Of a stretch of 64,000 nucleotides of DNA, positions 1 to 64,000 are shown in pieces (within the stretch, counting starts at the first letter, position 1; each line of letters starts with the position of its first letter). Source of the stretch: an uncultured Gammaproteobacteria bacterium. GTDB taxonomy: Bacteria > Pseudomonadota > Gammaproteobacteria > Steroidobacterales > Steroidobacteraceae. Made by a program: the position numbers and the translations under genes. The notes under the pieces were generated by a model, which saw only the letters and a program-made list of their open reading frames with translations, had not been told where the DNA came from and ran no database searches. The DNA lies in assembly GCA_963798595.1 (NCBI GenBank), contig CAWCTM010000010.1, forward strand, positions 352-64,351, in the 5' to 3' direction.

Positions 1-1
1 G

Positions 2-784
2 GGGCACAAGAATGATTTCCGAGATGCCCATGCCGTAGCCGAGGCCGTGCAGCGGCCGACGATTCGCTTTGTTCCAGCCAAGACCGACGAGCAACTGGAT
101 CTGCAAGCGCTACACCGGGTCCGGTCTCGCCTGGTCAGCGAGCGGACCGCCGTGATCAATCAGATTCGCGGCTTTCTGTTGGAGCGCGGCATCATCGTCC
201 GACAAGGGCTGCGCTTCCTTCGTCAGGCACTGCCCGACATTCTGGCCAAGCGCACAGACGTTCTCTCACCACGGATGGTACGCATCGTCGCTGATCTTGC
301 CACTGAGTGGCGGCAGCTCGATGAGAGAATTAAACCCGTGACCGATGAGATCGAGACGTTGGCGAAGAGTGATGACGGTTGTCGAAGGGTAATGACCGTG
401 CCGGGCATCGGTCCGATCATCTCGAGTGCGATGGTTGCAGCGATCGGCAGCGGCGCGGCATTCGCCAAAGGGCGGGATTTTTCGGCATGGATCGGGCTCG
501 TCCCCAAGCAGATGTCGACAGGAGATCGAACCATCCTCGGGCGCATCACCAAGCGCGGCAACGGTTACCTACGCACGCTCTTCGTACAAGCTGCCCGGGT
601 CATCCTGTTGCGGCCGGCGAGCTGGCCGAAGCACAGCTTCGGGGTCTGGCTCGCTCGCGCTGCTCAACGCCTGCACCGTAACGTTTTGGCTGCGGCTCTT
701 GCCAACAAGTTGGCGCGGATCGCCTGGACGGTGCTGGCACAAGAGCGCAGCTATGAAGCGCGTATCACGAAAGCAGCAGCCTAA
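2..784 (+). CDS. IS110-family transposase, N-terminus cut off by window edge
   Basis: The frame is open from nt 2. C-terminal IS110/IS116/IS902-type signature MTVPGIGPIISSAMVAAIG...GLVPKQMSTGDRTILGRITKRGNGYLRTLFVQAA. Stop at 782-784. Confidence 0.85.
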   Translation, partial: GHKNDFRDAHAVAEAVQRPTIRFVPAKTDEQLDLQALHRVRSRLVSERTAVINQIRGFLLERGIIVRQGLRFLRQALPDILAKRTDVLSPRMVRIVADLATEWRQLDERIKPVTDEIETLAKSDDGCRRVMTVPGIGPIISSAMVAAIGSGAAFAKGRDFSAWIGLVPKQMSTGDRTILGRITKRGNGYLRTLFVQAARVILLRPASWPKHSFGVWLARAAQRLHRNVLAAALANKLARIAWTVLAQERSYEARITKAAA

Positions 785-1157
785 TGAAAACGCTCAAGTT
801 CACCAAGAAATAGCTGACAGGCTCAAACTGATCCCGAAGTAATAGTTGGCTTTCCAGCCGAGGTCTGCGAGTCGGAAAGAGGAGATGGAGAAAAGGTCTC
901 GCCAGCGCGTTCGTGATCAGGTGGCCCATCTGGCCTTCGGGGCCGAGTCGCGAATGAGATCGAACGCGCGCGGATATCCATGATGGCCAGGAGCTTAAAG
1001 GCTCCATCAATAGGCCGGATACAGAAGCGCAAGACCAACCTTCTCCAAACCATCATTTTCGGCTTGCAACGCGCGGCCGGTCCATACAGATGGGCCATAA
1101 CCGGAAGTGACCTGCGCAGGTCGCTTGATAGCCTCGCGCATGCCGACGAGGTGGCGC

Positions 1158-3557
1158 TTAGTCGAGCTGCGTTGCAGCGGCCCACTCACCATCCTGTTGC
1201 TGTTTTTCGGTCGCCTTATCGGTCGGACTGATCTCCACGGTCACCTTGTTCAATTTGCCGGTGAACTTGAATGGTACGTGGTAGTCTTCGCTAACCGGAG
1301 TTCCGGTATCCTCACCAATATCCAAGGTTTCATCGAGGGAGACGCGGAAAGGAATAGTGCGCGCAATCTTGCCCTCGGTCGCTTTCTTGCTATCGATCAA
1401 TAAGGTTGCCGTGGTACTTTTGCCGACGCCAGGACCGTCATACTTGGAGTCGAGCACGATCGTGTGCTTACCGGCCGACAGCTTGTCCCCGCCGGCAATC
1501 GTCGTGCGCTCGACCCCGGCAAGGTTGTAGTAGAAGACCGGCTTGCCGGCGAGCAGGTAGAGACCCCATCCATTAAATCGCCCGCCCTGCGTGATCAACA
1601 TCCCCTCGGCTCCAACGTCAGGGACCTCAACGTCGGCGGTGATGCGGAAGGATTTGTTTTTGAGGTCCGGCGCACTACCTTCAGGAATGCGAACCATCCC
1701 AGGAAAATAGACGAACTCCGATCGTCCTGCTGTTAAGCTGGGACGAAGGTTCACATCGAGCCGCTCCACCTTGCTGTTGTCGATCGGCAGCACATTGTGT
1801 TTCGCGGCTTCTATCCAAAACAGGTTTTGCATCTCGCGGAGCTTTGCGGGCTCTTTGTCGGCGAGATTGACAGCTTCGCTGAAGTCGTTCGCGACATTGT
1901 ACAGCTCCCACTTGTAATCATTTACCGGCGGCAGCGTTCCACTCACAACCCACGGTGCGACGGCCGGAGTGGTGGCGGCAACCCAACCGTCATTGTAAAT
2001 GGCGCGATTTCCCAGCATCTCGAAATACTGCGTGCGATGCCTCGACGGCGTCTTGGCGTCATCGAAAGTGTAGACCATGCTTGTGCCCTCAACCGGCTTC
2101 TGCGGCACGCCGTTGAGCAAAGCAGGTGCCTGGACGCCGACCGCTTCGAGGATTGTCGGCGCGATGTCGATCACGTGGTGAAACTGTGCGCGAATACCGC
2201 CCTTGTCTTTGATGCGCGCGGGCCAGGAAATGACCAGATCGTTGCGCGTGCCACCGAAATGCGAGGCAATCTGTTTGGTCCACTGGAACGGCGTATCCAT
2301 GGCGTGCGCCCAGCCGATTGGGTAGTGGTTGTAGGTCATCGGCCCGCCGAGTTCGTCCATGCGGCGGAGCAACTCGCTGAAGTTTTCCGGGACGGCGTTG
2401 GCAATGGACATTTCATTGAGCAGGCCTTGAGCGGTGCCCTCAGCGCTGGCGCCATTGTCCCCTTGAATGTAAATCACGAGGGTGTTGTCGAGCTCACCCA
2501 AGTCCTGGATTGCATCTAGGATGCGGCCCATTTGGTCATCGACGTAGGACAATGCCGCCGCGTAGACCTCCATCATGTGGGCCGCGACCTTTTTGTGGTC
2601 GGCATCGAGCGAGTCCCATGAAGGGATGCCAACCGAACGCTCTGTCAACTTGGTGTCTTGCGGAACGATGCCCATGGCCTTCTGACGCGCGAGAATTTCT
2701 TCACGCATCTTGTCCCAGCCCATATCGAACTTGCCCTTGAACTTCGCGATCCATTCCTTTGGCGCGTGGTGTGGCGCGTGGGCTGTACCTGGAGCGTAAT
2801 AGGCCAACCACGGTTTCTGTGGAGCGACCGCATGCAGCATTTGGATGCGCGCGATGGCATGGTCTGCCATATCCCGCTCGAAGAAATATTGCGGATCGTC
2901 GTGCGGCGGCTCGATCGGGGTCGTGTTCTCGTAGAGGGCCGGCGCCCACTGGTTGGTATCGCCACCGAGGAAGCCGTAAAAGTATTCAAAGCCCAAACCG
3001 GTAGGCCAGAGGTCGAACGGTCCGGCTTGGCTGCTATGCCAGTCGGGGACGTTATGGTTTTTGCCGTACCACGCAGTGTTGTAGCCGTCCTGCTTGAGCA
3101 CCTCCGCGAACGTGCCGTTGCTCTTCGGCATCAGCGAGTTATATCCTGGAAATCCTGTTGCAAGTTCCATGATAACGCCGGTCGCCACGGAATGATGGTT
3201 GCGTCCCGTGAGCAGCGCCGCGCGCGTTGGGGAGCAAAGTGCGGTGGTGTGAAACTGCGTGTAGCGCAAGCCATTCTGCGCGAGGCGTTCCAAGGTCGGC
3301 GTCGCAATCGGGCCGCCAAACGGGCTTGATGCGGCGAAGCCTACATCGTCGGTGAGGATGAGCAGGATGTTCGGCGCGCCTTTCGGTGCGTTGACTTCCC
3401 TTGGAAAATCAAGAGTTGAGTCTTCGACGGTGGTCCCAACATGCCCCTTAAAGGGCTGAGCAGGCCTTGGCAGCATGTCCTGTGCTGCAGCCGATCCCAA
3501 GAATACCGCGGTTAGCGCGGAGATAGTCGCGAGGAGAATGGTTTTGTTCCCGGTCAT
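1158..3557 (-). CDS. arylsulfatase (type I sulfatase), secreted
   Basis: 811-aa ORF with sulfatase signature LCSPTRAALLTGRNHH (C-x-P-x-R formylglycine motif). Start preferred at the internal ATG at 3557 (MTGNKTILLATISALTAVFLGSAAAQD signal peptide), preceded by GAGGAAGAG. Confidence 0.9.
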   Translation of the reverse strand: MTGNKTILLATISALTAVFLGSAAAQDMLPRPAQPFKGHVGTTVEDSTLDFPREVNAPKGAPNILLILTDDVGFAASSPFGGPIATPTLERLAQNGLRYTQFHTTALCSPTRAALLTGRNHHSVATGVIMELATGFPGYNSLMPKSNGTFAEVLKQDGYNTAWYGKNHNVPDWHSSQAGPFDLWPTGLGFEYFYGFLGGDTNQWAPALYENTTPIEPPHDDPQYFFERDMADHAIARIQMLHAVAPQKPWLAYYAPGTAHAPHHAPKEWIAKFKGKFDMGWDKMREEILARQKAMGIVPQDTKLTERSVGIPSWDSLDADHKKVAAHMMEVYAAALSYVDDQMGRILDAIQDLGELDNTLVIYIQGDNGASAEGTAQGLLNEMSIANAVPENFSELLRRMDELGGPMTYNHYPIGWAHAMDTPFQWTKQIASHFGGTRNDLVISWPARIKDKGGIRAQFHHVIDIAPTILEAVGVQAPALLNGVPQKPVEGTSMVYTFDDAKTPSRHRTQYFEMLGNRAIYNDGWVAATTPAVAPWVVSGTLPPVNDYKWELYNVANDFSEAVNLADKEPAKLREMQNLFWIEAAKHNVLPIDNSKVERLDVNLRPSLTAGRSEFVYFPGMVRIPEGSAPDLKNKSFRITADVEVPDVGAEGMLITQGGRFNGWGLYLLAGKPVFYYNLAGVERTTIAGGDKLSAGKHTIVLDSKYDGPGVGKSTTATLLIDSKKATEGKIARTIPFRVSLDETLDIGEDTGTPVSEDYHVPFKFTGKLNKVTVEISPTDKATEKQQQDGEWAAATQLD

Positions 3558-4046
3558 TATTTTCTCTTCCTCTAGCTCGAAGGGGGAGGCCATGCTCTGA
3601 GGTAATTACGACAAACGGTACCACGCCCACGTTACCCGGTCTGTGACGGATTACACCCTCAGACGGTGGCCAAAATGCAGTCCTGCGAATGCCTTTCGCA
3701 TGTCTCTGCAAAGGGTCCATACGCGACCGAGCGGCGCGCTGGTTGAATGTCCGCTTTTGTCAGTAGCGGACATCGAACGGGTCGGCCAATCATCCGGTTT
3801 TACAGCGCGGCAAAATGCCTTTAACGACCGTGGACACGCTTAATGCCGTTTGACAATCTAAGTTATTGTAATCGCTCCGTCGTGGCAGCGCATCAACTCC
3901 TCGATCAATTGCTGGTGGATCGCTCCGTCTTGACGACTAGTCAGTTGTGCGACCGTCTTCGCGACGGCGACAATCACTTCATCAGCCCCACCGTTATCGA
4001 GTTTGTCTGAACCACTTGGTGCAACAGCCCCGCGAATGCCCTTTCA

Positions 4047-4500
4047 TCATGCCAACTCGCCGAGCAGCGCCTTCGCTTCCTTCAGATCGCGCGTGTCGAA
4101 ACCTTCGGTGATGCGGTGCCCAACCATGAGCGGTATGGCCGCCCTCTGCTTCTCGGCGAGGGCCAGAAACTGCGCGGCAAGGTCGCGCACCACATCGCCG
4201 TTGAACGCTACAGCGTTCGCGACCCAAAATCCGTAGAGCACCGAAAACAGCAACAGCGGGTCTTCGGGAGGCTCGCCGAGCGTTTCAGTCTGTTCGATGA
4301 GCAAACGTGCCCGTTCCACCACCGCTTTTGTTTCCGGCGCGCCGTATCCTTTGATATGCATCAATGGGGTAATGAGCGCGACCTGCAGCTTGTTCTGCTC
4401 GCGACGCAGTGCCGGCGTGGCGGGCAATGTTGCGATCAAGTCGAGACCTTGCGTAAACTGAGCTATCGCTTCAACCAGAGCAGAGCGCTCCAGTGACCGC
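4047..4500 (-). pseudogene. C-terminal remnant of an adenylate-cyclase/ATPase/TPR-type regulator
   Basis: Only TPR-tail sequence is present (...LPATPALRREQNKLQVALITPLMHIKGYGAPE...LYGFWVANA...). It jumps directly to the family C-terminus ITEGFDTRDLKEAKALLGELA, so it is internally deleted and lacks cyclase and ATPase parts. Same family end as 61230-61739. Confidence 0.5.
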
Positions 4501-4567
4501 TGTCCGGCCAGGAACGGACATCACCGGATTTGGTAATCGTGCTAATGTACAGCTACGGGAGGCTGTC

Positions 4568-5530
4568 ATGGCGGAGACCAGAAACTCGTGGCAATTTTGG
4601 TATCGGATGTCGTCGGATACAGCCGGCTTGCCGGCTCTGATGAGGATCGGATACTTGCGCGGCTGCGGGCGCTGCGAAGCGATCTGATCGATCCCACCGT
4701 CGCCGTGCATAACGGGCGTGTGGTGAAGCGGACCGGCGACGGAAGTCTCATTGAGTTCCGCAGCGTGGTCGATGCCGTGCGCTGCGCCGTCGCATAACGG
4801 ATTGATTGAGCGCAACGCGGGCCTTCCGTCCGAGCGCCGCATTGAGTTTCGCGTCGGCATTCATCTCGGCGACGTGGTCGAGGAGAGCGACGGCGACCTG
4901 ATGGGCGATGGCGTCAACATCGCCGCGCGGTTGGAAGGCATCGCTAAGCCGGGCGCGATCTGTCTTTCCGAAGATGCCTACCGGCAAGTGAAGGCGCGCC
5001 TCGATCTCACCGTTACTGATCTGGGCCCGACCTCACTTAAGAACAAAGCCTCGCGTGCCGCCATGGGTGGCCGCCACGACCGCCGAGCCAATCCGGGTCT
5101 ATTCACTCGAAATTGGCAAACCCGCCCCGGTGAAGCAGGCTGATGGTGTTAGGTCGTCGTCACCCTCAGCGGAGCTTCGTCTATCCATCGTTGTTCTCCC
5201 GTTCGCTAACCTTGGCGGTGACCCGGAGCAGGAGCACTTTGTTGACGGTGTAACTGAGAGCCTAACCACTGACTTGTCCCGCCTGTCGGGTGCGACAGTG
5301 ATCGCGCGCAACACTGCCTTCACCTACAAGGGCAAGCACATCGACGTGAAACAGATCGGGCGCCATCTCAATATCCGGTATGTACCTTGAAGGTAGCGTC
5401 CAACGTGGCAGCGATCGGCTTCGCGTCAACGTGCAGCTTATTGATGCTGAAACTGGTGTTCATCTTTGGGCCGAACGCTTCGACAAGCCCGTTGCTGATC
5501 TACTCGACTGCAGGATGAGATCGTCGCACC
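4568..5530 (+). pseudogene. class III adenylate/guanylate cyclase with TolB-like/TPR extension, multiply frameshifted
   Basis: Cyclase-domain pieces lie in successive frames. These are ILVSDVVGYSRLAGSDEDRILARLRALRSDLIDP...GDGSLIEFRSVVDAVRCAV (4588-4797), ERRIEFRVGIHLGDVVEESDGDLMGDGVNIAARLEGIAKPGAICLSEDAY (4751-), PIRVYSLE...LSIVVLPFANLGGDPEQEHFVDGVTESLTTDLSRL (5055-) and LEGSVQRGSDRLRVNVQLIDAETGVHLWAERFDKP (5380-). Homology is lost after about 5530. Confidence 0.75.
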
Positions 5531-5866
5531 TCATATTTCACCCAAAGAGACCTATCGATGTCTCGGGTCGGCGGCCCTGTCGAAGCTTCAGGAGTGGCTG
5601 CATCCCGGCCCGTCACTCTCGCGGCCGATCGGCATGGTGGGTTCAGTTCCGGTGCGAATCATTCTTTTCAATCGCATCGTCCAATCGATGCGGGTCTATG
5701 TTACCGGCCGGTCGCGTGCCTGTCCCTCTCGCGGCGATTGGCGCATCGACCGCGCCGGATCTCGGACAGCCGCTGAATCGAGCAGCAAGAACTCGCCGGC
5801 AAACCCGCGCCATTTGGCGAAGTTCCGGGCTAGTCGACGACTGCAATCAAAAGGAGCGCGTCACAC

Positions 5867-5918
5867 CGTCAGGCTCATAACCTGAAGGTCGTAGGTTCAA
5901 ATCCTACCCCCGCAACCA
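5867..5918 (+). tRNA. tRNA-Met (anticodon CAU) 3' fragment only; not a functional tRNA
   Basis: Anticodon stem TCAGG/CCTGA with loop CTCATAA (5869-5885). T-arm GTAGG-TTCAAAT-CCTAC (5891-5907). 3' acceptor CCCCGCA plus ACCA (5908-5918). Upstream sequence has no matching 5' acceptor (TGCGGGG) or D-arm. Confidence 0.7.
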
Positions 5919-6343
5919 AGCTAACCATCTAAAGCACAATAACCTTTCGCAGCCCGTTGTTAGGAGTGAGCTGGGTATTAATGGTGCGAGTCGCCACATT
6001 GTCGCCACCGGATCAAATTTCAATTTTTCGCCTTAGTTCATTTCAATGTCGATGCGACGCGGTCTAACGCACTTCTTATGCTCGGATGCGTGAGCATGCT
6101 GAAGGTCGCATGTTCTTACGCATTTGGATGCAAAGCCGACGTGCTCCAGTAATTCGCAGATGGACACCGCCCGCTGCAAAGAAGGTGGCTTGACGAGACG
6201 TTAGGTGCCTGCCGAATGCGGCAGCTTGGCCTTTTCAGAAGTGCAGTAACTTTGGTTGCTTGGTGGCCGCTGTCGTAAAGCGGACATCCAACGAGACTGA
6301 AGCGACTTCACCCTTATCGGCCGTATCGGCGCCAAGCAGTAAT

Positions 6344-6712
6344 CTACTCGGCAACGCGCCTTAAATTCCGATATACCTTAGCCGCGATTGCACGCCCTTT
6401 GTCCGTCAAAAATACCGCCGTTCTCACTGGCGAGTTAGGAATTCGCTTTATGGTGACCAGTCCGAGGCCGGCTCCACCGTTTCGGCCACGGTCGCCGATA
6501 CAGCGCATATACCGGCTCATAAGGAAACGATTGATATTCATTTCTCGCGCGTAGGCCCCGACGGGTTTGCCGTCCGCCAGGGCCACCGTGAGAAACGTCC
6601 GTACATAAGGAAATGGGATCGAGCCGCGCAAATCGATCAGCGGCTTAATCCCCCACAACAGCGCCTGGATAGCCCTCTTGTGGCCCGGTGCTATCAAGCC
6701 GTTCCGAACCAT
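6344..6712 (-). CDS. small winged-helix (MarR-like) DNA-binding protein, function unknown
   Basis: 122-aa ORF immediately downstream of an Omp25-like gene. A decayed paralogue sits in the same omp-adjacent position at 45492-45886. The fold call is by eye only. Confidence 0.5.
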   Translation of the reverse strand: MVRNGLIAPGHKRAIQALLWGIKPLIDLRGSIPFPYVRTFLTVALADGKPVGAYAREMNINRFLMSRYMRCIGDRGRNGGAGLGLVTIKRIPNSPVRTAVFLTDKGRAIAAKVYRNLRRVAE

Positions 6713-6755
6713 CGCCCCCCGAGAGGGTTGAGTTCTAGGTGCCTTGGGAATTAAC

Positions 6756-7514
6756 TCACCAGCCGCCGAATCTGTAGTTCAGACCGAGCGTCACAAGGTT
6801 ATACGTCCGGTTATTGGACGAAATGGTGTCGCTGGCGAAGGGCGCCGGCGCCCCTGCCGCAACCGTATAGCTCACGGTGTTCATGCGCACGTAGTCATAC
6901 TGCACCCGCGCCGACCATGGCCCCGAGAATGCCCATTCGAGACCGGCGCCGACATTCCAGCCGGTGTTGGTAGATGAGGTACCGGTAAGGCCGAACGGCA
7001 CGCCCGCGATGGTAACACCGGAGTTGCTTGTGCCAATGAATGCACCGCCGCCCTTAGCGTAAAGCAGTACGCGATCCCACGCATACCCGAGGCGGGCGTC
7101 GGCAAGCGTCAGCCAGCGATTATTAACTGACACAGTTGCCGTAGTTCCTCCCGGCGCTGTTGCTGTAAGGGTGTTCGAAGCGTTCGGAAGCCAATCGAAG
7201 TCGGCTTCGGCGCCAATTACAACACCGCCCCCAAACTCCCAGTTGAAACCGACCTGGCCGCCGCCGAGAAATGAATTTTGGGTGGTGCTGGCGAAAGTGC
7301 TTCCGATCGAATCTGAAACGCCGCTGACGCCGCCAAAGCCCCAACCAAGATTAGGGCCGAGATAGAAGCCAGTCCAATTGTAGAACGACGGAGGTGGCGC
7401 CGGAATGTAAGCCGCCGGCGCTCTCGGTGGCGGAGGCGCAGGCGGAAGATCGGCCGCCAGCGCAGCGGAGCCCGCAACAAAACCGAGCGCAATGGCAACA
7501 ATCAATCGTTTCAT
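6756..7514 (-). CDS. Omp25/Omp31-family outer-membrane beta-barrel protein
   Basis: Signal peptide MKRLIVAIALGFVAGSAALAADL, a proline-rich linker, then YNWTGFYLGPNLGWGFG...GAEADFDW...RLGYAWDRVLLYAKGGGAF...GAGLEWAF...RVQYDYV...LGLNYRFGGW. ATG at 7514 is preferred over the upstream TTG. Confidence 0.85.
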   Translation of the reverse strand: MKRLIVAIALGFVAGSAALAADLPPAPPPPRAPAAYIPAPPPSFYNWTGFYLGPNLGWGFGGVSGVSDSIGSTFASTTQNSFLGGGQVGFNWEFGGGVVIGAEADFDWLPNASNTLTATAPGGTTATVSVNNRWLTLADARLGYAWDRVLLYAKGGGAFIGTSNSGVTIAGVPFGLTGTSSTNTGWNVGAGLEWAFSGPWSARVQYDYVRMNTVSYTVAAGAPAPFASDTISSNNRTYNLVTLGLNYRFGGW

Positions 7515-7854
7515 GCAAAACCCCAATAAATTCTATTGAACATAACGGAAGTTCAGTCAGAATACTGTCACTGCGGAGCAACGTGGGCTAGAACAAATGT
7601 GTCCAAAATCTGGCAAAAGCAGCGAGGTTGACGCAGCGGGCGCCAACCAAACTGGTCGGCGTATAATGCCCACGCTGTATAGATTTGGAAGCTTCGCGCC
7701 GGCTCCGATTGCGCAACGTCGTCAGGTGCTAGGGCACAGACGGCTGGGGGCAGAACAAATTCCAAAAATCAAGATGAAGTACCGTGTTTACATCCCAGAT
7801 ACCGCTCCTTGAGGCCGGGGTACATTTGGGGAATTTTTGGTCTGGACTACGGCA

Positions 7855-7889
7855 CGAAAAAAGCCGGGCGTGATAACCCCGGCTTTTCA
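7855..7889 (-). terminator. intrinsic terminator downstream of 7981-8505
   Basis: Hairpin AGCCGGG (7862-7868) / CCCGGCT (7878-7884), flanked by an A-run on the plus strand, which is a U-run on the minus-strand transcript. Confidence 0.55.
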
Positions 7890-7980
7890 TCGAACGCGCG
7901 GGTGACGCGCCAACGCGGATCAGCTAGTTACGCCCTCCCAGTTTGAGGAAATCGACGCGCGTAGTCACGTCGCGTGGCGC

Positions 7981-8505
7981 TTATTGAGGTTTTTTCTCCT
8001 GGCCAAGGAAAGCCCTGCCTAAACGTTCTAGTTCCTGCATATAACAATATAGCGCGAACAAACCTAAAAGGGTGAGAACGTACCGAGACACTGGAAGATG
8101 GAATCCGGGCTTTTCCGCAATAAATAGGAAACCGAAAACGGAGGTCGCGAATACGAAACTCATGCGAGCCAGGAACATTGTAACTTGGCCGAGCAGCACG
8201 TTTGCAAACCGCGGCGGCGGTGGACGAACTCGATTGGAGATCCAATATCCCATTTGCATCAAAGCGATCGACGAAAGCGACCAGAGCAAATTCTCACTTC
8301 GCGCCACGTGCGATGCCGGGTCAGCGAGAATTTGTCTGTAAAGAGGAATAGCATTCCATAAGAGGATGACTACTCCGATGGTTTGCATCCCGAACAGAGC
8401 TGGATATCGCCAGCGACCATCGGTGCTTTGCGCTGGCGCGGAGCGCGAGGAGTTTGAATGACGTGGGTTGATCATGCGCGTCGAAGTTGGCAACGATATG
8501 AGCAA
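7981..8505 (-). CDS. integral membrane protein, unknown function
   Basis: 174-aa ORF with about four hydrophobic segments, followed by a terminator hairpin. Confidence 0.5.
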   Translation of the reverse strand: MLISLPTSTRMINPRHSNSSRSAPAQSTDGRWRYPALFGMQTIGVVILLWNAIPLYRQILADPASHVARSENLLWSLSSIALMQMGYWISNRVRPPPPRFANVLLGQVTMFLARMSFVFATSVFGFLFIAEKPGFHLPVSRYVLTLLGLFALYCYMQELERLGRAFLGQEKKPQ

Positions 8506-8740
8506 CGGTCGCGCATCAGCATCTGCGGAAAATGGCCAGATTAGCGCTGACTAATGATGACGCCCGGTGCAATCACATTACAGCAACGACACCACGCCGC
8601 TACCGGCAGCCATGGTATGGAAACTGGGCCGAGTGTAGTGTAGGGCGGCCGTCGCTGCGATAGGAGCCCGAAGTATCTTTCCCGCAGCGGTTAGCCGCAC
8701 TGCTCTTTGTCGCACCGGTTCGCGAGAGCGTCGTTTTTGA

Positions 8741-9634
8741 ATGAGCGCCGAGCGACAACGTTCCAGTCCGCATTTCGTCGTTGCGTTTTCCATCGCATGG
8801 TCGGCCGTGATCTCCTGCTCCACTCCTGTCAGCGGGGCGACGCCTGCGCCGTCCTCCAATCAAGACCCGCAGGCGCAACAGTCTAATCCGGATCAGCAAG
8901 ACCCGGATTACAACGGTGAGGATTTTACGCGTCCGCAGCGGAGCGTCGAAACCCGCATCCTTTACGAAACGTCCTCAGGCACGAGCGGCCAAACGGATCG
9001 AGAAACCTGGCTGCTGCGAGCCAATTGGAAGTCCGACCTTAGCGCGGGTTGGACGCTGGGGCTTCTCGGCCAGGTTCCCATCGTCGACAAGACCACCTTC
9101 AGCCCGACGGGCCCCGATCAACAACTCGGCGTTGGCGACGCGGCGTTCCAGGGCGCTCTCAGCCACGCTATCGATGAACACTGGGCCTTCGGTTTCGGTG
9201 CTCGCTTGGTCGCCCCTACGGCCGAGGATTCACTGGGAAGCGGCAAGTGGCAGATCATGCCGGGCGTTGGCGTGCGCTATTCCTTCCTCGAGATCGGGCC
9301 CGATACTTATTTCATACCTGTAGTCCGCTACGCGGTCAGCTTCGCTGGCGATCCTTCAAGGCGGAATATCAGCGAACCGCAGATCGCCCCAACACTGAAC
9401 CTAGGTCTACCGGACCATTGGTTCGTGAACTTTTATCCGAGTAACGATATCCGCATCAACTTCGGGGACCCGATTTCCGGTCAGACCGGCCGTCTCTTCC
9501 TCCCGCTCGACGTGTCAGTCGGTCGAAAAATCGCGGATAGCTGGATCATTTCGCTGGAGCTTGGTGTGCCTATCGTCGATGATTACCCGGTTTACAAATT
9601 CAAAACCGAGTTGCGGATAGTCAAGCAGTTCTAA
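8741..9634 (+). CDS. secreted / putative outer-membrane beta-barrel protein, unknown function
   Basis: 297-aa ORF with an N-terminal hydrophobic leader, alternating beta-strand-like pattern and a C-terminal aromatic residue (...TELRIVKQF). Confidence 0.55.
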   Translation: MSAERQRSSPHFVVAFSIAWSAVISCSTPVSGATPAPSSNQDPQAQQSNPDQQDPDYNGEDFTRPQRSVETRILYETSSGTSGQTDRETWLLRANWKSDLSAGWTLGLLGQVPIVDKTTFSPTGPDQQLGVGDAAFQGALSHAIDEHWAFGFGARLVAPTAEDSLGSGKWQIMPGVGVRYSFLEIGPDTYFIPVVRYAVSFAGDPSRRNISEPQIAPTLNLGLPDHWFVNFYPSNDIRINFGDPISGQTGRLFLPLDVSVGRKIADSWIISLELGVPIVDDYPVYKFKTELRIVKQF

Positions 9635-9696
9635 GCATCGGCGGGATAGAAAGGGGAACGTGACCAATTTGAACAACCCCAGGCAAGTCACAATGT

Positions 9697-10007
9697 TCAG
9701 AATGCCGCCTTTTTAATAGCATTCATCAGATTTTCGTTCTTGCGGCGTTTGCAATATTTCTCGACCAGCTTTTTGTTAGTAGCAAATCTCGATAGGTCGA
9801 CAATCGGCTGGTTTCGCGACGCATTGAAGTAGCCACTCATCCATGCCGCAATCAATTCCTGCCTTTCCGGAGATGCTTTCATGTAGTCCACGCACTTCAG
9901 CAGGGACATATCGAGCAGGACCTGAGCGCTTGCAGGCCCATAGGCTCCGGCGAGCAAAAAGGCGGCGCCGATCACTACCCTGCGAAACCCGATTTTTCTA
10001 TGGTCAT
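9697..10007 (-). CDS. HdeA/HdeB-like periplasmic protein, start codon unresolved (possible frameshift)
   Basis: Mature part ...AFLLAGAYGPASAQVLLDMSLLKCVDYMKASPERQELIAAWMSGYFNASRN... is paralogous to 10017-10325, 57684-57974 and 58004-58303. The only ATG (10007) lies one nt out of frame across an A5 run (plus-strand T5 at 9994-9998). Confidence 0.5.
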
Positions 10008-10016
10008 GGCGCTCAC

Positions 10017-10325
10017 CTACTTTGCCGTAGCGCGTTGAAGGCTTGTCATAAGCAACTCCTTCGGGTTCGATGCGTACCACGCTTTCACATTTTCTACGTT
10101 TCTCGCGTATGCTGGTAAGTTTATATACGTGTATCCGCTCTTTTGATTGAACCACCCGCTCATCCACGCGGAAAAAATGCGAGACTGATCGGGTGGCAAA
10201 GCGAGATATTGCGAACATGTGACCAGCGACATGTTGATCATGTATTGCGCCTGAGAAACGGAGGGAACAAAGATTCCGACGGAAGCTAAGCAGCAGGCGA
10301 ACGTTCCAATTCGAAGTGTGTACAT
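10017..10325 (-). CDS. HdeA/HdeB-like periplasmic protein
   Basis: 102 aa with a signal peptide, then INMSLVTCSQYLALPPDQSRIFSAWMSGWFNQKSGYTYINL. It is one of four paralogues in the window. Confidence 0.7.
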   Translation of the reverse strand: MYTLRIGTFACCLASVGIFVPSVSQAQYMINMSLVTCSQYLALPPDQSRIFSAWMSGWFNQKSGYTYINLPAYARNVENVKAWYASNPKELLMTSLQRATAK

Positions 10326-10419
10326 ATCCCTACAACCTTGTTGGTGTGGCCAAACGCGACATCAAAGGCGACGAATTCAAAGCTGAGCTTCGGATCGCTG
10401 AGCAATTCTAATCGTCGGT

Positions 10420-10761
10420 CTATCGAAATCTAATGGTCATTCCGGCCAGACCAAGCGACACTTGAAAGCCCATTTGTGGTCCGTGCAGTTCAAGGACGAC
10501 ACCCTTCTCATTTTGCAAACGCACCGCAGCCGCGCCACCAACGAATGTACCTCCGGCGCCCGCTGCCCCGTACGTGCCAGCTATGTCCGCGGGATTATGT
10601 AAATTCAAGGCGACGCCCGTCAGATTCACTCCTGCAATTCCAAGGCTGCCAATGCCCACGCCCCCTATACCCAGGTGCTATACGTGGCCGTTGTAGGTCA
10701 ACGTTCCGTGACCGCCACCAAAGCCAACAACTCCCGCATCCGGTGTGGCATTGTCGAACAT
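10420..10761 (-). pseudogene. glycine-rich secreted-protein family remnant with in-frame TAG
   Basis: MFDNATPDAGVVGFGGGHGTLTYNGHV-TAG(10678-10680)-HLGIGGVGIGSLGIAGVNLTGVALNLHNPADIAGTYGAAGAGG...LELHGPQMGFQVSLGLAGMTIRFR. No signal peptide is present. The N-terminal type of the same family appears at 49267-49458. Confidence 0.5.
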
Positions 10762-11051
10762 TCCTCAACCTTTGGAGCGCATTGCCCTGAATGGTACGAT
10801 GTCGACAATTGACTAGACTTTCTCATATAGCTGTCCCAGTTTCATGTGCCGTGCACTTGCAAGGGAGGGCAAGATTAATTTCTGTCTTCTAAGCGAAATA
10901 ACCGTCGCTACCGGGGGCTGCTCGACGGCGCGGCTGGCGAGCGCCAAATGCATTTCTTCTTAAATTTACTCTCCGGAGAAAAGGCGAAACCGCCGAGCGT
11001 GCGCTCTCTCAAAGGGAGAAACGTCGCATCCGAACGTCGCGGGAGCTATCG

Positions 11052-12137
11052 ATGTCGTTGCGCAACCTTCTGACAGATGAAGGTTCTCAAGACCTGTCAT
11101 ATGAGCGCCGGTTCGACGCGGAGATGTTGCGCGTTCCCTGCGGCACCTTTCGCATGGGCTCGGACAGCCACTATCCGGAGGAGGCACCGGTCCATAGCGT
11201 TACGATTGACGAGTTCTGGATGGATCGCACGCCGGTAACGAACCGGCAGTTCAAGCAATTCGTCAAGGCAACCGGCTACGTCACCTTCGCCGAAATCGCC
11301 CCCGACCCGAAGAATTATCCAGGCGCGCTGCCGCACATGCTCTATGCTGGCTCGCTCGTCTTCTCGCCGCCGTCGCGCCCGGTCGATCTGCGCGACTGGA
11401 GTCAATGGTGGAGCTTTCTAAAGGGCGCGGACTGGCGCCACCCCTACGGACCGAAGAGCAATATCAACAATCTCGATAATCATCCGGTCGTGCATGTGGC
11501 GTTTGCCGATGCGCTAGCCTACGCCGAATGGGCCAGCAAGGAACTGCCGACCGAAGCCGAATGGGAATTTGCCGCGCGCGGCGGCCTCCAGGGCGTGGAG
11601 TTTGCCTGGGGTGATGAGTTCACTCTGAACGGCAAGCACATGGCTAACACCTGGCAAGGCGAATTTCCGCGACAAAATCTCTGTTCGGACGGCTTCGAGC
11701 GCACATCTCCGGTCACTGCATTCCCACCGAACGGCTATGGCCTGTACGACATGATCGGCAATGTTTGGGAATGGACGATCGATTGGTATTCGACAAAGCA
11801 CGAAGCCGACGCCCCGAAAGCTTGCTGCATTCCGCAAAATCCGCGCGGCGGTCCGGAAGCCGCGAGCTACGATCCCGCCCTGCCTAATATCAGGATTCCA
11901 CGCAAAGTGCTTAAAGGCGGCTCGCACCTCTGCGCCCCGAACTATTGCCGCCGCTATCGTCCGGCCGCGCGACATGCTGAGCCGATCGATACTTCAACAA
12001 GCCACGTCGGATTTCGGTGCATCACGAGAAAATCGGCAAAGAGCGGGATCGTTAGTGGCGACGATGAGTGTCAAAAGTCCAAGGACCGCGTGAGTCAAAA
12101 TAGCGAGGGTCTTAGAGCCGCGAGGAACTGCCGTTGA
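11052..12137 (+). CDS. formylglycine-generating enzyme (FGE/SUMF1 family)
   Basis: RMGSDSHYPEEAPVHSVTIDEFWMDRTPVTNRQFKQFVKATGYVT...GNVWEWT...[35 protein letters not shown]. Confidence 0.9.
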   Translation: MSLRNLLTDEGSQDLSYERRFDAEMLRVPCGTFRMGSDSHYPEEAPVHSVTIDEFWMDRTPVTNRQFKQFVKATGYVTFAEIAPDPKNYPGALPHMLYAGSLVFSPPSRPVDLRDWSQWWSFLKGADWRHPYGPKSNINNLDNHPVVHVAFADALAYAEWASKELPTEAEWEFAARGGLQGVEFAWGDEFTLNGKHMANTWQGEFPRQNLCSDGFERTSPVTAFPPNGYGLYDMIGNVWEWTIDWYSTKHEADAPKACCIPQNPRGGPEAASYDPALPNIRIPRKVLKGGSHLCAPNYCRRYRPAARHAEPIDTSTSHVGFRCITRKSAKSGIVSGDDECQKSKDRVSQNSEGLRAARNCR

Positions 12138-12396
12138 GCGGCACGTCAGCTTAACAAAATGTAGGCTGATGACGCTGAACTGCATTCGATAGATTGCTAC
12201 GAATGGATCATGACGATGAAATCGAACGCATCAGTCTTGGGAATAGGCCGTCGCTCACTGCTTTCGATTCTAAGCATTCTTCCGGCCTTGGCCATGGGCA
12301 AAGGAGACATCCGACAACTTCGACCTTGACCGCCAACGTAAGCGAATGCCCCCGAACCAGGCGTCGCGAAGGATTGAATCTCCCACCCCGGAAAAT

Positions 12397-13473
12397 TTAT
12401 TTCGTCACCATTGGCGGCGGCGCGCTCGCAGCCGCGCTTGGAGAGAATGACAACATCACCCACGCGTTCCATCCCGACGGCCGATCTTGAGCGTCAAATT
12501 CCCAGTAGGCCTTGAGGTTAACGTAGCCTTGCAGGTTTCCAGCGGGGAAAATGTAACCAACTTGCGGGCCGATACCAATGACCCTCGATTCGAATGGGCA
12601 CAGCACCGGGTTGCACCCGCTGTCGGGAGTGACCTGCTGGTAGACATAGCCGACCGCCCCAACCAAAAACTGTTTGGTGAGGAATTGCGAAGCTCCCCAA
12701 TCAACATGCCAGTCGATGCCGTTCTGATAACCTGTGCTTGGGTTCAGAAAATTGTAGGTCAGCCCGGTGACCACGGAGAATTCGTGCCCCGCCTTCGGGT
12801 CGAAGTAGGTATAGCCCGCATCGCCGTCAGCGGCACCGTGACCGATGCCGATATTCGCGAGATTGGTCGAGCTGTAGTTGCCGACAGGGATGTCGCCCGC
12901 CCCGTAGACCATCCAGTTATTCACGCCGCTGCTCCACCGGATAATGGCCTCCGGGTACAAATCTCCAAAACCTATCGTGGTCTGGCTGATGCTGCCTTGC
13001 CGCATAATGGCGACCCGCCTGAAGCAGCGGTCAGGCTACCGTTCAATGCAGTGCTGTTGTCAGCCCCAAACGCCAATACACCGACGTTGAGTTGGCCGCC
13101 AAGTATTGGCGTCGCAAACACGTAGTTAGGATTGAGGACGACGGTCTCGAACTTCGTGTTCAAATTCATTGAGGTTGACATTGACGGTCGGGTTGAACTT
13201 TCCGATGGTAATTTCACGCGAGGCTGCGACAGCGCCGTTTGCGGTCACCGGCGTAAAATAGTTGATTGCTGTAAACGCCCAACCGGGCTGCTGCGGCACC
13301 GCGGCAAGACTGCCGAACAGGCCGGGCAGCCAGAAACTTACGCCATTTTCGTCCGCAAAGGAGATCGCCGAGAGCGATACATTAGCCGCCATCGCAAGCG
13401 CAGCACTTGCGGCCGACGAAAGCAATAGCGATCGGCATCTTCCGGCTCCGATTTTGGCGATAAGATTTCTCAT
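12397..13473 (-). pseudogene. outer-membrane transporter (MetA-pathway / PF13557-like), frameshifted
   Basis: Three consecutive frames carry one protein. N-terminal part: ...SFADENGVSFWLPGLFGSLAAVPQQPGW...FNPTVNVNLN (13126-13473). Middle: NPNYVFATPILGGQLNVGV (12972-13217). C-terminal part: GSISQTTIGFGDLYPEAIIRW...GIDWHVDWGASQFLTKQFLVGAVGYVYQQ (12397-13005). Confidence 0.75.
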
Positions 13474-13775
13474 CGTTCCCCCCAGACAGCCTGACGCAGG
13501 CAGCCGATATCGGCCGAACCATCTTGTGTGACAGGACAGAAGCGATTGTACCAAACGGAATGGCCACTTGTAATCGGATTGAATTGTGTTTTCGGTTTTT
13601 CAGCACGCTGCGATCGCCCCGCTAGATCCTCCCGGAAAAGCGGTACTGGCCCCTCTCCCTAACGACTGATCCCCTTTTGAATTTTTCTGCGGTCCCTTTT
13701 CAAGATGTTCAATATTGAACAGTGTCGCCCTCTGATTTTCGGTATGCGGCTCGACCGAACTGAGGGGGGCTACCG

Positions 13776-13949
13776 TTGCGAATTGAGAATGCCGATAAGG
13801 CGGCTGAATATATGCGTTACGCCGAGGGCTGTGTGAAGACGGCGAGGATACTACGTGATCGCGAACAACGAAGTCTCCATCGCGAAATGGCGGCTGATTG
13901 GCTCAGACTGGCCCAGTTAATAGCGGAAGATGCAGCGTCTAGCGCGTGA
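13776..13949 (+). CDS. small hypothetical protein (57 aa, TTG start)
   Basis: GAGGGGGG lies 6 nt upstream of the TTG. Product LRIENADKAAEYMRYAEGCVKTARILRDREQRSLHREMAADWLRLAQLIAEDAASSA. It is below the ORF-track size cutoff. Confidence 0.35.
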   Translation: MRIENADKAAEYMRYAEGCVKTARILRDREQRSLHREMAADWLRLAQLIAEDAASSA

Positions 13950-13997
13950 TCAAGTCCAAAGGCCTGCAAAACCAGCCGAGGCTAGACAGAAGGCCAC

Positions 13998-14210
13998 TCA
14001 GTTGGCGGCCTCTTTCATTTCATCCGCTTCAATTTGAAATCCAGATAATCCCGAATAAATTCGCAGCGTTCCGTCTTCGCCCTTATAGAGAACGAAGAGT
14101 TCTTCAGCGGATTCGTCCAAAAGCTGCTCCTCGCGCCAATCCGGCGGTATAGGCTCAAGTGGCAATCGTGGTGCCGTAAGGGCCGACATAAAAACCGATT
14201 TGAAGCGCAT
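13998..14210 (-). CDS. small acidic hypothetical protein
   Basis: 70-aa ORF in an otherwise empty interval, with no recognisable motif. Confidence 0.3.
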   Translation of the reverse strand: MRFKSVFMSALTAPRLPLEPIPPDWREEQLLDESAEELFVLYKGEDGTLRIYSGLSGFQIEADEMKEAAN

Positions 14211-14249
14211 CTTCGCTTTTGAGTGACCCGTCCAAGCTGCCGAGGCGAA

Positions 14250-16145
14250 ATGTTCACCTTCCGAATGTCGATCACCCTCGCGATATCGGCGTTCGTCTTT
14301 ACTTTGGCGGTGCTCCTGATCTCGATTAATGCAGAGATTTTGCGCGTTGCGGCAGAAAACTCGGCCTCAGCGGACATGGAGGCCGCGAGCGCGACGACCC
14401 TCGGACGCCTTGAGAGTGAGGTATCAGAGATCGACTCAATAGTGGGCGTGCTGGCGACCAGTTCGAGCCTTGCCGACTCAAGCATGAGAACCGAGATTGG
14501 CCGGGGAATTCCACTGTTAAAGGCTGCCCTTGCTCGGTTGCCGCAGATGGAAAGCATCTACGTAGGCTATGACACAGGGTCTTGGTTGCAGGTGCGGCGC
14601 ATAAGTGATTTGAGCGAACCGCAACGCGAAAAATTCCGCGCGCCGCAGGGTTCTACGTTTGCGGTAAGTTTGATCCGCCCTGCCTCTAACGGCGCTCTGC
14701 CAATGAGGCAAATCTTCGAAGACTGGAAAGGCAACGAACTCGAGCAGCTCGATCTGTGGAATTACGGATACGACCCACGCAAGCGCACCTGGTACATCGA
14801 CGCGATGGCGGCAGACGGGCCGGTTATATCGTCACCCTATGTTTCGTTCACCATCGGCGTGCCAGTGATTACTCTAAGTGAACCGCTGCGGGGAAAAGTT
14901 GGCGGCGTTATCGCCGCAAATCTCAAGCTGGATGTGTTTAGTGATTTCGTATATGAGCAGCGACCAGGGGAGCATGGGACGGCATTGATTTTCGATTCCG
15001 ACGGTACGCTAATTGCTCATCCCGATTTCGCGAAATTTGTGACCGATGCCATGACGCATCCGTCACACCCTCATTTGCCAAATGTCGACGAGATCGGGGG
15101 GCTGGCTGCGGCTGTGTTGAAGAGACCAGATTGTAGCAAGCCTTGCGAAGGAAGCATTCGCCCTGAAGGAGGGCAGAATTACCTTTTCCGGCTGAGCGAA
15201 TTCAAGCTCGCCGGGCAATCCAGCGCGAAGATACTCTTGATTGCAGCGCAAGGCGACTTTGCAAATGGTATCCAGAAATTGCAACTTATTGCTCTGCTTG
15301 TAGCGATTGGCGCTTTTGCTGCTTTCATCCCTGCCGTGTGGATTTTCGGCAATCAAATGTCACGCTCCTTAAATAAAATAACCATCCAGGCCGGCAGGTT
15401 ACAGATGCTCGCCGCGCCTGATGATTTGCCGGTCACGTCGAATATCAAGGAGATTCACGAACTCGGTATCACCGTAAATCTTGCGCAACGCGCGATTTGG
15501 TCGTTCGCGCGTTTTGTTCCTAAGGAACTCGTCAAACGAGTTATCGATAATTCAATATCTACTGAACTCGGCGGTGCACGGCAGGAGATCACAGTGGTCT
15601 TCACGGACATTCGGGGATTTACAACAATTGCTGAGCACGCTGACCCAGACGTACTTATGCGTCAGACTTCTCGCTATTTCACGGTGTTGACCGAGGCTTT
15701 CTTTGCCGAGGGCGGAACCGTAGACAAGTTCATCGGCGATTCGGCGATGGTGTTCTGGAACGCGCCTAATCCGCAGCCCGATCACGTTGAGCGGGCGTGT
15801 CGAGCGGTACTCGCAGCAAAAGCGGCAAGCGTCACGCTAGACGCTCAATTTGAAGCTGAGGGCGCGCCGCGTTTTTTCACACGGTTCGGCATTCACGTCG
15901 GGGAAGCCGTTGTCGGTAATCTCGGCTCGGCTGAACGCATGAATTACACCGCCCTGGGGACTACCGTGAACTTGGCATCCCGCCTTGAGGCTCTGAATAA
16001 AGAGTATGGGACAGCCATCCTCGTCAGCGAGGAGGTTTACTCTCGGGTTCGAGACAGCTTTCAGTTTAGAGCGATGGGTTCGGTCGTCGCCAAGGGCATG
16101 ACGAAGGAAACTGAAATTTACGAGCTCGTCGAGGCATCCGCATGA
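14250..16145 (+). CDS. membrane-bound class III adenylate/guanylate cyclase with periplasmic Cache-like sensor
   Basis: N-terminal TM helix, about 300 aa of periplasmic region, a second TM helix, then the cyclase domain EITVVFTDIRGFTTIAEH...DKFIGDSAMVFWNAP...FGIHVGEAVVGNLGSAERMNYTALGTTVNLASRLEALNKEY. ATG at 14250 follows GAGG. Confidence 0.85.
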   Translation: MFTFRMSITLAISAFVFTLAVLLISINAEILRVAAENSASADMEAASATTLGRLESEVSEIDSIVGVLATSSSLADSSMRTEIGRGIPLLKAALARLPQMESIYVGYDTGSWLQVRRISDLSEPQREKFRAPQGSTFAVSLIRPASNGALPMRQIFEDWKGNELEQLDLWNYGYDPRKRTWYIDAMAADGPVISSPYVSFTIGVPVITLSEPLRGKVGGVIAANLKLDVFSDFVYEQRPGEHGTALIFDSDGTLIAHPDFAKFVTDAMTHPSHPHLPNVDEIGGLAAAVLKRPDCSKPCEGSIRPEGGQNYLFRLSEFKLAGQSSAKILLIAAQGDFANGIQKLQLIALLVAIGAFAAFIPAVWIFGNQMSRSLNKITIQAGRLQMLAAPDDLPVTSNIKEIHELGITVNLAQRAIWSFARFVPKELVKRVIDNSISTELGGARQEITVVFTDIRGFTTIAEHADPDVLMRQTSRYFTVLTEAFFAEGGTVDKFIGDSAMVFWNAPNPQPDHVERACRAVLAAKAASVTLDAQFEAEGAPRFFTRFGIHVGEAVVGNLGSAERMNYTALGTTVNLASRLEALNKEYGTAILVSEEVYSRVRDSFQFRAMGSVVAKGMTKETEIYELVEASA

Positions 16146-17437
16146 ATTTCATCTTGGCTGTGTTCCATCTTACGCGTCGGGGACTGGTCCTTCTACCGTT
16201 GCTGTTTGCAGTTCCGGCCGCCGCCGATGAGAACACCATCAAAGTCGGCATTCTGCATTCCCTTTCCGGCACAATGGCAATGAGCGAATCCGTGCTCAAA
16301 GACACAGTTCTCATGCTGATACGGGACCAGAACGCGAAAGGTGGTTTGCTCGGGCTGAAACTGGAGCCGGTAATCGCCGATCCTGCCTCAGACTGGTCTT
16401 TCTTTGCTGAAAAGGCGCGCGACCTGCTCACCAAAGGCAACGTCGCGGTTGTGTTTGGCTGCTGGACTTCGGCCTCGCGCAAGTCAGTCCTACCGGTCTT
16501 CGAGCAACTTAACGGCCTGCTCTACTACCCTAACCAGCACGAAGGTGAGGAAAGCTCCCGCAACGTTTTCTACACGGGGGCTACGCCCAATCAGCAGGCG
16601 ATCCCGGCAGTCCGATTCCTGTTGAGCAAGGACGGTGGCGAGATTCGTAGATGGGTGCTTCTTGGCACGGACTATATCTATCCTCGCACGACCAACCGGA
16701 TATTGCAGGCCTATCTCGCGGATCAAGGCACCTCGGCGGAGGACGTCCTGACAATCTACACGCCGTATGGGTTCTTCGACTGGCAAGAGATTGTAGAAAA
16801 AATCAAAGTGTTCGGATCTGCGGGTAAAAGGACCGCAGTGATATCGACCCTCGACGGCAATGCAAACACGTACTTTTACAGAGAACTCGGCGCCCAGAAG
16901 GTAGAGGCCGCCAAGATTCCGGTCATGGCATTGTCCGTGAGCGAACGCGAACTGGCAGGCGCGAATGCCAAGCCCCTAGCCGGCCACTTCGCGGCCTGGA
17001 ACTACTTCCAATCCGTCAAGTCGCCGGAAAATGAGAAGTTCGTCACTATGTGGAGGGATTTCACCGGAAACCAGAGTGAAATCACAAACGACCCAATGGA
17101 GGCGACTTTCATCGGCTTTAGGATGTGGGCTCAGGCCGTCGCCCAAGCTGGCACGACGGAGGTCAATGCAGTGCGCCAAGCGATGTATGGCCAAAGGATC
17201 AAGGCGCCAAGCGGCTACGATGAAGTGATGAACACCAATCACCACCTTTCCAAGCCGGCTATGATCGGCCAGATCGACGCTTATGGGAGATTTGACGTTA
17301 TTTGGCGATCGATTAGCGCGATCCGCGCGGATGCATGGAGCAAATTCATCCCGGATAGCGCCAAACGCACTGCCAATTGGACATTTCCTTGGGTTTGCGG
17401 GAGCTGCATAGAGCCAACCTTTAAGGATTGGGAATAA
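16142..17437 (+). CDS. UrtA-like (urea/short-chain amide type) periplasmic substrate-binding protein, orphan
   Basis: Signal peptide, then TIKVGILHSLSGTMAMSESVLKDTVLMLIRDQNAKGGLLGLKLEPVIADPASDW...VAVVFGCWTSASRKSVLPVFEQLNGLLYYPNQHEGEESSRNVFYTGATPNQQAIPAV. The start overlaps the cyclase stop (ATGA at 16142-16145). No permease or ATPase genes are nearby. Confidence 0.85.
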   Translation: MNFILAVFHLTRRGLVLLPLLFAVPAAADENTIKVGILHSLSGTMAMSESVLKDTVLMLIRDQNAKGGLLGLKLEPVIADPASDWSFFAEKARDLLTKGNVAVVFGCWTSASRKSVLPVFEQLNGLLYYPNQHEGEESSRNVFYTGATPNQQAIPAVRFLLSKDGGEIRRWVLLGTDYIYPRTTNRILQAYLADQGTSAEDVLTIYTPYGFFDWQEIVEKIKVFGSAGKRTAVISTLDGNANTYFYRELGAQKVEAAKIPVMALSVSERELAGANAKPLAGHFAAWNYFQSVKSPENEKFVTMWRDFTGNQSEITNDPMEATFIGFRMWAQAVAQAGTTEVNAVRQAMYGQRIKAPSGYDEVMNTNHHLSKPAMIGQIDAYGRFDVIWRSISAIRADAWSKFIPDSAKRTANWTFPWVCGSCIEPTFKDWE

Positions 17438-17674
17438 TCTTTCACCGACTAACCTTTGTTGGTGGCGTGGAAATATTTGATGTCTGCCTTGGGTCGATGC
17501 GGTCGAGAAAGGGAAAATGAACTGACCGAAATCTGCGCCGGTCGAAAACCGCTATTTCGCAATCCAACGCCTCATAAAGGACCTGCGAAGGCTACCGTTG
17601 GAAATCGTATAATCATGTGTCCGCCTATATAATTTTCGGCTGTGTGTACCGGCGCCTCTGGAAAACTTCATGCC

Positions 17675-17800
17675 TTTGAAAAAATCGGCATTTTTTGACA
17701 GCATCGGTTAATCGCTACCAAATTGCGCCATCCGCAACGTGTCCGTTCGTCACCCAATTGCTGACATGAGAGCAGATATCCCCTGTCGACGTTTAGTGCC
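17675..17800. repeat. dispersed intergenic repeat, copy 1
   Basis: Shares ...AAAATCGG...CGTTCGTCACCCAATTGCTGACATGAGAGCAGATATC...GTCGACGTTT with 22556-22666, in the same orientation. Confidence 0.6.
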
Positions 17801-17836
17801 AATAACGACCACTCCGACGAACCAAATACTGATCGG

Positions 17837-19345
17837 CTACTGAGCCGTCACGCTCGGCGGCCGCTGGACTTTCGTCACCGACGGCGGGTTCCACTTGCCG
17901 GTGAGCGCGTCGGACTTTGGACTGTAGAGGCGCATCGTCAGATTGAATGGCCCCTTCGGCGCAGGCAGCCAGTTGGCTTCCCTGTCTTTGCCGGGGCTTT
18001 CGTTCTGGAAGTAGATGTCAAGAGAGCCGCCCGGGTTGTATTTGAACGGCATCCAACTGCTCACCGCAAAGCGATTGAGACTGTTTGCCACCTGAAAGCC
18101 GTCGCTGTCGTAGAGGGTGAGCGACCAAAAGGCATTCACTGGGGGCGTAGCGTCTTTCTCGAAGTGGATCGTGTACTTGCTTGCGCCGTCGAGCGGCTTA
18201 CCCGCTTCGTCGGCGAGGTTGAGTGGATAGATTGCATCTTCCGGTAGGTTCGCACCGAGGCCGAGCTGGGCGACGATTGTGCGCTTGAGATAATAGTTGC
18301 CGTACACACCCATCGTGTCCGTATTCATAGACCAATAGTTCGCGACCCGGGCGAGGGTTGGTACTTTCCATTCCATCAGGCTCTGCGCAGCCGCAGGGGC
18401 GGCCTCCAACGCCTTCTTCACCGCAGGATCGACCTTGGTTATATCAAAGCTCTTGCCCGGCTCGAAGCCGATCCGCATCAATTGCGCAATAATCGGTTGA
18501 TCAGTCGGATGGGGCGGGTGGAGCTTGAGAAGTTCGGCCGCGTAGACGAAGAATTGATCGGCCTGCATGGTATCGATCTGCGTCTTCGGCGGTGTCTTCA
18601 TGTCGACGCTTGATGCGATCTTCACTTCGACCGGCTTCGGCGATTTGCCCCACTCCGAGAGCGGTGTGACCTTGTAACCGGCCTGAATTTTGTGGACCTC
18701 ATCGTAATCCGGCGGGCCATCGGTCTTGGTGCGGCCAATAATCCAGACGTAGGGAGTGGGTGCTTCGATCTGCGTGAAGCCTGCTGGTACTGTTCCGCTC
18801 CAGCCTCGCGGCGTGATGAGAAAATTACCCGGCTGCGTCCCTGTTGTGCGCCAACCCGGCGACGCAAACACGTCCGTCCACATGTCAAGCATTGGCAGGA
18901 GGTAGTACCGCCCGTTCGTGTCCGGTGCGGAGACGACCTGCGGTTCTTTGGTAAGATCGAGCCACGCTATGGAGTAAAGCGTGTCGAAATTCGAGCGGAC
19001 GACCCCTTTAAAATCGGCGGGCGGATATTACGGGACGTTCACGAACATATTCATCGGCCCTTTGCCGAATTCCTTCCCCGGCTCGATGTTCGTGGATTGC
19101 TTTCGAGTTATGTCCATCAAGATTAGCGGATAGAGGTAGATGTAGGCATCCACGGCAATGGATTGCGCCTCCTGCTCGGTTACGGCGCTCTGTGCCTGCG
19201 CGGTGAGTGAAAGGATGGGCCAAAGCATCGCCTGAGAGAAAGTCGCCGATGCGCGCTCGAAACGACGCTCCTGACCCAAAGGCCATACGCATGGTCGTAT
19301 TGATGTCGGATGGAGGCTGCCGAATTCGCTTAGACTGGACATCAT
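17837..19345 (-). pseudogene. DUF1254/DUF1214-domain secreted protein interrupted by in-frame TAA
   Basis: ORFs 19028-19345 and 17837-18892 are in the same frame. The reading ...FVNVP-TAA(19028-19030)-YPPADFKGVVRSNFDTLYSIAWLDL...MLDMWTDVF is continuous. The C-terminal part has FWSLTLYDSDGFQVANSLNRF. Confidence 0.8.
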
Positions 19346-19351
19346 CCGACG

Positions 19352-21030
19352 CTAGGCTGCTGGTCGGCGCAGCCAACGGGAGAGTGACATGAGTAGAGGG
19401 ACGATAAGCGCGGCGATCATGCTCTCGGTACGACCAATGACGTCGCGCGAGAATTGGCTAACATCCAGATAAAGCGCCATCAACAACACGATCCGGCTGG
19501 TCGATTCCGGATTGCTCGCGAAGCACTGCGTTAGTGTACGACGAAAGAGGTCGCGCGGCTCTGGCAAGTTTGAAATGACCCGGTGCAACATTTCGAGGCG
19601 CCAAGCCCGTGCCGCGAATGCTGCGGTCGTGTCGGCTGCTTGCGGCCGGAATTGTCGAGCAGCGTGGCTAGACGTTCGAGACGGCCGGCATAGGCCGCCC
19701 CATCATATATGCGCTCGAGAACGTGCACATAATCGGCGAGAATCTCCTTCCGCGGCCGCAGCGTCTCAAAGTCAGCCCCATAGTGCATTGGTCCGCGCTC
19801 TTTACGTCCTCACGTCGCACATGCAGGCGACCCTCATTTTCGAGCCGACGCGTAAGCTGCGTGTTCGGCAACGCGTAAAGCAAGCCCACCATGCAAGACC
19901 GGGATCGCAGCCTCCTCGACGAGCTCGACCATAGCGTCCGCCACCGATTCGGTCTCGCTGTCGAAGCCAACAATGAAGCCTGCGTGTACAAAAAGACCGG
20001 CAGCGTAAATCTTGTGGATGCTGTCCGGAATGCTCCGTCGTGTGTTCTGCTTCTTCCGCATCGCCACCAGCGTCGCAGTATTCGGACTCTCGATGCCGAC
20101 AAAGACGCCGACGAAATTAGCGCGGTTCAACAGCGCCAGGAGCTCGGCATCGTCGGCGAGATTGAGCGATGCCTCCGTGGTGAACTCGAATGGGTAGTCG
20201 TGGGCCTCGAGCTAGTTGGCTAGCTCAGGGAGGAACGCCTTGACGGCTTTCTTGTTGCCAATGAGGTTGTCGTCGACAAAGTCGACATGGCCGCGATAGC
20301 CAAGGCGGTAGAGCTCATCGAGTTCCGCAAGCATCTGGGCGTTCGTCTTGGCGCGCGGCACCCGCCCATAGAGTTCGATGATGTCGCAAAACTCACAGGT
20401 GAACGGGCAGCCGCGAGAGAATTGCACGCCGATATGAAGGTAGTCGTCGAATTTCAGAAGATCGAAGCGGGGGATCGGCGACCTGGTCACATCGACCTGG
20501 AATTTCTCTGCCTCGAAGAACTCCTTCACCTGCTTCCCAGGCTTCGATAAATTTGTCGATGGCCCCTTCGGCTTCGCCGAGGATTTGGAAGTTTGCAGTC
20601 CGATAAAGATGCGGTGACGACGTGACCCCCGGGCCGCCAATGACGACGGGCTTCCCGCGCTCGCGGCAGAGATCAACGATGTCGAGCGTGTCGCCCCCTG
20701 CGGAAGCATTCCGCCGGTCAAGATCAGGTCGGCCCAGTCAAGGTCATCGTCAGTCAACTCCTCGGTGTTTCGGTCGAGCAGCCGAAATCGACCATGCCTG
20801 AGGTAACAGGGCTGTAACAGTGATCAAACCCAGCGGCGATGCCGGATATTGGCACCGAAAACTTCGGACGTCCGCTTGAAACTCCAAAACGTATCCGCCT
20901 CGAACCGAGGATAGATCAAAAGCGCGTTGCAGGTCTGTGCACTCGATACATCGTCCACTTGCTCGCCCCTGTCTCCCAAGGTCGAAGCGTAAGTGGAAAC
21001 GTCCTGCGGGTCTAGCCATTTAAGCGGCAT
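19352..21030 (-). pseudogene. B12-binding radical SAM protein (DUF4070-type), heavily frameshifted
   Basis: Pieces lie in at least five frames. N-terminal part: ALLIYPRFEADTFWSFKRT. Core: FSRGCPFTCEFCDIIELYGR (CX3CX2C). Further pieces: VGIESPNTATLVAMRKKQN...AAGLFVHAGFIVGFD, and the C-terminal EILADYVHVLERIY. Confidence 0.75.
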
Positions 21031-21058
21031 CCCAACCGCTGTGACGTCGGTTCAGGGT

Positions 21059-22572
21059 CGATTTTGTTGAAGAAGTCGGTGAACAATTCGAGATGAATCG
21101 GCCGGGTCATTCGAAGGACGCCGATTGCGAGCCGCTGATGGTCTCAGGTTGGTTGAGGGCTTGGCATCGGTATCAGCTTGGCCAGCTTTCGGAGGTTTTG
21201 GGCGGTTGCTGCGAGAAGGAACTCATCACGCGCACCATTCGGCCCTCTTAGTCTGAGCCGGTCGAGCTTGAGAATGCGTTTGAGATGGGCGAACAGCATT
21301 TCAACTTTCTTGCGCAGTCGTCGCGCGGTGCGCCCTTGCCATGAGCTTGCGATCTGGCGTGCCATATCACGGGCGCCTTCATAGATCGAACGCGGCACGT
21401 AACGGGCCGGCTCCTTTGGACAGCATCGGCCTTTTAGACGGCAGGTCTGGCAGTCATACTTGCTGGCGCGGTAACGTAATGTCGCTTCGTCAACAGTTGA
21501 GCCTGTCGTCGTTAGCATCTTGCCGGCGGGGCAGTAATAGACGTCGCCGACATGGTCGTAGGTGAAGTCGTCGCGTGAGAAGGTGCCGTCCTGACGGGTC
21601 GACTTATCGAACACGGTCACATGTGGCTCGATGCCATGCTCGTAGACGAGCCATCCGAGCATCTCGGCTGAGCCATAGGCGCTGTCCCCCAATAGGCGTG
21701 CGGGATAAAGATCGAAGCGATCGAGCGAGCGTTCTATCATGCGTTTTGCGGCCAGGACCTCGGCCTGCCGGATCGCGGTTGTCGCTTCGACATCAACGAT
21801 GATCGCGTTGTCGACATCGATCAGATAGTTGGTGGAATAAGCAAAGAAGGCTTGCCCGCCATGGGCGCCGGTCCATCGCGCCGCCGGATCGGCCGGTGAG
21901 ACGAACTTGGGCACGACATCGGTCGCAGCGCCGAAGGCCTCATCGTCGAGCACAGCTATATATTCTTTGACCGCCCGGCCGGCGGCATCTGGTGGCAGCC
22001 CCCTCCCGCCCTCGATCCCTTTTTGCCGATTGGCATCCGCCTTGATCAGACTGGCATCGATCGCAAAGGCTTCGCCGCCGACTAGTCCCTCGCGGATGCA
22101 GCGCTGCAGAACCGTCTCAAAAACGCGTCGCAACAGATCGCTCTCGCGGAAACGGCCATGTCGGTTCTTCGAGAAGGTGGAATGGTTGGGGACATCACCG
22201 TCAAGCCCGAGCCGGCAGAACCACCTGTAGGCCAGATTGAGATGGACTTCCTCGCACAGGCGCCGCTCGGAGCGGATGCCAAAGCAATAACCGATGATCA
22301 GCATCCGGATCATCAGTTCGGGAGCGACCGACGGGCGACCCAGCGAGCTGTAGAACGGCGCGAGCTCGCGCCGCAGTTCCGACAGCTCGACAAAGCGATC
22401 GATCGACCTCAGCAAATGATCCGCCGGCACATGGGCATCGAGCGAGAAGTTGTAGAACAGGGCACCCTGTTCGACTTGCCGAGGTCCCATCATCGACTCA
22501 GTTCCTGTTTCTCAACAGGACTGAATCAGTGAGCCTTCACCGTTTCAACTGGCGAGTTTTTCAACAAAATCG
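21059..22572 (-). mobile_element. IS5/IS1182-superfamily insertion sequence
   Basis: Single transposase ORF flanked by imperfect inverted repeats: CGATTTTGTTGAAGAAGTCG (21059-21078) versus the reverse complement of 22553-22572, CGATTTTGTTGAAAAACTCG. The first 13 nt are identical. Confidence 0.6.
21144..22493 (-). CDS. IS5/IS1182-family DDE transposase
   Basis: 449 aa. InsH-type N-terminus LFYNFSLDAHVPADHLLRSIDRFVE...GRPSVAPELMIRMLIIGYCFGIRSERRLCEEVHLNLAYRWFCRL, followed by a DDE region. Confidence 0.85.
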   Translation of the reverse strand: MMGPRQVEQGALFYNFSLDAHVPADHLLRSIDRFVELSELRRELAPFYSSLGRPSVAPELMIRMLIIGYCFGIRSERRLCEEVHLNLAYRWFCRLGLDGDVPNHSTFSKNRHGRFRESDLLRRVFETVLQRCIREGLVGGEAFAIDASLIKADANRQKGIEGGRGLPPDAAGRAVKEYIAVLDDEAFGAATDVVPKFVSPADPAARWTGAHGGQAFFAYSTNYLIDVDNAIIVDVEATTAIRQAEVLAAKRMIERSLDRFDLYPARLLGDSAYGSAEMLGWLVYEHGIEPHVTVFDKSTRQDGTFSRDDFTYDHVGDVYYCPAGKMLTTTGSTVDEATLRYRASKYDCQTCRLKGRCCPKEPARYVPRSIYEGARDMARQIASSWQGRTARRLRKKVEMLFAHLKRILKLDRLRLRGPNGARDEFLLAATAQNLRKLAKLIPMPSPQPT

Positions 22573-22666
22573 GTCAAAAGCGACGGATGTGCGATGTCGG
22601 CACAATGCCCGCTCGTCACCCAATCGCCGACGTGAGAGCAGACATCGCCGTTGACGTTTTGGGCCC
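22556..22666. repeat. dispersed intergenic repeat, copy 2 (abuts the IS right end)
   Basis: See 17675-17800. Contains CGCTCGTCACCCAATCGCCGACGTGAGAGCAGACATC...GTTGACGTTT. Confidence 0.6.
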
Positions 22667-22831
22667 AAGAAGTGACATTTTGCACTTCGAATAAGGGGGT
22701 CACGTGCGGAGATTGCAATATCGACCTGCCGGATCGCTCAGCGTTGATCGATAATGGCCCGATCGAAAGCCCGCCCGGATTGTGCCTAGCCTGGCTGTAT
22801 CACATCAATCTTACCACCGTCTGGCCATGGC

Positions 22832-24535
22832 CTAATTGGCGCTTGCTGCGCGGCGGGCTGCCTCGATCTTCGCTTTCACGGCATCCATGTTGAAGCTGGC
22901 GCCCTTTTGCATCGGCGGGAACTCGATCGCGGTCATCGCCAATTTCTCCACTTGTTGCTGGACAAAAACGAAGCGCCAGAATTCGTATTTGAACCAGTCG
23001 AAGTATTGTTGGGCGCCGAATTTTGTTCCGCTGTCGGGCCAGCCGGTGCGTTCGAACGGATCAAGACGAAGGTTGACCACGATGGGCACGTCAAGCTTGG
23101 ATTTTTCGCCGAGCCAGCCCGCCGGTTGGTCGATGAAGCGATATTTGAAGTCGTCGATGCGCACGGCGCCCAACTCGCTTTCGCCGAAGTACCAGACCTC
23201 GTGCCGGTTCGACGGACCCTTTCCGGTGATCAGATCCATTTGGTTGTAGCCGTCCAGATAGACCTTGTATGTGGTATCACCCAGCTTCTTGCCCTGCTTC
23301 AGTTCAACGGCAATGTTCGGATTGCCGGCGGCCGCCACAAAGGTCGGGAACCAGTCGAGCCCAGAGATAATGCCGTTCTCGACTTTGCCGGCCGGCACCT
23401 TGCCTGGCCAGCGGATCATGGCCGGTACGCGGAAACCGCCTTCCAAGACCGTGCCCTTACTCTGCGCAAACGGCGTCTGTCCGCCGTCAGGCCAGGTGAA
23501 GACTTCGGTCCCATTATCGGTGGTGAATACAACAATGGTGTTGTCGTCGACGCCCATGTCCTTGAGCTTCTGCAGTACCAACCCGACGTCGTCGTCGAGC
23601 TGCGCCATGCCGGCTTCATGGATGCTCCAGCCGTTCTTCGAGTTGCGCATCGCCTCGTATTTGGGCGAGAGGTGGGTCACGATGTGCATCCGCGTCGGGT
23701 TGAGCCACACGAAGAATGGCTTGCCGTCGGCCTTCGCCTTGTCCATGAACTTGAAAGAAAGATCGCGTATTTCCTCGTCGACTGTTTCCATCCGTTTCGG
23801 ATAGAGAGTCCCGGCGTCTTCGATCTTCTGTTTGCCGACCTTGCCCCAGCGCGGCATCACCGTCGGGTCGTCGGTTTCGGTGGCCCAGCTATGAACCATG
23901 TTGCGCGGACCGACAACGTTTAGCAAATCCTGCGGGTAACCGGGGTGCGCGGGATCCTCCATCGCGTCGAGGTGATAAAGGTAGCCGAAGAACTCATCGA
24001 AGCCGTGGACGGTGGGCAGGAACTCATTGAGGTCGCCGAGGTGGTTCTTGCCGAACTGGCCGGTGGCATATCCCATGGACTTCAACGCCGTCGCTATTGT
24101 CACCGCCTGCGCCGGAATGCCGATAGTCGCGCCGGCCTGGCCGACCGTGGTCATGCCGGTACGGATCGGCAGTTCGCCGGTGATGAATTGCGCGCGACCC
24201 GCGGTGCAGCTTGCTTCGGCGTAGTAGTCAGTGAACAGCATGCCTTCGGCGGCGAGCTTGTCGATGTTCGGCGTCCGGCCCGCCATGAGGCCACGATGGT
24301 ACGCGCCGATGTTCCACATACCGATGTCATCGCCCATGATGAAGACAATGTTCGGCTGTTGCCCGGTTGCTGGCGCCGGTTGCTGTGCCTGCGCGGAGGT
24401 CGCCAGAACGACCCCCGGCAGCGCCGACGCTGCCAGCAACGAAGTGCCGGTCAACAGCAGATCGCGCCGTTTGAGACCTTCGCTGTTCGGAGTGATGCCG
24501 TCCTCGGATTTTCCACGCTCTTTGTCCTTACTCAT
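22832..24535 (-). CDS. arylsulfatase (type I sulfatase), Tat-exported
   Basis: Twin-arginine leader LKRRDLLLTGTSLLAASALPG...AQA. Motifs PNIVFIMGDDIGMWN and SCTAGRAQFITG (C-x-A-x-R variant). Paralogue of 54694-56187. Confidence 0.9.
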   Translation of the reverse strand: MSKDKERGKSEDGITPNSEGLKRRDLLLTGTSLLAASALPGVVLATSAQAQQPAPATGQQPNIVFIMGDDIGMWNIGAYHRGLMAGRTPNIDKLAAEGMLFTDYYAEASCTAGRAQFITGELPIRTGMTTVGQAGATIGIPAQAVTIATALKSMGYATGQFGKNHLGDLNEFLPTVHGFDEFFGYLYHLDAMEDPAHPGYPQDLLNVVGPRNMVHSWATETDDPTVMPRWGKVGKQKIEDAGTLYPKRMETVDEEIRDLSFKFMDKAKADGKPFFVWLNPTRMHIVTHLSPKYEAMRNSKNGWSIHEAGMAQLDDDVGLVLQKLKDMGVDDNTIVVFTTDNGTEVFTWPDGGQTPFAQSKGTVLEGGFRVPAMIRWPGKVPAGKVENGIISGLDWFPTFVAAAGNPNIAVELKQGKKLGDTTYKVYLDGYNQMDLITGKGPSNRHEVWYFGESELGAVRIDDFKYRFIDQPAGWLGEKSKLDVPIVVNLRLDPFERTGWPDSGTKFGAQQYFDWFKYEFWRFVFVQQQVEKLAMTAIEFPPMQKGASFNMDAVKAKIEAARRAASAN

Positions 24536-24963
24536 GTCGCCCTCTCACTGTATTTTCGCACGATGCACAGAAAGCAGACATGCTTTTGCGCCGAAAGCCA
24601 CCATTCTTTGCCGGGGTATTGGTCGCCTCGGCTGAAGGCACATTGATTCTAGTCGCTCACGTCGTCTCGGCCAAGCATGGCCAAAAAGGCCGTTGCTGCC
24701 GTTGCTGAAACGTATTCGCACCAAGGCGCTCGGCCTCGCCGTAGCACAGACGCTTCTCGTTGCTGCCACCGAGGTCATCAAATGAACCTATCGCAATGCG
24801 TCAATTGACGTTAGCAAACGGTTGTCCTGGGTCAATATCGACCGAGCGTCGCCCTGTGCTCCAGCTTTGCTTCGGAAGCGGAAATCAAAACGGGCGTCCA
24901 CACTCGAAGCTCAGTGCCAACGACGACCAAACGCGGCGCAAGGCAGTAATAGTCTCTTGCAGT

Positions 24964-25116
24964 TTAGCGGATGACTGGCGGGTCGCCGGTCATAGTAATC
25001 GTGCGACCAGCTTTGACCAACGGCGCCGTGCCGAGGTCGGTCGTCCCGATGTGTCCGTATTTGCCGACGGCCGCGACTACTAAGGCGCAGAAAAGCCCGA
25101 GCGCAAAGACCTTCAT
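24964..25116 (-). CDS. small secreted hypothetical protein
   Basis: MKVFALGLFCALVVAAVG... leader. Short ORF with weak support. Confidence 0.3.
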   Translation of the reverse strand: MKVFALGLFCALVVAAVGKYGHIGTTDLGTAPLVKAGRTITMTGDPPVIR

Positions 25117-25304
25117 GTGCGTCCTGGAATCAGCCTTGTGTATTGAGTGATTCATCAAAACGGCTCCTCAGATGAAGTTATAAATTACACGGCAGGTATG
25201 GCGAGGAAGCGGATCCCGTTCCAGTATACGTTTGTCGACCCTACTTGGCAGAAAGGGCGGGAGACCTATACCGTCGTATAGGTGCCCAGGGCTTGGGCGA
25301 GCCG

Positions 25305-25721
25305 CTACGGCGCGGATCGGCGCGCACCAGGTAACGGCGGAACTTCTCTTCCCGTGCGCTTGAGCGCATTCTCGAGGCAGTCGATCAGTTGCTGGTCACC
25401 GAATGGCTTGCGGAGGAAACCGCGCGCCCCGGCGTTCAGCACGCGCCTGCGAAGACCATCGTCGCGGGATGCAGTCATGATAATGATGGGCATCGTGTTA
25501 CCGTCAGCGATTAGCCGTTCCTGCAGGTCGGCGCCGCTCATGCCAGGCATCCCGAGGTCCGTAATGAGGCAGGACGAGTCGCGAGCAGCGCCTGATTGCA
25601 AATATTCTTCGGTGGAGGAAAACGTCGCGGTGGTGTAACCAAGTGAGCGAACGAGAGCGTTTACACCATCTCGTACCGACGCATCGTCGTCAACGATTGA
25701 GATCATCGTCACCTTGGGCAA
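25305..25721 (-). CDS. single-domain response regulator (REC only)
   Basis: ISIVDDDASVRDGVNALVRSLGY...LITDLGMPGMSGADLQERL...PIIIMTASRD...GARGFLRKPF. Confidence 0.8.
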   Translation of the reverse strand: MPKVTMISIVDDDASVRDGVNALVRSLGYTTATFSSTEEYLQSGAARDSSCLITDLGMPGMSGADLQERLIADGNTMPIIIMTASRDDGLRRRVLNAGARGFLRKPFGDQQLIDCLENALKRTGREVPPLPGARRSAP

Positions 25722-25832
25722 TTTGAGGAACCTTGTTTGCCCCTGAACTACGGGATTCGGAGATGACGCAGGACTGATCCCCGGCGCATATTCAGTGATT
25801 GGGAGGAAACCGGAACTGTACTTGTGTATAGG

Positions 25833-26471
25833 TCAGGGCTTGACGCGCCGAACCCCGAGCGCGTCCGCCATGCGCACCAGTTCGGCAAGCGATTTAGCTT
25901 CCATTTTGCGCATGACTTTGCCGCGGTGAAGCTTCACGGTGACTTCGCTGACGCCGATCTCGCCGGCGATTTGTTTGTTCATCAGCCCGGACGTCACCAA
26001 ACCCATGATCTCGCGTTCGCGCGGCGTGAGCGTATCGAAGCTTGCCTTCAACTTTGTGCTATCTCCCGCGCGCTTTCGACCTTCCCGGTCCTGCTCAAGT
26101 CCCGCTTGGACCGCGTCGAGCATATCTTGGTCACGAAACGGCTTGGGTAAGAATTCCACGGCGCCGGCTTTCATAGCCCGCACGGTCATCGGAATGTCGC
26201 CGTGACCCGTCATGAAAACGATCGGGAGCTGAATATTGGATTTGGTCAACTCGGATTGGAAATCGAGGCCGCTCAGCCCGGGCAATCTGACGTCAAGTAC
26301 CATACAGCTTGGGCCATCCGGCACAGGCCTGCTTTTCAGGAACTCCGCGGCCGAAGTGAATGACCTCACTTGCAGGCCCACCGATCTAAACAGAGCCGAT
26401 AGACCCTCACGCACGGACGTATCGTCGTCGACTACAAACACTATCGGTATGGGTTCGACACGCGTGCTCAT
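25833..26471 (-). CDS. FixJ/LuxR-type response regulator (REC plus HTH)
   Basis: VFVVDDDTSVREGL...MVLDVRLPGLSGLDFQ...PIVFMTGHGDIPMTVRAMKAGAVEFLPKPF...LTPREREIMGLVTSGLMNKQIAGEIGVSEVTVKLHRGKVMRKM. ATG at 26471 is preferred. Confidence 0.85.
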   Translation of the reverse strand: MSTRVEPIPIVFVVDDDTSVREGLSALFRSVGLQVRSFTSAAEFLKSRPVPDGPSCMVLDVRLPGLSGLDFQSELTKSNIQLPIVFMTGHGDIPMTVRAMKAGAVEFLPKPFRDQDMLDAVQAGLEQDREGRKRAGDSTKLKASFDTLTPREREIMGLVTSGLMNKQIAGEIGVSEVTVKLHRGKVMRKMEAKSLAELVRMADALGVRRVKP

Positions 26472-26639
26472 GAATGCCGCCGTGGGGCGAGTCTCTATTG
26501 TTCGCACTGGCGAAGCTTCCTGTTGAGCTCTGCCAATTTGCGCAAGTCGGCTGCGTCGTTGCAGCCGCCGCGAGGGAATTGTAGCAAGAAGAGAGATAAA
26601 CGGCCACCGCTAGCATTGCGGGCTTCGGACGCCGACCAA

Positions 26640-26675
26640 CAAAAAGAACCCCAAACGCGAGCGGCTTGGGGTTCT
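26640..26675 (-). terminator. intrinsic terminator at the 3' end of repeat element A (minus strand)
   Basis: On the minus strand: GAACCCCAA-(11-nt loop)-TTGGGGTTC followed by TTTTT (plus-strand coordinates 26646-26674 and 26641-26645). Confidence 0.55.
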
Positions 26676-26997
26676 AACAGTCGTTGCCTCTTAGGCTTAT
26701 GGACTTGCCGGCGGGTGTGTCAGGGGATGGGGCGCCGGCCAAATCGGCCTAACGGCGTCTAGAATAGCGCAAAAGCGGAACCAGGCTCCATTGACCTTAG
26801 TGAAAATGCGTCGTTTGAAATGATAGGGAGTCCCATACTCAAGGATAGGAACGACGCGTTCCGAGTGCACCGCGCGGTGGCCCTCAGCGGGCCACTTGCC
26901 ATGCGCACACCATCCCTTCGTACAGGGTCTCCCGCCGTTCAGATCACCCCTCATTAACCAAGGTGTGATGGAGCGGCTCACGCAATCTGCCTAGCAT
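26676..26997 (-). repeat. about 330-bp non-coding repeat element, copy A (candidate ncRNA or leader)
   Basis: Alignable by eye over its whole length to 30700-31045. Its last ~80 nt are also repeated at 28181-28260. It lies between the fixJ-like gene and the L,D-transpeptidase gene. Confidence 0.6.
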
Positions 26998-27021
26998 CCG
27001 TGAAAACACGGGGAGTGCAGA

Positions 27022-27744
27022 ATGAATTCGCGGCTGACCCATATCGTTACGATTAGCTTCGCTGGACTGATGTTTGTCGGCGCCAGCGGGTTGTGGTCCG
27101 GCGCCGCCCATTCGCAGGTCATGGCGATGGCGACGGAGTATGATGTTGCGAACACCGCGGCTCTGCCGCAGCAGGACGCGTCCGCCGAGTTCGGTGAGGC
27201 TGCTGACATTCCGACCCGCCTGCGCCGCCAGGTGGTTGATTATCCCGCCGGCGAGCCGGCCGGTACGATCATAGTCGATACGCCGAACGCCTATCTCTAC
27301 TTCGTGCTCGGAGGTGTCAAAGCGATCCGTTACGGCGTCGGCATCGGCCGTAAAGGCTTTACCTGGTCCGGCACGAAGACGATCGAGCGCAAAACCGAGT
27401 GGCCGGATTGGTATCCGCCAGCGGAAATGTTGCAGCGCCAACCCTATCTGCCCCGGTTCATGGCCGGCGGTCCCGGCAACCCGCTTGGCGCCCGCGCGAT
27501 GTATCTCAGCGGCACGGTCTATCGTATTCACGGCACCAACAAGCCGTCGAGCATTGGCACCCGGGTGTCGAGCGGATGTATCCGCATGCTGAATGCTGAC
27601 GTGATCGATCTTTATGAACGAACGCGGGTCGGCACAAAAGTGGTGGTCTTGCCGCTAAATAACCGTGACGTGGCGCAACTTGCGACCGGGTCACCACCGT
27701 CCGGGCCGAAGCCAATCCAAATTTTCGATGAAAGTATGCGCTGA
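27022..27744 (+). CDS. L,D-transpeptidase (YkuD domain), secreted
   Basis: KTEWPDWYPPAEMLQRQPYLPRFMAGGPGNPLGARAMYLSGTVYRIHGTNKPSSIGTRVSSGCIRMLNADVIDLY, with a signal peptide. Confidence 0.9.
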   Translation: MNSRLTHIVTISFAGLMFVGASGLWSGAAHSQVMAMATEYDVANTAALPQQDASAEFGEAADIPTRLRRQVVDYPAGEPAGTIIVDTPNAYLYFVLGGVKAIRYGVGIGRKGFTWSGTKTIERKTEWPDWYPPAEMLQRQPYLPRFMAGGPGNPLGARAMYLSGTVYRIHGTNKPSSIGTRVSSGCIRMLNADVIDLYERTRVGTKVVVLPLNNRDVAQLATGSPPSGPKPIQIFDESMR

Positions 27745-27855
27745 GCGGAGAGATTGCATCGCTGGGGAAGATCAGATGCGCAAGTGCATGATTGGCGTCA
27801 TTTTTTTGCGACCGACCCCGGTGGCCCACTGAACAGCTAATAAAGGAGCAATGCC

Positions 27856-28101
27856 ATGTCGACAAAACTTGCCGTACTTCCTTGGAGCAAGAATGGCAGC
27901 CAGCGCCGTTTCAGCAGCGGCATCTTCCATCGGCGCTTTACGGCGTTTACTTCTTTTCTCGACGACGTTTCGGACCGCATCGAGAGGATATGGATCGAAA
28001 ATCAATACTGGGACCGGGCCGCGCCGACAGTGTTTGCCCTGTTTATGGCCAGCCTGGTTGCGGTGCTGGCGCTCAGTTACGCGGGCGTACAGATCGTTTG
28101 A
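27856..28101 (+). CDS. small membrane protein, unknown function
   Basis: AAGGAG lies 7 nt upstream of the ATG. C-terminal TM helix APTVFALFMASLVAVLALSYAGV. Confidence 0.45.
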   Translation: MSTKLAVLPWSKNGSQRRFSSGIFHRRFTAFTSFLDDVSDRIERIWIENQYWDRAAPTVFALFMASLVAVLALSYAGVQIV

Positions 28102-28180
28102 AGTGAGCGAAAAGTCATCGTTCGATTCTGCGAAACGGCATTTCACCGCTACCGCAATCCGTCTGTGTTTCAGTACTATA

Positions 28181-28260
28181 CCTTCGTACAGGTCTCCCGC
28201 CGTTCAGATTACACCTCATTAACTAAGGTGCGATGGAGCGGCTCGAGCAATCGGCCTAGC
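28181..28260. repeat. partial copy C of the repeat element (matches 26914-26995)
   Basis: CCTTCGTACAGGTCTCCCGCCGTTCAGATTACACCTCATTAACTAAGGTGCGATGGAGCGGCTCGAGCAATCGGCCTAGC matches CCCTTCGTACAGGGTCTCCCGCCGTTCAGATCACCCCTCATTAACCAAGGTGTGATGGAGCGGCTCACGCAATCTGCCTAGC. Both lie just upstream of plus-strand genes for exported proteins. Confidence 0.7.
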
Positions 28261-28311
28261 TTCGCAACAAGTTGAGCGGACGACAGTCGGCCCGCTGCTG
28301 GCGAGGGACAA

Positions 28312-28620
28312 ATGAAGAAGAGTTTGATGGCCGTCATCCTTGCCGCCGGGTGTGCTGCGGTGTTTGTGGGAATACTTCCGCCACCGGCTCCCGCAGCTGC
28401 AGCGATACAGAACGGTAAGCATCACATTATTGCCGCCGGCAAAACCGAAACGCAGGCACCGCGCGCCGCTGAACACAGGACCGGCTGCGCGGAGGCTTGG
28501 CCGTATTATGAGGCTTCGTGCCTTCGCGACGCACACGTGCACGAAGGCGTCAGCACCAGCGTTCGCGTGGTAAGCGCCGACAAGGCAGCTAAGATCCGCA
28601 TCCAAACCGCGCAACGCTAG
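28312..28620 (+). CDS. small secreted hypothetical protein
   Basis: MKKSLMAVILAAGCAAVFVG leader. 102 aa. Confidence 0.45.
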   Translation: MKKSLMAVILAAGCAAVFVGILPPPAPAAAAIQNGKHHIIAAGKTETQAPRAAEHRTGCAEAWPYYEASCLRDAHVHEGVSTSVRVVSADKAAKIRIQTAQR

Positions 28621-28629
28621 GCGAAGACA

Positions 28630-28923
28630 ATGCCGAGATTATTTTCAATCTGCATCAAAGGAGCGATCGCGGTTGTCGGCTGCGCGGTGCTTTTTTGCGT
28701 AGCGAATGAGCCCGGCACCGCGCAGTACGAGCGGCGGACTGCGATCGTTTCGAATTCCGCCAAAAAGGGCGATCGGTTGCCTACTTCCGCTGCCAAAGCA
28801 CCTACTCCTTCGTTCTATGCGAAGCCGTCCTCGCCCAGGCGTCCCCCACTTGGCTGTGACCCAATGTTCAGCCCGATCGCCGATCCCGCGCACGCGAGCC
28901 TCTATGGCCGCTGTATGACGTGA
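28630..28923 (+). CDS. small secreted hypothetical protein (C-terminal ...GCDPMFSPIADPAHASLYGRCMT)
   Basis: Hydrophobic leader, conserved-looking Cys pair at the C-terminus, tightly spaced after 28312-28620. Confidence 0.5.
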   Translation: MPRLFSICIKGAIAVVGCAVLFCVANEPGTAQYERRTAIVSNSAKKGDRLPTSAAKAPTPSFYAKPSSPRRPPLGCDPMFSPIADPAHASLYGRCMT

Positions 28924-29051
28924 TTACCCTTTGATCGATTGATCAGACGCTCACTCACGTATTTGTCATGCCGCGCGGGCTGCGGCGCGGATATGATGGG
29001 CTGGGTGTCGGACGGGATTGCGTTTTCTTTTTAGAGCTCCGCGGCGAGTGA

Positions 29052-30653
29052 ATGCGAGGGGCCTGTGGACCATACGGCCAGTGCATATCCATGAGCGGCG
29101 CCGCACTCCGATTGGAGGACGGCGCTGCGCCTACCGCCTCGCCTTGGCTTCAATTGGTATACCAGACGGCTCCGGTCGGTCTTGCGTTTCTGAGTACCGA
29201 TTGCCGCTATCTGATGATCAATCAGCATTTGACGGAGATTTGCGGCGTCTCAATTGCTGATCATCTCGGAAGAACGGTGCGCGAAACGGTTCCGCTGGTC
29301 GCGGAGCAGGTCGAATGGATCGTACGGGAAATCATGCGCTCCGGCGAGCCAATCACCGGCGTCGAGGTGAATGGTCAACGACCCGACGGGACGAATGTCG
29401 AGCGCGTATGGGTGACTTATTGGCACCCTTTGAAGAGCGGCAACGGGGAAGTGATCGGAATCAACGTCGCCGCCGAGGAAATCACCGAGCGAAAGCGCGC
29501 GGAAGCAGAACGTGCCGCAATGCAGGACCGGTTGCGCCTGCTGAACGAGTCACTGGCGGAACGTGTTGAGGCAGAGGCTCAGGAGCGCAACCGCCTTTGG
29601 AAACTCTCTCAGGACCTGCTTGTCGTTAGTGACCACCATGGAACGATCAACAACGTCAATCCTGCCTGGACTATGACACTGGGGTGGGAACCAGATGTGC
29701 TGATCGGGAAAACGGCCACTTGGCTGGTTCACCCGGATGATGTCGAACGATCGGTCCAGGTGATGCTCAATCGGGAAGCGGGCCATCCAAGCCGTCATTT
29801 TGAAAACCGCATGCGATGCAAAGACGGTTCGTACCGATGGCTGTCCTGGCGCTCCATGGCTGACCGTTCGTCCATTTACGCCATTGCCCGGGACATAACG
29901 GAAATCAAGCAAGCGCAAGAACAGCTGAATTCGCTGCGCAGTGAGCTCGCGCAAACATCCCGCCAAACCACAATCGGCGCGATGACCGCGTCAATTGCGC
30001 ACGAAATCCGACAGCCATTGAGCGGCATTTCGGCAAACGCCGGCGCCGCCGAAAGGTGGCTGAAAGGCCCAGAGCCGAACCTTGCTGAAGTCGAAGCCGC
30101 TTTGGGCCGCATCGTAAGAGATATGCATCGGGTCGATGAGGTTATTAGCAGCGTCCGAAGTATGTTCGGCAACAGGCCAGGCGAGAAAGCTCTGATCGAT
30201 GTCAATTCGTTGATCAACGAAGCTCTTGTATTGACGGAGAGCGAACTGCTGAGGCAAAGGACGATCCTGAAAAAGAATACGCCCCCGAATCTCCAGCCAG
30301 TATCTGCCAACCGCGTTCAGCTCCAGCAGGTTCTCGTCAATCTCATCGTGAACAGCGTGGATGCAATGGACGCTGTCGTTGGCCGTGAGCGCATTTTAAC
30401 GATCGATGTTGAGGGTGACGGCAGCGTTATCACAATCGCGGTTGGCGATACCGGAGACGGTGTCAAACAGGAACATCTCGATAAAATATTCGAACCTTTC
30501 TACACGACAAAGCAGGACGGGATGGGTTTGGGCCTTTCTATTTGCCGATCGATCGTCGAGGCCCACGGCGGCAAACTATGGGCTTCCAGGGGAGACCCAT
30601 TCGGTACGACATTCCATATGACGTTGAGTATCGGTAACGATACGACGAAATGA
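29052..30653 (+). CDS. PAS-domain sensor histidine kinase (cytoplasmic)
   Basis: Two PAS-like segments, HisKA box ASIAHEIRQPLSGISANAGAAERWL, and an ATPase part with NLIVNSVDAM...DTGDGV...IFEPFYTTKQDGMGLGLSICRSIVEAHGGKL. Confidence 0.85.
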   Translation: MRGACGPYGQCISMSGAALRLEDGAAPTASPWLQLVYQTAPVGLAFLSTDCRYLMINQHLTEICGVSIADHLGRTVRETVPLVAEQVEWIVREIMRSGEPITGVEVNGQRPDGTNVERVWVTYWHPLKSGNGEVIGINVAAEEITERKRAEAERAAMQDRLRLLNESLAERVEAEAQERNRLWKLSQDLLVVSDHHGTINNVNPAWTMTLGWEPDVLIGKTATWLVHPDDVERSVQVMLNREAGHPSRHFENRMRCKDGSYRWLSWRSMADRSSIYAIARDITEIKQAQEQLNSLRSELAQTSRQTTIGAMTASIAHEIRQPLSGISANAGAAERWLKGPEPNLAEVEAALGRIVRDMHRVDEVISSVRSMFGNRPGEKALIDVNSLINEALVLTESELLRQRTILKKNTPPNLQPVSANRVQLQQVLVNLIVNSVDAMDAVVGRERILTIDVEGDGSVITIAVGDTGDGVKQEHLDKIFEPFYTTKQDGMGLGLSICRSIVEAHGGKLWASRGDPFGTTFHMTLSIGNDTTK

Positions 30654-30699
30654 TTGCAAAGATCGACGATCCCTACGGAAAACTCGTGCCCGGAATCGC

Positions 30700-31045
30700 A
30701 AGCGCGAACGGCTTGGCGTTCTAATTAGTCGTTGCTTCTAGGCTTATGGACTGGCCAGCCTGGGTCCCGGGGGGATGGATCGCCGGCCAAGTCGGCCTAA
30801 TTGATCCTGAAAAGTGCAAGGGCGGGTCCGGCTCCGAATCTTGGGGAAAGATGCGCTTTCTGAAATGATAGGAAGTTGCATACTTGAGAATACGTATGAC
30901 GCGTCCGAATGCACTCCGCGACGACCTAAAAACTGGTCCGAAAAGCTTGTTTAGTCGCACAATATATCCTCGTACAGTGCGTCTCGGGCAAGTGAATTCC
31001 GCGCCGCCGTGTAGCTTCCGAGCCGCCTCAATCTCGCGCATCCGT
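30700..31045 (-). repeat. about 330-bp non-coding repeat element, copy B (more diverged, no canonical terminator)
   Basis: Shares blocks with copy A: AGGCTTATGGACT, GGGGATGG..CGCCGGCCAA.TCGGCCTAA, TGAAATGATAGG.AGT..CATACT..AG.ATA and GACGCGT.CCGA.TGCAC. Indels between the copies are not multiples of three. Confidence 0.6.
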
Positions 31046-31214
31046 CGCGACCCTAAGTTCTGTAACAGGCGGTTAGTCGCACTAATCGTTTGCAAGTTGC
31101 CTGCGCGAGATCGCTTTCGTGGCGATCCCTTCGCTCGATGAGCAAGATTTGCGGGCCCTAACCAAGACTATTCGTTGCGTTCGTATGGCGGGCAAGGCCC
31201 GATAGTTTCGAATT

Positions 31215-32258
31215 TCATCGAATGGGGGGTGCGTACATTATCCCGCCGGCGGTCCAGTTTTCATTAATTCCGCGTGGAATTCCCAATGCTGATTTCACGC
31301 CGACATTTCGGTCGTAAATCTCGCCATAGTTGCCCACTAGCCGGATAATGCGCGCGATCCAGTCCGGCGTCAGCCCCATCCGCTCGCCATAATCACCGCC
31401 TTTTCCGACGAGGCGTTGCACCGCTGGTTTGTTTGATTTCAGTGCATCATCGATGTTTTTCGAGCTGACTCCCAATTCTTCGGCATTCACCAACGCGAAG
31501 GCCGTCCACTTGACGATGTTCAGCCACTGATCATCCCCCTGACGCACAGCCGGACCAAAAGGCTCTTTCGAGATCAAATCAGGAAGAATGATGTGGTCTT
31601 CTGCCTTTGTGAGTTTTAGCCGAACGGCGTGAAGCTGCGAGATGTCACTTGTCAGGACATCGCACCGGCCGCCGTCGTAGGCTTTGGCGCTGTCGTCGGG
31701 CGATGTTCCGAACACGACTTCATAGGCCATATCGTTGCTGTGAAAGTAATCGCTGAGATTAAGTTCAGTCGTTGTGCCGCTCTGCACGCAAATCTTACTT
31801 CCGCTCAGGTCGAGGGCGGAGTTTACGTTTCGCGACCGGGGGACCATGAAACCTTGCCCGTCATAATAAGTCACTGCCGCAAATTCCAATCCTAAATCGA
31901 CTTCGCGCGACATGGTCCAGGTTGTATCTCTGGACAAAACGTCAATGTCGCCCGCCTGCAAGGCGTGAAAACGGTCGCTCGCCGATACGGGCAAAAGCTT
32001 GACCTTGCCGATGTCGTTGAAAATCGCGGCCGACAGCGCTCGACAAAAGTCGACATCAAATCCAACCCATTCACCACTGTTTGCCAGTTGCGCGGAAAAG
32101 CCAAGGACACCTTGGCTGACACCGCACGTCATGCCGCCGCGCTTTTTAATGGTGTCCAGCGTTTGCGGATGCGCGGCGGCGCTGGCGGTGACGCAGATCG
32201 CAATTGTAGATAGGGCAACGAAGCCTTTCAGGCGGCCGAAGGAAAAAGAGAGGCGCAT
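31215..32258 (-). CDS. AapJ-like general amino-acid ABC transporter substrate-binding protein, orphan
   Basis: LDTIKKRGGMTCGVSQGVLGFS...WVGFDVDFCRALSAAIFND..KVKLLPVSASDRFHALQAGDIDVLSRDTTWTMSRE. No adjacent permease or ATPase genes. Confidence 0.8.
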   Translation of the reverse strand: MRLSFSFGRLKGFVALSTIAICVTASAAAHPQTLDTIKKRGGMTCGVSQGVLGFSAQLANSGEWVGFDVDFCRALSAAIFNDIGKVKLLPVSASDRFHALQAGDIDVLSRDTTWTMSREVDLGLEFAAVTYYDGQGFMVPRSRNVNSALDLSGSKICVQSGTTTELNLSDYFHSNDMAYEVVFGTSPDDSAKAYDGGRCDVLTSDISQLHAVRLKLTKAEDHIILPDLISKEPFGPAVRQGDDQWLNIVKWTAFALVNAEELGVSSKNIDDALKSNKPAVQRLVGKGGDYGERMGLTPDWIARIIRLVGNYGEIYDRNVGVKSALGIPRGINENWTAGGIMYAPPIR

Positions 32259-32299
32259 CAAATTCCTCACTCGGTCATGTGCCGTGGATCTGAATTCTC

Positions 32300-32929
32300 T
32301 TACTGAACGTTCGGAGCCTGAAGGACCACGACGCGGGTGCCTACGGGGACACGTTCATAGAGATCGACAATCTCCGGATTCGCGAGACGAAAGCATCCTG
32401 AAGACACCGCCGATCCGATCGTCTGGGGCTGGTTGGTGCCATGAATCCGGTAAACCGTCTAAACCGTTCCGCCAATGTAGAACGCGCGCGCGCCTAAGGG
32501 ATTGCCCGGGCCACCCGCCATGAAGCGCGGCAGATAGGGTTGGCGGATTATCATCTCGGGGGGTGGCGTCCAGTCCGGCCATTCAGACTTGCGGTTGATA
32601 TATTTAAGACCGTGCCATTGAAAGCCGTCGCGACCCACGCCTATGCCGTATCGAATGGCGCGATTGTTGCCCTGAACCAGGTAAAGGAAACGTTCTGAGG
32701 TGTTGACAATGATCGTTCCTGGTTGCTCGCTCGTCCGGAAGAATACCATCTGCCGCCGATATTCTGCCGAGAGCTGTTCTTCTTCCGCTGTCGGGACAAA
32801 ACCTGGCTGATCGCCGACCAAACTCTCGTCTGGGAACGATATAAATGGTTGTGCCGAAATGGAAACGTTTGCTGTGGCGGCAAACATTGCGATTATTGCG
32901 ATCGTCTTTGCTGCAATTTTTAAACGCAT
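32300..32929 (-). pseudogene. L,D-transpeptidase interrupted by in-frame TAG created by a 9-bp tandem duplication
   Basis: ...PGNPLGARAFYIGGTV-TAG(32459-32461)-TVYRIHGTNQPQTIGSAVSSGCFRLANPEIVDLY... is continuous in one frame. On the plus strand GTAAACCGT (32450-32458) is followed by CTAAACCGT (32459-32467). Confidence 0.8.
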
Positions 32930-33089
32930 TGCCTTTCCCCGACAAACGGCCGCCCGGCGGCGCAAATTTGATTCTTTCATGGTTCGGCTTTCGCTGGCCT
33001 GGCCTAATTCACCAGTCAAGCGCGCGCTCTTCGAGTATTGGGGCAAGCCTGCAGCGGGCGCATCGGCGATGCGCAATTCAGTTGTAATT

Positions 33090-34529
33090 TCACACCTTCG
33101 TTTCTGCCTTCCAGCGTGAAGTCGAATCAAGGCGCGACCGGATGCGGATGCGAACGAGATTGAGGTGAGATTTGACCGAAAAGTACATGTTGGAATGTCG
33201 GACTGGCAAAGCGAGCTTGATCATGTCGTGTTCAAGGAATTCGATCTCTTCCTCCAGTGCCGCGGTCTGCACAGAATCCAACCCTTTATGTAGCCTCTCT
33301 TCGATGCTGCGCAGCCGACGATAGAGTGCGCGTAGGCGGAATTCAATAAGCCACTTGTAGAAACTCGGTCCGTAGCTCAAGACCGGCAATATGATCGCTA
33401 CCGCAGTCAGCGCGAGCGCCAGTACTCGCTTGACGATATTGGTGATCCAAAACGGCAGATAACGGTTCAGAAATGAAGGTCCATTGCGATAATATTCGCG
33501 GGCCTCTTCAGCGACCGGGTATTCCGGATCTGCGACACTAGGGAATTCGCCGGCGCGCTGAAAAATTGAGGCTGTGCCGTGCACCTCGGTGATTGTCTTT
33601 GCCAACAGATCAATGATCGCCGGGTGCATGTCCTCGCGCACCAATACCACGTTGGTCGTCCCGATCAGGCTGATGTCCGATGCTGGAATTTTTCTTTCAA
33701 AGTCGACAACTCCGCGCGGCAGCACCAATTTGACCAAATAGGGAAAGATTCGGGTGAGTGCTTCGGCATCTGTCATATTCACGAGCTGGTATTCGGGATT
33801 GTTGAGCAGGCGCATCAACGACGGCGAGTCCGCGTCCAAATTGAGGAATAGTGCATCAACTCTTCCCTCTTCGAGCGCGTCGACCGCCTCTTGCGGAGCG
33901 AAATTGAAGAAGGAAGCATTATCCCAGGTCACGCCGCCCGCGTGCAGGATGGTCTCGCACACAATCCGCGCGCCACTCCCCACGGGTCCGAGCGCGATTC
34001 GTTGGCCCTTAAGTTGGGTCAGATCAGTCAAGGGCTTTTGCGCACGTGAGAAAAGCCAGAAGACCTGGTAGTCGATGCGGCCCAGAGACAACAGTCCCGG
34101 CGCACGCTGGCTATCAGAGATGCCACCCTGCACAAAAGCGACATCAACGCCCAAGCGCGGATCCTGTAGTGATATGAGGTTGTCGACTGAACCTGCGCTC
34201 TTGAACACGTTCACCTTGAGTCCGTTGCGCGCCAGGATTTCCTGATAGTGTTGCGCCAACGCCTCGAAATGACCGCCGCTGAAAGAGCCCGCGATAGTGA
34301 TCCGGCTCGGCGGCGCGGGGATCAGGACACCGAGCGCGATCCAGATAACGCTGGCCAGAACGAGCACCAAGACCAGCGCTATGTACAGATACCATCGCGT
34401 ATAGCTTGCCATCCATCCTCTGAGCCGCTGGGGGTTGCCTTTTTCATCACATATTTGGAGGCTATTTTTGGTCCGATCCCGCCACGTCCAACTTGCGGAA
34501 TTATCGCGACTATCGGGGATAGTAGCCAC
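33090..34529 (-). CDS. membrane-anchored TAXI-type (TRAP-associated) solute-binding-domain protein
   Basis: N-terminal TM helix, a periplasmic domain ITIAGSFSGGHFEALAQHYQEIL...GVDVAFVQGG...LKGQRIALGPVGSGARI, C-terminal TM helices and a coiled tail. The family call is by eye. Confidence 0.6.
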   Translation of the reverse strand: MATIPDSRDNSASWTWRDRTKNSLQICDEKGNPQRLRGWMASYTRWYLYIALVLVLVLASVIWIALGVLIPAPPSRITIAGSFSGGHFEALAQHYQEILARNGLKVNVFKSAGSVDNLISLQDPRLGVDVAFVQGGISDSQRAPGLLSLGRIDYQVFWLFSRAQKPLTDLTQLKGQRIALGPVGSGARIVCETILHAGGVTWDNASFFNFAPQEAVDALEEGRVDALFLNLDADSPSLMRLLNNPEYQLVNMTDAEALTRIFPYLVKLVLPRGVVDFERKIPASDISLIGTTNVVLVREDMHPAIIDLLAKTITEVHGTASIFQRAGEFPSVADPEYPVAEEAREYYRNGPSFLNRYLPFWITNIVKRVLALALTAVAIILPVLSYGPSFYKWLIEFRLRALYRRLRSIEERLHKGLDSVQTAALEEEIEFLEHDMIKLALPVRHSNMYFSVKSHLNLVRIRIRSRLDSTSRWKAETKV

Positions 34530-34566
34530 TGGACCTAAGGCCTATGTGAAGCGCGTTCAGGTCTGC

Positions 34567-34961
34567 TTAGCGTGAGCGTGCGGTGTCCGGATTTGGGCAG
34601 CCGCGGCTTTCTTGTGAAGCGTTTGCAATCCGAGGGCGACGTTTCCGCATTAGCCACCGGAAAGGGTGCCATTCCGAGTGAATTGGTATCGTCCCACCAT
34701 TCGACTTCGCTCGCCGTGCCCCTGATTGCGAGAACTGCCTGATTTGGATTTTCATTATTGTGCGCGATGAAACCATAAACGAGGGCGTCGTATTATTGAG
34801 GACAAAACTTGGCGGGATCATAGGAGGCAATGACTCGTGCGTTCCCCCGCCAACCAACTACGACAGTTTCTGAGCCCTATATTTTGATATTTGGTGGTGC
34901 AGCCGCCCAACAGCGTAAGGAGAGATAGCGCGACGAGCCAACGCACCGCAGATCCCCTCAT
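34567..34961 (-). pseudogene. class-3-lipase-like lipoprotein remnant
   Basis: Lipoprotein leader MRGSAVRWLVALSLLTLLGGCTTKYQ runs into an early stop. A shifted frame reads YGFIAHNNENPNQAVLAIRGTASEVEWWDD (lipase_3-like). It is truncated after that. Confidence 0.4.
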
Positions 34962-35285
34962 GAATACTTGAGGATGTTGCCCTTGCCGATCATGACGTTG
35001 AAATAGGTCTATCTCTTGGATTAGCGAGCCCGCCACAGGGAATTAGCGTCTTCCACCCTTTGTGCGCGCAACGGATTTTCGGGATGGCAACAATCGCAAG
35101 CGCTCAATATGCTCACGCGTATGCTCACGCGTGTTTGCCGGGCGCATGTTGGAGCCCATGGCCTCAACCTTTATGTCCGTGCCCCTCCTGACCGGCTTCT
35201 GCTTCCACGGGAGAAAAACCAAATTGCCAAAAAAGCCACGGCGCGGGCGCGGCAGCTCCCTCGAACGCGCGGTATCCCGGCCGGC

Positions 35286-35783
35286 CTAGAGTGAGGCAGG
35301 CCGCAATTTCAGCTGCGACAGGCCGCCCACCACGTTAAGTCCGACAGATCCTTCCAGCGAAAGCGGCTGCAAGGTGATGCTTCGCCCGCTTCCGCCGACC
35401 AGCACGTTGGCACCAGCGCCAAGCCCAAGACTAGCATCCGCGGAAGCGCCGATGTATTCCCCGGCGAGCGCTCCCAACGCGATACCCGATGCCGGTCCGA
35501 AAACCGCCCACGCAAAACCCCCTCCGGCGGTCGCGCCTAGATCGATACCGATTGTGTTGATCGCTCCGTCGTAACCCTGCACTTGCCCCGATACGGGGCT
35601 GAATTTGCACTCCATCGATTGATGGCCGAAGAAGACAAATCCGATGCTCGGATTGAGTCTACATGTCAGCCTGCCCGCCTGGGTCCACGTGCTCTGCGTA
35701 AGAGCCAACGTCGGCAATGCCACTGCGACGAGACATGCCACCGCAGCCGATAAAAAACGTTGCTTTTCAGTACTCATGAGCAT
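35286..35783 (-). CDS. DUF992-family secreted protein
   Basis: Signal peptide, then LTCRLNPSIGFVFFGHQSMECKFSP...IGIDLGATAGGGFAWAVFGP...GANVLVGGSGRSITLQPLSLEGSVGLNVVGGLSQLKLR. GGAGGAG lies upstream of the ATG at 35783. Confidence 0.75.
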   Translation of the reverse strand: MLMSTEKQRFLSAAVACLVAVALPTLALTQSTWTQAGRLTCRLNPSIGFVFFGHQSMECKFSPVSGQVQGYDGAINTIGIDLGATAGGGFAWAVFGPASGIALGALAGEYIGASADASLGLGAGANVLVGGSGRSITLQPLSLEGSVGLNVVGGLSQLKLRPASL

Positions 35784-35917
35784 CACGCTCCTCCATTTGA
35801 TCTTTTCAACCAGCTGCGCCCGGCGATGCGACGCCGCGCAGACTGACGGCGGTGGGGCGCAACACCGAGAGTGAAGTACGCTGGACGCGTCACACGGACG
35901 CGGCCAATATGGGTTCA

Positions 35918-36202
35918 TCAAAGGATGCATCGGCCGTAAGGACCGAGCCTATAGGGATAGGGGCATGCGCCAACCGGCATTGGATAGTATGGTGCAGGTA
36001 GCGGCGCGGCATAGTAGCCGTTGCGGACGCAGTAGCCGTAAACGGTACGGTGGAAGCCGATACCGCAGCCGCCTGCTGCAAGCATGACGTCGGAGTGATC
36101 AATTTGAGCGGGCGCAGACGAAACTGGCACGGCGTTCGCGCCGAACGACAAAAACGATCCCGCCAAACCGCCAACTAAAATCCAGGCCAAGTTCTTTGTC
36201 AT
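35918..36202 (-). CDS. small Cys-containing secreted protein
   Basis: Leader MTKNLAWILVGGLAGSFLSFGANA. Motifs GGCGIGFHRTVYGYCV...GACPYPYRLGPYGRCIL. Confidence 0.5.
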   Translation of the reverse strand: MTKNLAWILVGGLAGSFLSFGANAVPVSSAPAQIDHSDVMLAAGGCGIGFHRTVYGYCVRNGYYAAPLPAPYYPMPVGACPYPYRLGPYGRCIL

Positions 36203-36335
36203 GAAATCACCCTCCGCTGATCGCAGTCCTGTGCACAGCGATTACGCATCCGTCCAATAAGCGCTTTTGACGCCGGCGCCCCCGTGCAGCTCTAAGACGC
36301 GTTGCAATTTTACCTGACAAAACTTTCGGAATGGG

Positions 36336-36353
36336 ATTGGACTGTGGTCCAAT
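36336..36353. promoter_or_regulatory. palindromic motif ATTGGACTGTGGTCCAAT
   Basis: Perfect 7-bp arms ATTGGAC / GTCCAAT. Lies 134 bp upstream of the start of 35918-36202 (minus strand). Confidence 0.6.
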
Positions 36354-36426
36354 ATCGGCTCAGGCGTGGGTAAAGCGTAGATGGTAGGGCGACAGGCGCA
36401 GGCGTCGGGCCGGGCCGCTTCCGCGG

Positions 36427-36810
36427 TTACTGAGCTCTGCCCAGCTGGCCGGCAAGCTCGATCGCGGCGAACAAGGACGCGTCGTTAATAGGCTTGGGAA
36501 GAAATGCGATCGCGCCAGCAGAAGCGCACTGCTCACGCATTTCTGCTTCGTTGCGCGCCGTGATTATGATAGTCGGTATCCGAACGCCCCTGCGCCCGAG
36601 ATCCTGATGAAGCTCCAAGCCGGTCATTTCCGGCATCTGCAAATCCAGTATCAAGCAATCCGGTACTTCGTGATCGAGCGAAGCGAGAAATTTCCGGCCG
36701 GATTGAAACGTTTTTGCAGCCAAGGCGCGTGTACCTAGCAGCCGGGCCAAAGCCCTAAGCACCGATGGATCGTCATCGACGATAGCAATCCGGGGAGAAG
36801 CCGCAGGCAT
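36427..36810 (-). CDS. single-domain response regulator (REC only)
   Basis: IAIVDDDPSVLRAL...LILDLQMPEMTGLEL...PTIIITARNE...GAIAFLPKPI. Confidence 0.8.
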   Translation of the reverse strand: MPAASPRIAIVDDDPSVLRALARLLGTRALAAKTFQSGRKFLASLDHEVPDCLILDLQMPEMTGLELHQDLGRRGVRIPTIIITARNEAEMREQCASAGAIAFLPKPINDASLFAAIELAGQLGRAQ

Positions 36811-36879
36811 CGAATAGACTATCGTACCTATCGAACGGGTCGGTCGAGTTAGCCCTTAGGCCAACATGAAATGAGACAC

Positions 36880-37494
36880 CTAGGATTTGGCAATCTGAAC
36901 CCCGACTTTCCCAGCTAAACGAACCAGATCAGCTACCGTACGCACACCGAGTTTTTCCATCATCCTGCCGCGATGCACTTTCACGGTCTTTTCCACAGTT
37001 CCCAAATCGGCTGCGATCTGCTTGTTCAGCCTTCCCGCAACAACGTGTGAAAGCACCTCTCGTTCCCTCGGCGTCAAAGTCCCGACCCTAGCTTGGATTA
37101 TGCCAAGCTCGACCCGGGCCTTGCGCGCCGCCTCATCTGCTTGTTCCGCCCGCGCTATCGCGTCCAGCAGAAGTTTGTCGTGAAGGGGCTTCGTAAGAAA
37201 ATCCACGGCCCCGGCCTTCATCGCGTTCACGCTCGTGGGAACGTCACCGTGGCCACTAATAAAAATTATGGGTCGTTGATCTCCGTTCACACCCAGAACA
37301 CGCTGCAGCTCTAATCCGTCCAAGCCCGGCATCGCGACGTCGAATACTGCGCAACCTGGAATTTCGGGATCGTGTTCGCTAAGAAATTCCTCCGCGGACC
37401 CAAACGTTCGAACATCACGGCCGTGAGCCGTCAGCAGTCGCGAAAGTGCTTTCAGCACGCGCGCGTCGTCATCGACGAGAAAAACTGTGAACAT
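36880..37494 (-). CDS. FixJ/LuxR-type response regulator (REC plus HTH)
   Basis: MFTVFLVDDDARVLKAL...AVFDVAMPGLDGLEL...PIIFISGHGDVPTSVNAMKAGAVDFLTKPL...LTPREREVLSHVVAGRLNKQIAADLGTVEKTVKVHRGRMMEKL. Confidence 0.85.
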   Translation of the reverse strand: MFTVFLVDDDARVLKALSRLLTAHGRDVRTFGSAEEFLSEHDPEIPGCAVFDVAMPGLDGLELQRVLGVNGDQRPIIFISGHGDVPTSVNAMKAGAVDFLTKPLHDKLLLDAIARAEQADEAARKARVELGIIQARVGTLTPREREVLSHVVAGRLNKQIAADLGTVEKTVKVHRGRMMEKLGVRTVADLVRLAGKVGVQIAKS

Positions 37495-37731
37495 GTCCCC
37501 CCCGAATCCCACGCTGGCCGTTCAAACCCAACGTTCAATGAAACTTCCATCATCCGAAAGTCCTTACAATCTTTCTCTGAACTGGCCGCGCATCAAAACT
37601 GTGATCGCCGGTGCTTTAGATTGTCCAATCTTTCGCGATAATAGATCATTTCACGTTGGCGTTACATGGTCTTCGAAGAATAGATTAAGGCCCGTATACT
37701 GTGAGGCCTAGGGTACCGCGCGGGGGGGCAG

Positions 37732-39393
37732 ATGAGTGTGGGCTGCATGACGGATCCTCTTTTATCGGTGGCAAACCTGCCGCCGAGGAAGGGGCATCGC
37801 CGGGTCATCTGCGCTTTTGCGATCGTGCTTATCGCTGCGTCGTTGGTCGCGGCTCCGTTTGCCGACACTCAAATGCCAGAGCTCGTCGCATTTGTTCCGA
37901 CGATCGAAGCAGTCATAATCGTCAACGATCTAATCACTGCGATCTTATTGTTCGCGCAATACTCGGTTATTCCGTCACGCGCTATCTTGGTGCTCGCGTG
38001 CGGTTATCTATATACGGCACTGATCGTTGTTCCTCATATTCTCACTTATCCCGGAGCTTTTGCGCCGGGTGGCCTTCTTGGCGCCGGCCTGCAAAGCACT
38101 GCTTGGCTTTATGCGTTTTGGCATTTCGGGCCTCCAGTGGCCATTCTTGGGTACGCTTGTTTGAAAGACGCCAAGGGTCTTGGCATCGCCAAGTCGCCCC
38201 AACTGGTAATTGGTGGTGCCGTCACGGGAGTCGCCTTATTGGTTTGCGGACTTACCCTGTTAGCAACGGCCGGTGAGAACTTTCTGCCTGCCGTCTTTGC
38301 CGACAATCTCCACATCTACAAGCGTCCTGTCCTCTACATCTACTGTACGGTCGTGCTGTTTACGTTGATTTCACTGGTGGTCCTTTGGCTGCGAAAACGT
38401 TCCATACTCGATTACTGGCTCCTGTTAGTGGTTGTTGCCTCGATTGCCGAAGACACACTGACCGTCGCCCTTGTTAGCGCGCGCTATTCATTCGGTTTTT
38501 ACGCTGGTCGCGTGCTTTTGCTTATCACGTCAATGGTAGTGCTGACGCTTCTGCTGTCTGAGATCATAAGGCTTTATACCTCGCTGGCCCGATCAACCGA
38601 ATTGCTGAAGCGCGAGCGAGACAACAAGCTTATGAATCTCGAAGCGATGATGGCCGCGATTATCCATGAAATAAAGCAGCCATTGACCGCGATCTCTGCA
38701 AATGCCGGTGCAGCAATGGCGCTCATCGCGAAAACGCCGCCTGATCTGTACGAGGCCAAGGCGTCGTTGGGAGATGTTATCGATGACAGTCATCGGACCA
38801 GCCAGGTACTGAACGGCGTGCGGTCGTTATTCCGGAGGATTGATAAAGACCGGCAGCCGATCGACCTTAACGAGTTGCTCCTTGAAGTTCTTAAATCAAT
38901 GCAGGGCGATTTTGAGGCACACGGGGTAATAGTCCGCCCTGAGCTGGGTCCCGACATGCCCTTGATTGACGGCAATAAAGGCCAGTTGCAACAAGTTGCT
39001 TTGAACCTCATTCACAACGCTCTGGAGGCGATGGGTGTCGCTACTGCGGCGATCCGGGTATTGCGTCTAACGACTGAACGTCACGGTCACGAAGCGATCA
39101 TGGTTGGTTTCCACGACAGCGGACCTGGAATAGATCCAGAGCAGATAGATGGAATTTTCGACGCGTTCGTTACGACTAAGCCGGAGGGAATGGGTCTGGG
39201 CCTTGCGATCTGTCGTTCGATCATCGAGAACCACGACGGCAAGCTCTCCGCAAGGTCGGATGGCAAAAGCGGCGCGGTGTTTCAGTTCGTTCTGCCAACT
39301 CGCCCGGCAGAAGCACCTGATTACGATTTAAATTTGTATAGCCAACGGTCGCCCGTTGTGAACACCGTGAAAGCCGCATTCGATCGCAATTGA
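37732..39393 (+). CDS. multi-pass membrane sensor histidine kinase
   Basis: About 7 N-terminal TM helices, HisKA box AAIIHEIKQPLTAISANAGAAMALI, and an ATPase part LNLIHNALEAM...DSGPGI...IFDAFVTTKPEGMGLGLAICRSIIENHDGKL. Divergent from the two response-regulator genes. Confidence 0.85.
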   Translation: MSVGCMTDPLLSVANLPPRKGHRRVICAFAIVLIAASLVAAPFADTQMPELVAFVPTIEAVIIVNDLITAILLFAQYSVIPSRAILVLACGYLYTALIVVPHILTYPGAFAPGGLLGAGLQSTAWLYAFWHFGPPVAILGYACLKDAKGLGIAKSPQLVIGGAVTGVALLVCGLTLLATAGENFLPAVFADNLHIYKRPVLYIYCTVVLFTLISLVVLWLRKRSILDYWLLLVVVASIAEDTLTVALVSARYSFGFYAGRVLLLITSMVVLTLLLSEIIRLYTSLARSTELLKRERDNKLMNLEAMMAAIIHEIKQPLTAISANAGAAMALIAKTPPDLYEAKASLGDVIDDSHRTSQVLNGVRSLFRRIDKDRQPIDLNELLLEVLKSMQGDFEAHGVIVRPELGPDMPLIDGNKGQLQQVALNLIHNALEAMGVATAAIRVLRLTTERHGHEAIMVGFHDSGPGIDPEQIDGIFDAFVTTKPEGMGLGLAICRSIIENHDGKLSARSDGKSGAVFQFVLPTRPAEAPDYDLNLYSQRSPVVNTVKAAFDRN

Positions 39394-39402
39394 TGCCGCA
39401 GT

Positions 39403-39511
39403 GGCAGATAACCGCGTCGTGCGGACGAGCGATCTATTTACTCAATCAGCGGAATTGCGGGCAGGGAGCGCGGACCAGGGTCCAATGGGGATGGGCCATT
39501 TTTTGCTGACA
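39403..39511 (+). repeat. about 110-nt intergenic repeat, copy 1 (left palindrome arm deleted)
   Basis: GGCAGATAACCGCGTCGTGCGGACGAGCGATCTATTTACTCAATCAGCGGAATTGCGGGCAGGGAGCGC-GGACCAGGGTCCAATGGGG... is almost identical to 44446-44559, except for loss of GATATT. Confidence 0.8.
39473..39486. promoter_or_regulatory. half-deleted palindromic motif (GGACCAGGGTCCAAT)
   Basis: Same sequence as 44521-44535, but the ATT of the left arm is missing. Confidence 0.4.
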
Positions 39512-39906
39512 TTTTTTTAGCCTCGATCCTAAGGATCGCTTCAAATACTTGGGCGCGCATGTTTAGATCGACCCTCTTGGCTGTGGCGGCCGCTGTGTTT
39601 CTGCAAGTTCAACAGAGAGCTGCGTGGTGATGTCGAACAGATCGGCGATCGTCACGTTGCCCTCCCCAATAAAGGCAGCAAGTCGCGTATTGGGATCGTC
39701 CGTGGGCGTCTGACATCAATCCGCGTGGAGGCGGACTTCGCGCTGGGGTTTTGGGTGATCCCACTTACGACATTGAGGTTGCCGGAGTACCCCGGCGATG
39801 CGCTGAGGGAAGGAAACACGCCGAAACCGCCTGGATTTCACCTGTCATTCGCGACATTTCGGGCAGCTTTGCCTTCAACTTCGAAAAGCTATTGCCGCTC
39901 AACACG

Positions 39907-40295
39907 ATGCGGGAATGTCCGGCGTCGCCCGTCTTGGCTGTAGCGGCAATGGTCGTGATGCTGTGCGCTGGCTGCAGCGGTCGCCGCAGCCAAGGGCTGC
40001 TAATCGCCGTCGCCGAGAACGTCGACCGCGCGCCGCGCGTGCCAGCGCTTGCCGTAACAACCAGACAAAAGTCGACAAAAGACGTGTACGAGACGTTCAA
40101 CGGCGAGCGCGCTGAAAATGTGTCTTTGGCGGCGGTTACAGTTCCCATTCTCCCGACACCGTCCGCAAGATCGGCGAGCCCACCGTGCCACCCGGCGAAG
40201 CGCGCCGGGACTTCGTGACAGTTTCCGCAAGCTATATCGATGCGCATCATTTAACGCCGCAATCTCCTCGGCTACCAAACACGTCGGGTCGGTAA
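39907..40295 (+). pseudogene. DUF900-type alpha/beta-hydrolase lipoprotein, N-terminal fragment with frameshift
   Basis: Lipobox LCAGCSG, then ALAVTTRQKSTKDVYETFNGERAENVSLAAVTVPI. A shifted frame continues DTVRKIGEPTVPPGEARRDFVTVSASYID. The remainder of the protein is absent. Confidence 0.4.
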
Positions 40296-40485
40296 AGTGC
40301 TAGGGTTCTACTGCGCACCGCGCTCGCGTCGCTTAGCGCTTACCGCTGGCTTTGCCTTATGTCGGCTAACAGCCGATTGCTTCTTTCTTTGGGCCGAAGG
40401 CCATGCGAGACTCCTCCGTTTGGAATCATACTTGGAAACTCCATGGCTTTAGATCGCGAGCGGTCCAACAACATGGGGGCGGCCA

Positions 40486-41523
40486 ATGACTGATCTAATG
40501 GGAGTAAGTGGGAGCAAGCGCTTACGATCGCTTTCGTTTGTGACGAGCACCGCGCTCGCGATCGGCCTGGTCACCTCGCTACCCGCCAACTCCTTCGCGG
40601 ATGAAAACGGTATCAGCTTCTGGCTTCCGGGGTTGTTCGGTAGTCTCGCCGCAGTGTCCCAGCAGCCCGGTTGGGCGCTTACGGTCATCAATTACTATGA
40701 CTCCGTGCGAGCGAGCGGCGCCGTCGCTGCTTCACGCGAAATCACGATTGGGCGGTTTAACCCGACAGTCAACGTCAACCTCAACGTCAATGTGCACGCC
40801 AACATTGATGCCGGGCTCATTATTCCCAGCTATGTGTTCGCGACGCCGGTGTTCGGCGGTCAATTAACCCTGGGTATGATGGGACTTGTCGAGAGCAACA
40901 GCACCAATCTGAACGGCACACTTACGCTCGATTCAGGGCCGCTTGCCATTATGCGGCAGGGAAGTATCAGCCAAACAACGACAGGCTTTGGAGATTTGTA
41001 CCCGCAGGCCATTATTCGCTGGAACAATGGCGTTCACAACTGGATGGTCTACGGAACGGGCGATATCCCTGTCGGCGATTATAGTTCGACAAACCTCGCG
41101 AATATTGGCATCGGTCACGGCGCCGTCGACGGCGGCGGAGGCTATACATACTTTAATCCAAAGACCGGCCACGAATGATCGGCAGTGACTGGTTTTACTT
41201 ACAACCTCATCAACCCAAGCACGAACTACCAAAACGGCGTCGACTGGCATCTAGACTGGGGAGCTTCCCAATTCTTATCAAAGCAGTTTCTTGTGGGCGC
41301 AGTCGGCTACTTTTATCAGCAGATCAGCCCCGACAGCGGGTGTGCGCTACAATTGTGCCCCTTCGAATCTGGTGTCATCGGTGTTGGTCCGCAGATCGGG
41401 TACATCATTCCGTTGTGATCGGTGCAGGCCTATGTAAACGCAAAAGCTTATTACGAGTTCGATGCGCATGACCGGCCGTCGGGCTGGACTCGTCCTCCCG
41501 ATCGGCAGTCGCTGATCTCCTGA
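40486..41523 (+). pseudogene. outer-membrane transporter (MetA-pathway / PF13557-like), frameshifted paralogue of 12397-13473
   Basis: FADENGISFWLPGLFGSLAAVSQQPGW...GHE-stop (41176). It continues in other frames with TGFTYNLINPSTNYQNGVDWHLDWGASQFLSKQFLVGAVGYFYQQ, then QAYVNAKAYYEFDAHDRPSGW. Confidence 0.75.
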
Positions 41524-41761
41524 TATTTGGTGGTGCAGCCGCCTAAGAATATAAGAAGAAAGAAAAACGCGATGAACGGACGCATTTCCCCTTACCCCTG
41601 CACCCATCCGGAGGTGTGGCCGAACGTGGTGCCCTCAGTTCAGCATGGGGCTTCGCGACGCGCCAAGCCGCCTCGGGGCTTCGCGACGCGCTAGGCCGGC
41701 TCCACTTTAACATAACCGCTGAGAGGTGCCGCCGCGAGCAAATAGCGGCCAGTATGCCTGG

Positions 41762-42045
41762 TTACATTTGCGCTGGGCGCAATTTTAGCTGCGATAGGCC
41801 CGCCACAACGTTCACCGCCATCGAACCTTCGAGCGATACGGGTTGCAGAGCAACGCTGCGATTCGAACCCCCGACCAGTACGTTGGCGCCCACGCCAACT
41901 CCCAAACCGATATCACCAGAGGCGCCGACATATTCCCCCGCGAGCGCGCCGTGGGGTATTCCTGCCGCCGAGCCGAAGACGGCCCAAGCGAATCTGCCGC
42001 CGCCGCAAAACGCGGGCGCGTTGTTGATGCCGAGGTCGAATACAA
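41762..42045 (-). pseudogene. DUF992 C-terminal fragment
   Basis: The minus strand reads GGGRFAWAVFGSAAGIPHGALAGEYVGASGDIGLGVGVGANVLVGGSNRSVALQPVSLEGSMAVNVVAGLSQLKLRPAQM-stop. The N-terminal half is missing. Compare 35286-35783. Confidence 0.6.
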
Positions 42046-42560
42046 GGCAGCCCTAAGGCTAAGTCCACAATATGCGCCCGCAGCCGCCAATCTCGCCGAA
42101 CTTTACCGGAGGCTCGGGCGGGAAACTGATGCCGAGGCAGTGCTACGAGCCGGCTTAGCTGCATCCCCCCAAGATGCCGGCCTCCATTATGCGCTCGGTT
42201 TAACTCTCGTGCGTTTTAAAAGAATTCACGGCACTTGGTGAGTTAGGTCGCGCTGCCGAAATCGCTCTAGGACAAGCGAGATACACTTATGTTTACGCAG
42301 TTGCGTTAAATTCAGCCGGCCGCCACCGCGAGGCTATGTCGCAACTCACCGCGAATTTAGCTCGGCATCCGAATGATCGCGACACGTGTTGGCGCTGATC
42401 TCATTTAGCCGCGATGCTGGCGACGGGTCTAGAGCGCTCAAGTATGCGGAGCAATTGGCTCAAATCGCGCCGCAGGATCGCGGATTGGCTGCACTTATTG
42501 GAGAGCTTCGGCGGCAGGCAGAAAAGCCGAGCGCGCACTGATCTCAGTGATCGAGGCGGC
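42035..42560 (+). pseudogene. TPR-repeat protein fragment(s)
   Basis: AEVEYKAALRLSPQYAPAAANLAELYRRLGRETDAEAVLRAGLAASPQDAGLHYALGLTLV, followed by stops and further TPR-like text in other frames. No plausible N-terminus. Confidence 0.4.
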
Positions 42561-42918
42561 GCTAATTGCAGACTTTTCCCTGCAGCAGCAGCCAAAATTT
42601 GCTGCGGTGCATGAGTTTGCTGCTGGTCCATTACGACATTACGCGGCGACGCATCAATTTGGTCGCTAACGGAGCGAAGCGGACGTTAAGCCGGGTTTAC
42701 GAGTACACGGCCTGGTTTGGCCCACACAGCGCAGACACAACAACAGGCGCAACTACGAGCGTGCTTGTCAGAAAACGCTGGCGCGGAATTCATCAGGCAG
42801 CACACCGTTGCGAACGGAACCAATTTATTGCGCTCGCCGACAGCGGCTCGCGGCTACTTCCACGGGCTAATCCGACCCATTACGATACTTCCTCGCGGAT
42901 AATCTTCGAGAGGAATTG

Positions 42919-43447
42919 ATGAAAACCTATTTTGTGACGCTGGCTGCCGTGATCGCTGTCGGCGCTGCGACTGGGGCGAACGCCGCCGAAATCGTTACCA
43001 TGAATGCGATTGACGCCAATGGCGTTGGCAAGGAAATCGTCACAATTAGCCTATCCGACAGCGACGGAGGCTTACGAATTTCGCCACAAGTTGCCGGGCT
43101 ACCACCGGGTGATCATGGTTTTCATGTCCACGTAGATCCAGACTGTGGCCCCGGCGCTGGGCCGAACGGCCAGCCAGCAGCAGGCATGGCGGCGGGCGAC
43201 CATTTCGATCCGGCCCACACCGGCAAACATCTCGGCCCCGATGGCGACGGTCACAAGGGCGATCTTACAGTTCTGACCGTTGATGCTAGTGGCAACGCCA
43301 CGACCGCCGCCGTAGCACCGCATCTAAACTTTGGCCGACGTGAAGGGGCACTCAATCATGATCCACGCAGGTGGCGATAATTACTCTGACCAGCCCGCTC
43401 CTTTAGGTGGCGGCGGTGCGCGCATCGCCTGTGGCGTGGTAAAATAA
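42919..43447 (+). pseudogene. sodC: periplasmic Cu,Zn superoxide dismutase with C-terminal frameshift
   Basis: Signal peptide, GDHGFHVHVDPDCG...AAGDHFDP...GHKGDL. Near 43325 the frame changes. The conserved end [38 protein letters not shown]-stop (43445-43447) lies in the +1 frame. Confidence 0.8.
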
Positions 43448-43503
43448 AAGCTGGCTGTTCGCCGCGCGGCGACCGATTCATCCAGCGTTGGCCGGAGACA
43501 ACG

Positions 43504-44415
43504 ATGAAAGCAGTGCGATTACATGAATACGGCGGCCCCGAAAAGCTTCAGTACGAGGATGGTGTTCCTGACCCAAGTCTCCAACCGGACTCGATCCTGA
43601 TAAAAACGGTTGCCGCAAGCATCAATCCCATCGATTGGAAGGTTCGCTCGGGCGCAAGACAGAAGGATTTTCCCTTGCAATTGCCCGCCATCCTCGGGCG
43701 GGACGTTAGTGGCGTGGTGAGCGAGGTAGGAGCCACCGTCACGAACATCAAACCGGGTGACCGTGTGGTGGCGTTTTCCAATGCGACGTATGCCGAATTC
43801 GTCGCGGTGGCCGCGAGCTCGGTAACGCATGTGCCTGATGGCTTGGAGCTGGCTGATAGCGCAGCCGTGCCCCTGATTGTTTTGACCGGCGATCAACTGG
43901 TGCGTCAGGGGGCAGGCGTGCAGTCTGGGCAGACAGTGGTAGTGACAGGTGCGCTAGGCAACTTTGGACGCGCTGCCGTTCACACAGCAAAGAAAATGGG
44001 AGCGCGGGTCATCGCGGGGGTTCGCAAGGACCAATTGAGTGATGCGCGTTCGCTTGGAGTCGCGGATGTTGTGGCACTCGATGACAATGCGGCAATCGAC
44101 AAACTCGCTGTCGATGCGATAGCAGATACAGTGGGCGGCGAAGTAGGGGCTAAGCTTCTGGCCAAAGTGAAAGCGGGGAGGCCGATTTGGGTATGCCTCT
44201 GTCCTGCCGGAAAATGCCGCCGCCAGCTATCCGCAAGTAAAGGTCACCCGCGTATTCGCCCAGCCTGACCCTTCCAAGGTGCGGGAGTTTCTGGATGACA
44301 TTCGCGATGGCCGATTTGTTCTGCCCATGGGTCGCCGCCTGCCATTGAAGGACGCGGCCGAGGGCATCGCCTCGGTGAGAAAGGCGGCATCGGAAAAATC
44401 CTTCTGTTCGTCTAG
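43504..44415 (+). pseudogene. zinc-type (MDR) NADPH:quinone oxidoreductase with two C-terminal frameshifts
   Basis: MKAVRLHEYGGPEKLQYEDGVPDP...INPIDWKVRSG...LPAILGRDVSGVV. Frame breaks occur near 44175 and 44370. The natural end ...GEKGGIGKILLFV-stop at 44413-44415 is in a third frame. Confidence 0.75.
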
Positions 44416-44445
44416 TCCATATGACCTCGCGTCTTTTGCCGCCGC

Positions 44446-44559
44446 GGCAGATAACCGCCTCGTGCGGACGAGCGATCTATTTACTCAATCAGCGGAATTG
44501 CGGGCAGGGAGCGCGATATTGGACCAGGGTCCAATGGGGCCTAGGCACTTTTCCTGACA
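44446..44559 (+). repeat. about 110-nt intergenic repeat, copy 2 (intact palindrome)
   Basis: See 39403-39511. It lies 50-160 nt upstream of the omp25-like gene at 44608. Confidence 0.8.
44518..44535. promoter_or_regulatory. palindromic motif ATTGGACCAGGGTCCAAT
   Basis: Perfect arms. Lies 73 bp upstream of the ATG at 44608. Confidence 0.6.
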
Positions 44560-44607
44560 GTGTCGTGTCCGTTGCGGTTGTAACGGCGTTGAACGATAGG
44601 CGCAGCC

Positions 44608-45324
44608 ATGTTTAGAACAATGACCCTCGCTGTAGGTGCTGTTGCGCTACAGCTTGGCTGCGGTTTTGCTTACGCAGCGGACCTGGAACCGGTACCGGCA
44701 TACGCAGCGCCACCAATTGCCGCGTACAACTGGACTGGCATTTACCTAGGCGCCAACGGCGGATACGCGTTCGGCCAGTCCACGCCGATGGGCCTCTTCA
44801 CCGATAGTTTTTCTGCGTTCAGCATCAACGCGAACGGCTGGCTCGCCGGTGCGACCGTAGGGGCGCAAATCCAGAGCGGCCATGTCGTTATGGGCCTCGA
44901 AGGGGATATCGACTGGATGAATCTCAACGGCTCTTCCCGTGGCACGATTAATTTTAACGGCGCGCCTATCGGCACGGCCACGCTTTCCTCAAGCGTTTCA
45001 GCATTCGGCACTCTGAGGCCGCGTGTCGGTTACGCCATCAATAATTGGCTCATCTTTGCGACGGCCGGCTTGGCCTTTACGGACGAAAGTTCGAACCTCA
45101 CCGGTCCGATCGGGTTCGTTTGTGGCTCCGGCGCTGCCGGCAGTCCGCCGTGCAGCTCTCTGTCGAGTTTCCATCTCGGCTTGTCTGCAGGTGGAGGCGT
45201 CGAATATGGAATCACGCAAAACGTCAGCGCAAGGCTCGAATATTTGTGGATCGGTGCCGGGACGTTCAACACACTCACTGAAAACATCGTTCGGGGAGGC
45301 GTGAATTTCCGTTTTGGCATGTGA
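44608..45324 (+). CDS. Omp25/Omp31-family outer-membrane beta-barrel protein
   Basis: Signal peptide ...GFAYAADLEP, then YNWTGIYLGANGGYAFG...GLEGDIDW...RVGYAINNWLIFATAGLAF...GGGVEYG...RLEYLWI...GGVNFRFGM. Confidence 0.85.
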   Translation: MFRTMTLAVGAVALQLGCGFAYAADLEPVPAYAAPPIAAYNWTGIYLGANGGYAFGQSTPMGLFTDSFSAFSINANGWLAGATVGAQIQSGHVVMGLEGDIDWMNLNGSSRGTINFNGAPIGTATLSSSVSAFGTLRPRVGYAINNWLIFATAGLAFTDESSNLTGPIGFVCGSGAAGSPPCSSLSSFHLGLSAGGGVEYGITQNVSARLEYLWIGAGTFNTLTENIVRGGVNFRFGM

Positions 45325-45395
45325 GGCGGCTAAATACCGTGCCGAGTCGGATGCACGCGTGAGGCCTCACTCACAGCAACCCAATCTCGACGGGC

Positions 45396-45413
45396 TGTGG
45401 ACCACAGTTCAAT
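45396..45413. promoter_or_regulatory. degenerate palindromic motif TGTGGACCACAGTTCAAT
   Basis: Two or three mismatches to the consensus. The extended match CCACAGT.CAATAGGC is shared with 50255-50272. Confidence 0.35.
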
Positions 45414-45491
45414 AGGCTCGGTTTTGCCGCTGACGATGGATCTGGTTTGCACTGACGGACGTGTGATTTGTGTAAGCGTCTCAGGGGCCGA

Positions 45492-45886
45492 ATGGATCGC
45501 AGCCGATTGATAGCACCGGACCAAAAGAGGGCATTTCGTGATCTGTTGTCGGCGGTTAATCCGCTCGGTGCTTCGCGCGGCTCGATGCTCTTACTGTATG
45601 TATCGGCCTTTCTCACGCCCTTGAGAGGACAAATCCGTCGGGGCTACGCGCGGGAGTTGAACATCAATCGTTTTTTTAATGAGCCCGTACATCCGTAGTA
45701 TTGGTGATCGGGCGCGCGAGGGGGCCAGGCTTTCGATTAGTCACCGCAAGACGAATCTACAACTCACGGACGGAAACGGCGATCTTCTTGACGGGTAAGG
45801 GCCATACGACCGCGCAGGTGTATCGAAATTTACGACTAGCCGAGTGGATTTCCGCTGGAGCCACGCTGAGGCGCCACAGGATTTGA
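45492..45886 (+). pseudogene. winged-helix (MarR-like) protein, decayed paralogue of 6344-6712
   Basis: RLIAPDQKRAFRDLLSAVNPL...GYARELNINRFF, then a frame change to ...GFRLVTARRIYNSRTETAIFLTGKGHTTAQVYRNLRL. There is an internal deletion relative to the intact copy. Confidence 0.65.
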
Positions 45887-45888
45887 CG

Positions 45889-45906
45889 GTTGGACCACGG
45901 TCCAAT
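45889..45906. promoter_or_regulatory. palindromic motif GTTGGACCACGGTCCAAT
   Basis: Lies 85 bp upstream of the ATG at 45991 of the decayed omp gene. Confidence 0.55.
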
Positions 45907-45990
45907 ATGCGTGGGTCGCTTTAGGCTTAAAGATACGCGTTGGCAAGTCACGGGCAAACCGATTCTGACAGTTGGGACGGGGAAAAGCGG

Positions 45991-46762
45991 ATGAAGTGCA
46001 AAGCTATGCGTATTTTGCTCGTGGGAGCATCCATTCACTGCGGGCGGAGGAGCGTTCGCGGCCTACCTGCCGCCGCCGCCTCCGCCTCGCGCGCCGGCGG
46101 CCTACATTCCGGCTCCCCCGCCTGTCTATAACTGGACCGGATTATATATCGGCCCCAACATTGGATGGGGCTGGAACACCGTTAGCGTCACCGACAGCTT
46201 CGGTCTGAATTACAATAATTCGACCAACCAAGGCCAATTCGCCGGCGGCGGCCAGGTCGGGTTTAACTACCAATTCTGGGGCGGCGTGCTTCTCGGCGTC
46301 GAGGCTGACTTCGACTGGCTTCCCAATGCCAGCAACAGTAACGGAACTATTGTGCCAGCGACTGGCGGTAATACCATTCAGGTGACCGGCAACAACCGGT
46401 AGCTGACCGATGTGACCGGCCGCCTCGGTTATGGTTTTGATCGTGTGCTTGTGTATGGCAAGGGCGGTTGGGCCTGGGTCGGGAGTAGCAACAATACGGT
46501 TACCAACGCGACGACGGGCGCATCGTTTACCGGGGCCGGAAGCACCGGCAACGACGGCTGGGTCGCCGGTGCGGGTGTTGAGTGGGCTTTTTGGGGTAAC
46601 CTGTCGGCGAGAGTCGAATACGATTATATAAAGCTGAACAACACCAGCTTTACTGTTCCGGCAGGGACGGCTGGCTTCCTCGTCAACGACACCTTCAACG
46701 TCAGCAATCGCTCTATAAACATCATCCAAGTTGGGGTGAATTATAAGTTCGGGCCTTGGTAA
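45991..46762 (+). pseudogene. Omp25/Omp31-family protein with leader frameshift and TGG-to-TAG nonsense codon
   Basis: The leader MKCKAMRILLVGAS is in frame 1. The mature part AAYLPPPPPPRAPAAYIPAPPPVYNWTGLYIGPNIGWGW... is in frame 2. In-frame TAG at 46400-46402 (NNR-stop-LTDVTGRLGYGFDRVLVYGKGGW), where the intact paralogue has NNRWLT. Confidence 0.85.
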
Positions 46763-46815
46763 GACCAAGCTCGAAAGCGAATCCCGGTCGACGGGCTTCA
46801 ATTCAATCTCGGACT

Positions 46816-48112
46816 TGGCAATTGACTATTAAGCCGGAGGGCCTAGGGATAGTCCTAGGCATACGCCTATGTCCGACACGTTTTCGAAAGTCGAAGTGAT
46901 CACTGGGGTCGCTCGCCGACGCCGGTTTCCAATGGAACAGAAGCTTGCGGTCGTCGCCGAGACGATGCAGCCGGGCATGTCGATCAGCTATGTTGCTCGC
47001 CAGCACGGGCTTTCACCGAGCCTGGTGTTCCGATGGAGGCGGCTGATGAGCGAAGGCGGCAAGGAGGCGATCCGCGCCGACGAGGATGTCGTGCCCGCGT
47101 CCGAAGCCCGCAAGCTCGAAGAGCGGGTTCGGGAGCTGGAGCGCCTGCTCGGTCGCAAGACCATGGAAGTCGAGATCTTGAAGGAAGCACTCGACCTTGC
47201 ACGGGTAAAAAAACCGATCTTGCTGTCACGATTGCCGACGCGGGAGATTCCCCATGAAGACGATTGCCGAGACCCTCGAGGTTGCCCGCTCCAACATCAT
47301 TGAACGGGAGAAGGGAGATTGCCGGTCACGGGGACCACAGATACGGCCGGGCGATGTGGAATTGGCCGCCGATATTCGTCAGCTCGTCGACCAGCGGCCG
47401 ACCTACGGCTATAGGCGGATCGCCGCGCTCCTCAAGCGCGAGCGGCGATCCGCCGGCGCAGGAGCCTGTCAACGCCAAGCGGGTCTATCGTCTGATGCGC
47501 AAACACGGGCTGCTCCTGCAGCGCCATACCGGACGGAGACGCCCCCGCCAACATGATGGCCAGGTGATCGCGATCCGGTCAAACATCCGCTGGTGCTCTG
47601 ACGCGCTGGAGTTCACCTGCTGGAATGGCGAGGTTATCCGCGTGGCCTTCGCGCTCGACTGTCATGATCGCGAGGTGATCGGGTGGCTGGCGACCACCGG
47701 CGGCATCTCAGGCGAGATGATCCGGGACATGATGGTTCAGTGCGTGGAGCGCCGCTTTGGCACCTTCCGTGCACCGCATCGCGTGCAGTGGCTGACGGAC
47801 AATGGATCGATCTTCGCGGCTCACAAGACGATCGAGATCGCGGTGGCGCTAAATCTCGAACCCTGCTTCACCCCCGTCGAGAGCCCAGAAAGCAATGGCA
47901 TGGCCGAAGCCTTCGTCAAAACCTTCAAGCGCGATTATGTCCGCGTTGCTGCGCTTCCTGACGCTGGCACCGCGCTCGCCCTGATCGAAACCTGGATGGA
48001 GGATTACAACACCGTTCACCCACACTCGCGACTAGGCTACCGTTCACCGCGCGAGTACATCGCTACCCAATCGCAACACGTCCGCGTGTCCGGTCTAATA
48101 GGGTCAACTCCA
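46816..48112 (+). mobile_element. IS3-family insertion sequence (1297 bp), transposase defective
   Basis: Imperfect terminal inverted repeats with TG...CA ends: TGGCAATTGACTATTAAGCCGGA (46816-) versus the reverse complement of the right end, TGGAGTTGACCCTATTAGACCGGA (-48112). orfA/orfB layout with an A7 run at 47207-47213. No target duplication is visible (ACT versus AAG). Confidence 0.75.
46869..47303 (+). CDS. IS3-family transposase OrfA
   Basis: HTH part RRRRFPMEQKLAVVAETMQPGMSISYVARQHGLSPSLVFRWRRLM, plus a leucine-zipper-like KLEERVRELERLLGRKTMEVEILKEAL. Confidence 0.8.
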   Translation: MSDTFSKVEVITGVARRRRFPMEQKLAVVAETMQPGMSISYVARQHGLSPSLVFRWRRLMSEGGKEAIRADEDVVPASEARKLEERVRELERLLGRKTMEVEILKEALDLARVKKPILLSRLPTREIPHEDDCRDPRGCPLQHH

Positions 48113-48205
48113 AAGTCCCCGCAGCAAATTGTTGCTTCGGCGGACGAACGCGTAGGGCAAGATCATCGAGTGACGACGCAGAAGCGTTGGATGACGGTTG
48201 GATAG
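47204..48205 (+). pseudogene. IS3-family transposase OrfB, split over frames
   Basis: The -1 frame from the A7 run hits TGA at 47255-47257. MKTIAETLEVARSN...RPTYGYRRIAALLKRE is in one frame (47254-). VNAKRVYRLMRKHGLLLQRH...WCSDALEF...DCHDREVIGW...WLTDNGS...ESPESNGMAEAFVKTFKRDY is in another (47264-48205), which reads through the right IR. Confidence 0.75.
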
Positions 48206-48280
48206 AGAGGCGCGAACGCTATTGTCCAAAATGCTTCTCCATCGTCGCTCTCATTGCGGACTTTGTGAGGCTACGCGTAA

Positions 48281-49254
48281 ATGGCCGATAGCCTCGATGC
48301 TGTGATGGAGCGGGACGGCCGAGCAGCGCCGAGGGGCATGGTGTTGATCCCGGGCGGTACATTCCGCATGGGCTCGGACAAGCATTATCCAGAGGAAGCG
48401 CCTGCGCCCATCGCGTTATGGTGAGTGACCTCTGTTAAGGCCGAACGCCAATCACAAACCGGCAATTCAAAGAGTTCGTGAAGTCAACTGGTCACAAGAC
48501 CTTCGCGGAGATCCAGCGATCCAGAAAACTATTCCCGGCGCGCTGCCGCACATGATCTTTGCCGGCTCGCTCGTGTTTAGTCCGCCGAGGCACCCCGTCG
48601 ATCTGCGTGATTGGAGCCAATGGTGGATACTGCTTAAAGGCGCGCGCCGCATGGCGCCATCCCGACGGTCCTGGAAGCAGTATCAATATCCTAGACAATC
48701 ATCCGGTCGTGCATGGGACTTACAGCGACGCCCTAGCTTATGCCGAGTGGGTTGGTAAAGAGCTTCCGACCGAAGCCGAGTGGGAATACGCCGCGCGGGG
48801 GTCTGGACGGCGCCGAATTCGCTTGGAGCGATAACTCCACGCCCGAAGGAAAGCACGCAGCAAATACCTGGCAGGGTAATTTTCCGCTGGAAAATCGCTG
48901 CGACGATGGCTTCGACGGCACCTCGCCAGTGCGGGCGTTTCCACCAAAATGGCTACGGCGTGTACGACATGATTGGCAACGTGTGGGAGTGGACAGCCGA
49001 ATTGGCATTCGCCAAAGCACGAAGCTGATGCGAAAAAAGCATGCTGCATTCCAGAAAATCCGCGGGGCTGACGTGAAGAAGATAGTTTCGATCCGCGTCA
49101 GCCCAAAATCAAAATACCGCGAAAGATAATCAAGGGCGGCTCGCATTTATGCGCGCCGAACTACTGCCGCCGTTACCGCCCGGCCGCCCGCCATGCGGAG
49201 CCGGTGGATACATCCACCAGCCATCTCGGCTTCCGATATATCAAAAGACCCTAA
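48281..49254 (+). pseudogene. formylglycine-generating enzyme, multiply frameshifted paralogue of 11052-12137
   Basis: GTFRMGSDKHYPEEAP..., [66 protein letters not shown] and [35 protein letters not shown] lie in different frames with internal stops. Confidence 0.8.
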
Positions 49255-49266
49255 AGGAGAACCACA

Positions 49267-49458
49267 ATGTTTAGTTTCACTCGCGCAATGAAATTCGGGG
49301 CCACTTGCATTGCAGTCCTGGCGCTTTTGCTGGCCGTGTCAATGCCGTCGCAAGCTCAAGAGGGAACGGTCCAGTTGCATATCGTCAAAGCTGGTTTCAT
49401 TATCGGATTTGGTGCACTCGTTTTGACGTGCTTGCCGGATATAAGAAACAGTTGTTGA
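49267..49458 (+). pseudogene. N-terminal fragment of the glycine-rich secreted-protein family
   Basis: Signal peptide plus EGTVQLHIVKAGFIIGFG, then unrelated tail and stop. The C-terminal type of the family is at 10420-10761. Confidence 0.35.
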
Positions 49459-49569
49459 GTTGAGCGGTGACGGGCCGCGGCAGAAGCGAGCGCGGCCCGA
49501 TCGTGATACTTATTGGAGCCGCGCGAAGTTTTGGCGAACGTCGGAGAGCGATTGTCTTGCGGGAAAACC

Positions 49570-49986
49570 TCAATAGCTATAGTCGAATATATCGCCGTAA
49601 CCCAGCATAGTGTCGACGCCAGGATCGATCTGGACCCAGCCGTCTGAAACCGTTCCTGGATCCGGGCCGGTTGGCATGGGAGGTGCGGCGGGTGGCGAAA
49701 TGAACGCTTGATAGTTTTTCATGGCGACTTCATTACCCACGAACACGCACCGGCAATAGTCGGGATCAGCATAGATGAAGTAGCGCATTCCGTCTTTTGT
49801 GCGCGCAACAAACTTTCGTACCGGCAACAGGCGCATTCGTTCGATTTGTGCCTGCGTCTGCGCCGGGCGCATGATGAAGCCCATGTCTTCGAGCCTCATA
49901 TCTGTACCTTCCTGCCCGGCGGCTGCCGCGCCGCCGAGCAGGCTAAGGAGGAGAGTGCCAACAGCGAAGCAACGATATGCGGCCAT
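49570..49986 (-). CDS. secreted hypothetical protein
   Basis: MAAYRCFAVGTLLLSLLGGAAAAGQ leader. 138 aa. No recognisable domain. Confidence 0.5.
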   Translation of the reverse strand: MAAYRCFAVGTLLLSLLGGAAAAGQEGTDMRLEDMGFIMRPAQTQAQIERMRLLPVRKFVARTKDGMRYFIYADPDYCRCVFVGNEVAMKNYQAFISPPAAPPMPTGPDPGTVSDGWVQIDPGVDTMLGYGDIFDYSY

Positions 49987-50254
49987 AATTCTTTCACTTT
50001 GCTCGATCGTGTCTGGCGATGAATGCCGCGACTGCCAACGCGCGGCGATGAGGCGGCACTGTATATAGACGCGATCGCAAACACTAGCATGGCTGCAACG
50101 CGCGCCTCTACGCACTCACACAAAATCCCCGCAAAGACAACGGACTACAAAGAACAACGCTACCTCTGACAGCTCTTCAAAACGTATTGGACTGGTCCAA
50201 CTTACGACTTTCAAACTCGAGCAAACTTCGCGCGCGGCATCCGGGCCGGTAGAC

Positions 50255-50272
50255 GTTGGACCACAGTCCAAT
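50255..50272. promoter_or_regulatory. palindromic motif GTTGGACCACAGTCCAAT
   Basis: Lies in the divergent intergenic region between 49570-49986 (minus strand) and 50533-51594 (plus strand). Confidence 0.5.
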
Positions 50273-50532
50273 AGGCCGAATCAAACTATTCGCTGAAACT
50301 GCTTTGCGGAATTTATCGCCCGCAACGGGAAGGAAATTCAAGCGGCGCCGCCGATGAGCGGCAAAGCCGCTGTGCAAATTTTCTCGCGCTGTGAATGACC
50401 TGTCGAATGACTGCCGCCGTCCGATCACACGCTACGCGGCACAGCCCGGAAGGAACTGAAGGCGCTAACGCTTACACAGGCTCGTCGGCAAAATCGTAAT
50501 AACTGCAACGCTCATCTTTTGGGAAGGGGACT

Positions 50533-51594
50533 ATGGAGTCCGACGATCTATCGCACGGTATCGGCCGTCGCGCGCTGATTTCAGCCCTCGTCCTGCTGCC
50601 AGCGCTGCCCACAACACTGCTTTCCTCTCCAGCCCAGGCGGAAACGACGCCGAGCACGCCCCTCGCCTCGTGGAATGAAGGCGCGTCGAAACAGGCGATC
50701 CTCGACTTCGTGCGTGCCACCACTGATCAGGGAAGCCCAAAATTCGTGGCGACTGAAGATCGCGTCGCCACTTTCGATCAGGACGGCACGCTTTGGGTCG
50801 AGCATCCAATCTATACCCAGGTGATCTACTGCCTCGACCGCGTTCCGGCAGTGGTGGAGAAAAAGCCGCAACTCAAAAATGTCGAACCGTTCAAGACCGT
50901 GCTTTCCTGCGACCGCGAGGCGATCGCGAAGCTGCCGCTGCACGACCTCGAAAAGATTCTTGCGGCGACATTGACTGGTATGCCGGTCGAGACGTTCGAA
51001 GCCGAAGTCAAAAAATGGATCGTGTCCGCGAAAAACTCGCGCTGGAAGAGGTCCTTCACCGACCTCGTCTATCAGCCGATGATCGAAGTTCTCCAATATT
51101 TACGCGCCAGCGGCTTCAAGACTTGCATCGTGACCGGTGGCGGTCAGGATTTTGTGCGCGTCTATTCGCAGCGAGTCTACGGCATTCCTCCGGAGCAGGT
51201 TGTCGGTACGATGGGAGGAACGAAATTCGGCTACAACAAGGACGGCATGCCGTTCCTGACCAAGGAGCCGAATTTACTTTTGAACAACGACAACGCCGGC
51301 AAGCCTGAGGGCATTCATCTGATGATCGGCCGACGCCCGCGCGCGGCGTTCGGCAATTCGGATGGCGACCGGGAGATGCTCGAATATACGGGCGCTGGCG
51401 ACGGCGCACGGCTGATGATGCTTGTGCTGCACGATGATGCGCACCGCGAATACGCTTACGGTCCGGCGCGCGGACTTCCCAATAGCAGGATCGGCACTTT
51501 CAGGCCTGCGCTCGACGCCGAGGCGAAAAAGGACGGCTGGAATGTCATCAGCATGAAGAATGACTGGAAACGCATTTTCGCTTTCGATGAATGA
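50533..51594 (+). CDS. HAD-superfamily hydrolase, Tat-type exported
   Basis: GIGRRALISALVLLPALP...AQAE leader. HAD motif I FDQDGTLW. Later IVTGGGQDFV and GNSDGDREML. Confidence 0.8.
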   Translation: MESDDLSHGIGRRALISALVLLPALPTTLLSSPAQAETTPSTPLASWNEGASKQAILDFVRATTDQGSPKFVATEDRVATFDQDGTLWVEHPIYTQVIYCLDRVPAVVEKKPQLKNVEPFKTVLSCDREAIAKLPLHDLEKILAATLTGMPVETFEAEVKKWIVSAKNSRWKRSFTDLVYQPMIEVLQYLRASGFKTCIVTGGGQDFVRVYSQRVYGIPPEQVVGTMGGTKFGYNKDGMPFLTKEPNLLLNNDNAGKPEGIHLMIGRRPRAAFGNSDGDREMLEYTGAGDGARLMMLVLHDDAHREYAYGPARGLPNSRIGTFRPALDAEAKKDGWNVISMKNDWKRIFAFDE

Positions 51595-51646
51595 CCGCAG
51601 TTCCGGGGTCCATATCGGGAAATCGAAGTCGTGGAGAGAACGTGAG

Positions 51647-53143
51647 ATGATCGTGAAGCAGCTGCAGGTGCTGGCATTTGCGCTCTCCGCGTTATTGGCG
51701 CAGACCGCGCTTGCGCAGACGCCGCAGGACAGCCCGCCGCCCGCCGCATCGAATCAACTGCTAAGCGGCGGCGAGCTTGAGGCTCTAGTCGCTCCGATCG
51801 CGCTTTACCCAGATGCCTTGCTGTCGGAAATCTTCATGGCCTCGACTTACCCGCTTGCAGTCGTCGAAGCTGAGCGCTGGGTCGGCAAGAACAAAAACCT
51901 CAAAGGCGATCAACTCAAGGAGGCGCTCGAAAAGCAAGGCTGGGACGACAGTGTGAAGACGCTGACGGCGACGCCGGACGTGCTCGACATGATGAGCGAC
52001 AAGCTCGATTGGACTCAAAAGCTCGGCGACGCGATCCTTGCGCAGCAGGGTGAGGTCATGGACGCGGTGCAGCGACTGCGCAAAAAAGCGCAGGCCAACA
52101 ACAAGCTGACCTCGAACCGGCAGCAGACCGTTACGACGCAGCAGGAGGACGGCAAACAGGCGATTGTCATCGCGCCAACGCAACCGGACACTATCTACGT
52201 TCCCTACTATAACCCGTCGGTGGTTTACGGCAGTTGGTCGTATCCGGCTTATCCGCCCTACTATTTTGGAGCACCCGGATACATCGCCGGCGGCGTCATC
52301 GCGACTGGTGTTGCCTTCGGCGCAGGTTACGCGCTTGGGCGTTGGGTTTCCGGCGGCTATCGCTGGGGCGGCGGCTTTAACTGGGGTGGTAACAACATCA
52401 ATATCAACCGCTCAGTCAACATCGGCAACGTCAGCATTAAAAGCAACAACTGGACGCACAATCCCGCGCACCGGCAAGGTGTGCGCTACAATAACGCCAA
52501 TGTCGCGCAGAAATTCGGCGGCAATCGCAACGCAGGCGGCGCGCAAGATCGTGCGGATTTCCGTGGCCGAACGAGTGGGGCGCAGGCGCTTGGCGGTGGT
52601 AATCGCGCCAATGCCGGCGGCGGCAACCGGGCAAACCTCGGAAATGGGGCTGGGCACCATGCGGCCAATCTCGGCGGCGGCGCGGGTAACAGGACCGCTG
52701 GCCCTCGCGGTGGTGATCGCGCGGGCGGCGGCAACGCATTGGGCAACATCGGCGCGGGCCGATCGGCGGGCCTCGATTCCGCGCGCGGCCGCGCGAGCAT
52801 CGGTGGCGCGGGCGGCGGCTTCCACAGCGGTGGCGCCAGAGCTGGTGGCGGCTCTCGGGGTGGTGGGCGGCACTCGGATGCAAGGCTAAAGCACGACATT
52901 GTCCTTCTCGGACGTCTTAACAATGGCCTTGGCTTTTATGGCTTTACCTATAATGGCGGCGAGCGGCGCTATGTCGGTGTGATGGCGCAAGAGGTACAGG
53001 CAGTGATGCCTGCTGCGGTCACGCGCGGGCGCGACGGCTATCTCCTTGTCTCCTACGACAAGCTCGGTCTGAAGTTTCAGACCTATGACGAGTGGATAGC
53101 GTCAGGTGCGCGGGTGCCAAGCGCCGCCCGAGTTTCGCATTGA
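51647..53143 (+). CDS. DUF3300 protein with Gly/Arg/Asn-rich linker and C-terminal S74-type intramolecular chaperone domain
   Basis: Signal peptide. DUF3300 core LEALVAPIALYPDALLSEIFMASTYPLAVVEAERWV...GWDDSVKTLTATPDVLDMM. Low-complexity region at 52560-52870. The end SDARLKHDIVLLGRLNNGLGFYGFTYNGGERRYVGVMAQEVQAVMPAAVTRGRDGYLLVSYDKLG (52874-53140) resembles the endosialidase/tail-fibre chaperone domain. Confidence 0.8.
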   Translation: MIVKQLQVLAFALSALLAQTALAQTPQDSPPPAASNQLLSGGELEALVAPIALYPDALLSEIFMASTYPLAVVEAERWVGKNKNLKGDQLKEALEKQGWDDSVKTLTATPDVLDMMSDKLDWTQKLGDAILAQQGEVMDAVQRLRKKAQANNKLTSNRQQTVTTQQEDGKQAIVIAPTQPDTIYVPYYNPSVVYGSWSYPAYPPYYFGAPGYIAGGVIATGVAFGAGYALGRWVSGGYRWGGGFNWGGNNININRSVNIGNVSIKSNNWTHNPAHRQGVRYNNANVAQKFGGNRNAGGAQDRADFRGRTSGAQALGGGNRANAGGGNRANLGNGAGHHAANLGGGAGNRTAGPRGGDRAGGGNALGNIGAGRSAGLDSARGRASIGGAGGGFHSGGARAGGGSRGGGRHSDARLKHDIVLLGRLNNGLGFYGFTYNGGERRYVGVMAQEVQAVMPAAVTRGRDGYLLVSYDKLGLKFQTYDEWIASGARVPSAARVSH

Positions 53144-53190
53144 GCGTCTGCATCGACGGCCTGGAATTACGGACCATTAATGAGCATGTC

Positions 53191-54144
53191 ATGAGGAAAA
53201 GCCATCCGTTGCATCACCCGCACCTCGCGCGCCTGACAGCTTCGCTGGCCGCGGCGATGATGTTTTTCGCTTCCGCATCCGTCGCAGTCGCCCAGCTGGA
53301 CTACAAGACGCCGCAAGCCGCTGCTGAAGCACTCATCGTTGCCGTCAAAGACGGCGATGCTAAAGCGATACTGGCCGTCCTCGGCCCCGACGGCGAAGAC
53401 ATAATATCTTCGGGCGACAAGGTCGCCGATGAACAGGCGCGCAAGCGCTTCATCAACTCGTATGACATCAAACATCAGATAACGATGGAAAGCGAGCACA
53501 AAGCCATCTTGATCATCGGCGACAACGATTATCCTTTCCCGATCCCGCTCGAGCGCGTCAAAACGGGCTTGTGGTCGTTCGACACCCAGGAAGGCCGCAA
53601 TGAAATCATCTATCGCCGCATCGGCCACAACGAGCTCCAGGCGATCCAGACCTGTCTCGCTTATGTCGACGCACAATACGACTACGCGGATAAGGATCGC
53701 ACGGGAGCGGGCGGCGGTGTCTATGCCCGGCGCTTCGTCAGCCAAGAGGGCAAGCATGACGGCCTTTACTGGCCAAGCGCCCAAGGCGAGGAAAGCCCGC
53801 TCGGGGAGCTATTCGCGAAGGCGTCGCATGAAGGCTATCGCCCTGACGAAGGGCGCATTCCTTTTCACGGTTATTATTACAAGATCCTGACCGGGCAGGG
53901 GCCCGCCGCGACTGGCGGGACCGCCGACTACATCGTGCACGGCAAGATGATCGGCGGTTTCGCCCTCGTTGCTTATCCGGCGGCTTATCGCAACTCCGGC
54001 GTGATGACCTTCATCGTCAATCACCAAGGCACGGTATTTCAAAAAGATCTCGGACCGGACTCTGCCGATCTCGCCGAAGCCATGACCTCTTTTAATCCCG
54101 GTGCAGGCTGGAAAAAAGTCGATGTGAACGAAGCGGCGAAATAA
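53191..54144 (+). CDS. DUF2950-family secreted protein
   Basis: Signal peptide. KTPQAAAEALIVAVKDGDAKAILAVLGP...YPFPIPL...WSFDTQEGRNEIIYRRIGHNELQAIQTCLAYVDAQYDYA...GYYYKILTGQG...GGFALVAYPAAYRNSGVMTFIVNHQGTVFQKDLG. It sits in the usual partner position after DUF3300. Confidence 0.85.
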   Translation: MRKSHPLHHPHLARLTASLAAAMMFFASASVAVAQLDYKTPQAAAEALIVAVKDGDAKAILAVLGPDGEDIISSGDKVADEQARKRFINSYDIKHQITMESEHKAILIIGDNDYPFPIPLERVKTGLWSFDTQEGRNEIIYRRIGHNELQAIQTCLAYVDAQYDYADKDRTGAGGGVYARRFVSQEGKHDGLYWPSAQGEESPLGELFAKASHEGYRPDEGRIPFHGYYYKILTGQGPAATGGTADYIVHGKMIGGFALVAYPAAYRNSGVMTFIVNHQGTVFQKDLGPDSADLAEAMTSFNPGAGWKKVDVNEAAK

Positions 54145-54184
54145 CTGGCAAGCGACTTCAAGCAAGACCCGGCAGGCAGATCGC

Positions 54185-54634
54185 ATGACAACAGCGCACA
54201 CAGGCCCGGAAAGATTTGAGGTGAGGGTGACGGCGGACAGCCACTTCGGTTGGCTCCGCACTCGATTGAGCCTGGAACGGACAATGATGTCGTGGATACG
54301 GACCGCGGTGTCGTTGATCGGTTTTGGCTTCGCCATCGTGCAGTTTTTTGAGCGGTTGCAACAAATGCCTGACGCGCGCGCGGCCAACTATCCAAAGGCC
54401 CCCGAATATCTGGGGTTGGCTCTGATCGCCAGCGGCGTACTGGCACTGCTCATTTCGATTTGGCAGTACCGCTGGGTAGTTCGCTATATGTGGGGAGCGC
54501 CATTCTCCGCCATTGCCGGCATGAGAAAGGGTGCGACAAGCGAGCAGATGCATTCGCCCGTTATCGCAATCGCGATTCTCCTCACTTGCATCGGGCTGTT
54601 TGCATTCTTCGCCGTATTGTTCCGTCAGGTTTAG
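54185..54634 (+). CDS. DUF202 (YidH-like) membrane protein
   Basis: RTRLSLERTMMSWIRTAVSLIGFGFAIVQFF, plus two further TM helices. Confidence 0.7.
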   Translation: MTTAHTGPERFEVRVTADSHFGWLRTRLSLERTMMSWIRTAVSLIGFGFAIVQFFERLQQMPDARAANYPKAPEYLGLALIASGVLALLISIWQYRWVVRYMWGAPFSAIAGMRKGATSEQMHSPVIAIAILLTCIGLFAFFAVLFRQV

Positions 54635-54693
54635 CGATTTGGTTTCCAGAACCGCGACCGATTTAGCATCCACAACTCAAAAAGGAGATTGAA

Positions 54694-56187
54694 ATGGCGA
54701 AGGAAGGCAAGCCGAACATCCTCATTCTTTGGGGTGACGACATCGGTTGGTGGAATATCAGCTATAACAATCGCGGCCAGATGGGGTACCGCACTCCAAG
54801 TATCGACCGCATCGGCAACGAAGGCGCCACGTTCACCGACTATTATGGCCAGCAGAGCTGCACCGCGGGGCGGGCTGCGTTCATTACCGGCCAAAACCCA
54901 ATCCGTACGGGCCTGACCAAGGTAGGAATGCCCGGCGCGAACGTCGGCATTCGTGCTGAGGACCCAACCATTGCAGAGTTACTGAAGCCGCTTGGCTACG
55001 CCACGGGCCAATTCGGCAAAAATCATTTGGGCGACAAGGACGAATTTTTGCCGACTATGCACGGGTTCGACGAGTTCTTCGGTAATTTGTATCACCTCAA
55101 CGCCGAGGAAGAGCCGGAGCAGCCGGACTATCCAAAAGATCCGGCGTTTAAGAAGCGATTTGGGCCTCGCGGCTTGCTTCACTCTTGGGCGGACGGTAAG
55201 GGGGGACAGAAGATCGAAGATACCGGTCCGCTGACCATAAAGCGGATGGAAACTGTTGATGAGGAGACCACCGAGCACGCGATGGCCTTCATTGAGAAAG
55301 CCAGCAAGGACGGAAGGCCGTTCTTTGTTTGGTACAACACAACTGCCATGCATTTCAGAACCCACTGCGCAGCGAAGCACAAAGGCAAAAGTGGCCAGGG
55401 GGACTATAACGACGTCATGGTCGCCCATGACGAAAACATTGGCAGGATGCTGGCCAAGCTGGACGAACTCGGCATCGCAGACGACACGATAGTTATGTAT
55501 TCGACGGACAACGGGCCGCATTACAACAGCTGGCCTGATGCCGGAATTACCCCGTTTCGCAGTGAAAAGAACACGAATTGGGAAGGCGGCTGGCGTGTGC
55601 CGATCTTTGTTCGCTGGCCAGGCAAGATCAAAGCGGGATTGGTCTTCAACGATATTGCCTCACACCAGGACTGGCTCCCAACCCTTTTGGCTGCGGCCGG
55701 TGAACCCGGTATCTCCGAAAAGCTGCTCGGCGGCCACAAGATCGGGAGCAAGACCTACAAAGTGCACATCGACGGCTTAAACATTTTGCCTTACCTGACG
55801 GGAGAGGCAAAGGAGAGTCCCAGAAAGTATTTTTTCTATTTCAGCGACGATGGTGACCTTCTGGCTATTCGCATGGGCGACTGGAAGATGGTGCTCATGG
55901 AACAGAGAGCCAAGCAGTTATTGTGCTGGTTCGAACCCTTCGTGAAACTCAGGGCGCCGAAAATGTTCAATCTGCGCCGCGATCCGTTCGAGCGGGCGGA
56001 CGAAAACTCAAACACTTATTGGGACTGGCTCATCTCGCACGCCTATTTGCTGTATGGCATGCAGGCGCTGGTGGCCCAACAGATCGATAACTTCGTAAAA
56101 TATCCGCCGCGTCAAAAACCGGCCTCATTCAACCTCGACGCGGTCCTCGCGCAAATCCAGGACGCCGGCGGCGGCGGTCAACATTGA
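54694..56187 (+). CDS. arylsulfatase (type I sulfatase) without a signal peptide
   Basis: MAKEGKPNILILWGDDIGWWN starts directly at the catalytic core after AAGGAG. Motif SCTAGRAAFITG. Paralogue of 22832-24535, which does carry a Tat leader. Confidence 0.9.
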   Translation: MAKEGKPNILILWGDDIGWWNISYNNRGQMGYRTPSIDRIGNEGATFTDYYGQQSCTAGRAAFITGQNPIRTGLTKVGMPGANVGIRAEDPTIAELLKPLGYATGQFGKNHLGDKDEFLPTMHGFDEFFGNLYHLNAEEEPEQPDYPKDPAFKKRFGPRGLLHSWADGKGGQKIEDTGPLTIKRMETVDEETTEHAMAFIEKASKDGRPFFVWYNTTAMHFRTHCAAKHKGKSGQGDYNDVMVAHDENIGRMLAKLDELGIADDTIVMYSTDNGPHYNSWPDAGITPFRSEKNTNWEGGWRVPIFVRWPGKIKAGLVFNDIASHQDWLPTLLAAAGEPGISEKLLGGHKIGSKTYKVHIDGLNILPYLTGEAKESPRKYFFYFSDDGDLLAIRMGDWKMVLMEQRAKQLLCWFEPFVKLRAPKMFNLRRDPFERADENSNTYWDWLISHAYLLYGMQALVAQQIDNFVKYPPRQKPASFNLDAVLAQIQDAGGGGQH

Positions 56188-56319
56188 TTCTTATCTTTCC
56201 CGTTCTCGCGAAGGCTCTGTCGCGCTCATCGCGACAGAGCTTCCGGGAGCGCGTGACTTTATAGATTCGGTTTCGGGCTGAAGCTGACGTGGCCGTTTCT
56301 TGAACACGCGGCGTAGAGT

Positions 56320-56997
56320 TCAGTTCTTCCTGGCGGTGTTCGGCAGATTCTCGGAATTCGTGAGAAATTTGCGTGCGATGCGCGAGGTCAATCCGCGCAT
56401 CAGCAAATACGGCACGAATGCGAGAAGCATCGCAATGATGAGCGCCTCATAAGGATAGAACGCTTTGAAGACGATGATTTGATAGATCGTATCCATCGCG
56501 AGACCCAGCAAGAGAATCCTGGCGGTAGCGTTCATTCCCTCCCGCAACCTGCCGCCGCGCTCGCGAGCGTTTGATATGATGGTCCACGCAAACGGCGAAC
56601 GGCCCGCGCGCGCGTCATAAAGACCCTCCCGGATCGCAACGATCGCGGCCATCGCCGGCTGCAGAATAAAGCGAAACCCAAGTGGCCCGCTCGGTCGTGT
56701 GAGCAGGTTATTCCAGATCCGCTCAATATTTTCGATGCTGACGCCATGCCACGCCACGCCGGCGATCATGAGCAAAATGCTGAGCGTGATGACCACTTTT
56801 GCTAACAGTGCCATCTGTACGGGGGCATCGGTCCTTTCGATGGACCCGGCCCGGCGAAGCTTAGCGGCGGCCGATTTAAACCATTTCAGCATGCGCCTGA
56901 GCCACCGTAGATTACCCCTATGAAAGAAGGACATCAGGTGCTTCTTTTGCTGTTTACACTCGTCAATAGCGCCCCCTTCAGCGCTGGGGTCGGTCAC
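56320..56997 (-). CDS. integral membrane protein, unknown function
   Basis: Four or five hydrophobic segments. A GTG at 56997 overlaps the stop of the upstream ORF (GTGA). The alternative ATG is at 56934. Confidence 0.5.
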   Translation of the reverse strand: MTDPSAEGGAIDECKQQKKHLMSFFHRGNLRWLRRMLKWFKSAAAKLRRAGSIERTDAPVQMALLAKVVITLSILLMIAGVAWHGVSIENIERIWNNLLTRPSGPLGFRFILQPAMAAIVAIREGLYDARAGRSPFAWTIISNARERGGRLREGMNATARILLLGLAMDTIYQIIVFKAFYPYEALIIAMLLAFVPYLLMRGLTSRIARKFLTNSENLPNTARKN

Positions 56998-57347
56998 TCG
57001 CCTCGGACAGAACCTTTGGCTGCCCGCTGCGAGGGCCGGCAGCCTTTAATTTCCGTTTCCATGGAGAAACTTAAGAACTTGCGAATTGCCACCAGTGCCG
57101 CCAGCAGCCCCGCTATCAAAGGCAAGAGCGGCCGTGATGGTCGAGGTCCCGCGCCGACGAGCAAATCAGTCCAAGAAAGATGCCGTGCCCGGTTTCGGAA
57201 CGGAAACGCGAAATCACCGGTCCGGGAACCGCAACGGATGAAAGTCGCCCTAGCCAAGACGATACTGCCAAGGATGATAGCCATCCCAGCGAGTTCGAGG
57301 ACATTTGCCAGCTGATCAACGAAGGCGTGGGCTTGATCTGCCAGCAC
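56994..57347 (-). CDS. DUF1622-like small membrane protein (integrity uncertain)
   Basis: N-terminus VDQLANVLELAGMAIILGSIVLA and C-terminus LLAALVAIRKFLSFSMETEI fit the family pattern. The middle is atypical and an alternative frame (57116-57319) carries IFLGL, so a compensated frameshift is possible. Confidence 0.4.
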   Translation of the reverse strand: MLADQAHAFVDQLANVLELAGMAIILGSIVLARATFIRCGSRTGDFAFPFRNRARHLSWTDLLVGAGPRPSRPLLPLIAGLLAALVAIRKFLSFSMETEIKGCRPSQRAAKGSVRGE

Positions 57348-57480
57348 GCGGCGACCTTTACGAAGTCAGATCAAGAACTCGTGCATTCTGCGCAGTCGGG
57401 CGACGCGGCTCGGCGCCTGCTCGCCGTTGTCCGACCGCGAAGCACACATCGTTTTCAAGCAAATCACCGACCGAGCGACC

Positions 57481-57498
57481 ATTGGACCGTGGTCCAAT
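57481..57498. promoter_or_regulatory. palindromic motif ATTGGACCGTGGTCCAAT, plus extra half-site GGTCCAAT at 57517-57524
   Basis: Perfect arms. Lies 186 bp upstream of the hdeA-like pair starting at 57684. Confidence 0.6.
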
Positions 57499-57683
57499 AT
57501 CGCAATGCGGGATGTCGGTCCAATGTTATTAATATACGGCATCGGCTTTACGTCGAGCGTTCGGAAATGCTTCACTGTTGGTGCGCCTTCTGACCGGTCG
57601 GCGACCTTCCTCCCGGAGGGAGTGGAGACGATCGCGAACCGTCCGCAAGGACGCGTTACGTCGCAAATCTTAGGAGACATCAA

Positions 57684-57974
57684 ATGAAAGCGTTGGCTTA
57701 CGGTCTAGCCCTGGCAGCGCTCTTGCCTGCCATTGCCCAAGCTCAGATCAAGATCGACACAAACCTAGTGACCTGCGCCCAATACCTCGCCATGCCGCCC
57801 GACCAGGCCGCTAACTTCGCCGCATGGATGAGCGGATGGTTCAATCAAAAACAGGGTTATGTCTGGATCAATCTCCAAGCTTACGAGCGAAACGTCGCGA
57901 ACGTAACGGCTTATTGTGCCGCCAACCCGAACGACACGGTGATGGCTGCGCTACAGCGCGCGACACAAAAATAA
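57684..57974 (+). CDS. HdeA/HdeB-like periplasmic protein
   Basis: Signal peptide, then IDTNLVTCAQYLAMPPDQAANFAAWMSGWFNQKQGYVWINL. Confidence 0.7.
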   Translation: MKALAYGLALAALLPAIAQAQIKIDTNLVTCAQYLAMPPDQAANFAAWMSGWFNQKQGYVWINLQAYERNVANVTAYCAANPNDTVMAALQRATQK

Positions 57975-58003
57975 ACCTCGAAAACGAACTGGGAGAATTT
58001 CCG

Positions 58004-58303
58004 ATGCGCCGAAGACTTGTTCTTGCTTCCTTGTTGCTGATTGCGGGCTCTGCACCGCCGGCGAGGGCTCAAACCATCCTCGACATGTCGCTGATCACCT
58101 GCCAGCAATATTTTGACGCTGCGCCAGAGCAGCAGAAGCTTATCGCATGGTGGATGAGGGGCTATTTCAGCGCGGCAAAAAATCTGTCGGTGATCGACTT
58201 TCGCTACGTCGACTACAACACAAAAGTTGTCACTGCCTACTGCAAGAAAAAGCAAAATAGGTACGAGACGCTTATGAGCGCAATACAACAAAACACGCGT
58301 TAG
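58004..58303 (+). CDS. HdeA/HdeB-like periplasmic protein
   Basis: GGGAGAA precedes the ATG at 58004. MRRRLVLASLLLIAGSAPPARAQTILDMSLITCQQYFDAAPEQQKLIAWWMRGYF. Confidence 0.7.
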   Translation: MRRRLVLASLLLIAGSAPPARAQTILDMSLITCQQYFDAAPEQQKLIAWWMRGYFSAAKNLSVIDFRYVDYNTKVVTAYCKKKQNRYETLMSAIQQNTR

Positions 58304-58645
58304 CCGATACGACGGCCTTTTGCGGTCTGAGATTGATAATGATCTCGACTTTCGTGGGAGGCGCCCGCACCTGAAGTGAAAAATCCAACCGGCGCCGGCG
58401 GTAGCGCGCGAGGCCGAAAAAGCGGCGGGCGAGCCCAATGACGTGTTTCGACGCTGGCCCTGGTGATCGTCCTGCTGCCGCGTTGCCGGCGTAACGTGAC
58501 AGAGCACCGCCCCCGACTGTCACGGCGCTGCTCAAAAACTCGATAAAGTTTATTCACCGCAGTTTCATCGAGATGGCGGCGCTTTTCTTGCACCACTAAT
58601 CGAGAGGGTATAACAAGGGAGATCACAATAAAAGGGAGGATCAGA

Positions 58646-58873
58646 ATGACACGGTTGATGGCTGTTGCTGGTTTTGCTTTGCTGCTCGCTACCTCGGCCC
58701 ACGCGATGACAGTCGCACCGCTTTATCAGCCGGACAGCGCGATCACAAATGTCGCCTTCGGCTGCGGTCTTGGACGGACACGCGTTGGCGGCATCTGCGT
58801 CGCTAGAACCACCATCCGCCAGGAGCGCAGGTGCGTCCGATGGACCGGACACCTTTGCGCGGCATGGTACTAA
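58646..58873 (+). CDS. small Cys-containing secreted protein
   Basis: AAGGGAGGA precedes the ATG. Leader MTRLMAVAGFALLLATSAHA. Motifs GCGLGRTRVGGICV...RCVRWTGHLC. Confidence 0.5.
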   Translation: MTRLMAVAGFALLLATSAHAMTVAPLYQPDSAITNVAFGCGLGRTRVGGICVARTTIRQERRCVRWTGHLCAAWY

Positions 58874-59618
58874 ACGCATAATTGTGCTTTAGCGCTAGTG
58901 CTAGGATTGGTGTCGCGTTCGGGGAGGAATGGACCATACGGCCCCGGCACCTCGAACGACGCCGCACAAGCTAGTCACATAAATCTAAAGTTCGCCGCAT
59001 AATGCCTGGTGTGATTTGCTAGAAGTCTCAGCGAAGTCGATGACCAGATTTGGTCCATTTGAGCCGGCTGGCAAAACGGCGAACTCTCCAAATACGCTCG
59101 GTCCTGCGCGCTCGGCGCCGGCCTCTCGCTCATGCATCCGCGACAAAGCCCTCCTAATAAATGTGGTTAAATGCCCTTGCGCCGGTTCCGCCGCCGTGGA
59201 TCGTCCCGCGCGGGTCGGCCTGCATTCGATAAATGCGCTGGCCAACTTGAGGCCTGCTGCGCAGCAGCAAAGCTCAGCAGCTCATGTCGGTTCGGGGTCA
59301 TTCACGACCGGTGCATTCAGTACGCGTGCCGATCAAATGTCCGTTGTTACTTCAACAGCGACATTATTGTTCGGCGCAGCGAAGTGACGCGGTGGGCCAC
59401 GAGCCGACATTGGGCCGCAGCAAATGAACCGTCTTGGCCGTCGGTCCCGCCTGGGATTTATCACGGTTACGGCGACCGCCACCGTGCGCTAGCAAAATAG
59501 CAATTGATTCGCGTGTGATTTCTAAAGACAGGTTGGCGAAGAACGCTTGCCTGCGTTCGCGCAAAGTTTGGCGCCAACGCATGTAGCGTCCGCCAATAAT
59601 AGGGTTTTTTTGCGAAGC

Positions 59619-59900
59619 ATGAACCTTCAACAAGGCCGGGCGAATGCGAAGTTGCAATAACCGTGCTTGCGCGATCAGAAAAGTCCCGGCGAAACTCTTG
59701 CGAGCCGCCAACAAGCGGCCGCCACGCTGGAGTATCTGAGCGAGGCGGTCAGATTTAGCCTTTCTGATGTCGGGTTACTGACAAACTTTGGAGTTATCCT
59801 CCAATCGTCAGGTCAAGCAGAGAATGCGTCGGTCAGCTTTGAAAAGGCCCCCGACATCATTCCTGATCTACCGGAAAGGCCGGCCTATTCTGGCCGCCCG
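59619..59900 (+). pseudogene. TPR-protein N-terminal remnant, in frame with the following DUF3800 gene
   Basis: MNLQQGRANAKLQ-TAA(59658-59660), then AATLEYLSEAVRFSLSDVGLLTNFGVILQSSGQAENASVSFEKAPDIIPD (TPR-like). It breaks off at the DUF3800 start. Confidence 0.35.
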
Positions 59901-60659
59901 ATGCGAGGGGGGCTGATCGTGTGGGGATATTACGATGAAAGCGGCGAATACGACGGTTGCGGCAATCTCCTAACCATGACGATTGGGGGATGCTTTGCGT
60001 CGCTTGATCATTGGCTGAAATTCGACAGTGAGTGGCAACGGGCGCTTGCGGACCACGGTCTTACTTATTTCTACATGACCGAATTTGAGACGTGGAAGCC
60101 ACCATTTGATTTTGTGCTGGATGGTGGTGGGCGCGATCAGGCCAAACACCATCGGCTCCTAAACGCCCTTCTCGACATCATGCTGGCGCATGTTGACGGG
60201 TTTTACGGTTTTGGCGCTGTCTCAATGTTCGACCCGGAGAAGCCTGAACTGAGCCATCAGATTCTCATGGAAGATTGTGTTGGGGGTGCCATCAAGAACG
60301 CCATGCTAGAAGTGGCTGACTTCTACGGCGAGCCGCTCAACATTGTGTTCGGTAAGCAGAAGCATTTTGGCCAAGGCAAAATTCGCCGATACATCGAATT
60401 TTACGATTATGGAGTTGCGGAAGGCCGCATCGAGACCCTCACGACTGCCGATCCGAAGACCACGCGGCCACTTCAAGCCGCAGATATTTTCGCCTATGAA
60501 ATGGCCCGCGCGCATCGCGCCGGTCGCCCTAAGCGCTATCCGTTTCAGCGGATCATAGACGGCTGCAAGAGCAATAATCGAAAACTCATAATGGGATGGG
60601 GTCCGATTAGGTCTAAGCGCCTCGATCCTGGCGCTTCGTCCGGGCCTGTTAGCGCCTGA
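59901..60659 (+). CDS. DUF3800-domain protein
   Basis: Family pattern: VWGYYDESGEYD at the N-terminus, W..F..EW, FYMTEF, and LQAADIFAYEMAR near the C-terminus. Confidence 0.7.
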   Translation: MRGGLIVWGYYDESGEYDGCGNLLTMTIGGCFASLDHWLKFDSEWQRALADHGLTYFYMTEFETWKPPFDFVLDGGGRDQAKHHRLLNALLDIMLAHVDGFYGFGAVSMFDPEKPELSHQILMEDCVGGAIKNAMLEVADFYGEPLNIVFGKQKHFGQGKIRRYIEFYDYGVAEGRIETLTTADPKTTRPLQAADIFAYEMARAHRAGRPKRYPFQRIIDGCKSNNRKLIMGWGPIRSKRLDPGASSGPVSA

Positions 60660-61229
60660 AACCTTTTTGAACGCCTTGTCACGCGCGATTGATTCGCCGC
60701 GCAAGAACGCTGCAAAATCTCTGGCTATTTCGAGTATTTCCCTCTTTGGTAGCGGTCCCGGTATCCTCCCGTCGCGCTGGGAGTGGACCGCTCGAAAGCG
60801 GATAGGCCGATGCGGCACGAAAAAGACTGATAGCCCTTTTTCCGCAGATGATCCTTCAGCAGCTTTTCGACCAATGACGTGAGCGAGCGTATCGCGTGAA
60901 AATTCGAATCGATTAGAACTCGGCCTAAAGCTCGGCAGACTTTTGCCGGCAGTAGCGCGGCGCGGCCGTACTCAGCTCTAGCCGGCGTCGTTGGAACAGA
61001 GCGGGCAACAAATTTTCTTCAGATGACCGCTTTGGGGGCATGAACGACCGATTTGACATGGCCGCGCGACTTCCGCTTTTCACCCAAGGGCCGGCGTTCG
61101 CTTGCTCCGCACTAAGTGGAGCGCTGGGCCATAACCAAACTCGTGCCGCAACAAATTCGGAGAGATTCCATGGGGGCATTGGTCTAGTGCTGACGTTAGA
61201 TGGGTTAGTGGTGGTTTCGACTTGCGTTG

Positions 61230-61739
61230 TCAGGCGCGCAGCTCATTGAGCAGAGCCTTGGCCTCTTTTAGATCGAGCGTGTCGAAGCCTTCAGTGAACC
61301 AGCCGTAGACCGGAGCGAGAAGATTGCGGGCCTCATCCCGCTTGCCCTGATCGCGCCACAGCCGCGCCATGCTCATCGCCGAGCGCAGTTCCCAGGACTT
61401 TGACTGCTGCTCGCGCGCAACCGCGAGCGCACGCTCGAAATATGCTTCCGCTTTTGCCACATCCCGCTCTGGCGACTTAAGTGCGATTTCCCCGGCGATG
61501 CGATGCACCTCGGCCTCGCACCATTTTTCCTTCGACCTTTCTACTTTCTCTATCGCGTCGTCAATGCAACGCCGAGCATCGTCAGACTGGCCAAGTTCCG
61601 CGTAAGCCTTTGCCAAACACCACAGATGCCACGGTTCATAAAGAGCTGCTCCAGTTGATCGAAGTGAGGCGATCCCAGAGGTGATCGCCCGAACTGCATG
61701 CGACGCTTTTCCAGTTTCCGTAAAAAGCCAACCCTGCAC
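61230..61739 (-). pseudogene. C-terminal remnant of an adenylate-cyclase/ATPase/TPR-type regulator
   Basis: TPR tail only, ending ...LLAPVYGWFTEGFDTLDLKEAKALLNELRA. Same family end as 4047-4500. No upstream domains. Confidence 0.6.
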
Positions 61740-61766
61740 TGAGGTTCCGGGGTCGGCGCGGCTCCG

Positions 61767-62009
61767 GCCACTGCATCACCACTCGGCAATACGCGCGGCT
61801 CCTTTCGGAATGGATCGCCAGCATCGGGCTCGACTCAAAGCTGTTTGGCACACATTCGCTTCGGCGAACAAAGGCAACGCTAATCTACCGTCGAACTGGA
61901 AACCTACGGGCGGTACAACTCTTGCTCGGTCACACAAAAATCGAAAGCACCGTACCTCGGCATCGAGGTCGATGCCCTACTTGCGATAGCGGAACAGGTC
62001 GACGTCTGA
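61767..62009 (+). pseudogene. tyrosine recombinase (phage-type integrase) C-terminal fragment with frameshift
   Basis: TTRQYARLLSEWIASIGLDSKLFGTHSLRRTKATLIYRRTGNLRAVQLLLGHTKIESTV, then a frame change to YLGIEVDALLAIAEQVDV-stop (62007-62009). No N-terminal or core-binding part is present. Confidence 0.65.
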
Positions 62010-62222
62010 AATACCTGGGCAGAGCGGAAGTGCTCTGCCCAGCCGCTCACGGCAGAAACGGGCCAGGAACCGACATGCAGATGGTCCTACTGACCGGAAG
62101 CGGCATCAGTTTACATAAAAGGACTTGCTCGCCGTGAGAAAAGGCCACCGCCAAGGCAGTTGCCCTCGGTTAGCATAAGTGATTACCTTGATTCCGTATC
62201 TGCGTAACGGGAGGGCTAATCA

Positions 62223-62450
62223 ATGAATTGGTTAATCGTAGTTGCCGTCGTCGGACTGATGATCGCTTCCGTGCTGCCGACGTCAGCATCGGCATTATCG
62301 TGCGTCGCTCGCAGCCCAAATGGAGCGATGGGTGCCGCCCAGGGGGTACTGCTCTTCCCTGGACGGGCTAGGGCGATTGCGCTGCGGAGATGTATCCTCA
62401 ATGGAGGAAACCTCCACGGCGCTTTCTGTCATATCATCTCGTGCGCCTAA
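62223..62450 (+). CDS. small Cys-containing secreted protein
   Basis: GGGAGGG lies 7 nt upstream of the ATG. Leader MNWLIVVAVVGLMIASVLPTSASA. Four Cys residues in 51 mature residues. Confidence 0.45.
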   Translation: MNWLIVVAVVGLMIASVLPTSASALSCVARSPNGAMGAAQGVLLFPGRARAIALRRCILNGGNLHGAFCHIISCA

Positions 62451-62605
62451 TTCCTTCAGGCCTATCCATTTCAGCGTTGACCATCTTCGCTGCCTACTCG
62501 CGCGCGCGCGAGGGGCGTGGCGGTGATGATGGTGCCGGCGGCCGGCGCGAGGTAGGGGGTTGCGCGCGACGGCAATAAGTTCAATCAACTTCGTTGAGGG
62601 GATGT

Positions 62606-64000
62606 CAATGTCGAGCTCTCTCTCCCGATTTTCCGGCTGGCGCTCGCGGTCTTTATCCCTTGGCGAGGGGCTGACGGATTCGACTGGCGCGCGGGATGGC
62701 ACCCGCGCTGATGGTGTGTTGGATCGAGGGCGGCGCCGGCTTTTTCTTTTTAGCGTTTTGGCGCGGCGGCGCCGTCGAGCTACCGGGTCGATCGCGGCCG
62801 GCACCTGGCGTCGTCGACCTTCGGCGGGGTGGGTCAATGTCGAGCTCTCTCTCCCGATTTTCCGGCTGGCGCTCGCGGTCTTTATCCCTTGGCGAGGGGC
62901 TGACGGATTCGACCGGCGCGCGGGATGGCACCCGCGCTGATGGTGTGTTGGATCGAGGGCGGCGCCGGCTTTTTTCTTTTTAGCGTTTTGCCCGGCGGCG
63001 CCGTCGAGCTACCGGGTCGATCGCGGCCGGCACCTGGCGTCGTCGACCTTCGCCGGGGGGCTCAATGTCGAGCTCTCTCTCCCGATTTTCCGGCTGGCGC
63101 TCGCGGTCTTTATCCCTTGGCGAGGGGCTGACGGATTCGACCGGCGCGCGGGATGGCACCCGCGCTGATGGTGTGTTGGATCGAGGGCGGCGCCGGCTTT
63201 TTTCTTTTTAGCGTTTTGCGCGGCGGCGCCGTCGAGCTACCGGGTCGATCGCGGCCGGCACCTGGCGTCGTCGACCTTCGCCGGGGGGCTCAATGTCGAG
63301 CTCTCTCTCCCGATTTTCCGGCTGGCGCTCGCGGTCTTTATCCCTTGGCGAGGGGCTGACGGATTCGACCGGCGCGCGGGATGGCACCCGCGCTGATGGT
63401 GTGTTGGATCGAGGGCGGCGCCGGCTTTTTTCTTTTTAGCGTTTTGCGCGGCGGCGCCGTCGAGCTACCGGGTCGATCGCGGCCGGCACCTGGCGTCGTC
63501 GACCTTCGCCGGGGGGCTCAATGTCGAGCTCTCTCTCCCGATTTTCCGGCTGGCGCTCGCGGTCTTTATCCCTTGGCGAGGGGCTGACGGATTCGACCGG
63601 CGCGCGGGATGGCACCCGCGCTGATGGTGTGTTGGATCGAGGGCGGCGCCGGCTTTTTTCTTTTTAGCGTTTTGCTTGGCGGCGCCGTCGAGCTACCGGG
63701 TCGATCGCGGCCGGCACCTGGCGTCGTCGACCTTCGCCGGGGGGCTCAATGTCGAGCTCTCTCTCCCGATTTTCCGGCTGGCGCTCGCGGTCTTTATCCC
63801 TTGGCGAGGGGCTGACGGATTCGACCGGCGCGCGGGATGGCACCCGCGCTGATGGTGTGTTGGATCGAGGGCGGCGCCGGCTTTTTTCTTTTTAGCGTTT
63901 TGCTTGGCGGCGCCGTCGAGCTACCGGGTCGATCGCGGCCGGCACCTGGCGTCGTCGACCTTCGCCGGGGTGGCTCAATGTCGAGCTCTCTCTCCCGATT
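62606..64000. repeat. tandem array of a 228/229-bp unit, 6 complete copies plus a partial one, continuing beyond the window
   Basis: The anchor CAATGTCGAGCTC occurs at 62606, 62835, 63063, 63291, 63519, 63747 and 63976. Units differ by only a few substitutions and a T5/T6 run. Confidence 0.95.

Follow-up and report, generated by a model that had tools for sequence, protein, structure and literature searches.

A palindromic 18-bp site as the probable operator of a FixJ/StyR-like response regulator

Which protein reads the palindrome ATTGGAC-N4-GTCCAAT, which recurs between the genes of the 64-kb stretch of DNA analysed here (the window), and which genes does it serve? An initial annotation had proposed an operator placed upstream of envelope-protein genes, with a small 122-aa protein encoded elsewhere in the window as a candidate cognate factor. 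The refined palindrome, [A/G]TTGGACC-WW-GGTCCAA[T/C], is most probably the operator of a FixJ/StyR-like response regulator, the gene for which lies inside the interval covered by that annotation but was not mentioned in it (Table 1).

Copies and consensus of the palindrome

The core TTGGAC-N4-GTCCAA has five exact matches in the window (at 36337, 44519, 45890, 50256 and 57482) against 0.01 expected, and none of 100 dinucleotide shuffles of the window reaches five; the recurrence reported initially is thus real. Besides the five exact copies there are three decayed ones, all between called genes, in keeping with the many pseudogenes of the island. Scanning the window with two mismatches allowed recovered extra copies at 45397 (GTGGACCACAGTTCAA) and 39470, corresponding to the degenerate and half-deleted copies already described, and a match at 3423 that is probably due to chance. 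Compared with the copy at 44519, the one at 39470 lacks 6 bp (ATATTG) of its left arm. These two palindromes are carried by a 110-nt duplicate (39394-39503 and 44437-44552), the first copy of which begins directly 3' of the kinase stop codon. Just ahead of S4, a palindrome whose arms are the same and whose spacer is 2 nt long is probably a site that lost its two central base pairs. The additional GTCCAAT half-site noted near S5 is also present, at 57518-57524.

Table 1. Features of the palindrome locus. Distances run between the edge of the site and the start codon 3' of it; offsets of the -10 candidates are counted from the end of the site.
Feature	Coordinates	Strand	Basis and context	-10 candidate
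Candidate targets of S1: p94 (GCG_CRPN Cys-rich protein, 35918-36202) and DUF992 (35286-35777)	35286-36202	-	Family matches
Full site S1, ATTGGACTGTGGTCCAAT	36336-36353	-	Exact match; faces minus-strand p94 and DUF992 (~134 nt, start at 36202)	TAAAAT, 24 nt, minus strand, 36312-36307
Single-domain receiver	36427-36810	-	40% identical to the regulator's receiver domain
FixJ/StyR-like response regulator, REC and GerE HTH	36880-37512	-	Pfam; proposed cognate factor
Partner histidine kinase, MASE4 membrane sensor, HisKA and HATPase_c	37732-39393	+	Domain matches
Decayed site, left arm without 6 bp	39470-39486	+	Within 110-nt duplicate
Full site S2, ATTGGACCAGGGTCCAAT	44518-44535	+	Exact match; 73 nt 5' of Omp25-like gene	CAGTGT, 23 nt, 44558-44563
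Candidate target of S2: Omp25-like beta-barrel porin	44608-45324	+	Family match
Degenerate site, 2 mismatches	45396-45413	+	Ahead of decayed copy of the 122-aa gene
Full site S3, GTTGGACCACGGTCCAAT	45889-45906	+	Exact match; ahead of decayed omp paralogue	AAAGAT, 23 nt, 45929-45934
Same arms with 2-nt spacer, ATTGGAC-TG-GTCCAAC	50186-50201	.	Found by sequence
Full site S4, GTTGGACCACAGTCCAAT	50255-50272	+	Exact match; ahead of HAD-DUF3300-DUF2950-DUF202-sulfatase row	GAAACT, 23 nt, 50295-50300
Candidate target row of S4: exported HAD hydrolase, DUF3300, DUF2950, DUF202, sulfatase	50533-56187	+
Full site S5, ATTGGACCGTGGTCCAAT	57481-57498	+	Exact match; 186 nt 5' of HdeA-like pair	CAATGT, 23 nt, 57521-57526
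Candidate targets of S5: two HdeA/HdeB-family genes	57684-58303	+

All full copies in the window are intergenic by the genes called on the source contigs, as had been stated from the open reading frames. The context of sites was taken from these called genes and from the spacing to the -10 element; a longest-ORF caller, which placed 71 of 121 sites 'inside' ORFs, was dropped, as it over-calls spurious ORFs in high-GC DNA. A comparison of the flanks confirmed that they are unrelated outside the local 110-nt duplicate, and no longer conserved mobile repeat was found around the sites. The window derives from metagenome contigs, and megablast of its 36-58.5 kb part against plasmids gave matches to IS3 transposase and to short fragments only. 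The same 18-mer was found in genomes labelled as belonging to at least ten phyla, which, together with the unrelated flanks, favours the original choice of an operator over a REP or MITE.

Across related loci totalling 1.3 Mb, 166 sites have a spacer of exactly 4 nt, and none has any other length from 0 to 8. Positions left free in the search are nevertheless conserved, namely C and G at positions 7 and 10, a W-W centre and R and Y outside the arms, giving the refined 7-2-7 or 8-2-8 consensus. The palindrome is indeed unlike the CtrA, FixK, Irr, LexA, EcfG and PhoB boxes with which it had been compared.

A REC-GerE regulator that accompanies the site

The regulator gene is the first of three signalling genes to be considered at the locus. 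The product has the recognition helix VEKTVKVHR; its best NCBIfam model is FixJ (NF006900), at 191.7 bits under the cutoff of 255, and its best matches among solved structures are StyR (1YIO, 2e-50) and FixJ (5XSO, 3.5e-40), with DosR (3C3W, 6.6e-11) as a distant homologue. The adjacent single-domain receiver keeps the Asp, Thr and Lys positions, and we propose that it may serve as a feedback decoy or phosphate sink. For the kinase, the domain search gave no PAS match, and the FixL model scored 121 bits against a cutoff of 850. At other loci, homologous transmitter modules adjoin the regulator, with differing sensor domains.

Site and regulator were found together in both directions. Scanning for ATTGGACCNNGGTCCAAT, with one genome per species, yielded 119 stretches of 8 kb, and 39 of these contain a regulator homologue (45-69% identical), usually in the order kinase, regulator, site, receiver. 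The genomes carry labels of Alpha-, Beta-, Gamma- and Deltaproteobacteria, Verrucomicrobiota, Bacillota, Acidobacteria, Rokubacteria, Binatia and others. Conversely, 80 metagenome loci (394 kb) picked by regulator homology alone contain 26 exact sites, where 20 shuffles gave none, as well as 11 sites with one mismatch (0.65 expected). Within this second sample, a site accompanies 19 of the 35 homologues with the helix signature EKT[VI]KVHR and two of the 36 without it (Fisher p = 5e-6); the other 16 signature-bearing homologues have no site at up to one mismatch, many of their contigs being short. From this two-way co-occurrence, and from the way the presence of the site tracks the recognition helix, the FixJ-like regulator is put forward as the cognate factor. 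The position of S1, about 540 nt past the regulator gene, recurs in five loci (L127, L133-L135 and L154), and in L127 a p94 homologue lies 133 nt 3' of the site.

Among cultured bacteria, the system is carried by Sinorhizobium medicae WSM419, Paraburkholderia phymatum and Agrobacterium pusense, among others, and many Paraburkholderia genomes have the site. Variant sites were also seen, in which GTAC arms pair with an ERTVKAHR helix.

Promoter geometry, proposed mechanism and alternatives

Across 362 flanks, a TAnnnT hexamer begins 23 nt after the site in 60 cases and 24 nt after it in 23 (83 of 362), while every other downstream offset has between 0 and 8, except offset 0, which directly abuts the site. 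The placement of the site relative to a -10 element is thus very sharply biased; this bias and the absence of a longer mobile unit answer, in favour of an operator, two of the refuting conditions that the initial annotation had set. In the window, all full sites have nAnnnT at this distance, on the side facing the downstream gene; these candidates are weak, matching nAnnnT only, except TAAAAT at S1. A second element, CTGACA, found about 18-20 nt 3' of several window sites, was rejected, as it has no general enrichment in 187 sites; its bases are partly those of the weak -10 candidates.

The site stops one base short of the -35 position and in no case reaches into the -10 element. From this spacing it would extend from about -51 to -36 with its centre at about -43.5, the position of a class-II activator. 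The -35 regions beside the sites are poorly conserved, as expected of activator-dependent promoters.

The link between palindrome and regulator is one of association, built on the motif statistics, the two-way co-occurrence, the correspondence with the helix and the fixed -10 spacing. From the geometry of the site and the known working of the regulator family, we propose that the MASE4 histidine kinase would phosphorylate the regulator, which would bind as a dimer, each GerE helix-turn-helix reading one TTGGACC arm. The bound dimer, abutting a weak -35 region, would then recruit RNA polymerase. The predicted targets in the window are the p94/DUF992 pair, the Omp25-like porin, the HAD-DUF3300-DUF2950-DUF202-sulfatase row and the HdeA-like pair. 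Elsewhere the most conserved candidate target is the receiver beside the regulator, which would probably exert negative feedback by competing for the phosphoryl groups of the kinase. Binding, the sign of control, this feedback and the signal itself are predictions from sequence. In the window, the divergent region between regulator and kinase has no full site, only a half-site at 37623, and no site lies directly 5' of the receiver gene, so autoregulation is not evident in this organism.

Activation in preference to repression is read from the geometry. An unlikely variant is that the same regulator uses the palindrome chiefly for repression or anti-activation, or binds it in its unphosphorylated form. 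StyR represses from extra sites, and the half-site near S5 overlaps the CAATGT predicted as the -10 element of the hdeA promoter. Unphosphorylated FixJ of R. palustris has been reported to repress nif promoters (PMC13327599), which also fits such a role. However, a site stopping one base short of the -35 position, clear of the -10 element, is in the usual place of an activator, and the weakly conserved -35 regions point the same way.

That another factor binds the site, either the 122-aa protein encoded at 6344-6712 on the minus strand or an unlinked TetR-, GntR- or CRP-type regulator, we regard as quite improbable. Two sites do bracket the decayed 122-aa gene copy at 45492-45886, and Thermus FadR, a TetR-type protein, reportedly prefers a TTRNACYNRGTNYAA-like palindrome, so that such palindromes are not unique to GerE proteins. 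Yet the 119 motif-bearing stretches contain no homologue of the 122-aa protein, which also lacks a Pfam or NCBIfam match, and the intact unit of omp and 122-aa genes (6344-7526) has no site upstream; the initial choice of factor is therefore abandoned. Clustering of the genes beside sites gave the REC-GerE regulator as the only recurrent transcription-factor family, and site presence follows the recognition-helix signature of that regulator, both of which argue against any other factor. A CRP/FNR-type protein was considered in view of the TTG...CAA symmetry, but the TTGA-N6-TCAA core differs and no CRP-family gene recurs among the clustered neighbours. The motif of the low-oxygen lxa regulon of Burkholderia was likewise set aside, being FNR-like (TGA-N6-TCA) and unlike the palindrome.

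It is hardly credible that the palindrome belongs to the mobile or structural repeats of REP, BIME or MITE-like kind, or that it folds as an RNA hairpin (terminator or processing site). In favour of this, the arms could pair into a stem of 7 bp closed by a 4-nt loop, the 110-nt duplicate carries two copies, and transposases and pseudogenes abound in the island. Against it, the flanks have nothing in common besides the -10 element at its fixed distance, the sequence itself, and not pairing through compensatory changes, is kept across phyla, no T-run rule holds 3' of the stem, and no Rfam family matches the sites at its gathering score. The site also lies 5' of the predicted start point, so that transcripts from its own promoter would not include it, and with 7-2-7 symmetry the two centre bases could form no loop.

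With the palindrome read as the operator of the FixJ/StyR-like regulator, the genes 3' of it form a candidate regulon. The initial view that sites precede genes for exported or envelope proteins is supported. In other phyla the commonest gene directly 3' of the site is a receiver homologue (16 of 80 oriented sites), and the recurrent downstream families elsewhere are receiver, FGE-sulfatase, DUF3300/DUF2950, sulfatase, HAD and the kinase operon, including cases on pSymB of S. meliloti HM006 and pSMED01 of S. medicae WSM419. Homologues of the HAD, DUF3300, DUF2950 and sulfatase genes of the S4 row sit 3' of sites in other genomes; the DUF3300-DUF2950-sulfatase set is shared with these, and the window adds the Omp25-like porin, the HdeA pair and the Cys-rich/DUF992 pair. 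A response directed at the envelope is suggested by the site-linked genes for DUF3300/DUF2950/sulfatase/FGE, HdeA-like proteins and the porin. DUF3300 and DUF2950 domains have been reported as induced in root nodules (PMC4653623), and the literature found on them describes only uncharacterised, nodule-induced, signal-peptide proteins.

Literature searches with the palindrome sequence returned only primers and unrelated regulators, with no description of the regulator-site pair. We are evenly divided on a broader reading, that the palindrome marks an undescribed cassette of many phyla, consisting of a swappable sensor, an EKT[VI]KVHR regulator and a self-induced decoy receiver, with the uncharacterised module of exported DUF3300-DUF2950-sulfatase/FGE proteins as the core regulon. 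Such a cassette would combine MASE4, MASE1, dCache, 7TMR-DISM or TPR sensors with a conserved, usually PAS-linked kinase core, while the 18-bp operator and promoter geometry (centre at about -43.5) would be unchanged from Bacillota to Alphaproteobacteria; the geometry would often predict leaderless or near-leaderless receiver transcripts. If this is true, the DUF3300 and DUF2950 domains gain a first regulatory handle.

The operator reading gives an uncharacterised FixJ-like two-component subfamily of soil, sediment and plant-associated bacteria a specific candidate operator and promoter architecture, together with a candidate regulon. The length and near-invariance of the site make it simple to search for, so that regulons should be predictable one genome at a time. 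The system also offers a natural case of one DNA-binding specificity kept while sensor domains swap, of how a regulator-induced decoy receiver may shape feedback and, given the variant sites, of which helix residues set specificity.

Comparison with known systems

StyR, from the StyS/StyR system of Pseudomonas styrene catabolism, to which TodS/TodT is related, is the closest relative of solved structure. Its recognition helix shares TVKVHR with the regulator described here, but a residue two positions before this differs, EVT in StyR against EKT in the regulator. The STY box, ATAAACCATGGTTTAT, and its tod variant have the inner ACC-N2-GGT and the 16-bp geometry in common with the palindrome; the outer arm bases differ (TTGG here, ATAA in the StyR and TodT boxes). 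When phosphorylated, the StyR dimer occupies an inverted repeat near -40 relative to the transcription start and acts as an activator (PMC2442086). StyS and TodS are double kinases, whereas the partner at the loci described here is a single-transmitter MASE4 or PAS kinase; the sty and tod targets belong to aromatic catabolism, whereas those proposed here are exported or envelope proteins. Unlike in StyS/StyR and TodS/TodT, a receiver gene is a member of the cassette.

The FixL/FixJ system has a regulator of the same family and shares the logic of a kinase, a REC-GerE regulator and a small feedback protein. FixT in Caulobacter is a receiver-like inhibitor of FixL. A FixT homologue, RPA4249, is mentioned for R. 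palustris (PMC13327599). FixJ proper binds TAAGTAATTTCCCTTA (PMC4999443), a box different from the palindrome, and the regulator here stays under the FixJ cutoff. FixL contains a haem-PAS domain, which the window kinase lacks, and the FixJ targets fixK and nif are absent among the genes called in the 34.6-64 kb part of the window, where no CRP/FixK or NifA family match was obtained.

The DosR (DevR) box of mycobacteria, TTSGGGACTWWAGTCCCSAA (PMC2275270), shares with the palindrome a GAC-N4-GTC core, a W-rich centre and the outer TT and AA bases. DosR is a NarL-family regulator with a long palindrome and a stress regulon; its arm reads GGGAC, in contrast to TTGGAC(C) here, and phylum and regulon differ.

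LuxR and TraR bind the lux and tra boxes as GerE-type HTH dimers; these boxes are 18-20 bp dyads centred at about -42.5 and class-II activator sites. LuxR-type proteins are ligand-gated and not phosphorylated. NarL recognises heptamers reading TACYYMT in a 7-2-7 arrangement. The site sequences of LuxR, TraR and NarL are unrelated to the palindrome described here, but it has the 7-2-7 symmetry of NarL sites, and its predicted centre at about -43.5 is near that of the lux and tra boxes.

The palindrome and the two-component genes of the window

The palindrome TTGGAC-N4-GTCCAA (the motif) occurs in five exact copies in the 64-kb window, against a mean of 0.01 per dinucleotide shuffle; none of 100 shuffles reaches five. 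The recurrence reported in the initial annotation is therefore genuine. A two-mismatch scan also recovers its degenerate copy (at 45397) and its half-deleted copy (at 39470), while a further match at 3423 is probably due to chance. All five full copies are intergenic, as had been claimed, according to the gene calls of the source contigs, which are metagenome assemblies (ENA ERZ25039470 and ERZ25039481). In its refined form the motif is a 7-2-7 palindrome, [A/G]TTGGACC-WW-GGTCCAA[T/C]. In 1.3 Mb of related loci, all 166 sites counted have a 4-nt spacer; the sequence ATTGGAC-TG-GTCCAAC at 50187–50200, which keeps the operator arms with a 2-nt spacer, thus probably had two bases deleted from its centre, which would have inactivated it as a site. 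The copy at 39470 lacks six left-arm bases and is part of a 110-nt duplicate (39394–39503 versus 44437–44552), the first copy of which starts straight after the kinase stop codon. This suggests that the porin gene was formerly located directly after the kinase gene, with about 5 kb (39504–44436) inserted or rearranged since.

The interval containing the sites also encodes a two-component system not mentioned in the initial annotation (see table). The best NCBIfam model for its response regulator is FixJ, at 191.7 bits versus a cutoff of 255; among solved structures, StyR is nearest (1YIO, 2e-50) and B. japonicum FixJ comes next (5XSO, 3.5e-40). The recognition helix, EKTVKVHR, is near the EVTVKVHR of StyR and unlike the PRTIEVYR of FixJ. 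The single-domain receiver has 40% identity to the receiver domain of the regulator, and its phospho-acceptor residues are retained. The motif is very likely the operator of this regulator; what the analysis itself shows is the motif statistics, the two-way co-occurrence, the association of helix and site, the fixed −10 spacing and the recurring targets.

Two-component genes and full motif sites of the window, with the −10 hexamers predicted for the sites
Feature	Position (sites: start)	Strand (sites: strand faced)	Predicted −10
Single-domain receiver	36427–36810	−	
Response regulator, REC + GerE	36880–37512	−	
MASE4 histidine kinase	37732–39393	+	
Site 36337	36337	−	TAAAAT
Site 44519	44519	+	CAGTGT
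Site 45890	45890	+	AAAGAT
Site 50256	50256	+	GAAACT
Site 57482	57482	+	CAATGT

The window has several other features. A pseudogene-rich island (43504–48443) contains a truncated alcohol dehydrogenase, a decayed omp paralogue, a decayed copy of the gene for a 122-aa protein and transposase genes; indels and frameshifts distinguish the strain variants present on the two source contigs, among other places in the sulfatase and DUF3300 genes. Two paralogous FGE-sulfatase-like stretches (11140–12029 and 48354–49248) are 74–82% identical, the second being inside the motif-rich island and of fragmented appearance. A partial tRNA-like match at 5852–5907 (Rfam tRNA, 30.9 bits, model positions 9–63) may be what is left of a tRNA bordering an island. 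Short repeats of 73–168 nt, 75–89% identical, are present at 26692–26998, 28191–28263 and 30739–30904 and bear no relation to the palindrome. From 62605 to 64000, a 228-bp tandem repeat (at least 6.1 copies, 99% identical) continues past the window end; it has a strong T-over-A skew and no open frame across the repeat on either strand.

Motif and regulator in other genomes

Scanning one genome per bacterial or archaeal species for ATTGGACCNNGGTCCAAT yielded at least 119 stretches of up to 8 kb each; we estimate the chance expectation at about 140 matches (16 specified bases, 596 Gb, equal base frequencies). Their taxa are no random sample: most belong to Pseudolabrys and other Alphaproteobacteria, Paraburkholderia/Caballeronia, Binatia, Deltaproteobacteria, Acidobacteria, Rokubacteria, Verrucomicrobiota and some Bacillota. 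A homologue of the regulator, 45–69% identical, is found by tblastn in 39 of the 119 stretches listed. The order of elements is stereotyped, with kinase, regulator, site and single-domain receiver following each other and the site 35–110 nt upstream of the receiver start codon.

In the reverse direction, 80 metagenome loci picked purely by regulator homology (47–83% identity; 394 kb in total) contain 26 exact and 11 one-mismatch sites, where 20 shuffles give 0 and 0.65, respectively. The sites recur in three positions: directly after the regulator gene; some 540 nt past it, beyond the receiver gene, where the window also has one; and, as a pair, 2.2–2.6 kb upstream, preceding the kinase. Many FixJ-like paralogues of around 50% identity are without a site. 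Where the flanks are long enough, a site (one mismatch or none) accompanies 19 of 35 regulators with EKT[VI]KVHR, versus 2 of 36 without it (odds ratio 20, p = 5e-6); the site thus goes with the part of the protein that reads DNA and not with the family alone. One locus (L186) has, at 2609–2670, a tandem array of three variant sites with GTAC or GCAC in the arms (ATTGTACCAAAGTACAAT and similar). They are located downstream of a regulator with the helix ERTVKAHR in place of EKTVKVHR, and these variant arms and helix may represent a natural change of specificity.

The kinases of the compared loci have a common transmitter core, usually with an adjoining PAS_3 domain. Their sensor domains vary: the window kinase has MASE4, those elsewhere MASE1, dCache, 7TMR-DISM or TPR, so the signal probably differs between lineages.

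Promoter geometry and proposed mechanism

In the 362 flanks of 181 sites, offsets were counted from the last base of GTCCAA. TAnnnT begins 23 nt after the site 60 times and 24 nt after it 23 times; the remaining downstream offsets have 0–8 cases each, except for offset 0, abutting the site, where 34 cases form a peak of their own. Examples aligned across phyla have unrelated spacers, ending in TAGATT, TATATT, TACAAT, TAAATA and similar. Taking the hexamer as the −10 element (−12 to −7) places the site at about −51 to −36 and its centre near −43.5, so that it would end one base short of the −35 position. This predicted placement is that of a class-II activator, the same as for lux and tra boxes. 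StyR activates from its STY2 site, at about −40 relative to the start of transcription (PMC2442086). Each of the five full window sites has nAnnnT 23 or 24 nt away, towards the downstream gene; these hexamers are predicted to be weak −10 elements, as activator-dependent promoters would have. Transcription would then begin 35–37 nt past the site, at about 44570, 45941, 50307 and 57533 (plus strand) and about 36300 (minus strand). In L017, L022, L024, L059, L113 and L121, all comparison loci, the predicted start point is within a few nt of the receiver start codon, which suggests leaderless or near-leaderless receiver transcripts in several phyla.

That the regulator binds the site, the direction in which it regulates, the part of the receiver in feedback and the signal are inferences. 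The kinase would phosphorylate the regulator, a dimer of which would bind the palindrome at about −43.5 and activate transcription of genes for exported or envelope proteins. The induced receiver, similar to the receiver domain of the regulator, would probably compete for the kinase and damp the response; phosphate-sink receivers and the receiver-like FixT of Caulobacter are parallels.

It is possible that the same regulator represses rather than activates, for which the extra sites of StyR (PMC2442086) and unphosphorylated FixJ in R. palustris (PMC13327599) are precedents. Binding of the motif by another transcription factor is unlikely, and this includes the 122-aa protein (6344–6712) originally put forward as the cognate factor: it has no family match and no homologue in any of the 119 motif-bearing stretches listed, the intact unit of omp and 122-aa genes (6344–7526) is without a site, and the decayed gene copy (45492–45886) looks like a target, not a regulator. 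A REP/MITE or RNA hairpin is contradicted by the unrelated flanks, the invariance of the arms across phyla, the lack of an Rfam match and the position of the palindrome upstream of the predicted start point, which bear out the original preference for an operator.

Predicted targets and known systems

For targets of the FixJ/StyR-like regulator, sites were oriented by their −10 element and the first downstream ORFs, 80 in all, were scanned against Pfam. Single-domain receivers account for 16 of the 80, and DUF3300, FGE-sulfatase and sulfatase are recurrent families; the remainder is varied, with NhaA and other Na+/H+ exchangers, cytochrome bd, superoxide dismutase and transporters. FGE-sulfatase genes are recurrent motif targets in other genomes. 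Homology searches with window proteins also found DUF3300-DUF2950-sulfatase rows, FGE-sulfatase genes and the HAD hydrolase downstream of sites in Pseudolabrys, Desulfobacterales, Binatia and others. Since the same genes follow sites elsewhere, site 50256 of the window is followed by a conserved target, the HAD-DUF3300-DUF2950-DUF202-sulfatase row; DUF3300 and DUF2950 have been reported solely as uncharacterised, nodule-induced secreted proteins (PMC4653623). The small Cys-rich protein gene p94 (35918–36202), downstream of site 36337, has a homologue downstream of a site in one comparison locus (L127). The Omp25-like porin and the HdeA pair have no counterpart in the comparison loci fetched, and as targets may be specific to this lineage.

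Rhizobia in culture show this pattern too. Plasmid pSymB of S. meliloti HM006 has kinase, regulator, site and receiver in this order, plus a HAD gene with its own site. In the model rhizobium S. medicae WSM419, pSMED01 (239000–250000) contains the whole module, with sites preceding sulfatase, HAD, receiver and kinase genes and the regulator homologue at about 243.5–244.0 kb. The cassette is also present on an Agrobacterium pusense plasmid, where its sites are weaker. Cultured hosts for tests are at hand.

A full-text literature search with several spellings of the motif found no description of it, so in the texts searched the regulator-operator pair appears undescribed. FixJ proper was rejected because the score is below the cutoff, the window kinase is without a haem-PAS domain and the site differs from the TAAGTAATTTCCCTTA of FixJ (PMC4999443); the StyR/TodT catabolic system was also rejected. 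The DosR consensus TTSGGGACTWWAGTCCCSAA (PMC2275270) has the GAC-N4-GTC core in common with the motif, but DosR itself is only a distant relative of the regulator. The motif would be a NarL/FixJ-type two-component operator, a well-known kind, and is conserved and widespread to an unusual degree; the mode of action proposed for the window system is like that of StyR, FixJ, NarL and LuxR-type activators.

Follow-up and report, generated by a model that had tools for sequence, protein, structure and literature searches.

The window, that is, the whole stretch of 64,000 nucleotides analysed here, closes on its right side with a head-to-tail tandem array, for which Tandem Repeats Finder returned a period of 228, 6.1 copies, 99% matches and a score of 2702 (Table 1). 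On its left lie a DUF3800 gene (PF12686, 22.2 bits) and an integrase remnant, the latter being a frameshifted C-terminus (PF00589, E = 1e-9); both had been named by the initial annotation, made from the sequence without database searches. That annotation had also delimited the array, to 62606-64000; the array stands, but the repeat field begins earlier, at 62474, with a diverged leader unit that holds CTCGCGCGCGCGCGAGG, GATGATGG and GAGGTAGGGGGT and closes with GAGGGGA right before the first array unit. Homologous leaders occur directly upstream of the arrays in contigs L005, L010 and L042, with weaker ones in L017 and L003, and the leader is present also in the array-less sister contig L001. 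In window 1-62400, no array unit and no unit of the related, dispersed D-type element was found.

Table 1. Features of the window (positions in the 64,000-nt stretch) and the four arrays found beside blind-chosen Rep homologues (contig handles).
Feature	Position or contig	Strand	Remark
Partial tRNA	5852-5907		single Rfam match in the window
DUF3800 gene	59667-60659		PF12686
Integrase remnant	about 61760-62010		PF00589, frameshifted
75-aa gene	62223-62450	+	called in L001
Charged ORF opened by unit 1, 180 aa	62295-62837	-	probably spurious
Diverged leader unit (L-type), 131 bp	62474-62604	+	opens the repeat field; homologous leaders elsewhere
A-type tandem array, 228/229-bp units, 6.1 copies	62605-64000	+	runs past the window edge
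A-type unit starts	62605, 62834, 63062, 63290, 63518, 63746, 63975	+	anchor positions
Module 1 of a representative unit, GCTCTCTCTCCCGATTTTCCGG	63072-63093	+	in every unit
Perfect 7-bp hairpin GCGCGGG-ATGGCA-CCCGCGC	63146-63165	+	once per unit
T-rich region bracketed by two CGGCGCCG octamers	63188-63231	+	T-tract at 63198-63209, TTTTTTCTTTTT
Conserved 12-mer AGCTACCGGGTC (family consensus AGSTAYSGGGTY)	63235-63246	+	candidate Rep recognition/nick site
Array unit 361 bp, 6.1 copies	L054		beside rep
Array unit 256 bp, 5.5 copies	L055		beside rep
Array unit 196 bp, 2.4+ copies	L056		beside rep
Array unit 309 bp, 5.8 copies	L057		beside rep

Regarding the units, the anchor positions give periods of 229, 228, 228, 228, 228 and 229 bp, identical to those first read from the sequence, and all the variable spots listed then were recovered: GTTTTGGCGCGG, GCCCGG, GCGCGG and GCTTGG, the T5 versus T6 run, and the variants at the junctions. 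Unit 1 combines the T5 run with an extra G, a locally compensating pair of indels. Identity within the window array is 98.5%, and its identity to related arrays elsewhere is 91.5-97.9%.

Module 1 is common to the window units and the D-type element, and its counterpart in the unit types of 196, 256, 309 and 361 bp is CTCTC...TTTTCC with a GC palindrome. The T-rich motif is found in all tandem unit types; in the window its tract is flanked on either side by one of the two octamers per unit, as annotated. In every unit type, the 12-mer comes 33-114 nt after the T-tract, and the arrays of L011, L015 and L016 start shortly before it, at a distance of 1 to 11 nt; a conserved hairpin was looked for around the 12-mer, and none was found. 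Module 1, T-tract and 12-mer recur in the same order in all tandem unit types, always on the strand antisense to a gene, rep, that adjoins the related arrays. As for the perfect hairpin reported at 63146-63165, its coordinates are right and it is present as a single copy in each window unit; 67 units at 16 loci keep it intact, and one-sided changes leave 2-4 pairs of it in every one of the 15 copies of L004 and in 22 copies of L003. Judged from the sequences of these copies, the perfect hairpin is not conserved across the repeat family and shows no compensatory change.

The description of the array as non-coding and unusual is upheld. The consensus unit has one stop in each of the three plus-strand frames and two, one and one in the minus-strand frames, confirming the stop per frame and unit seen at first; closure in all six frames is therefore true of the array, but it is only mildly unusual, being seen in 5% of dinucleotide shuffles. 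The annotated minus-strand ORF opened by unit 1 is present and encodes 180 aa; its counterpart in L001 is shortened to 97 aa. It is probably spurious, because it has no Pfam family match and overlaps the plus-strand 75-aa gene called in L001. No record was found for the window-specific 75-aa gene, nor for the array-internal ORFs of 68 and 59 aa.

The initial annotation had also considered a recently inactivated repeat-protein gene, a reading suggested by the period (228 = 3 x 76) and by the 180-aa ORF, and it had named uninterrupted repeat ORFs in relatives as the finding that would favour it. Such ORFs exist literally in L003 (1341 aa) and L004 (1200 aa), the sole two long ORFs among the related arrays; they lie, however, on the plus strand, opposite to the 180-aa ORF, and they hop between frames, reading through two or three different unit frames (all three in L004). 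Moreover, both contigs were found via a protein database, where none but open arrays can be present, and an entirely open plus strand arises in 3% of shuffles; of the related arrays that the DNA search recovered, most are closed by stops in all six frames. Related periods are mostly not a multiple of three (230 bp is the commonest, and 220, 229 and 231 bp occur too), frames are not conserved, and the Rep-linked arrays have periods of 196, 256, 309 and 361 bp. A decayed repeat-protein gene was consequently rejected, and we consider its probability negligible.

A second suggestion, that each unit is a small-RNA gene or a promoter, drew on the palindromes and the T-tract. Folding of the unit on both strands gave z = -0.25 and -1.17 against shuffled sequence, hence no excess stability; a scan of the array for sigma-70-like promoters and terminators found none, and the Rfam 15 covariance models at gathering score gave no match in it. 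The hairpin is not maintained by compensatory change, and rep is separated from the array by its terminator. That each unit is a small-RNA gene or a promoter is thus very unlikely. Elsewhere in the window, Rfam has its single match in a partial tRNA. A CRISPR array was rejected, as whole 228-bp units are 99% identical and have no spacers. The same holds for a plasmid iteron or centromere array of the sopC/parS type, given units of 228 bp and contigs of up to 1.4 Mb; the neighbouring genes that were scanned hold no Par or winged-helix Rep domain, and two units searched by BLASTN against PLSDB plasmids and INPHARED phages had no match.

Ten related arrays were found on other contigs, and their periods are 230 (the commonest), 229, 228, 231 and 220 bp; the repeat family of the window array belongs to uncultured soil Alphaproteobacteria. 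These contigs bear on the concern that the tandem array was collapsed or expanded by the assembler, since the copy number rests on assembly and the T5/T6 difference could be a homopolymer error. More than 10 independent contigs, which stem from different samples and were obtained with two sequencing technologies, show the same tandem layout; they comprise Nanopore contigs and also the Illumina contigs L037 and L050, which carry 2-3 units joined to the rep flank. An assembly artefact is therefore highly improbable. No public contig that continues the window array was found.

Arrays are strongly homogenised: identity within an array is 98.5-99.9% in six of the seven measured, the seventh (L003, 95.5%) containing sub-variants, and identity between arrays of different genomes is 91.5-97.9%. 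Two arrays of one MAG are 99.8% alike, and their neighbouring genes merely 60-92%; one MAG holds at least three loci with rep and repeats, and copy numbers in Rep-linked arrays reach 23+. About 10 solo or partial units begin at GCTCAATGTCG, beside unrelated flanks; where a D-type unit ends, another unit nearly always comes next, head to tail, in directional chains.

The array was recently gained or lost. The sister contig L001 matches window 48490-62603 at 99.9% identity and departs from it precisely where the leader meets the array, so that near-identical strains differ by the presence of the array; a search via the sulfatase gene found only L001 and a 3.6-kb fragment, L002. A truncated IS110 stands in the array's place in L001, and in L004 the array has an IS110 transposase directly beside it; the same IS110 occurs in L021, 2 kb from a repeat. 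Since no other array has one and that of L021 is 2 kb off, IS110 was rejected as a partner of the array and treated as an incidental insertion.

The right end of the arrays, which in the window lies past the edge, is what connects them to a gene. All eight A-type arrays with a visible right end stop in the T-tract, at GGCGGCGCCGGCTTTT (L004, L005, L009, L013, L015, L017, L018 and L050), and continue into the same flank; there, ~80 nt on, a rep gene of 181-182 aa that is encoded on the opposite strand has its 3' end (8/8 loci). This gene is full-length in six of the eight, and only its 3' end is left in L004; the spacer holds a terminator-like hairpin. Four further Rep homologues (L054-L057) were then chosen blind to their surroundings, on long contigs only, and in each of them a tandem array begins ~80 nt after the stop codon. 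Array and rep are therefore physically linked, at fixed spacing and in fixed orientation. By the same layout, the window array is predicted to end at GGCGGCGCCGGCTTTT and to be followed within ~80 nt by a hairpin (CAAGGCG...CGCCCTTG) and by its rep gene, just beyond position 64000 on the minus strand. Contigs with rep and array are up to 1.4 Mb long and most likely chromosomal.

As for the protein, a Pfam scan of 35 diverse family members gave a match in 34, solely to PF23343 (REP_ORF2-G2P), with a best E of 2.3e-9; the closest Rep scores 26.3 bits, below the curated cut-off of 27.8. Y153 is invariant in the family and H106/H108 (HxH) nearly so; at the related loci, rep combines adjacency to the array with the HxH motif and the catalytic Tyr of an HUH enzyme. 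The AF2 model of Rep has a pLDDT of 84 (53 for an earlier one from a shallow alignment) and gave 70 BFVD matches at E <= 1e-3, the named ones being Microviridae replication initiators; the same model had no match at E <= 1e-3 in a fold search of the PDB, and its weak, ferredoxin-like matches there (E about 1e-2) include parvovirus NS1, AAV Rep and circovirus Rep. The Rep profile searched against PDB sequences gave nothing useful, and no match was found in NCBIfam or PADLOC. The gene is annotated everywhere as 'hypothetical protein', and the family is highly abundant, counting 976 clusters at 50% identity from soil and peat metagenomes. A literature search for a pairing of rep with a tandem array, for a PF23343 module or for HUH-linked arrays in prokaryotes found no description.

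Linkage does not by itself establish that Rep builds the arrays. The repeats may instead be an independent host family, REP/BIME- or RIME-like, grown by slippage and unequal crossing-over, with the ~660-bp Rep cassette as a minimal insertion sequence that prefers repeats and builds no arrays; we regard this as somewhat unlikely. The conserved Rep block is sharply bounded, beginning ~35 nt before the ATG and extending ~15 nt beyond the terminator hairpin, and the point of the unit at which it is joined varies between unit types. In L040, the cassette cuts a D-type unit at position 82, and weak D-like sequence resumes upstream of rep (seen by eye; below the BLAST threshold). Many D-type units, furthermore, have no rep within the available contig, and IS110 too has inserted at an array edge (L004). 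On the other hand, distance and orientation to rep are constant at every locus examined, the four blind ones included, and a cassette that had inserted into an array would be expected to have array sequence on either side, whereas the class-1 loci L005, L009, L013 and L018 have no unit sequence upstream of rep; the 12-mer of the unit is also absent from the cassette. Reps ~90% identical adjoin unrelated unit types (L009, L054); together with the varying junction points, this speaks against array building by Rep and is as compatible with re-association as with co-evolution.

The array could also serve an integrated rolling-circle replicon or satellite-like island as its replication origin, or as a region for incompatibility or packaging; its units would then be oversized iterons, bound by Rep or a TerS-like protein upon induction. 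Rep adjoins the array, the neighbours in several loci resemble genes of islands (a TerS-like HTH protein (phrog_4044, E about 1e-7), an HTH with an ImmA/IrrE regulator, and integrases), and the window has its integrase remnant on the left. In L054, L055 and L057, however, rep and array sit among housekeeping or unrelated genes, with no common island, and only rep and the repeats are conserved between loci. No relative of Rep was found in PLSDB, INPHARED or IMG/VR (the last searched for close relatives only), and iterons have 10-22 bp against units of 196-361 bp. An island of this kind is unlikely.

The reading that we prefer, with a probability of about one half, is that the array provides the repeats on which a small, mobile HUH-Rep module acts in cis, and that Rep-driven rolling-circle events have amplified and homogenised it. 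In this view the non-coding array is satellite-like DNA, and the only constant gene of the module would be that of the 181-182-aa HUH (rolling-circle type) Rep. The module would consist of the leader, N units, a last unit cut in the T-tract, ~80 nt with the hairpin, and rep on the minus strand. Rep would nick every unit at the same site, on a single strand, the candidate sites being the unit junction GGGG/CTCAATG and the 12-mer AGCTACCGGGTC; replication from the nick would displace the strand up to the same site of the next unit, where joining by Rep would close a single-stranded circle one unit in length, the step that RstA carries out in the CTX prophage between two tandem Ig-1 sites. Re-joining of such circles at a unit boundary would add units head to tail; arrays would thereby grow and become homogeneous, mixed-unit chains would form and solo units would be seeded elsewhere. 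Recurrent unit boundaries and a conserved 12-mer are observed, and no conserved hairpin was found. Unequal crossing-over alone could also homogenise arrays, with no role for Rep.

More tentatively, Rep and array may represent an undescribed class of mobile or satellite DNA, in which a minimal HUH enzyme spins off unit-length, single-stranded circles of ~200-360 nt from a tandem array in the chromosome and re-inserts them head to tail; the circles themselves might act as decoys, guides or primers. If so, these arrays would be 'bacterial satellites' that evolve fast and differ from lineage to lineage, the prokaryotic equivalent of satellites derived from Helitrons. Long, homogenised non-coding arrays are rare in bacteria and usually come with no candidate enzyme; here a family of them is tied to one HUH gene, with units of 196-361 bp and several loci per genome. 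Should Rep build the arrays, it would offer a testable system for the birth, homogenisation and turnover of satellite DNA, and a fourth kind of Rep-mobilised element beside IS200/IS605, IS91/ISCR and Helitrons. On the practical side, the arrays break short-read assemblies, many matches being located at contig ends, and they seed protein databases with spurious 'proteins' of 1,200-1,300 aa (P0001, P0002).

Among known systems, plasmid iterons are direct repeats of 10-22 bp in 3-10 copies. Like iterons and the dso 'bind' repeats of rolling-circle plasmids, the units immediately adjoin an initiator gene; they differ in being ten times longer and far more numerous, and in lying on large, probably chromosomal contigs. 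Of the three readings first proposed for the window array, the iteron-like one nevertheless comes closest, because the related arrays directly adjoin a Rep-type initiator gene, although their units are far longer than iterons.

IS200/IS605, IS91/ISCR and Helitrons are the element groups for which mobilisation by Rep-class HUH enzymes is described (10.1101/2022.12.15.520654). The transposases of IS91/ISCR and Helitrons are larger (Y2, with zinc finger or helicase) and that of IS200/IS605 is a Y1_Tnp, whereas this Rep of 182 aa is a single domain with a single invariant Tyr, matches PF23343, and accompanies a gene-less repeat unit. Read-through of Helitrons and IS91 yields head-to-tail copies. 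Membership in the IS91/ISCR or Helitron class was rejected on the size of Rep (181-182 aa), its single domain and its one invariant Tyr.

REP/REPIN sequences and their RAYT likewise pair a small single-domain HUH/Y1 protein with genome-specific non-coding repeats, which are physically tied to the HUH gene and also dispersed (PMC8266576). RAYT, however, belongs to the IS200/IS605 TnpA (Y1_Tnp) family, and this Rep matches PF23343 only. REPs are palindromes of ~20-40 nt that flank the gene in inverted orientation; the units described here, instead, have ~200-360 bp, are direct tandem repeats and are confined to the 3' side of the gene. The REP/REPIN-RAYT class was accordingly rejected, the units being long, direct and one-sided, and the protein not a Y1_Tnp.

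Finally, CTX-phi/RS1 of Vibrio cholerae resembles the proposed module in that an HUH-type initiator, RstA, acts on direct chromosomal repeats of its own site (PMC8265649). When one copy is nicked and replication terminates at the following one, a single-stranded circle is set free, which makes the tandem arrangement a functional requirement, and RstA with two tandem Ig-1 sites gave this product when reconstituted in E. coli (PMC8265649). Circles have thus been reconstituted for CTX-phi/RS1, and their production by the present Rep would be the analogous step; the repeat in Vibrio is a 7-kb phage or RS1 with genes, in few copies, whereas here gene-less units of 196-361 bp are repeated up to 23+ times.

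The tandem array at the right edge of the window is a member of a non-coding repeat family whose arrays are physically and directionally coupled to the gene of a small HUH Rep; these arrays are homogenised internally, their unit differs between Rep lineages, and they are gained or lost between near-identical strains. Tandem Repeats Finder reported a single array, and a 26-nt anchor recurs at 62605, 62834, 63062, 63290, 63518, 63746 and 63975, which gives periods of 229, 228, 228, 228, 228 and 229 bp, the series read in the initial annotation. The variable spots described there are the sole differences among the six units, and the unit hairpin, the two CGGCGCCG octamers and the T-tract, like the DUF3800 gene and the frameshifted integrase C-terminus, lie where it had placed them. 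Closure in all six frames was also correct: in the consensus unit, each plus frame contains one stop and the minus frames contain 2, 1 and 1; just 5% of dinucleotide shuffles have no open frame, which makes the property mildly unusual and no more. The 180-aa ORF exists because unit 1, with its T5 run and an additional G ~20 nt off, carries on the minus strand a frameshift, compensated locally, by which the TAA of units 2-6 is lost. Repeat units are absent from positions 1-62400, where an unrelated 18-bp repeat and a partial tRNA match occur; the latter may be a tRNA fragment left at an old integration site.

Positions of arrays, genes and other features in the window and in the compared contigs
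Feature	Locus	Position	Strand	Details
Array	window	62605-64000		period 228 bp, 6.1 copies, 99% matches, score 2702
Leader (diverged unit, 131 bp)	window	62474-62604		recurs upstream of arrays in L005, L010, L042
ORF, 180 aa	window	62295-62837	-	opened by unit 1
18-bp tandem repeat	window	58610-58651		2.3 copies, score 56
Partial tRNA match	window	5852-5907		Rfam 30.9 bits, model positions 9-63 of 71; no ARAGORN call
Two HdeA-family paralogues	window	57684-58303		adjacent, small, secreted; PF06411 matched on the corresponding L001 genes
ORF, 159 aa	window	57824-58303		contains second HdeA paralogue
DUF3800 gene, 330 aa	window	59667-60659		whole
DUF3800 region	L001	14974-15967		two calls
TPR gene, 169 aa	window	61230-61739		whole
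TPR region	L001	16537-17096		two calls
~1.29 kb lacking in L001	window	46822-48111		
~1.3 kb lacking in window	L001	2496-3796		Transposase_mut (IS256-type) gene; near the 1.29-kb gap
P0001	L003	10001-14026		
P0002	L004	10001-13603		
Array	L003			23 copies, mainly 231 bp; runs past contig end
Array	L004			15.0 copies, 230 bp; complete
IS110-family element	L004	8655-9899		DEDD_Tnp_IS110 + Transposase_20, 414 aa
IS110-family element	L021	451-1692		96% identical to L004 copy
Terminator-like hairpin	L018	739 to 715	-	
ORF, 182 aa, just upstream of rep	L018	1650-2198	-	conserved; no family match
Two PD-Lambda-2 genes	L013	4915-7270		PD-Lambda-2_B (E=6e-78), PD-Lambda-2_C (E=5e-42)
Array	L054			period 361 bp, 6.1 copies
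Array	L055			period 256 bp, 5.5 copies
Array	L056			period 196 bp, 2.4+ copies; runs off contig
Array	L057			period 309 bp, 5.8 copies

As for the coding question, a chimeric query built from all six unit frames and run against a 5.8-billion-protein collection yielded two very long ORFs, P0001 with 1341 aa and P0002 with 1200 aa, from contigs carrying arrays related to that of the window (L003 and L004). Both lie on the plus strand, against the minus strand for the ORF of the initial annotation, and their sequences alternate among stretches that correspond to the window unit in plus frames 0, 1 and 2; with its period of 230 bp, the L004 array makes the ORF pass through all three. An exact search for the DNA pattern CTCTCTCTCCCGAWTTTCCGGCTG, independent of frame, recovered 15 loci from GTDB genomes and 34 from JGI metagenomes; the period is mostly 230, and most of the arrays are closed by stops in all six frames, so the family has no conserved reading frame. 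Shuffling leaves all three plus frames open in about 3% of units, and these two open arrays are of the kind that a protein database inevitably contains. The proposed check for an open repeat ORF in related loci was positive for L003 and L004, with most arrays found by DNA closed, and a repeat-protein gene, decayed or not, is ruled out by the 230-bp periods, the stops in all frames and the frame-switching ORFs. P0001 and P0002 are annotation artefacts, read-throughs of non-coding arrays in public protein collections, where they bear faint Pfam labels (AAA_lid_4, NOMO_3rd, UBAP2-Lig, DUF3339).

The suggestion of a reiterated small-RNA or promoter unit found no support either: folding of the unit did not exceed that of shuffles (z = -0.25 and -1.17), and the window array contained neither promoter- or terminator-like sites nor an Rfam match. 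The perfect hairpin is intact in 67 units and reduced to 2-4 pairs in 15/15 L004 copies and 22 L003 copies; it is under no compensatory constraint, because the changes that break it are one-sided.

The genome matches are MAGs: MFD isolates under the label "uncultured Alphaproteobacteria bacterium", and one "Xanthobacteraceae bacterium". The MFD genomes were obtained by Nanopore sequencing of soils and sediments in Denmark (PMC12313526). Several have more than one array: MFD00991.bin.1.39 has two contigs with arrays of at least 14 and at least 19 copies, and MFD05521.bin.1.111 has arrays on two contigs plus another partial unit with its own rep. Two Illumina contigs (L037, L050) hold 2-3 units in tandem, so the arrangement is not an artefact of Nanopore sequencing; the position of many short-read matches at the ends of contigs is what arrays that break assemblies would produce. 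Within arrays, identity is 98.5-99.9% (L003, which holds sub-variants, is the exception with 95.5%); it is 91.5-97.9% between arrays of different genomes and 99.8% between the two arrays of one MAG, a pattern of concerted evolution.

A sister strain, L001, was located via a sulfatase gene identical to that of the window. It matches window 48490-62603 with 99.92% identity, ending exactly at the leader/first-unit junction, and past this breakpoint, which coincides with a unit boundary, it carries the 3' part of an IS110-family transposase gene in place of the array; therefore, the array is a recent presence/absence difference between near-identical strains. A second strain difference is the ~1.29 kb at window 46822-48111, lacking in L001, which has nearby ~1.3 kb of its own. 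The DUF3800 and TPR genes are split in L001 despite 99.9% DNA identity, either by frameshifts or by homopolymer errors in one assembly. The second HdeA paralogue is called as 99 aa in L001, which has more HdeA-family genes past the breakpoint. As for IS110, the L004 element abuts the left end of its array, inside the unit T-tract, and the L021 copy lies 2 kb from a dispersed (D-type) unit; the L001 gene is truncated and different from both, and the adjacency of IS110 and arrays is considered incidental.

With all arrays turned to the window orientation, the right ends are uniform: 8/8 window-like (A-type) arrays with a visible right end (L004, L005, L009, L013, L015, L017, L018, L050) stop in the T-tract at GGCGGCGCCGGCTTTT and enter one common flank, which contains a terminator-like hairpin and the 3' end of a minus-strand ORF of 181-182 aa, rep. 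This ORF is full-length in six of them and incomplete in L050, where the contig ends, and in L004, where it is truncated; it also adjoins a single D-type unit in L040, lies 590 nt from one in L036, and abuts one as a 5'-truncated copy in L043. By analogy with these eight visible right ends, a rep gene is predicted, with high probability, past the right edge of the window, off which the array runs; no public contig extending the array was found. The 182-aa ORF upstream of rep recurs in L005, L009, L013 and L045 (83-92% identity between loci, one locus class), and in L045 it is abutted by an A-type unit fragment in the orientation opposite to the downstream array. The L013 genes, ~3 kb from rep, suggest an anti-phage defence system in the same variable region.

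Regarding the protein, it has the motifs TLTLK, WHIHCAIE and YMLKD; N62, E84, W130, Y153 and K160 are invariant, and H106 and H108 nearly so. The closest Rep scores below the cut-off of PF23343 (Replication-associated protein ORF2/G2P; E=9e-6, 26.3 against 27.8 bits), and 34/35 family members, down to 36% identity, match this model and nothing else (best E 2.3e-9). An AlphaFold model from a diverse alignment is confident (pLDDT 84.3, pTM 0.80); predicted viral structures gave 70 matches to it at E<=1e-3, the named ones being Microviridae replication initiators, and the PDB gave only weak ferredoxin-fold matches, including parvovirus, AAV and circovirus Rep nuclease domains. The protein is taken to be a small single-tyrosine HUH Rep. 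Its family comprises 992 clusters at 90% identity (word-indexed search) and 976 at 50% identity (E<=1e-3), many on ~1-kb contigs and named only "hypothetical protein"; no relatives were found in PLSDB, INPHARED or, for close relatives, IMG/VR, and there is no NCBIfam or PADLOC model.

The coupling was tested blind on four Rep homologues, 81-90% identical and chosen solely for their long contigs (L054-L057): in 4/4, a tandem array begins ~80 nt past the rep stop codon, and L054 has two further 208-bp units past its array. By BLAST, the units of 256 and 361 bp show no similarity to that of the window; those of 196 and 309 bp were compared with it by motif only. All five units have three modules in common, in constant order and always antisense to rep. 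The first is CTCTC...TTTTCC with a GC-rich palindrome after it, the second a T-rich tract resembling ATTTCTTTTT, and the third, 33-114 nt past this tract, the 12-mer AGSTAYSGGGTY or a near variant. Across all Rep loci, the conserved block extends from ~35 nt upstream of the ATG to ~15 nt beyond the hairpin, and no further; L054, L055 and L057 have unrelated or housekeeping genes around rep and array, and in other loci the neighbours are island-like (TerS-like HTH protein, HTH + ImmA/IrrE, PD-Lambda-2 defence genes, integrases). The main rival explanation, in which the Rep cassette would be a very small insertion sequence targeting a host repeat family, accounts for similar Reps beside different units and for the variable position of the junction within the unit; the constant spacing and orientation of rep and array, and the absence of unit sequence from the opposite flank of rep, are left unexplained by it.

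Units also occur outside arrays. In many contigs, a D-type element of ~208-247 bp, which has the first 65 nt and the other motifs in common with the window unit, starts sharply at CTCTACGCCGTGCTCTCTCTCCCGAATTTCCGG against unrelated flanks, and about ten solo or partial A-type units start at GCTCAATGTCG; after the D-type 3' end (...GCGGCGGGG) another unit, whether or not of the same type, nearly always follows head to tail. The window leader is one such diverged unit. At one locus seen in several samples (L029, L032, L038, L039), a D-type 5' end faces its own inverted copy ~70 nt off (ctctacgccgtgCTCTCTCTCCCGA...tcgggagagagagcacggcgtagag), so units occur head to head too, in a MITE-like configuration.

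In the mechanism proposed for the coupled arrays, Rep would nick a fixed site in each unit, replication would then displace the strand as far as the next unit, and there Rep would close a unit-length single-stranded circle; re-joining at unit boundaries would produce head-to-tail growth, homogenisation and new seeds. Such closure is documented for RstA on two tandem Ig-1 sites of an integrated CTX prophage (PMC8265649), whereas for the Rep arrays we infer it. No description of a Rep and tandem-array module was found in the literature search. The Rep-mobilised elements described are IS200/IS605, IS91/ISCR and Helitrons (10.1101/2022.12.15.520654), and the known case of a domesticated HUH gene paired with repeats is REP-RAYT (PMC8266576); the Rep module lacks the defining features of each, in protein family and size and in repeat length and arrangement, as it does those of the iteron or centromere arrays suggested in the initial annotation. 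It is rated as belonging with repeats associated with an HUH enzyme, and it has a fair chance of being an element class of its own.
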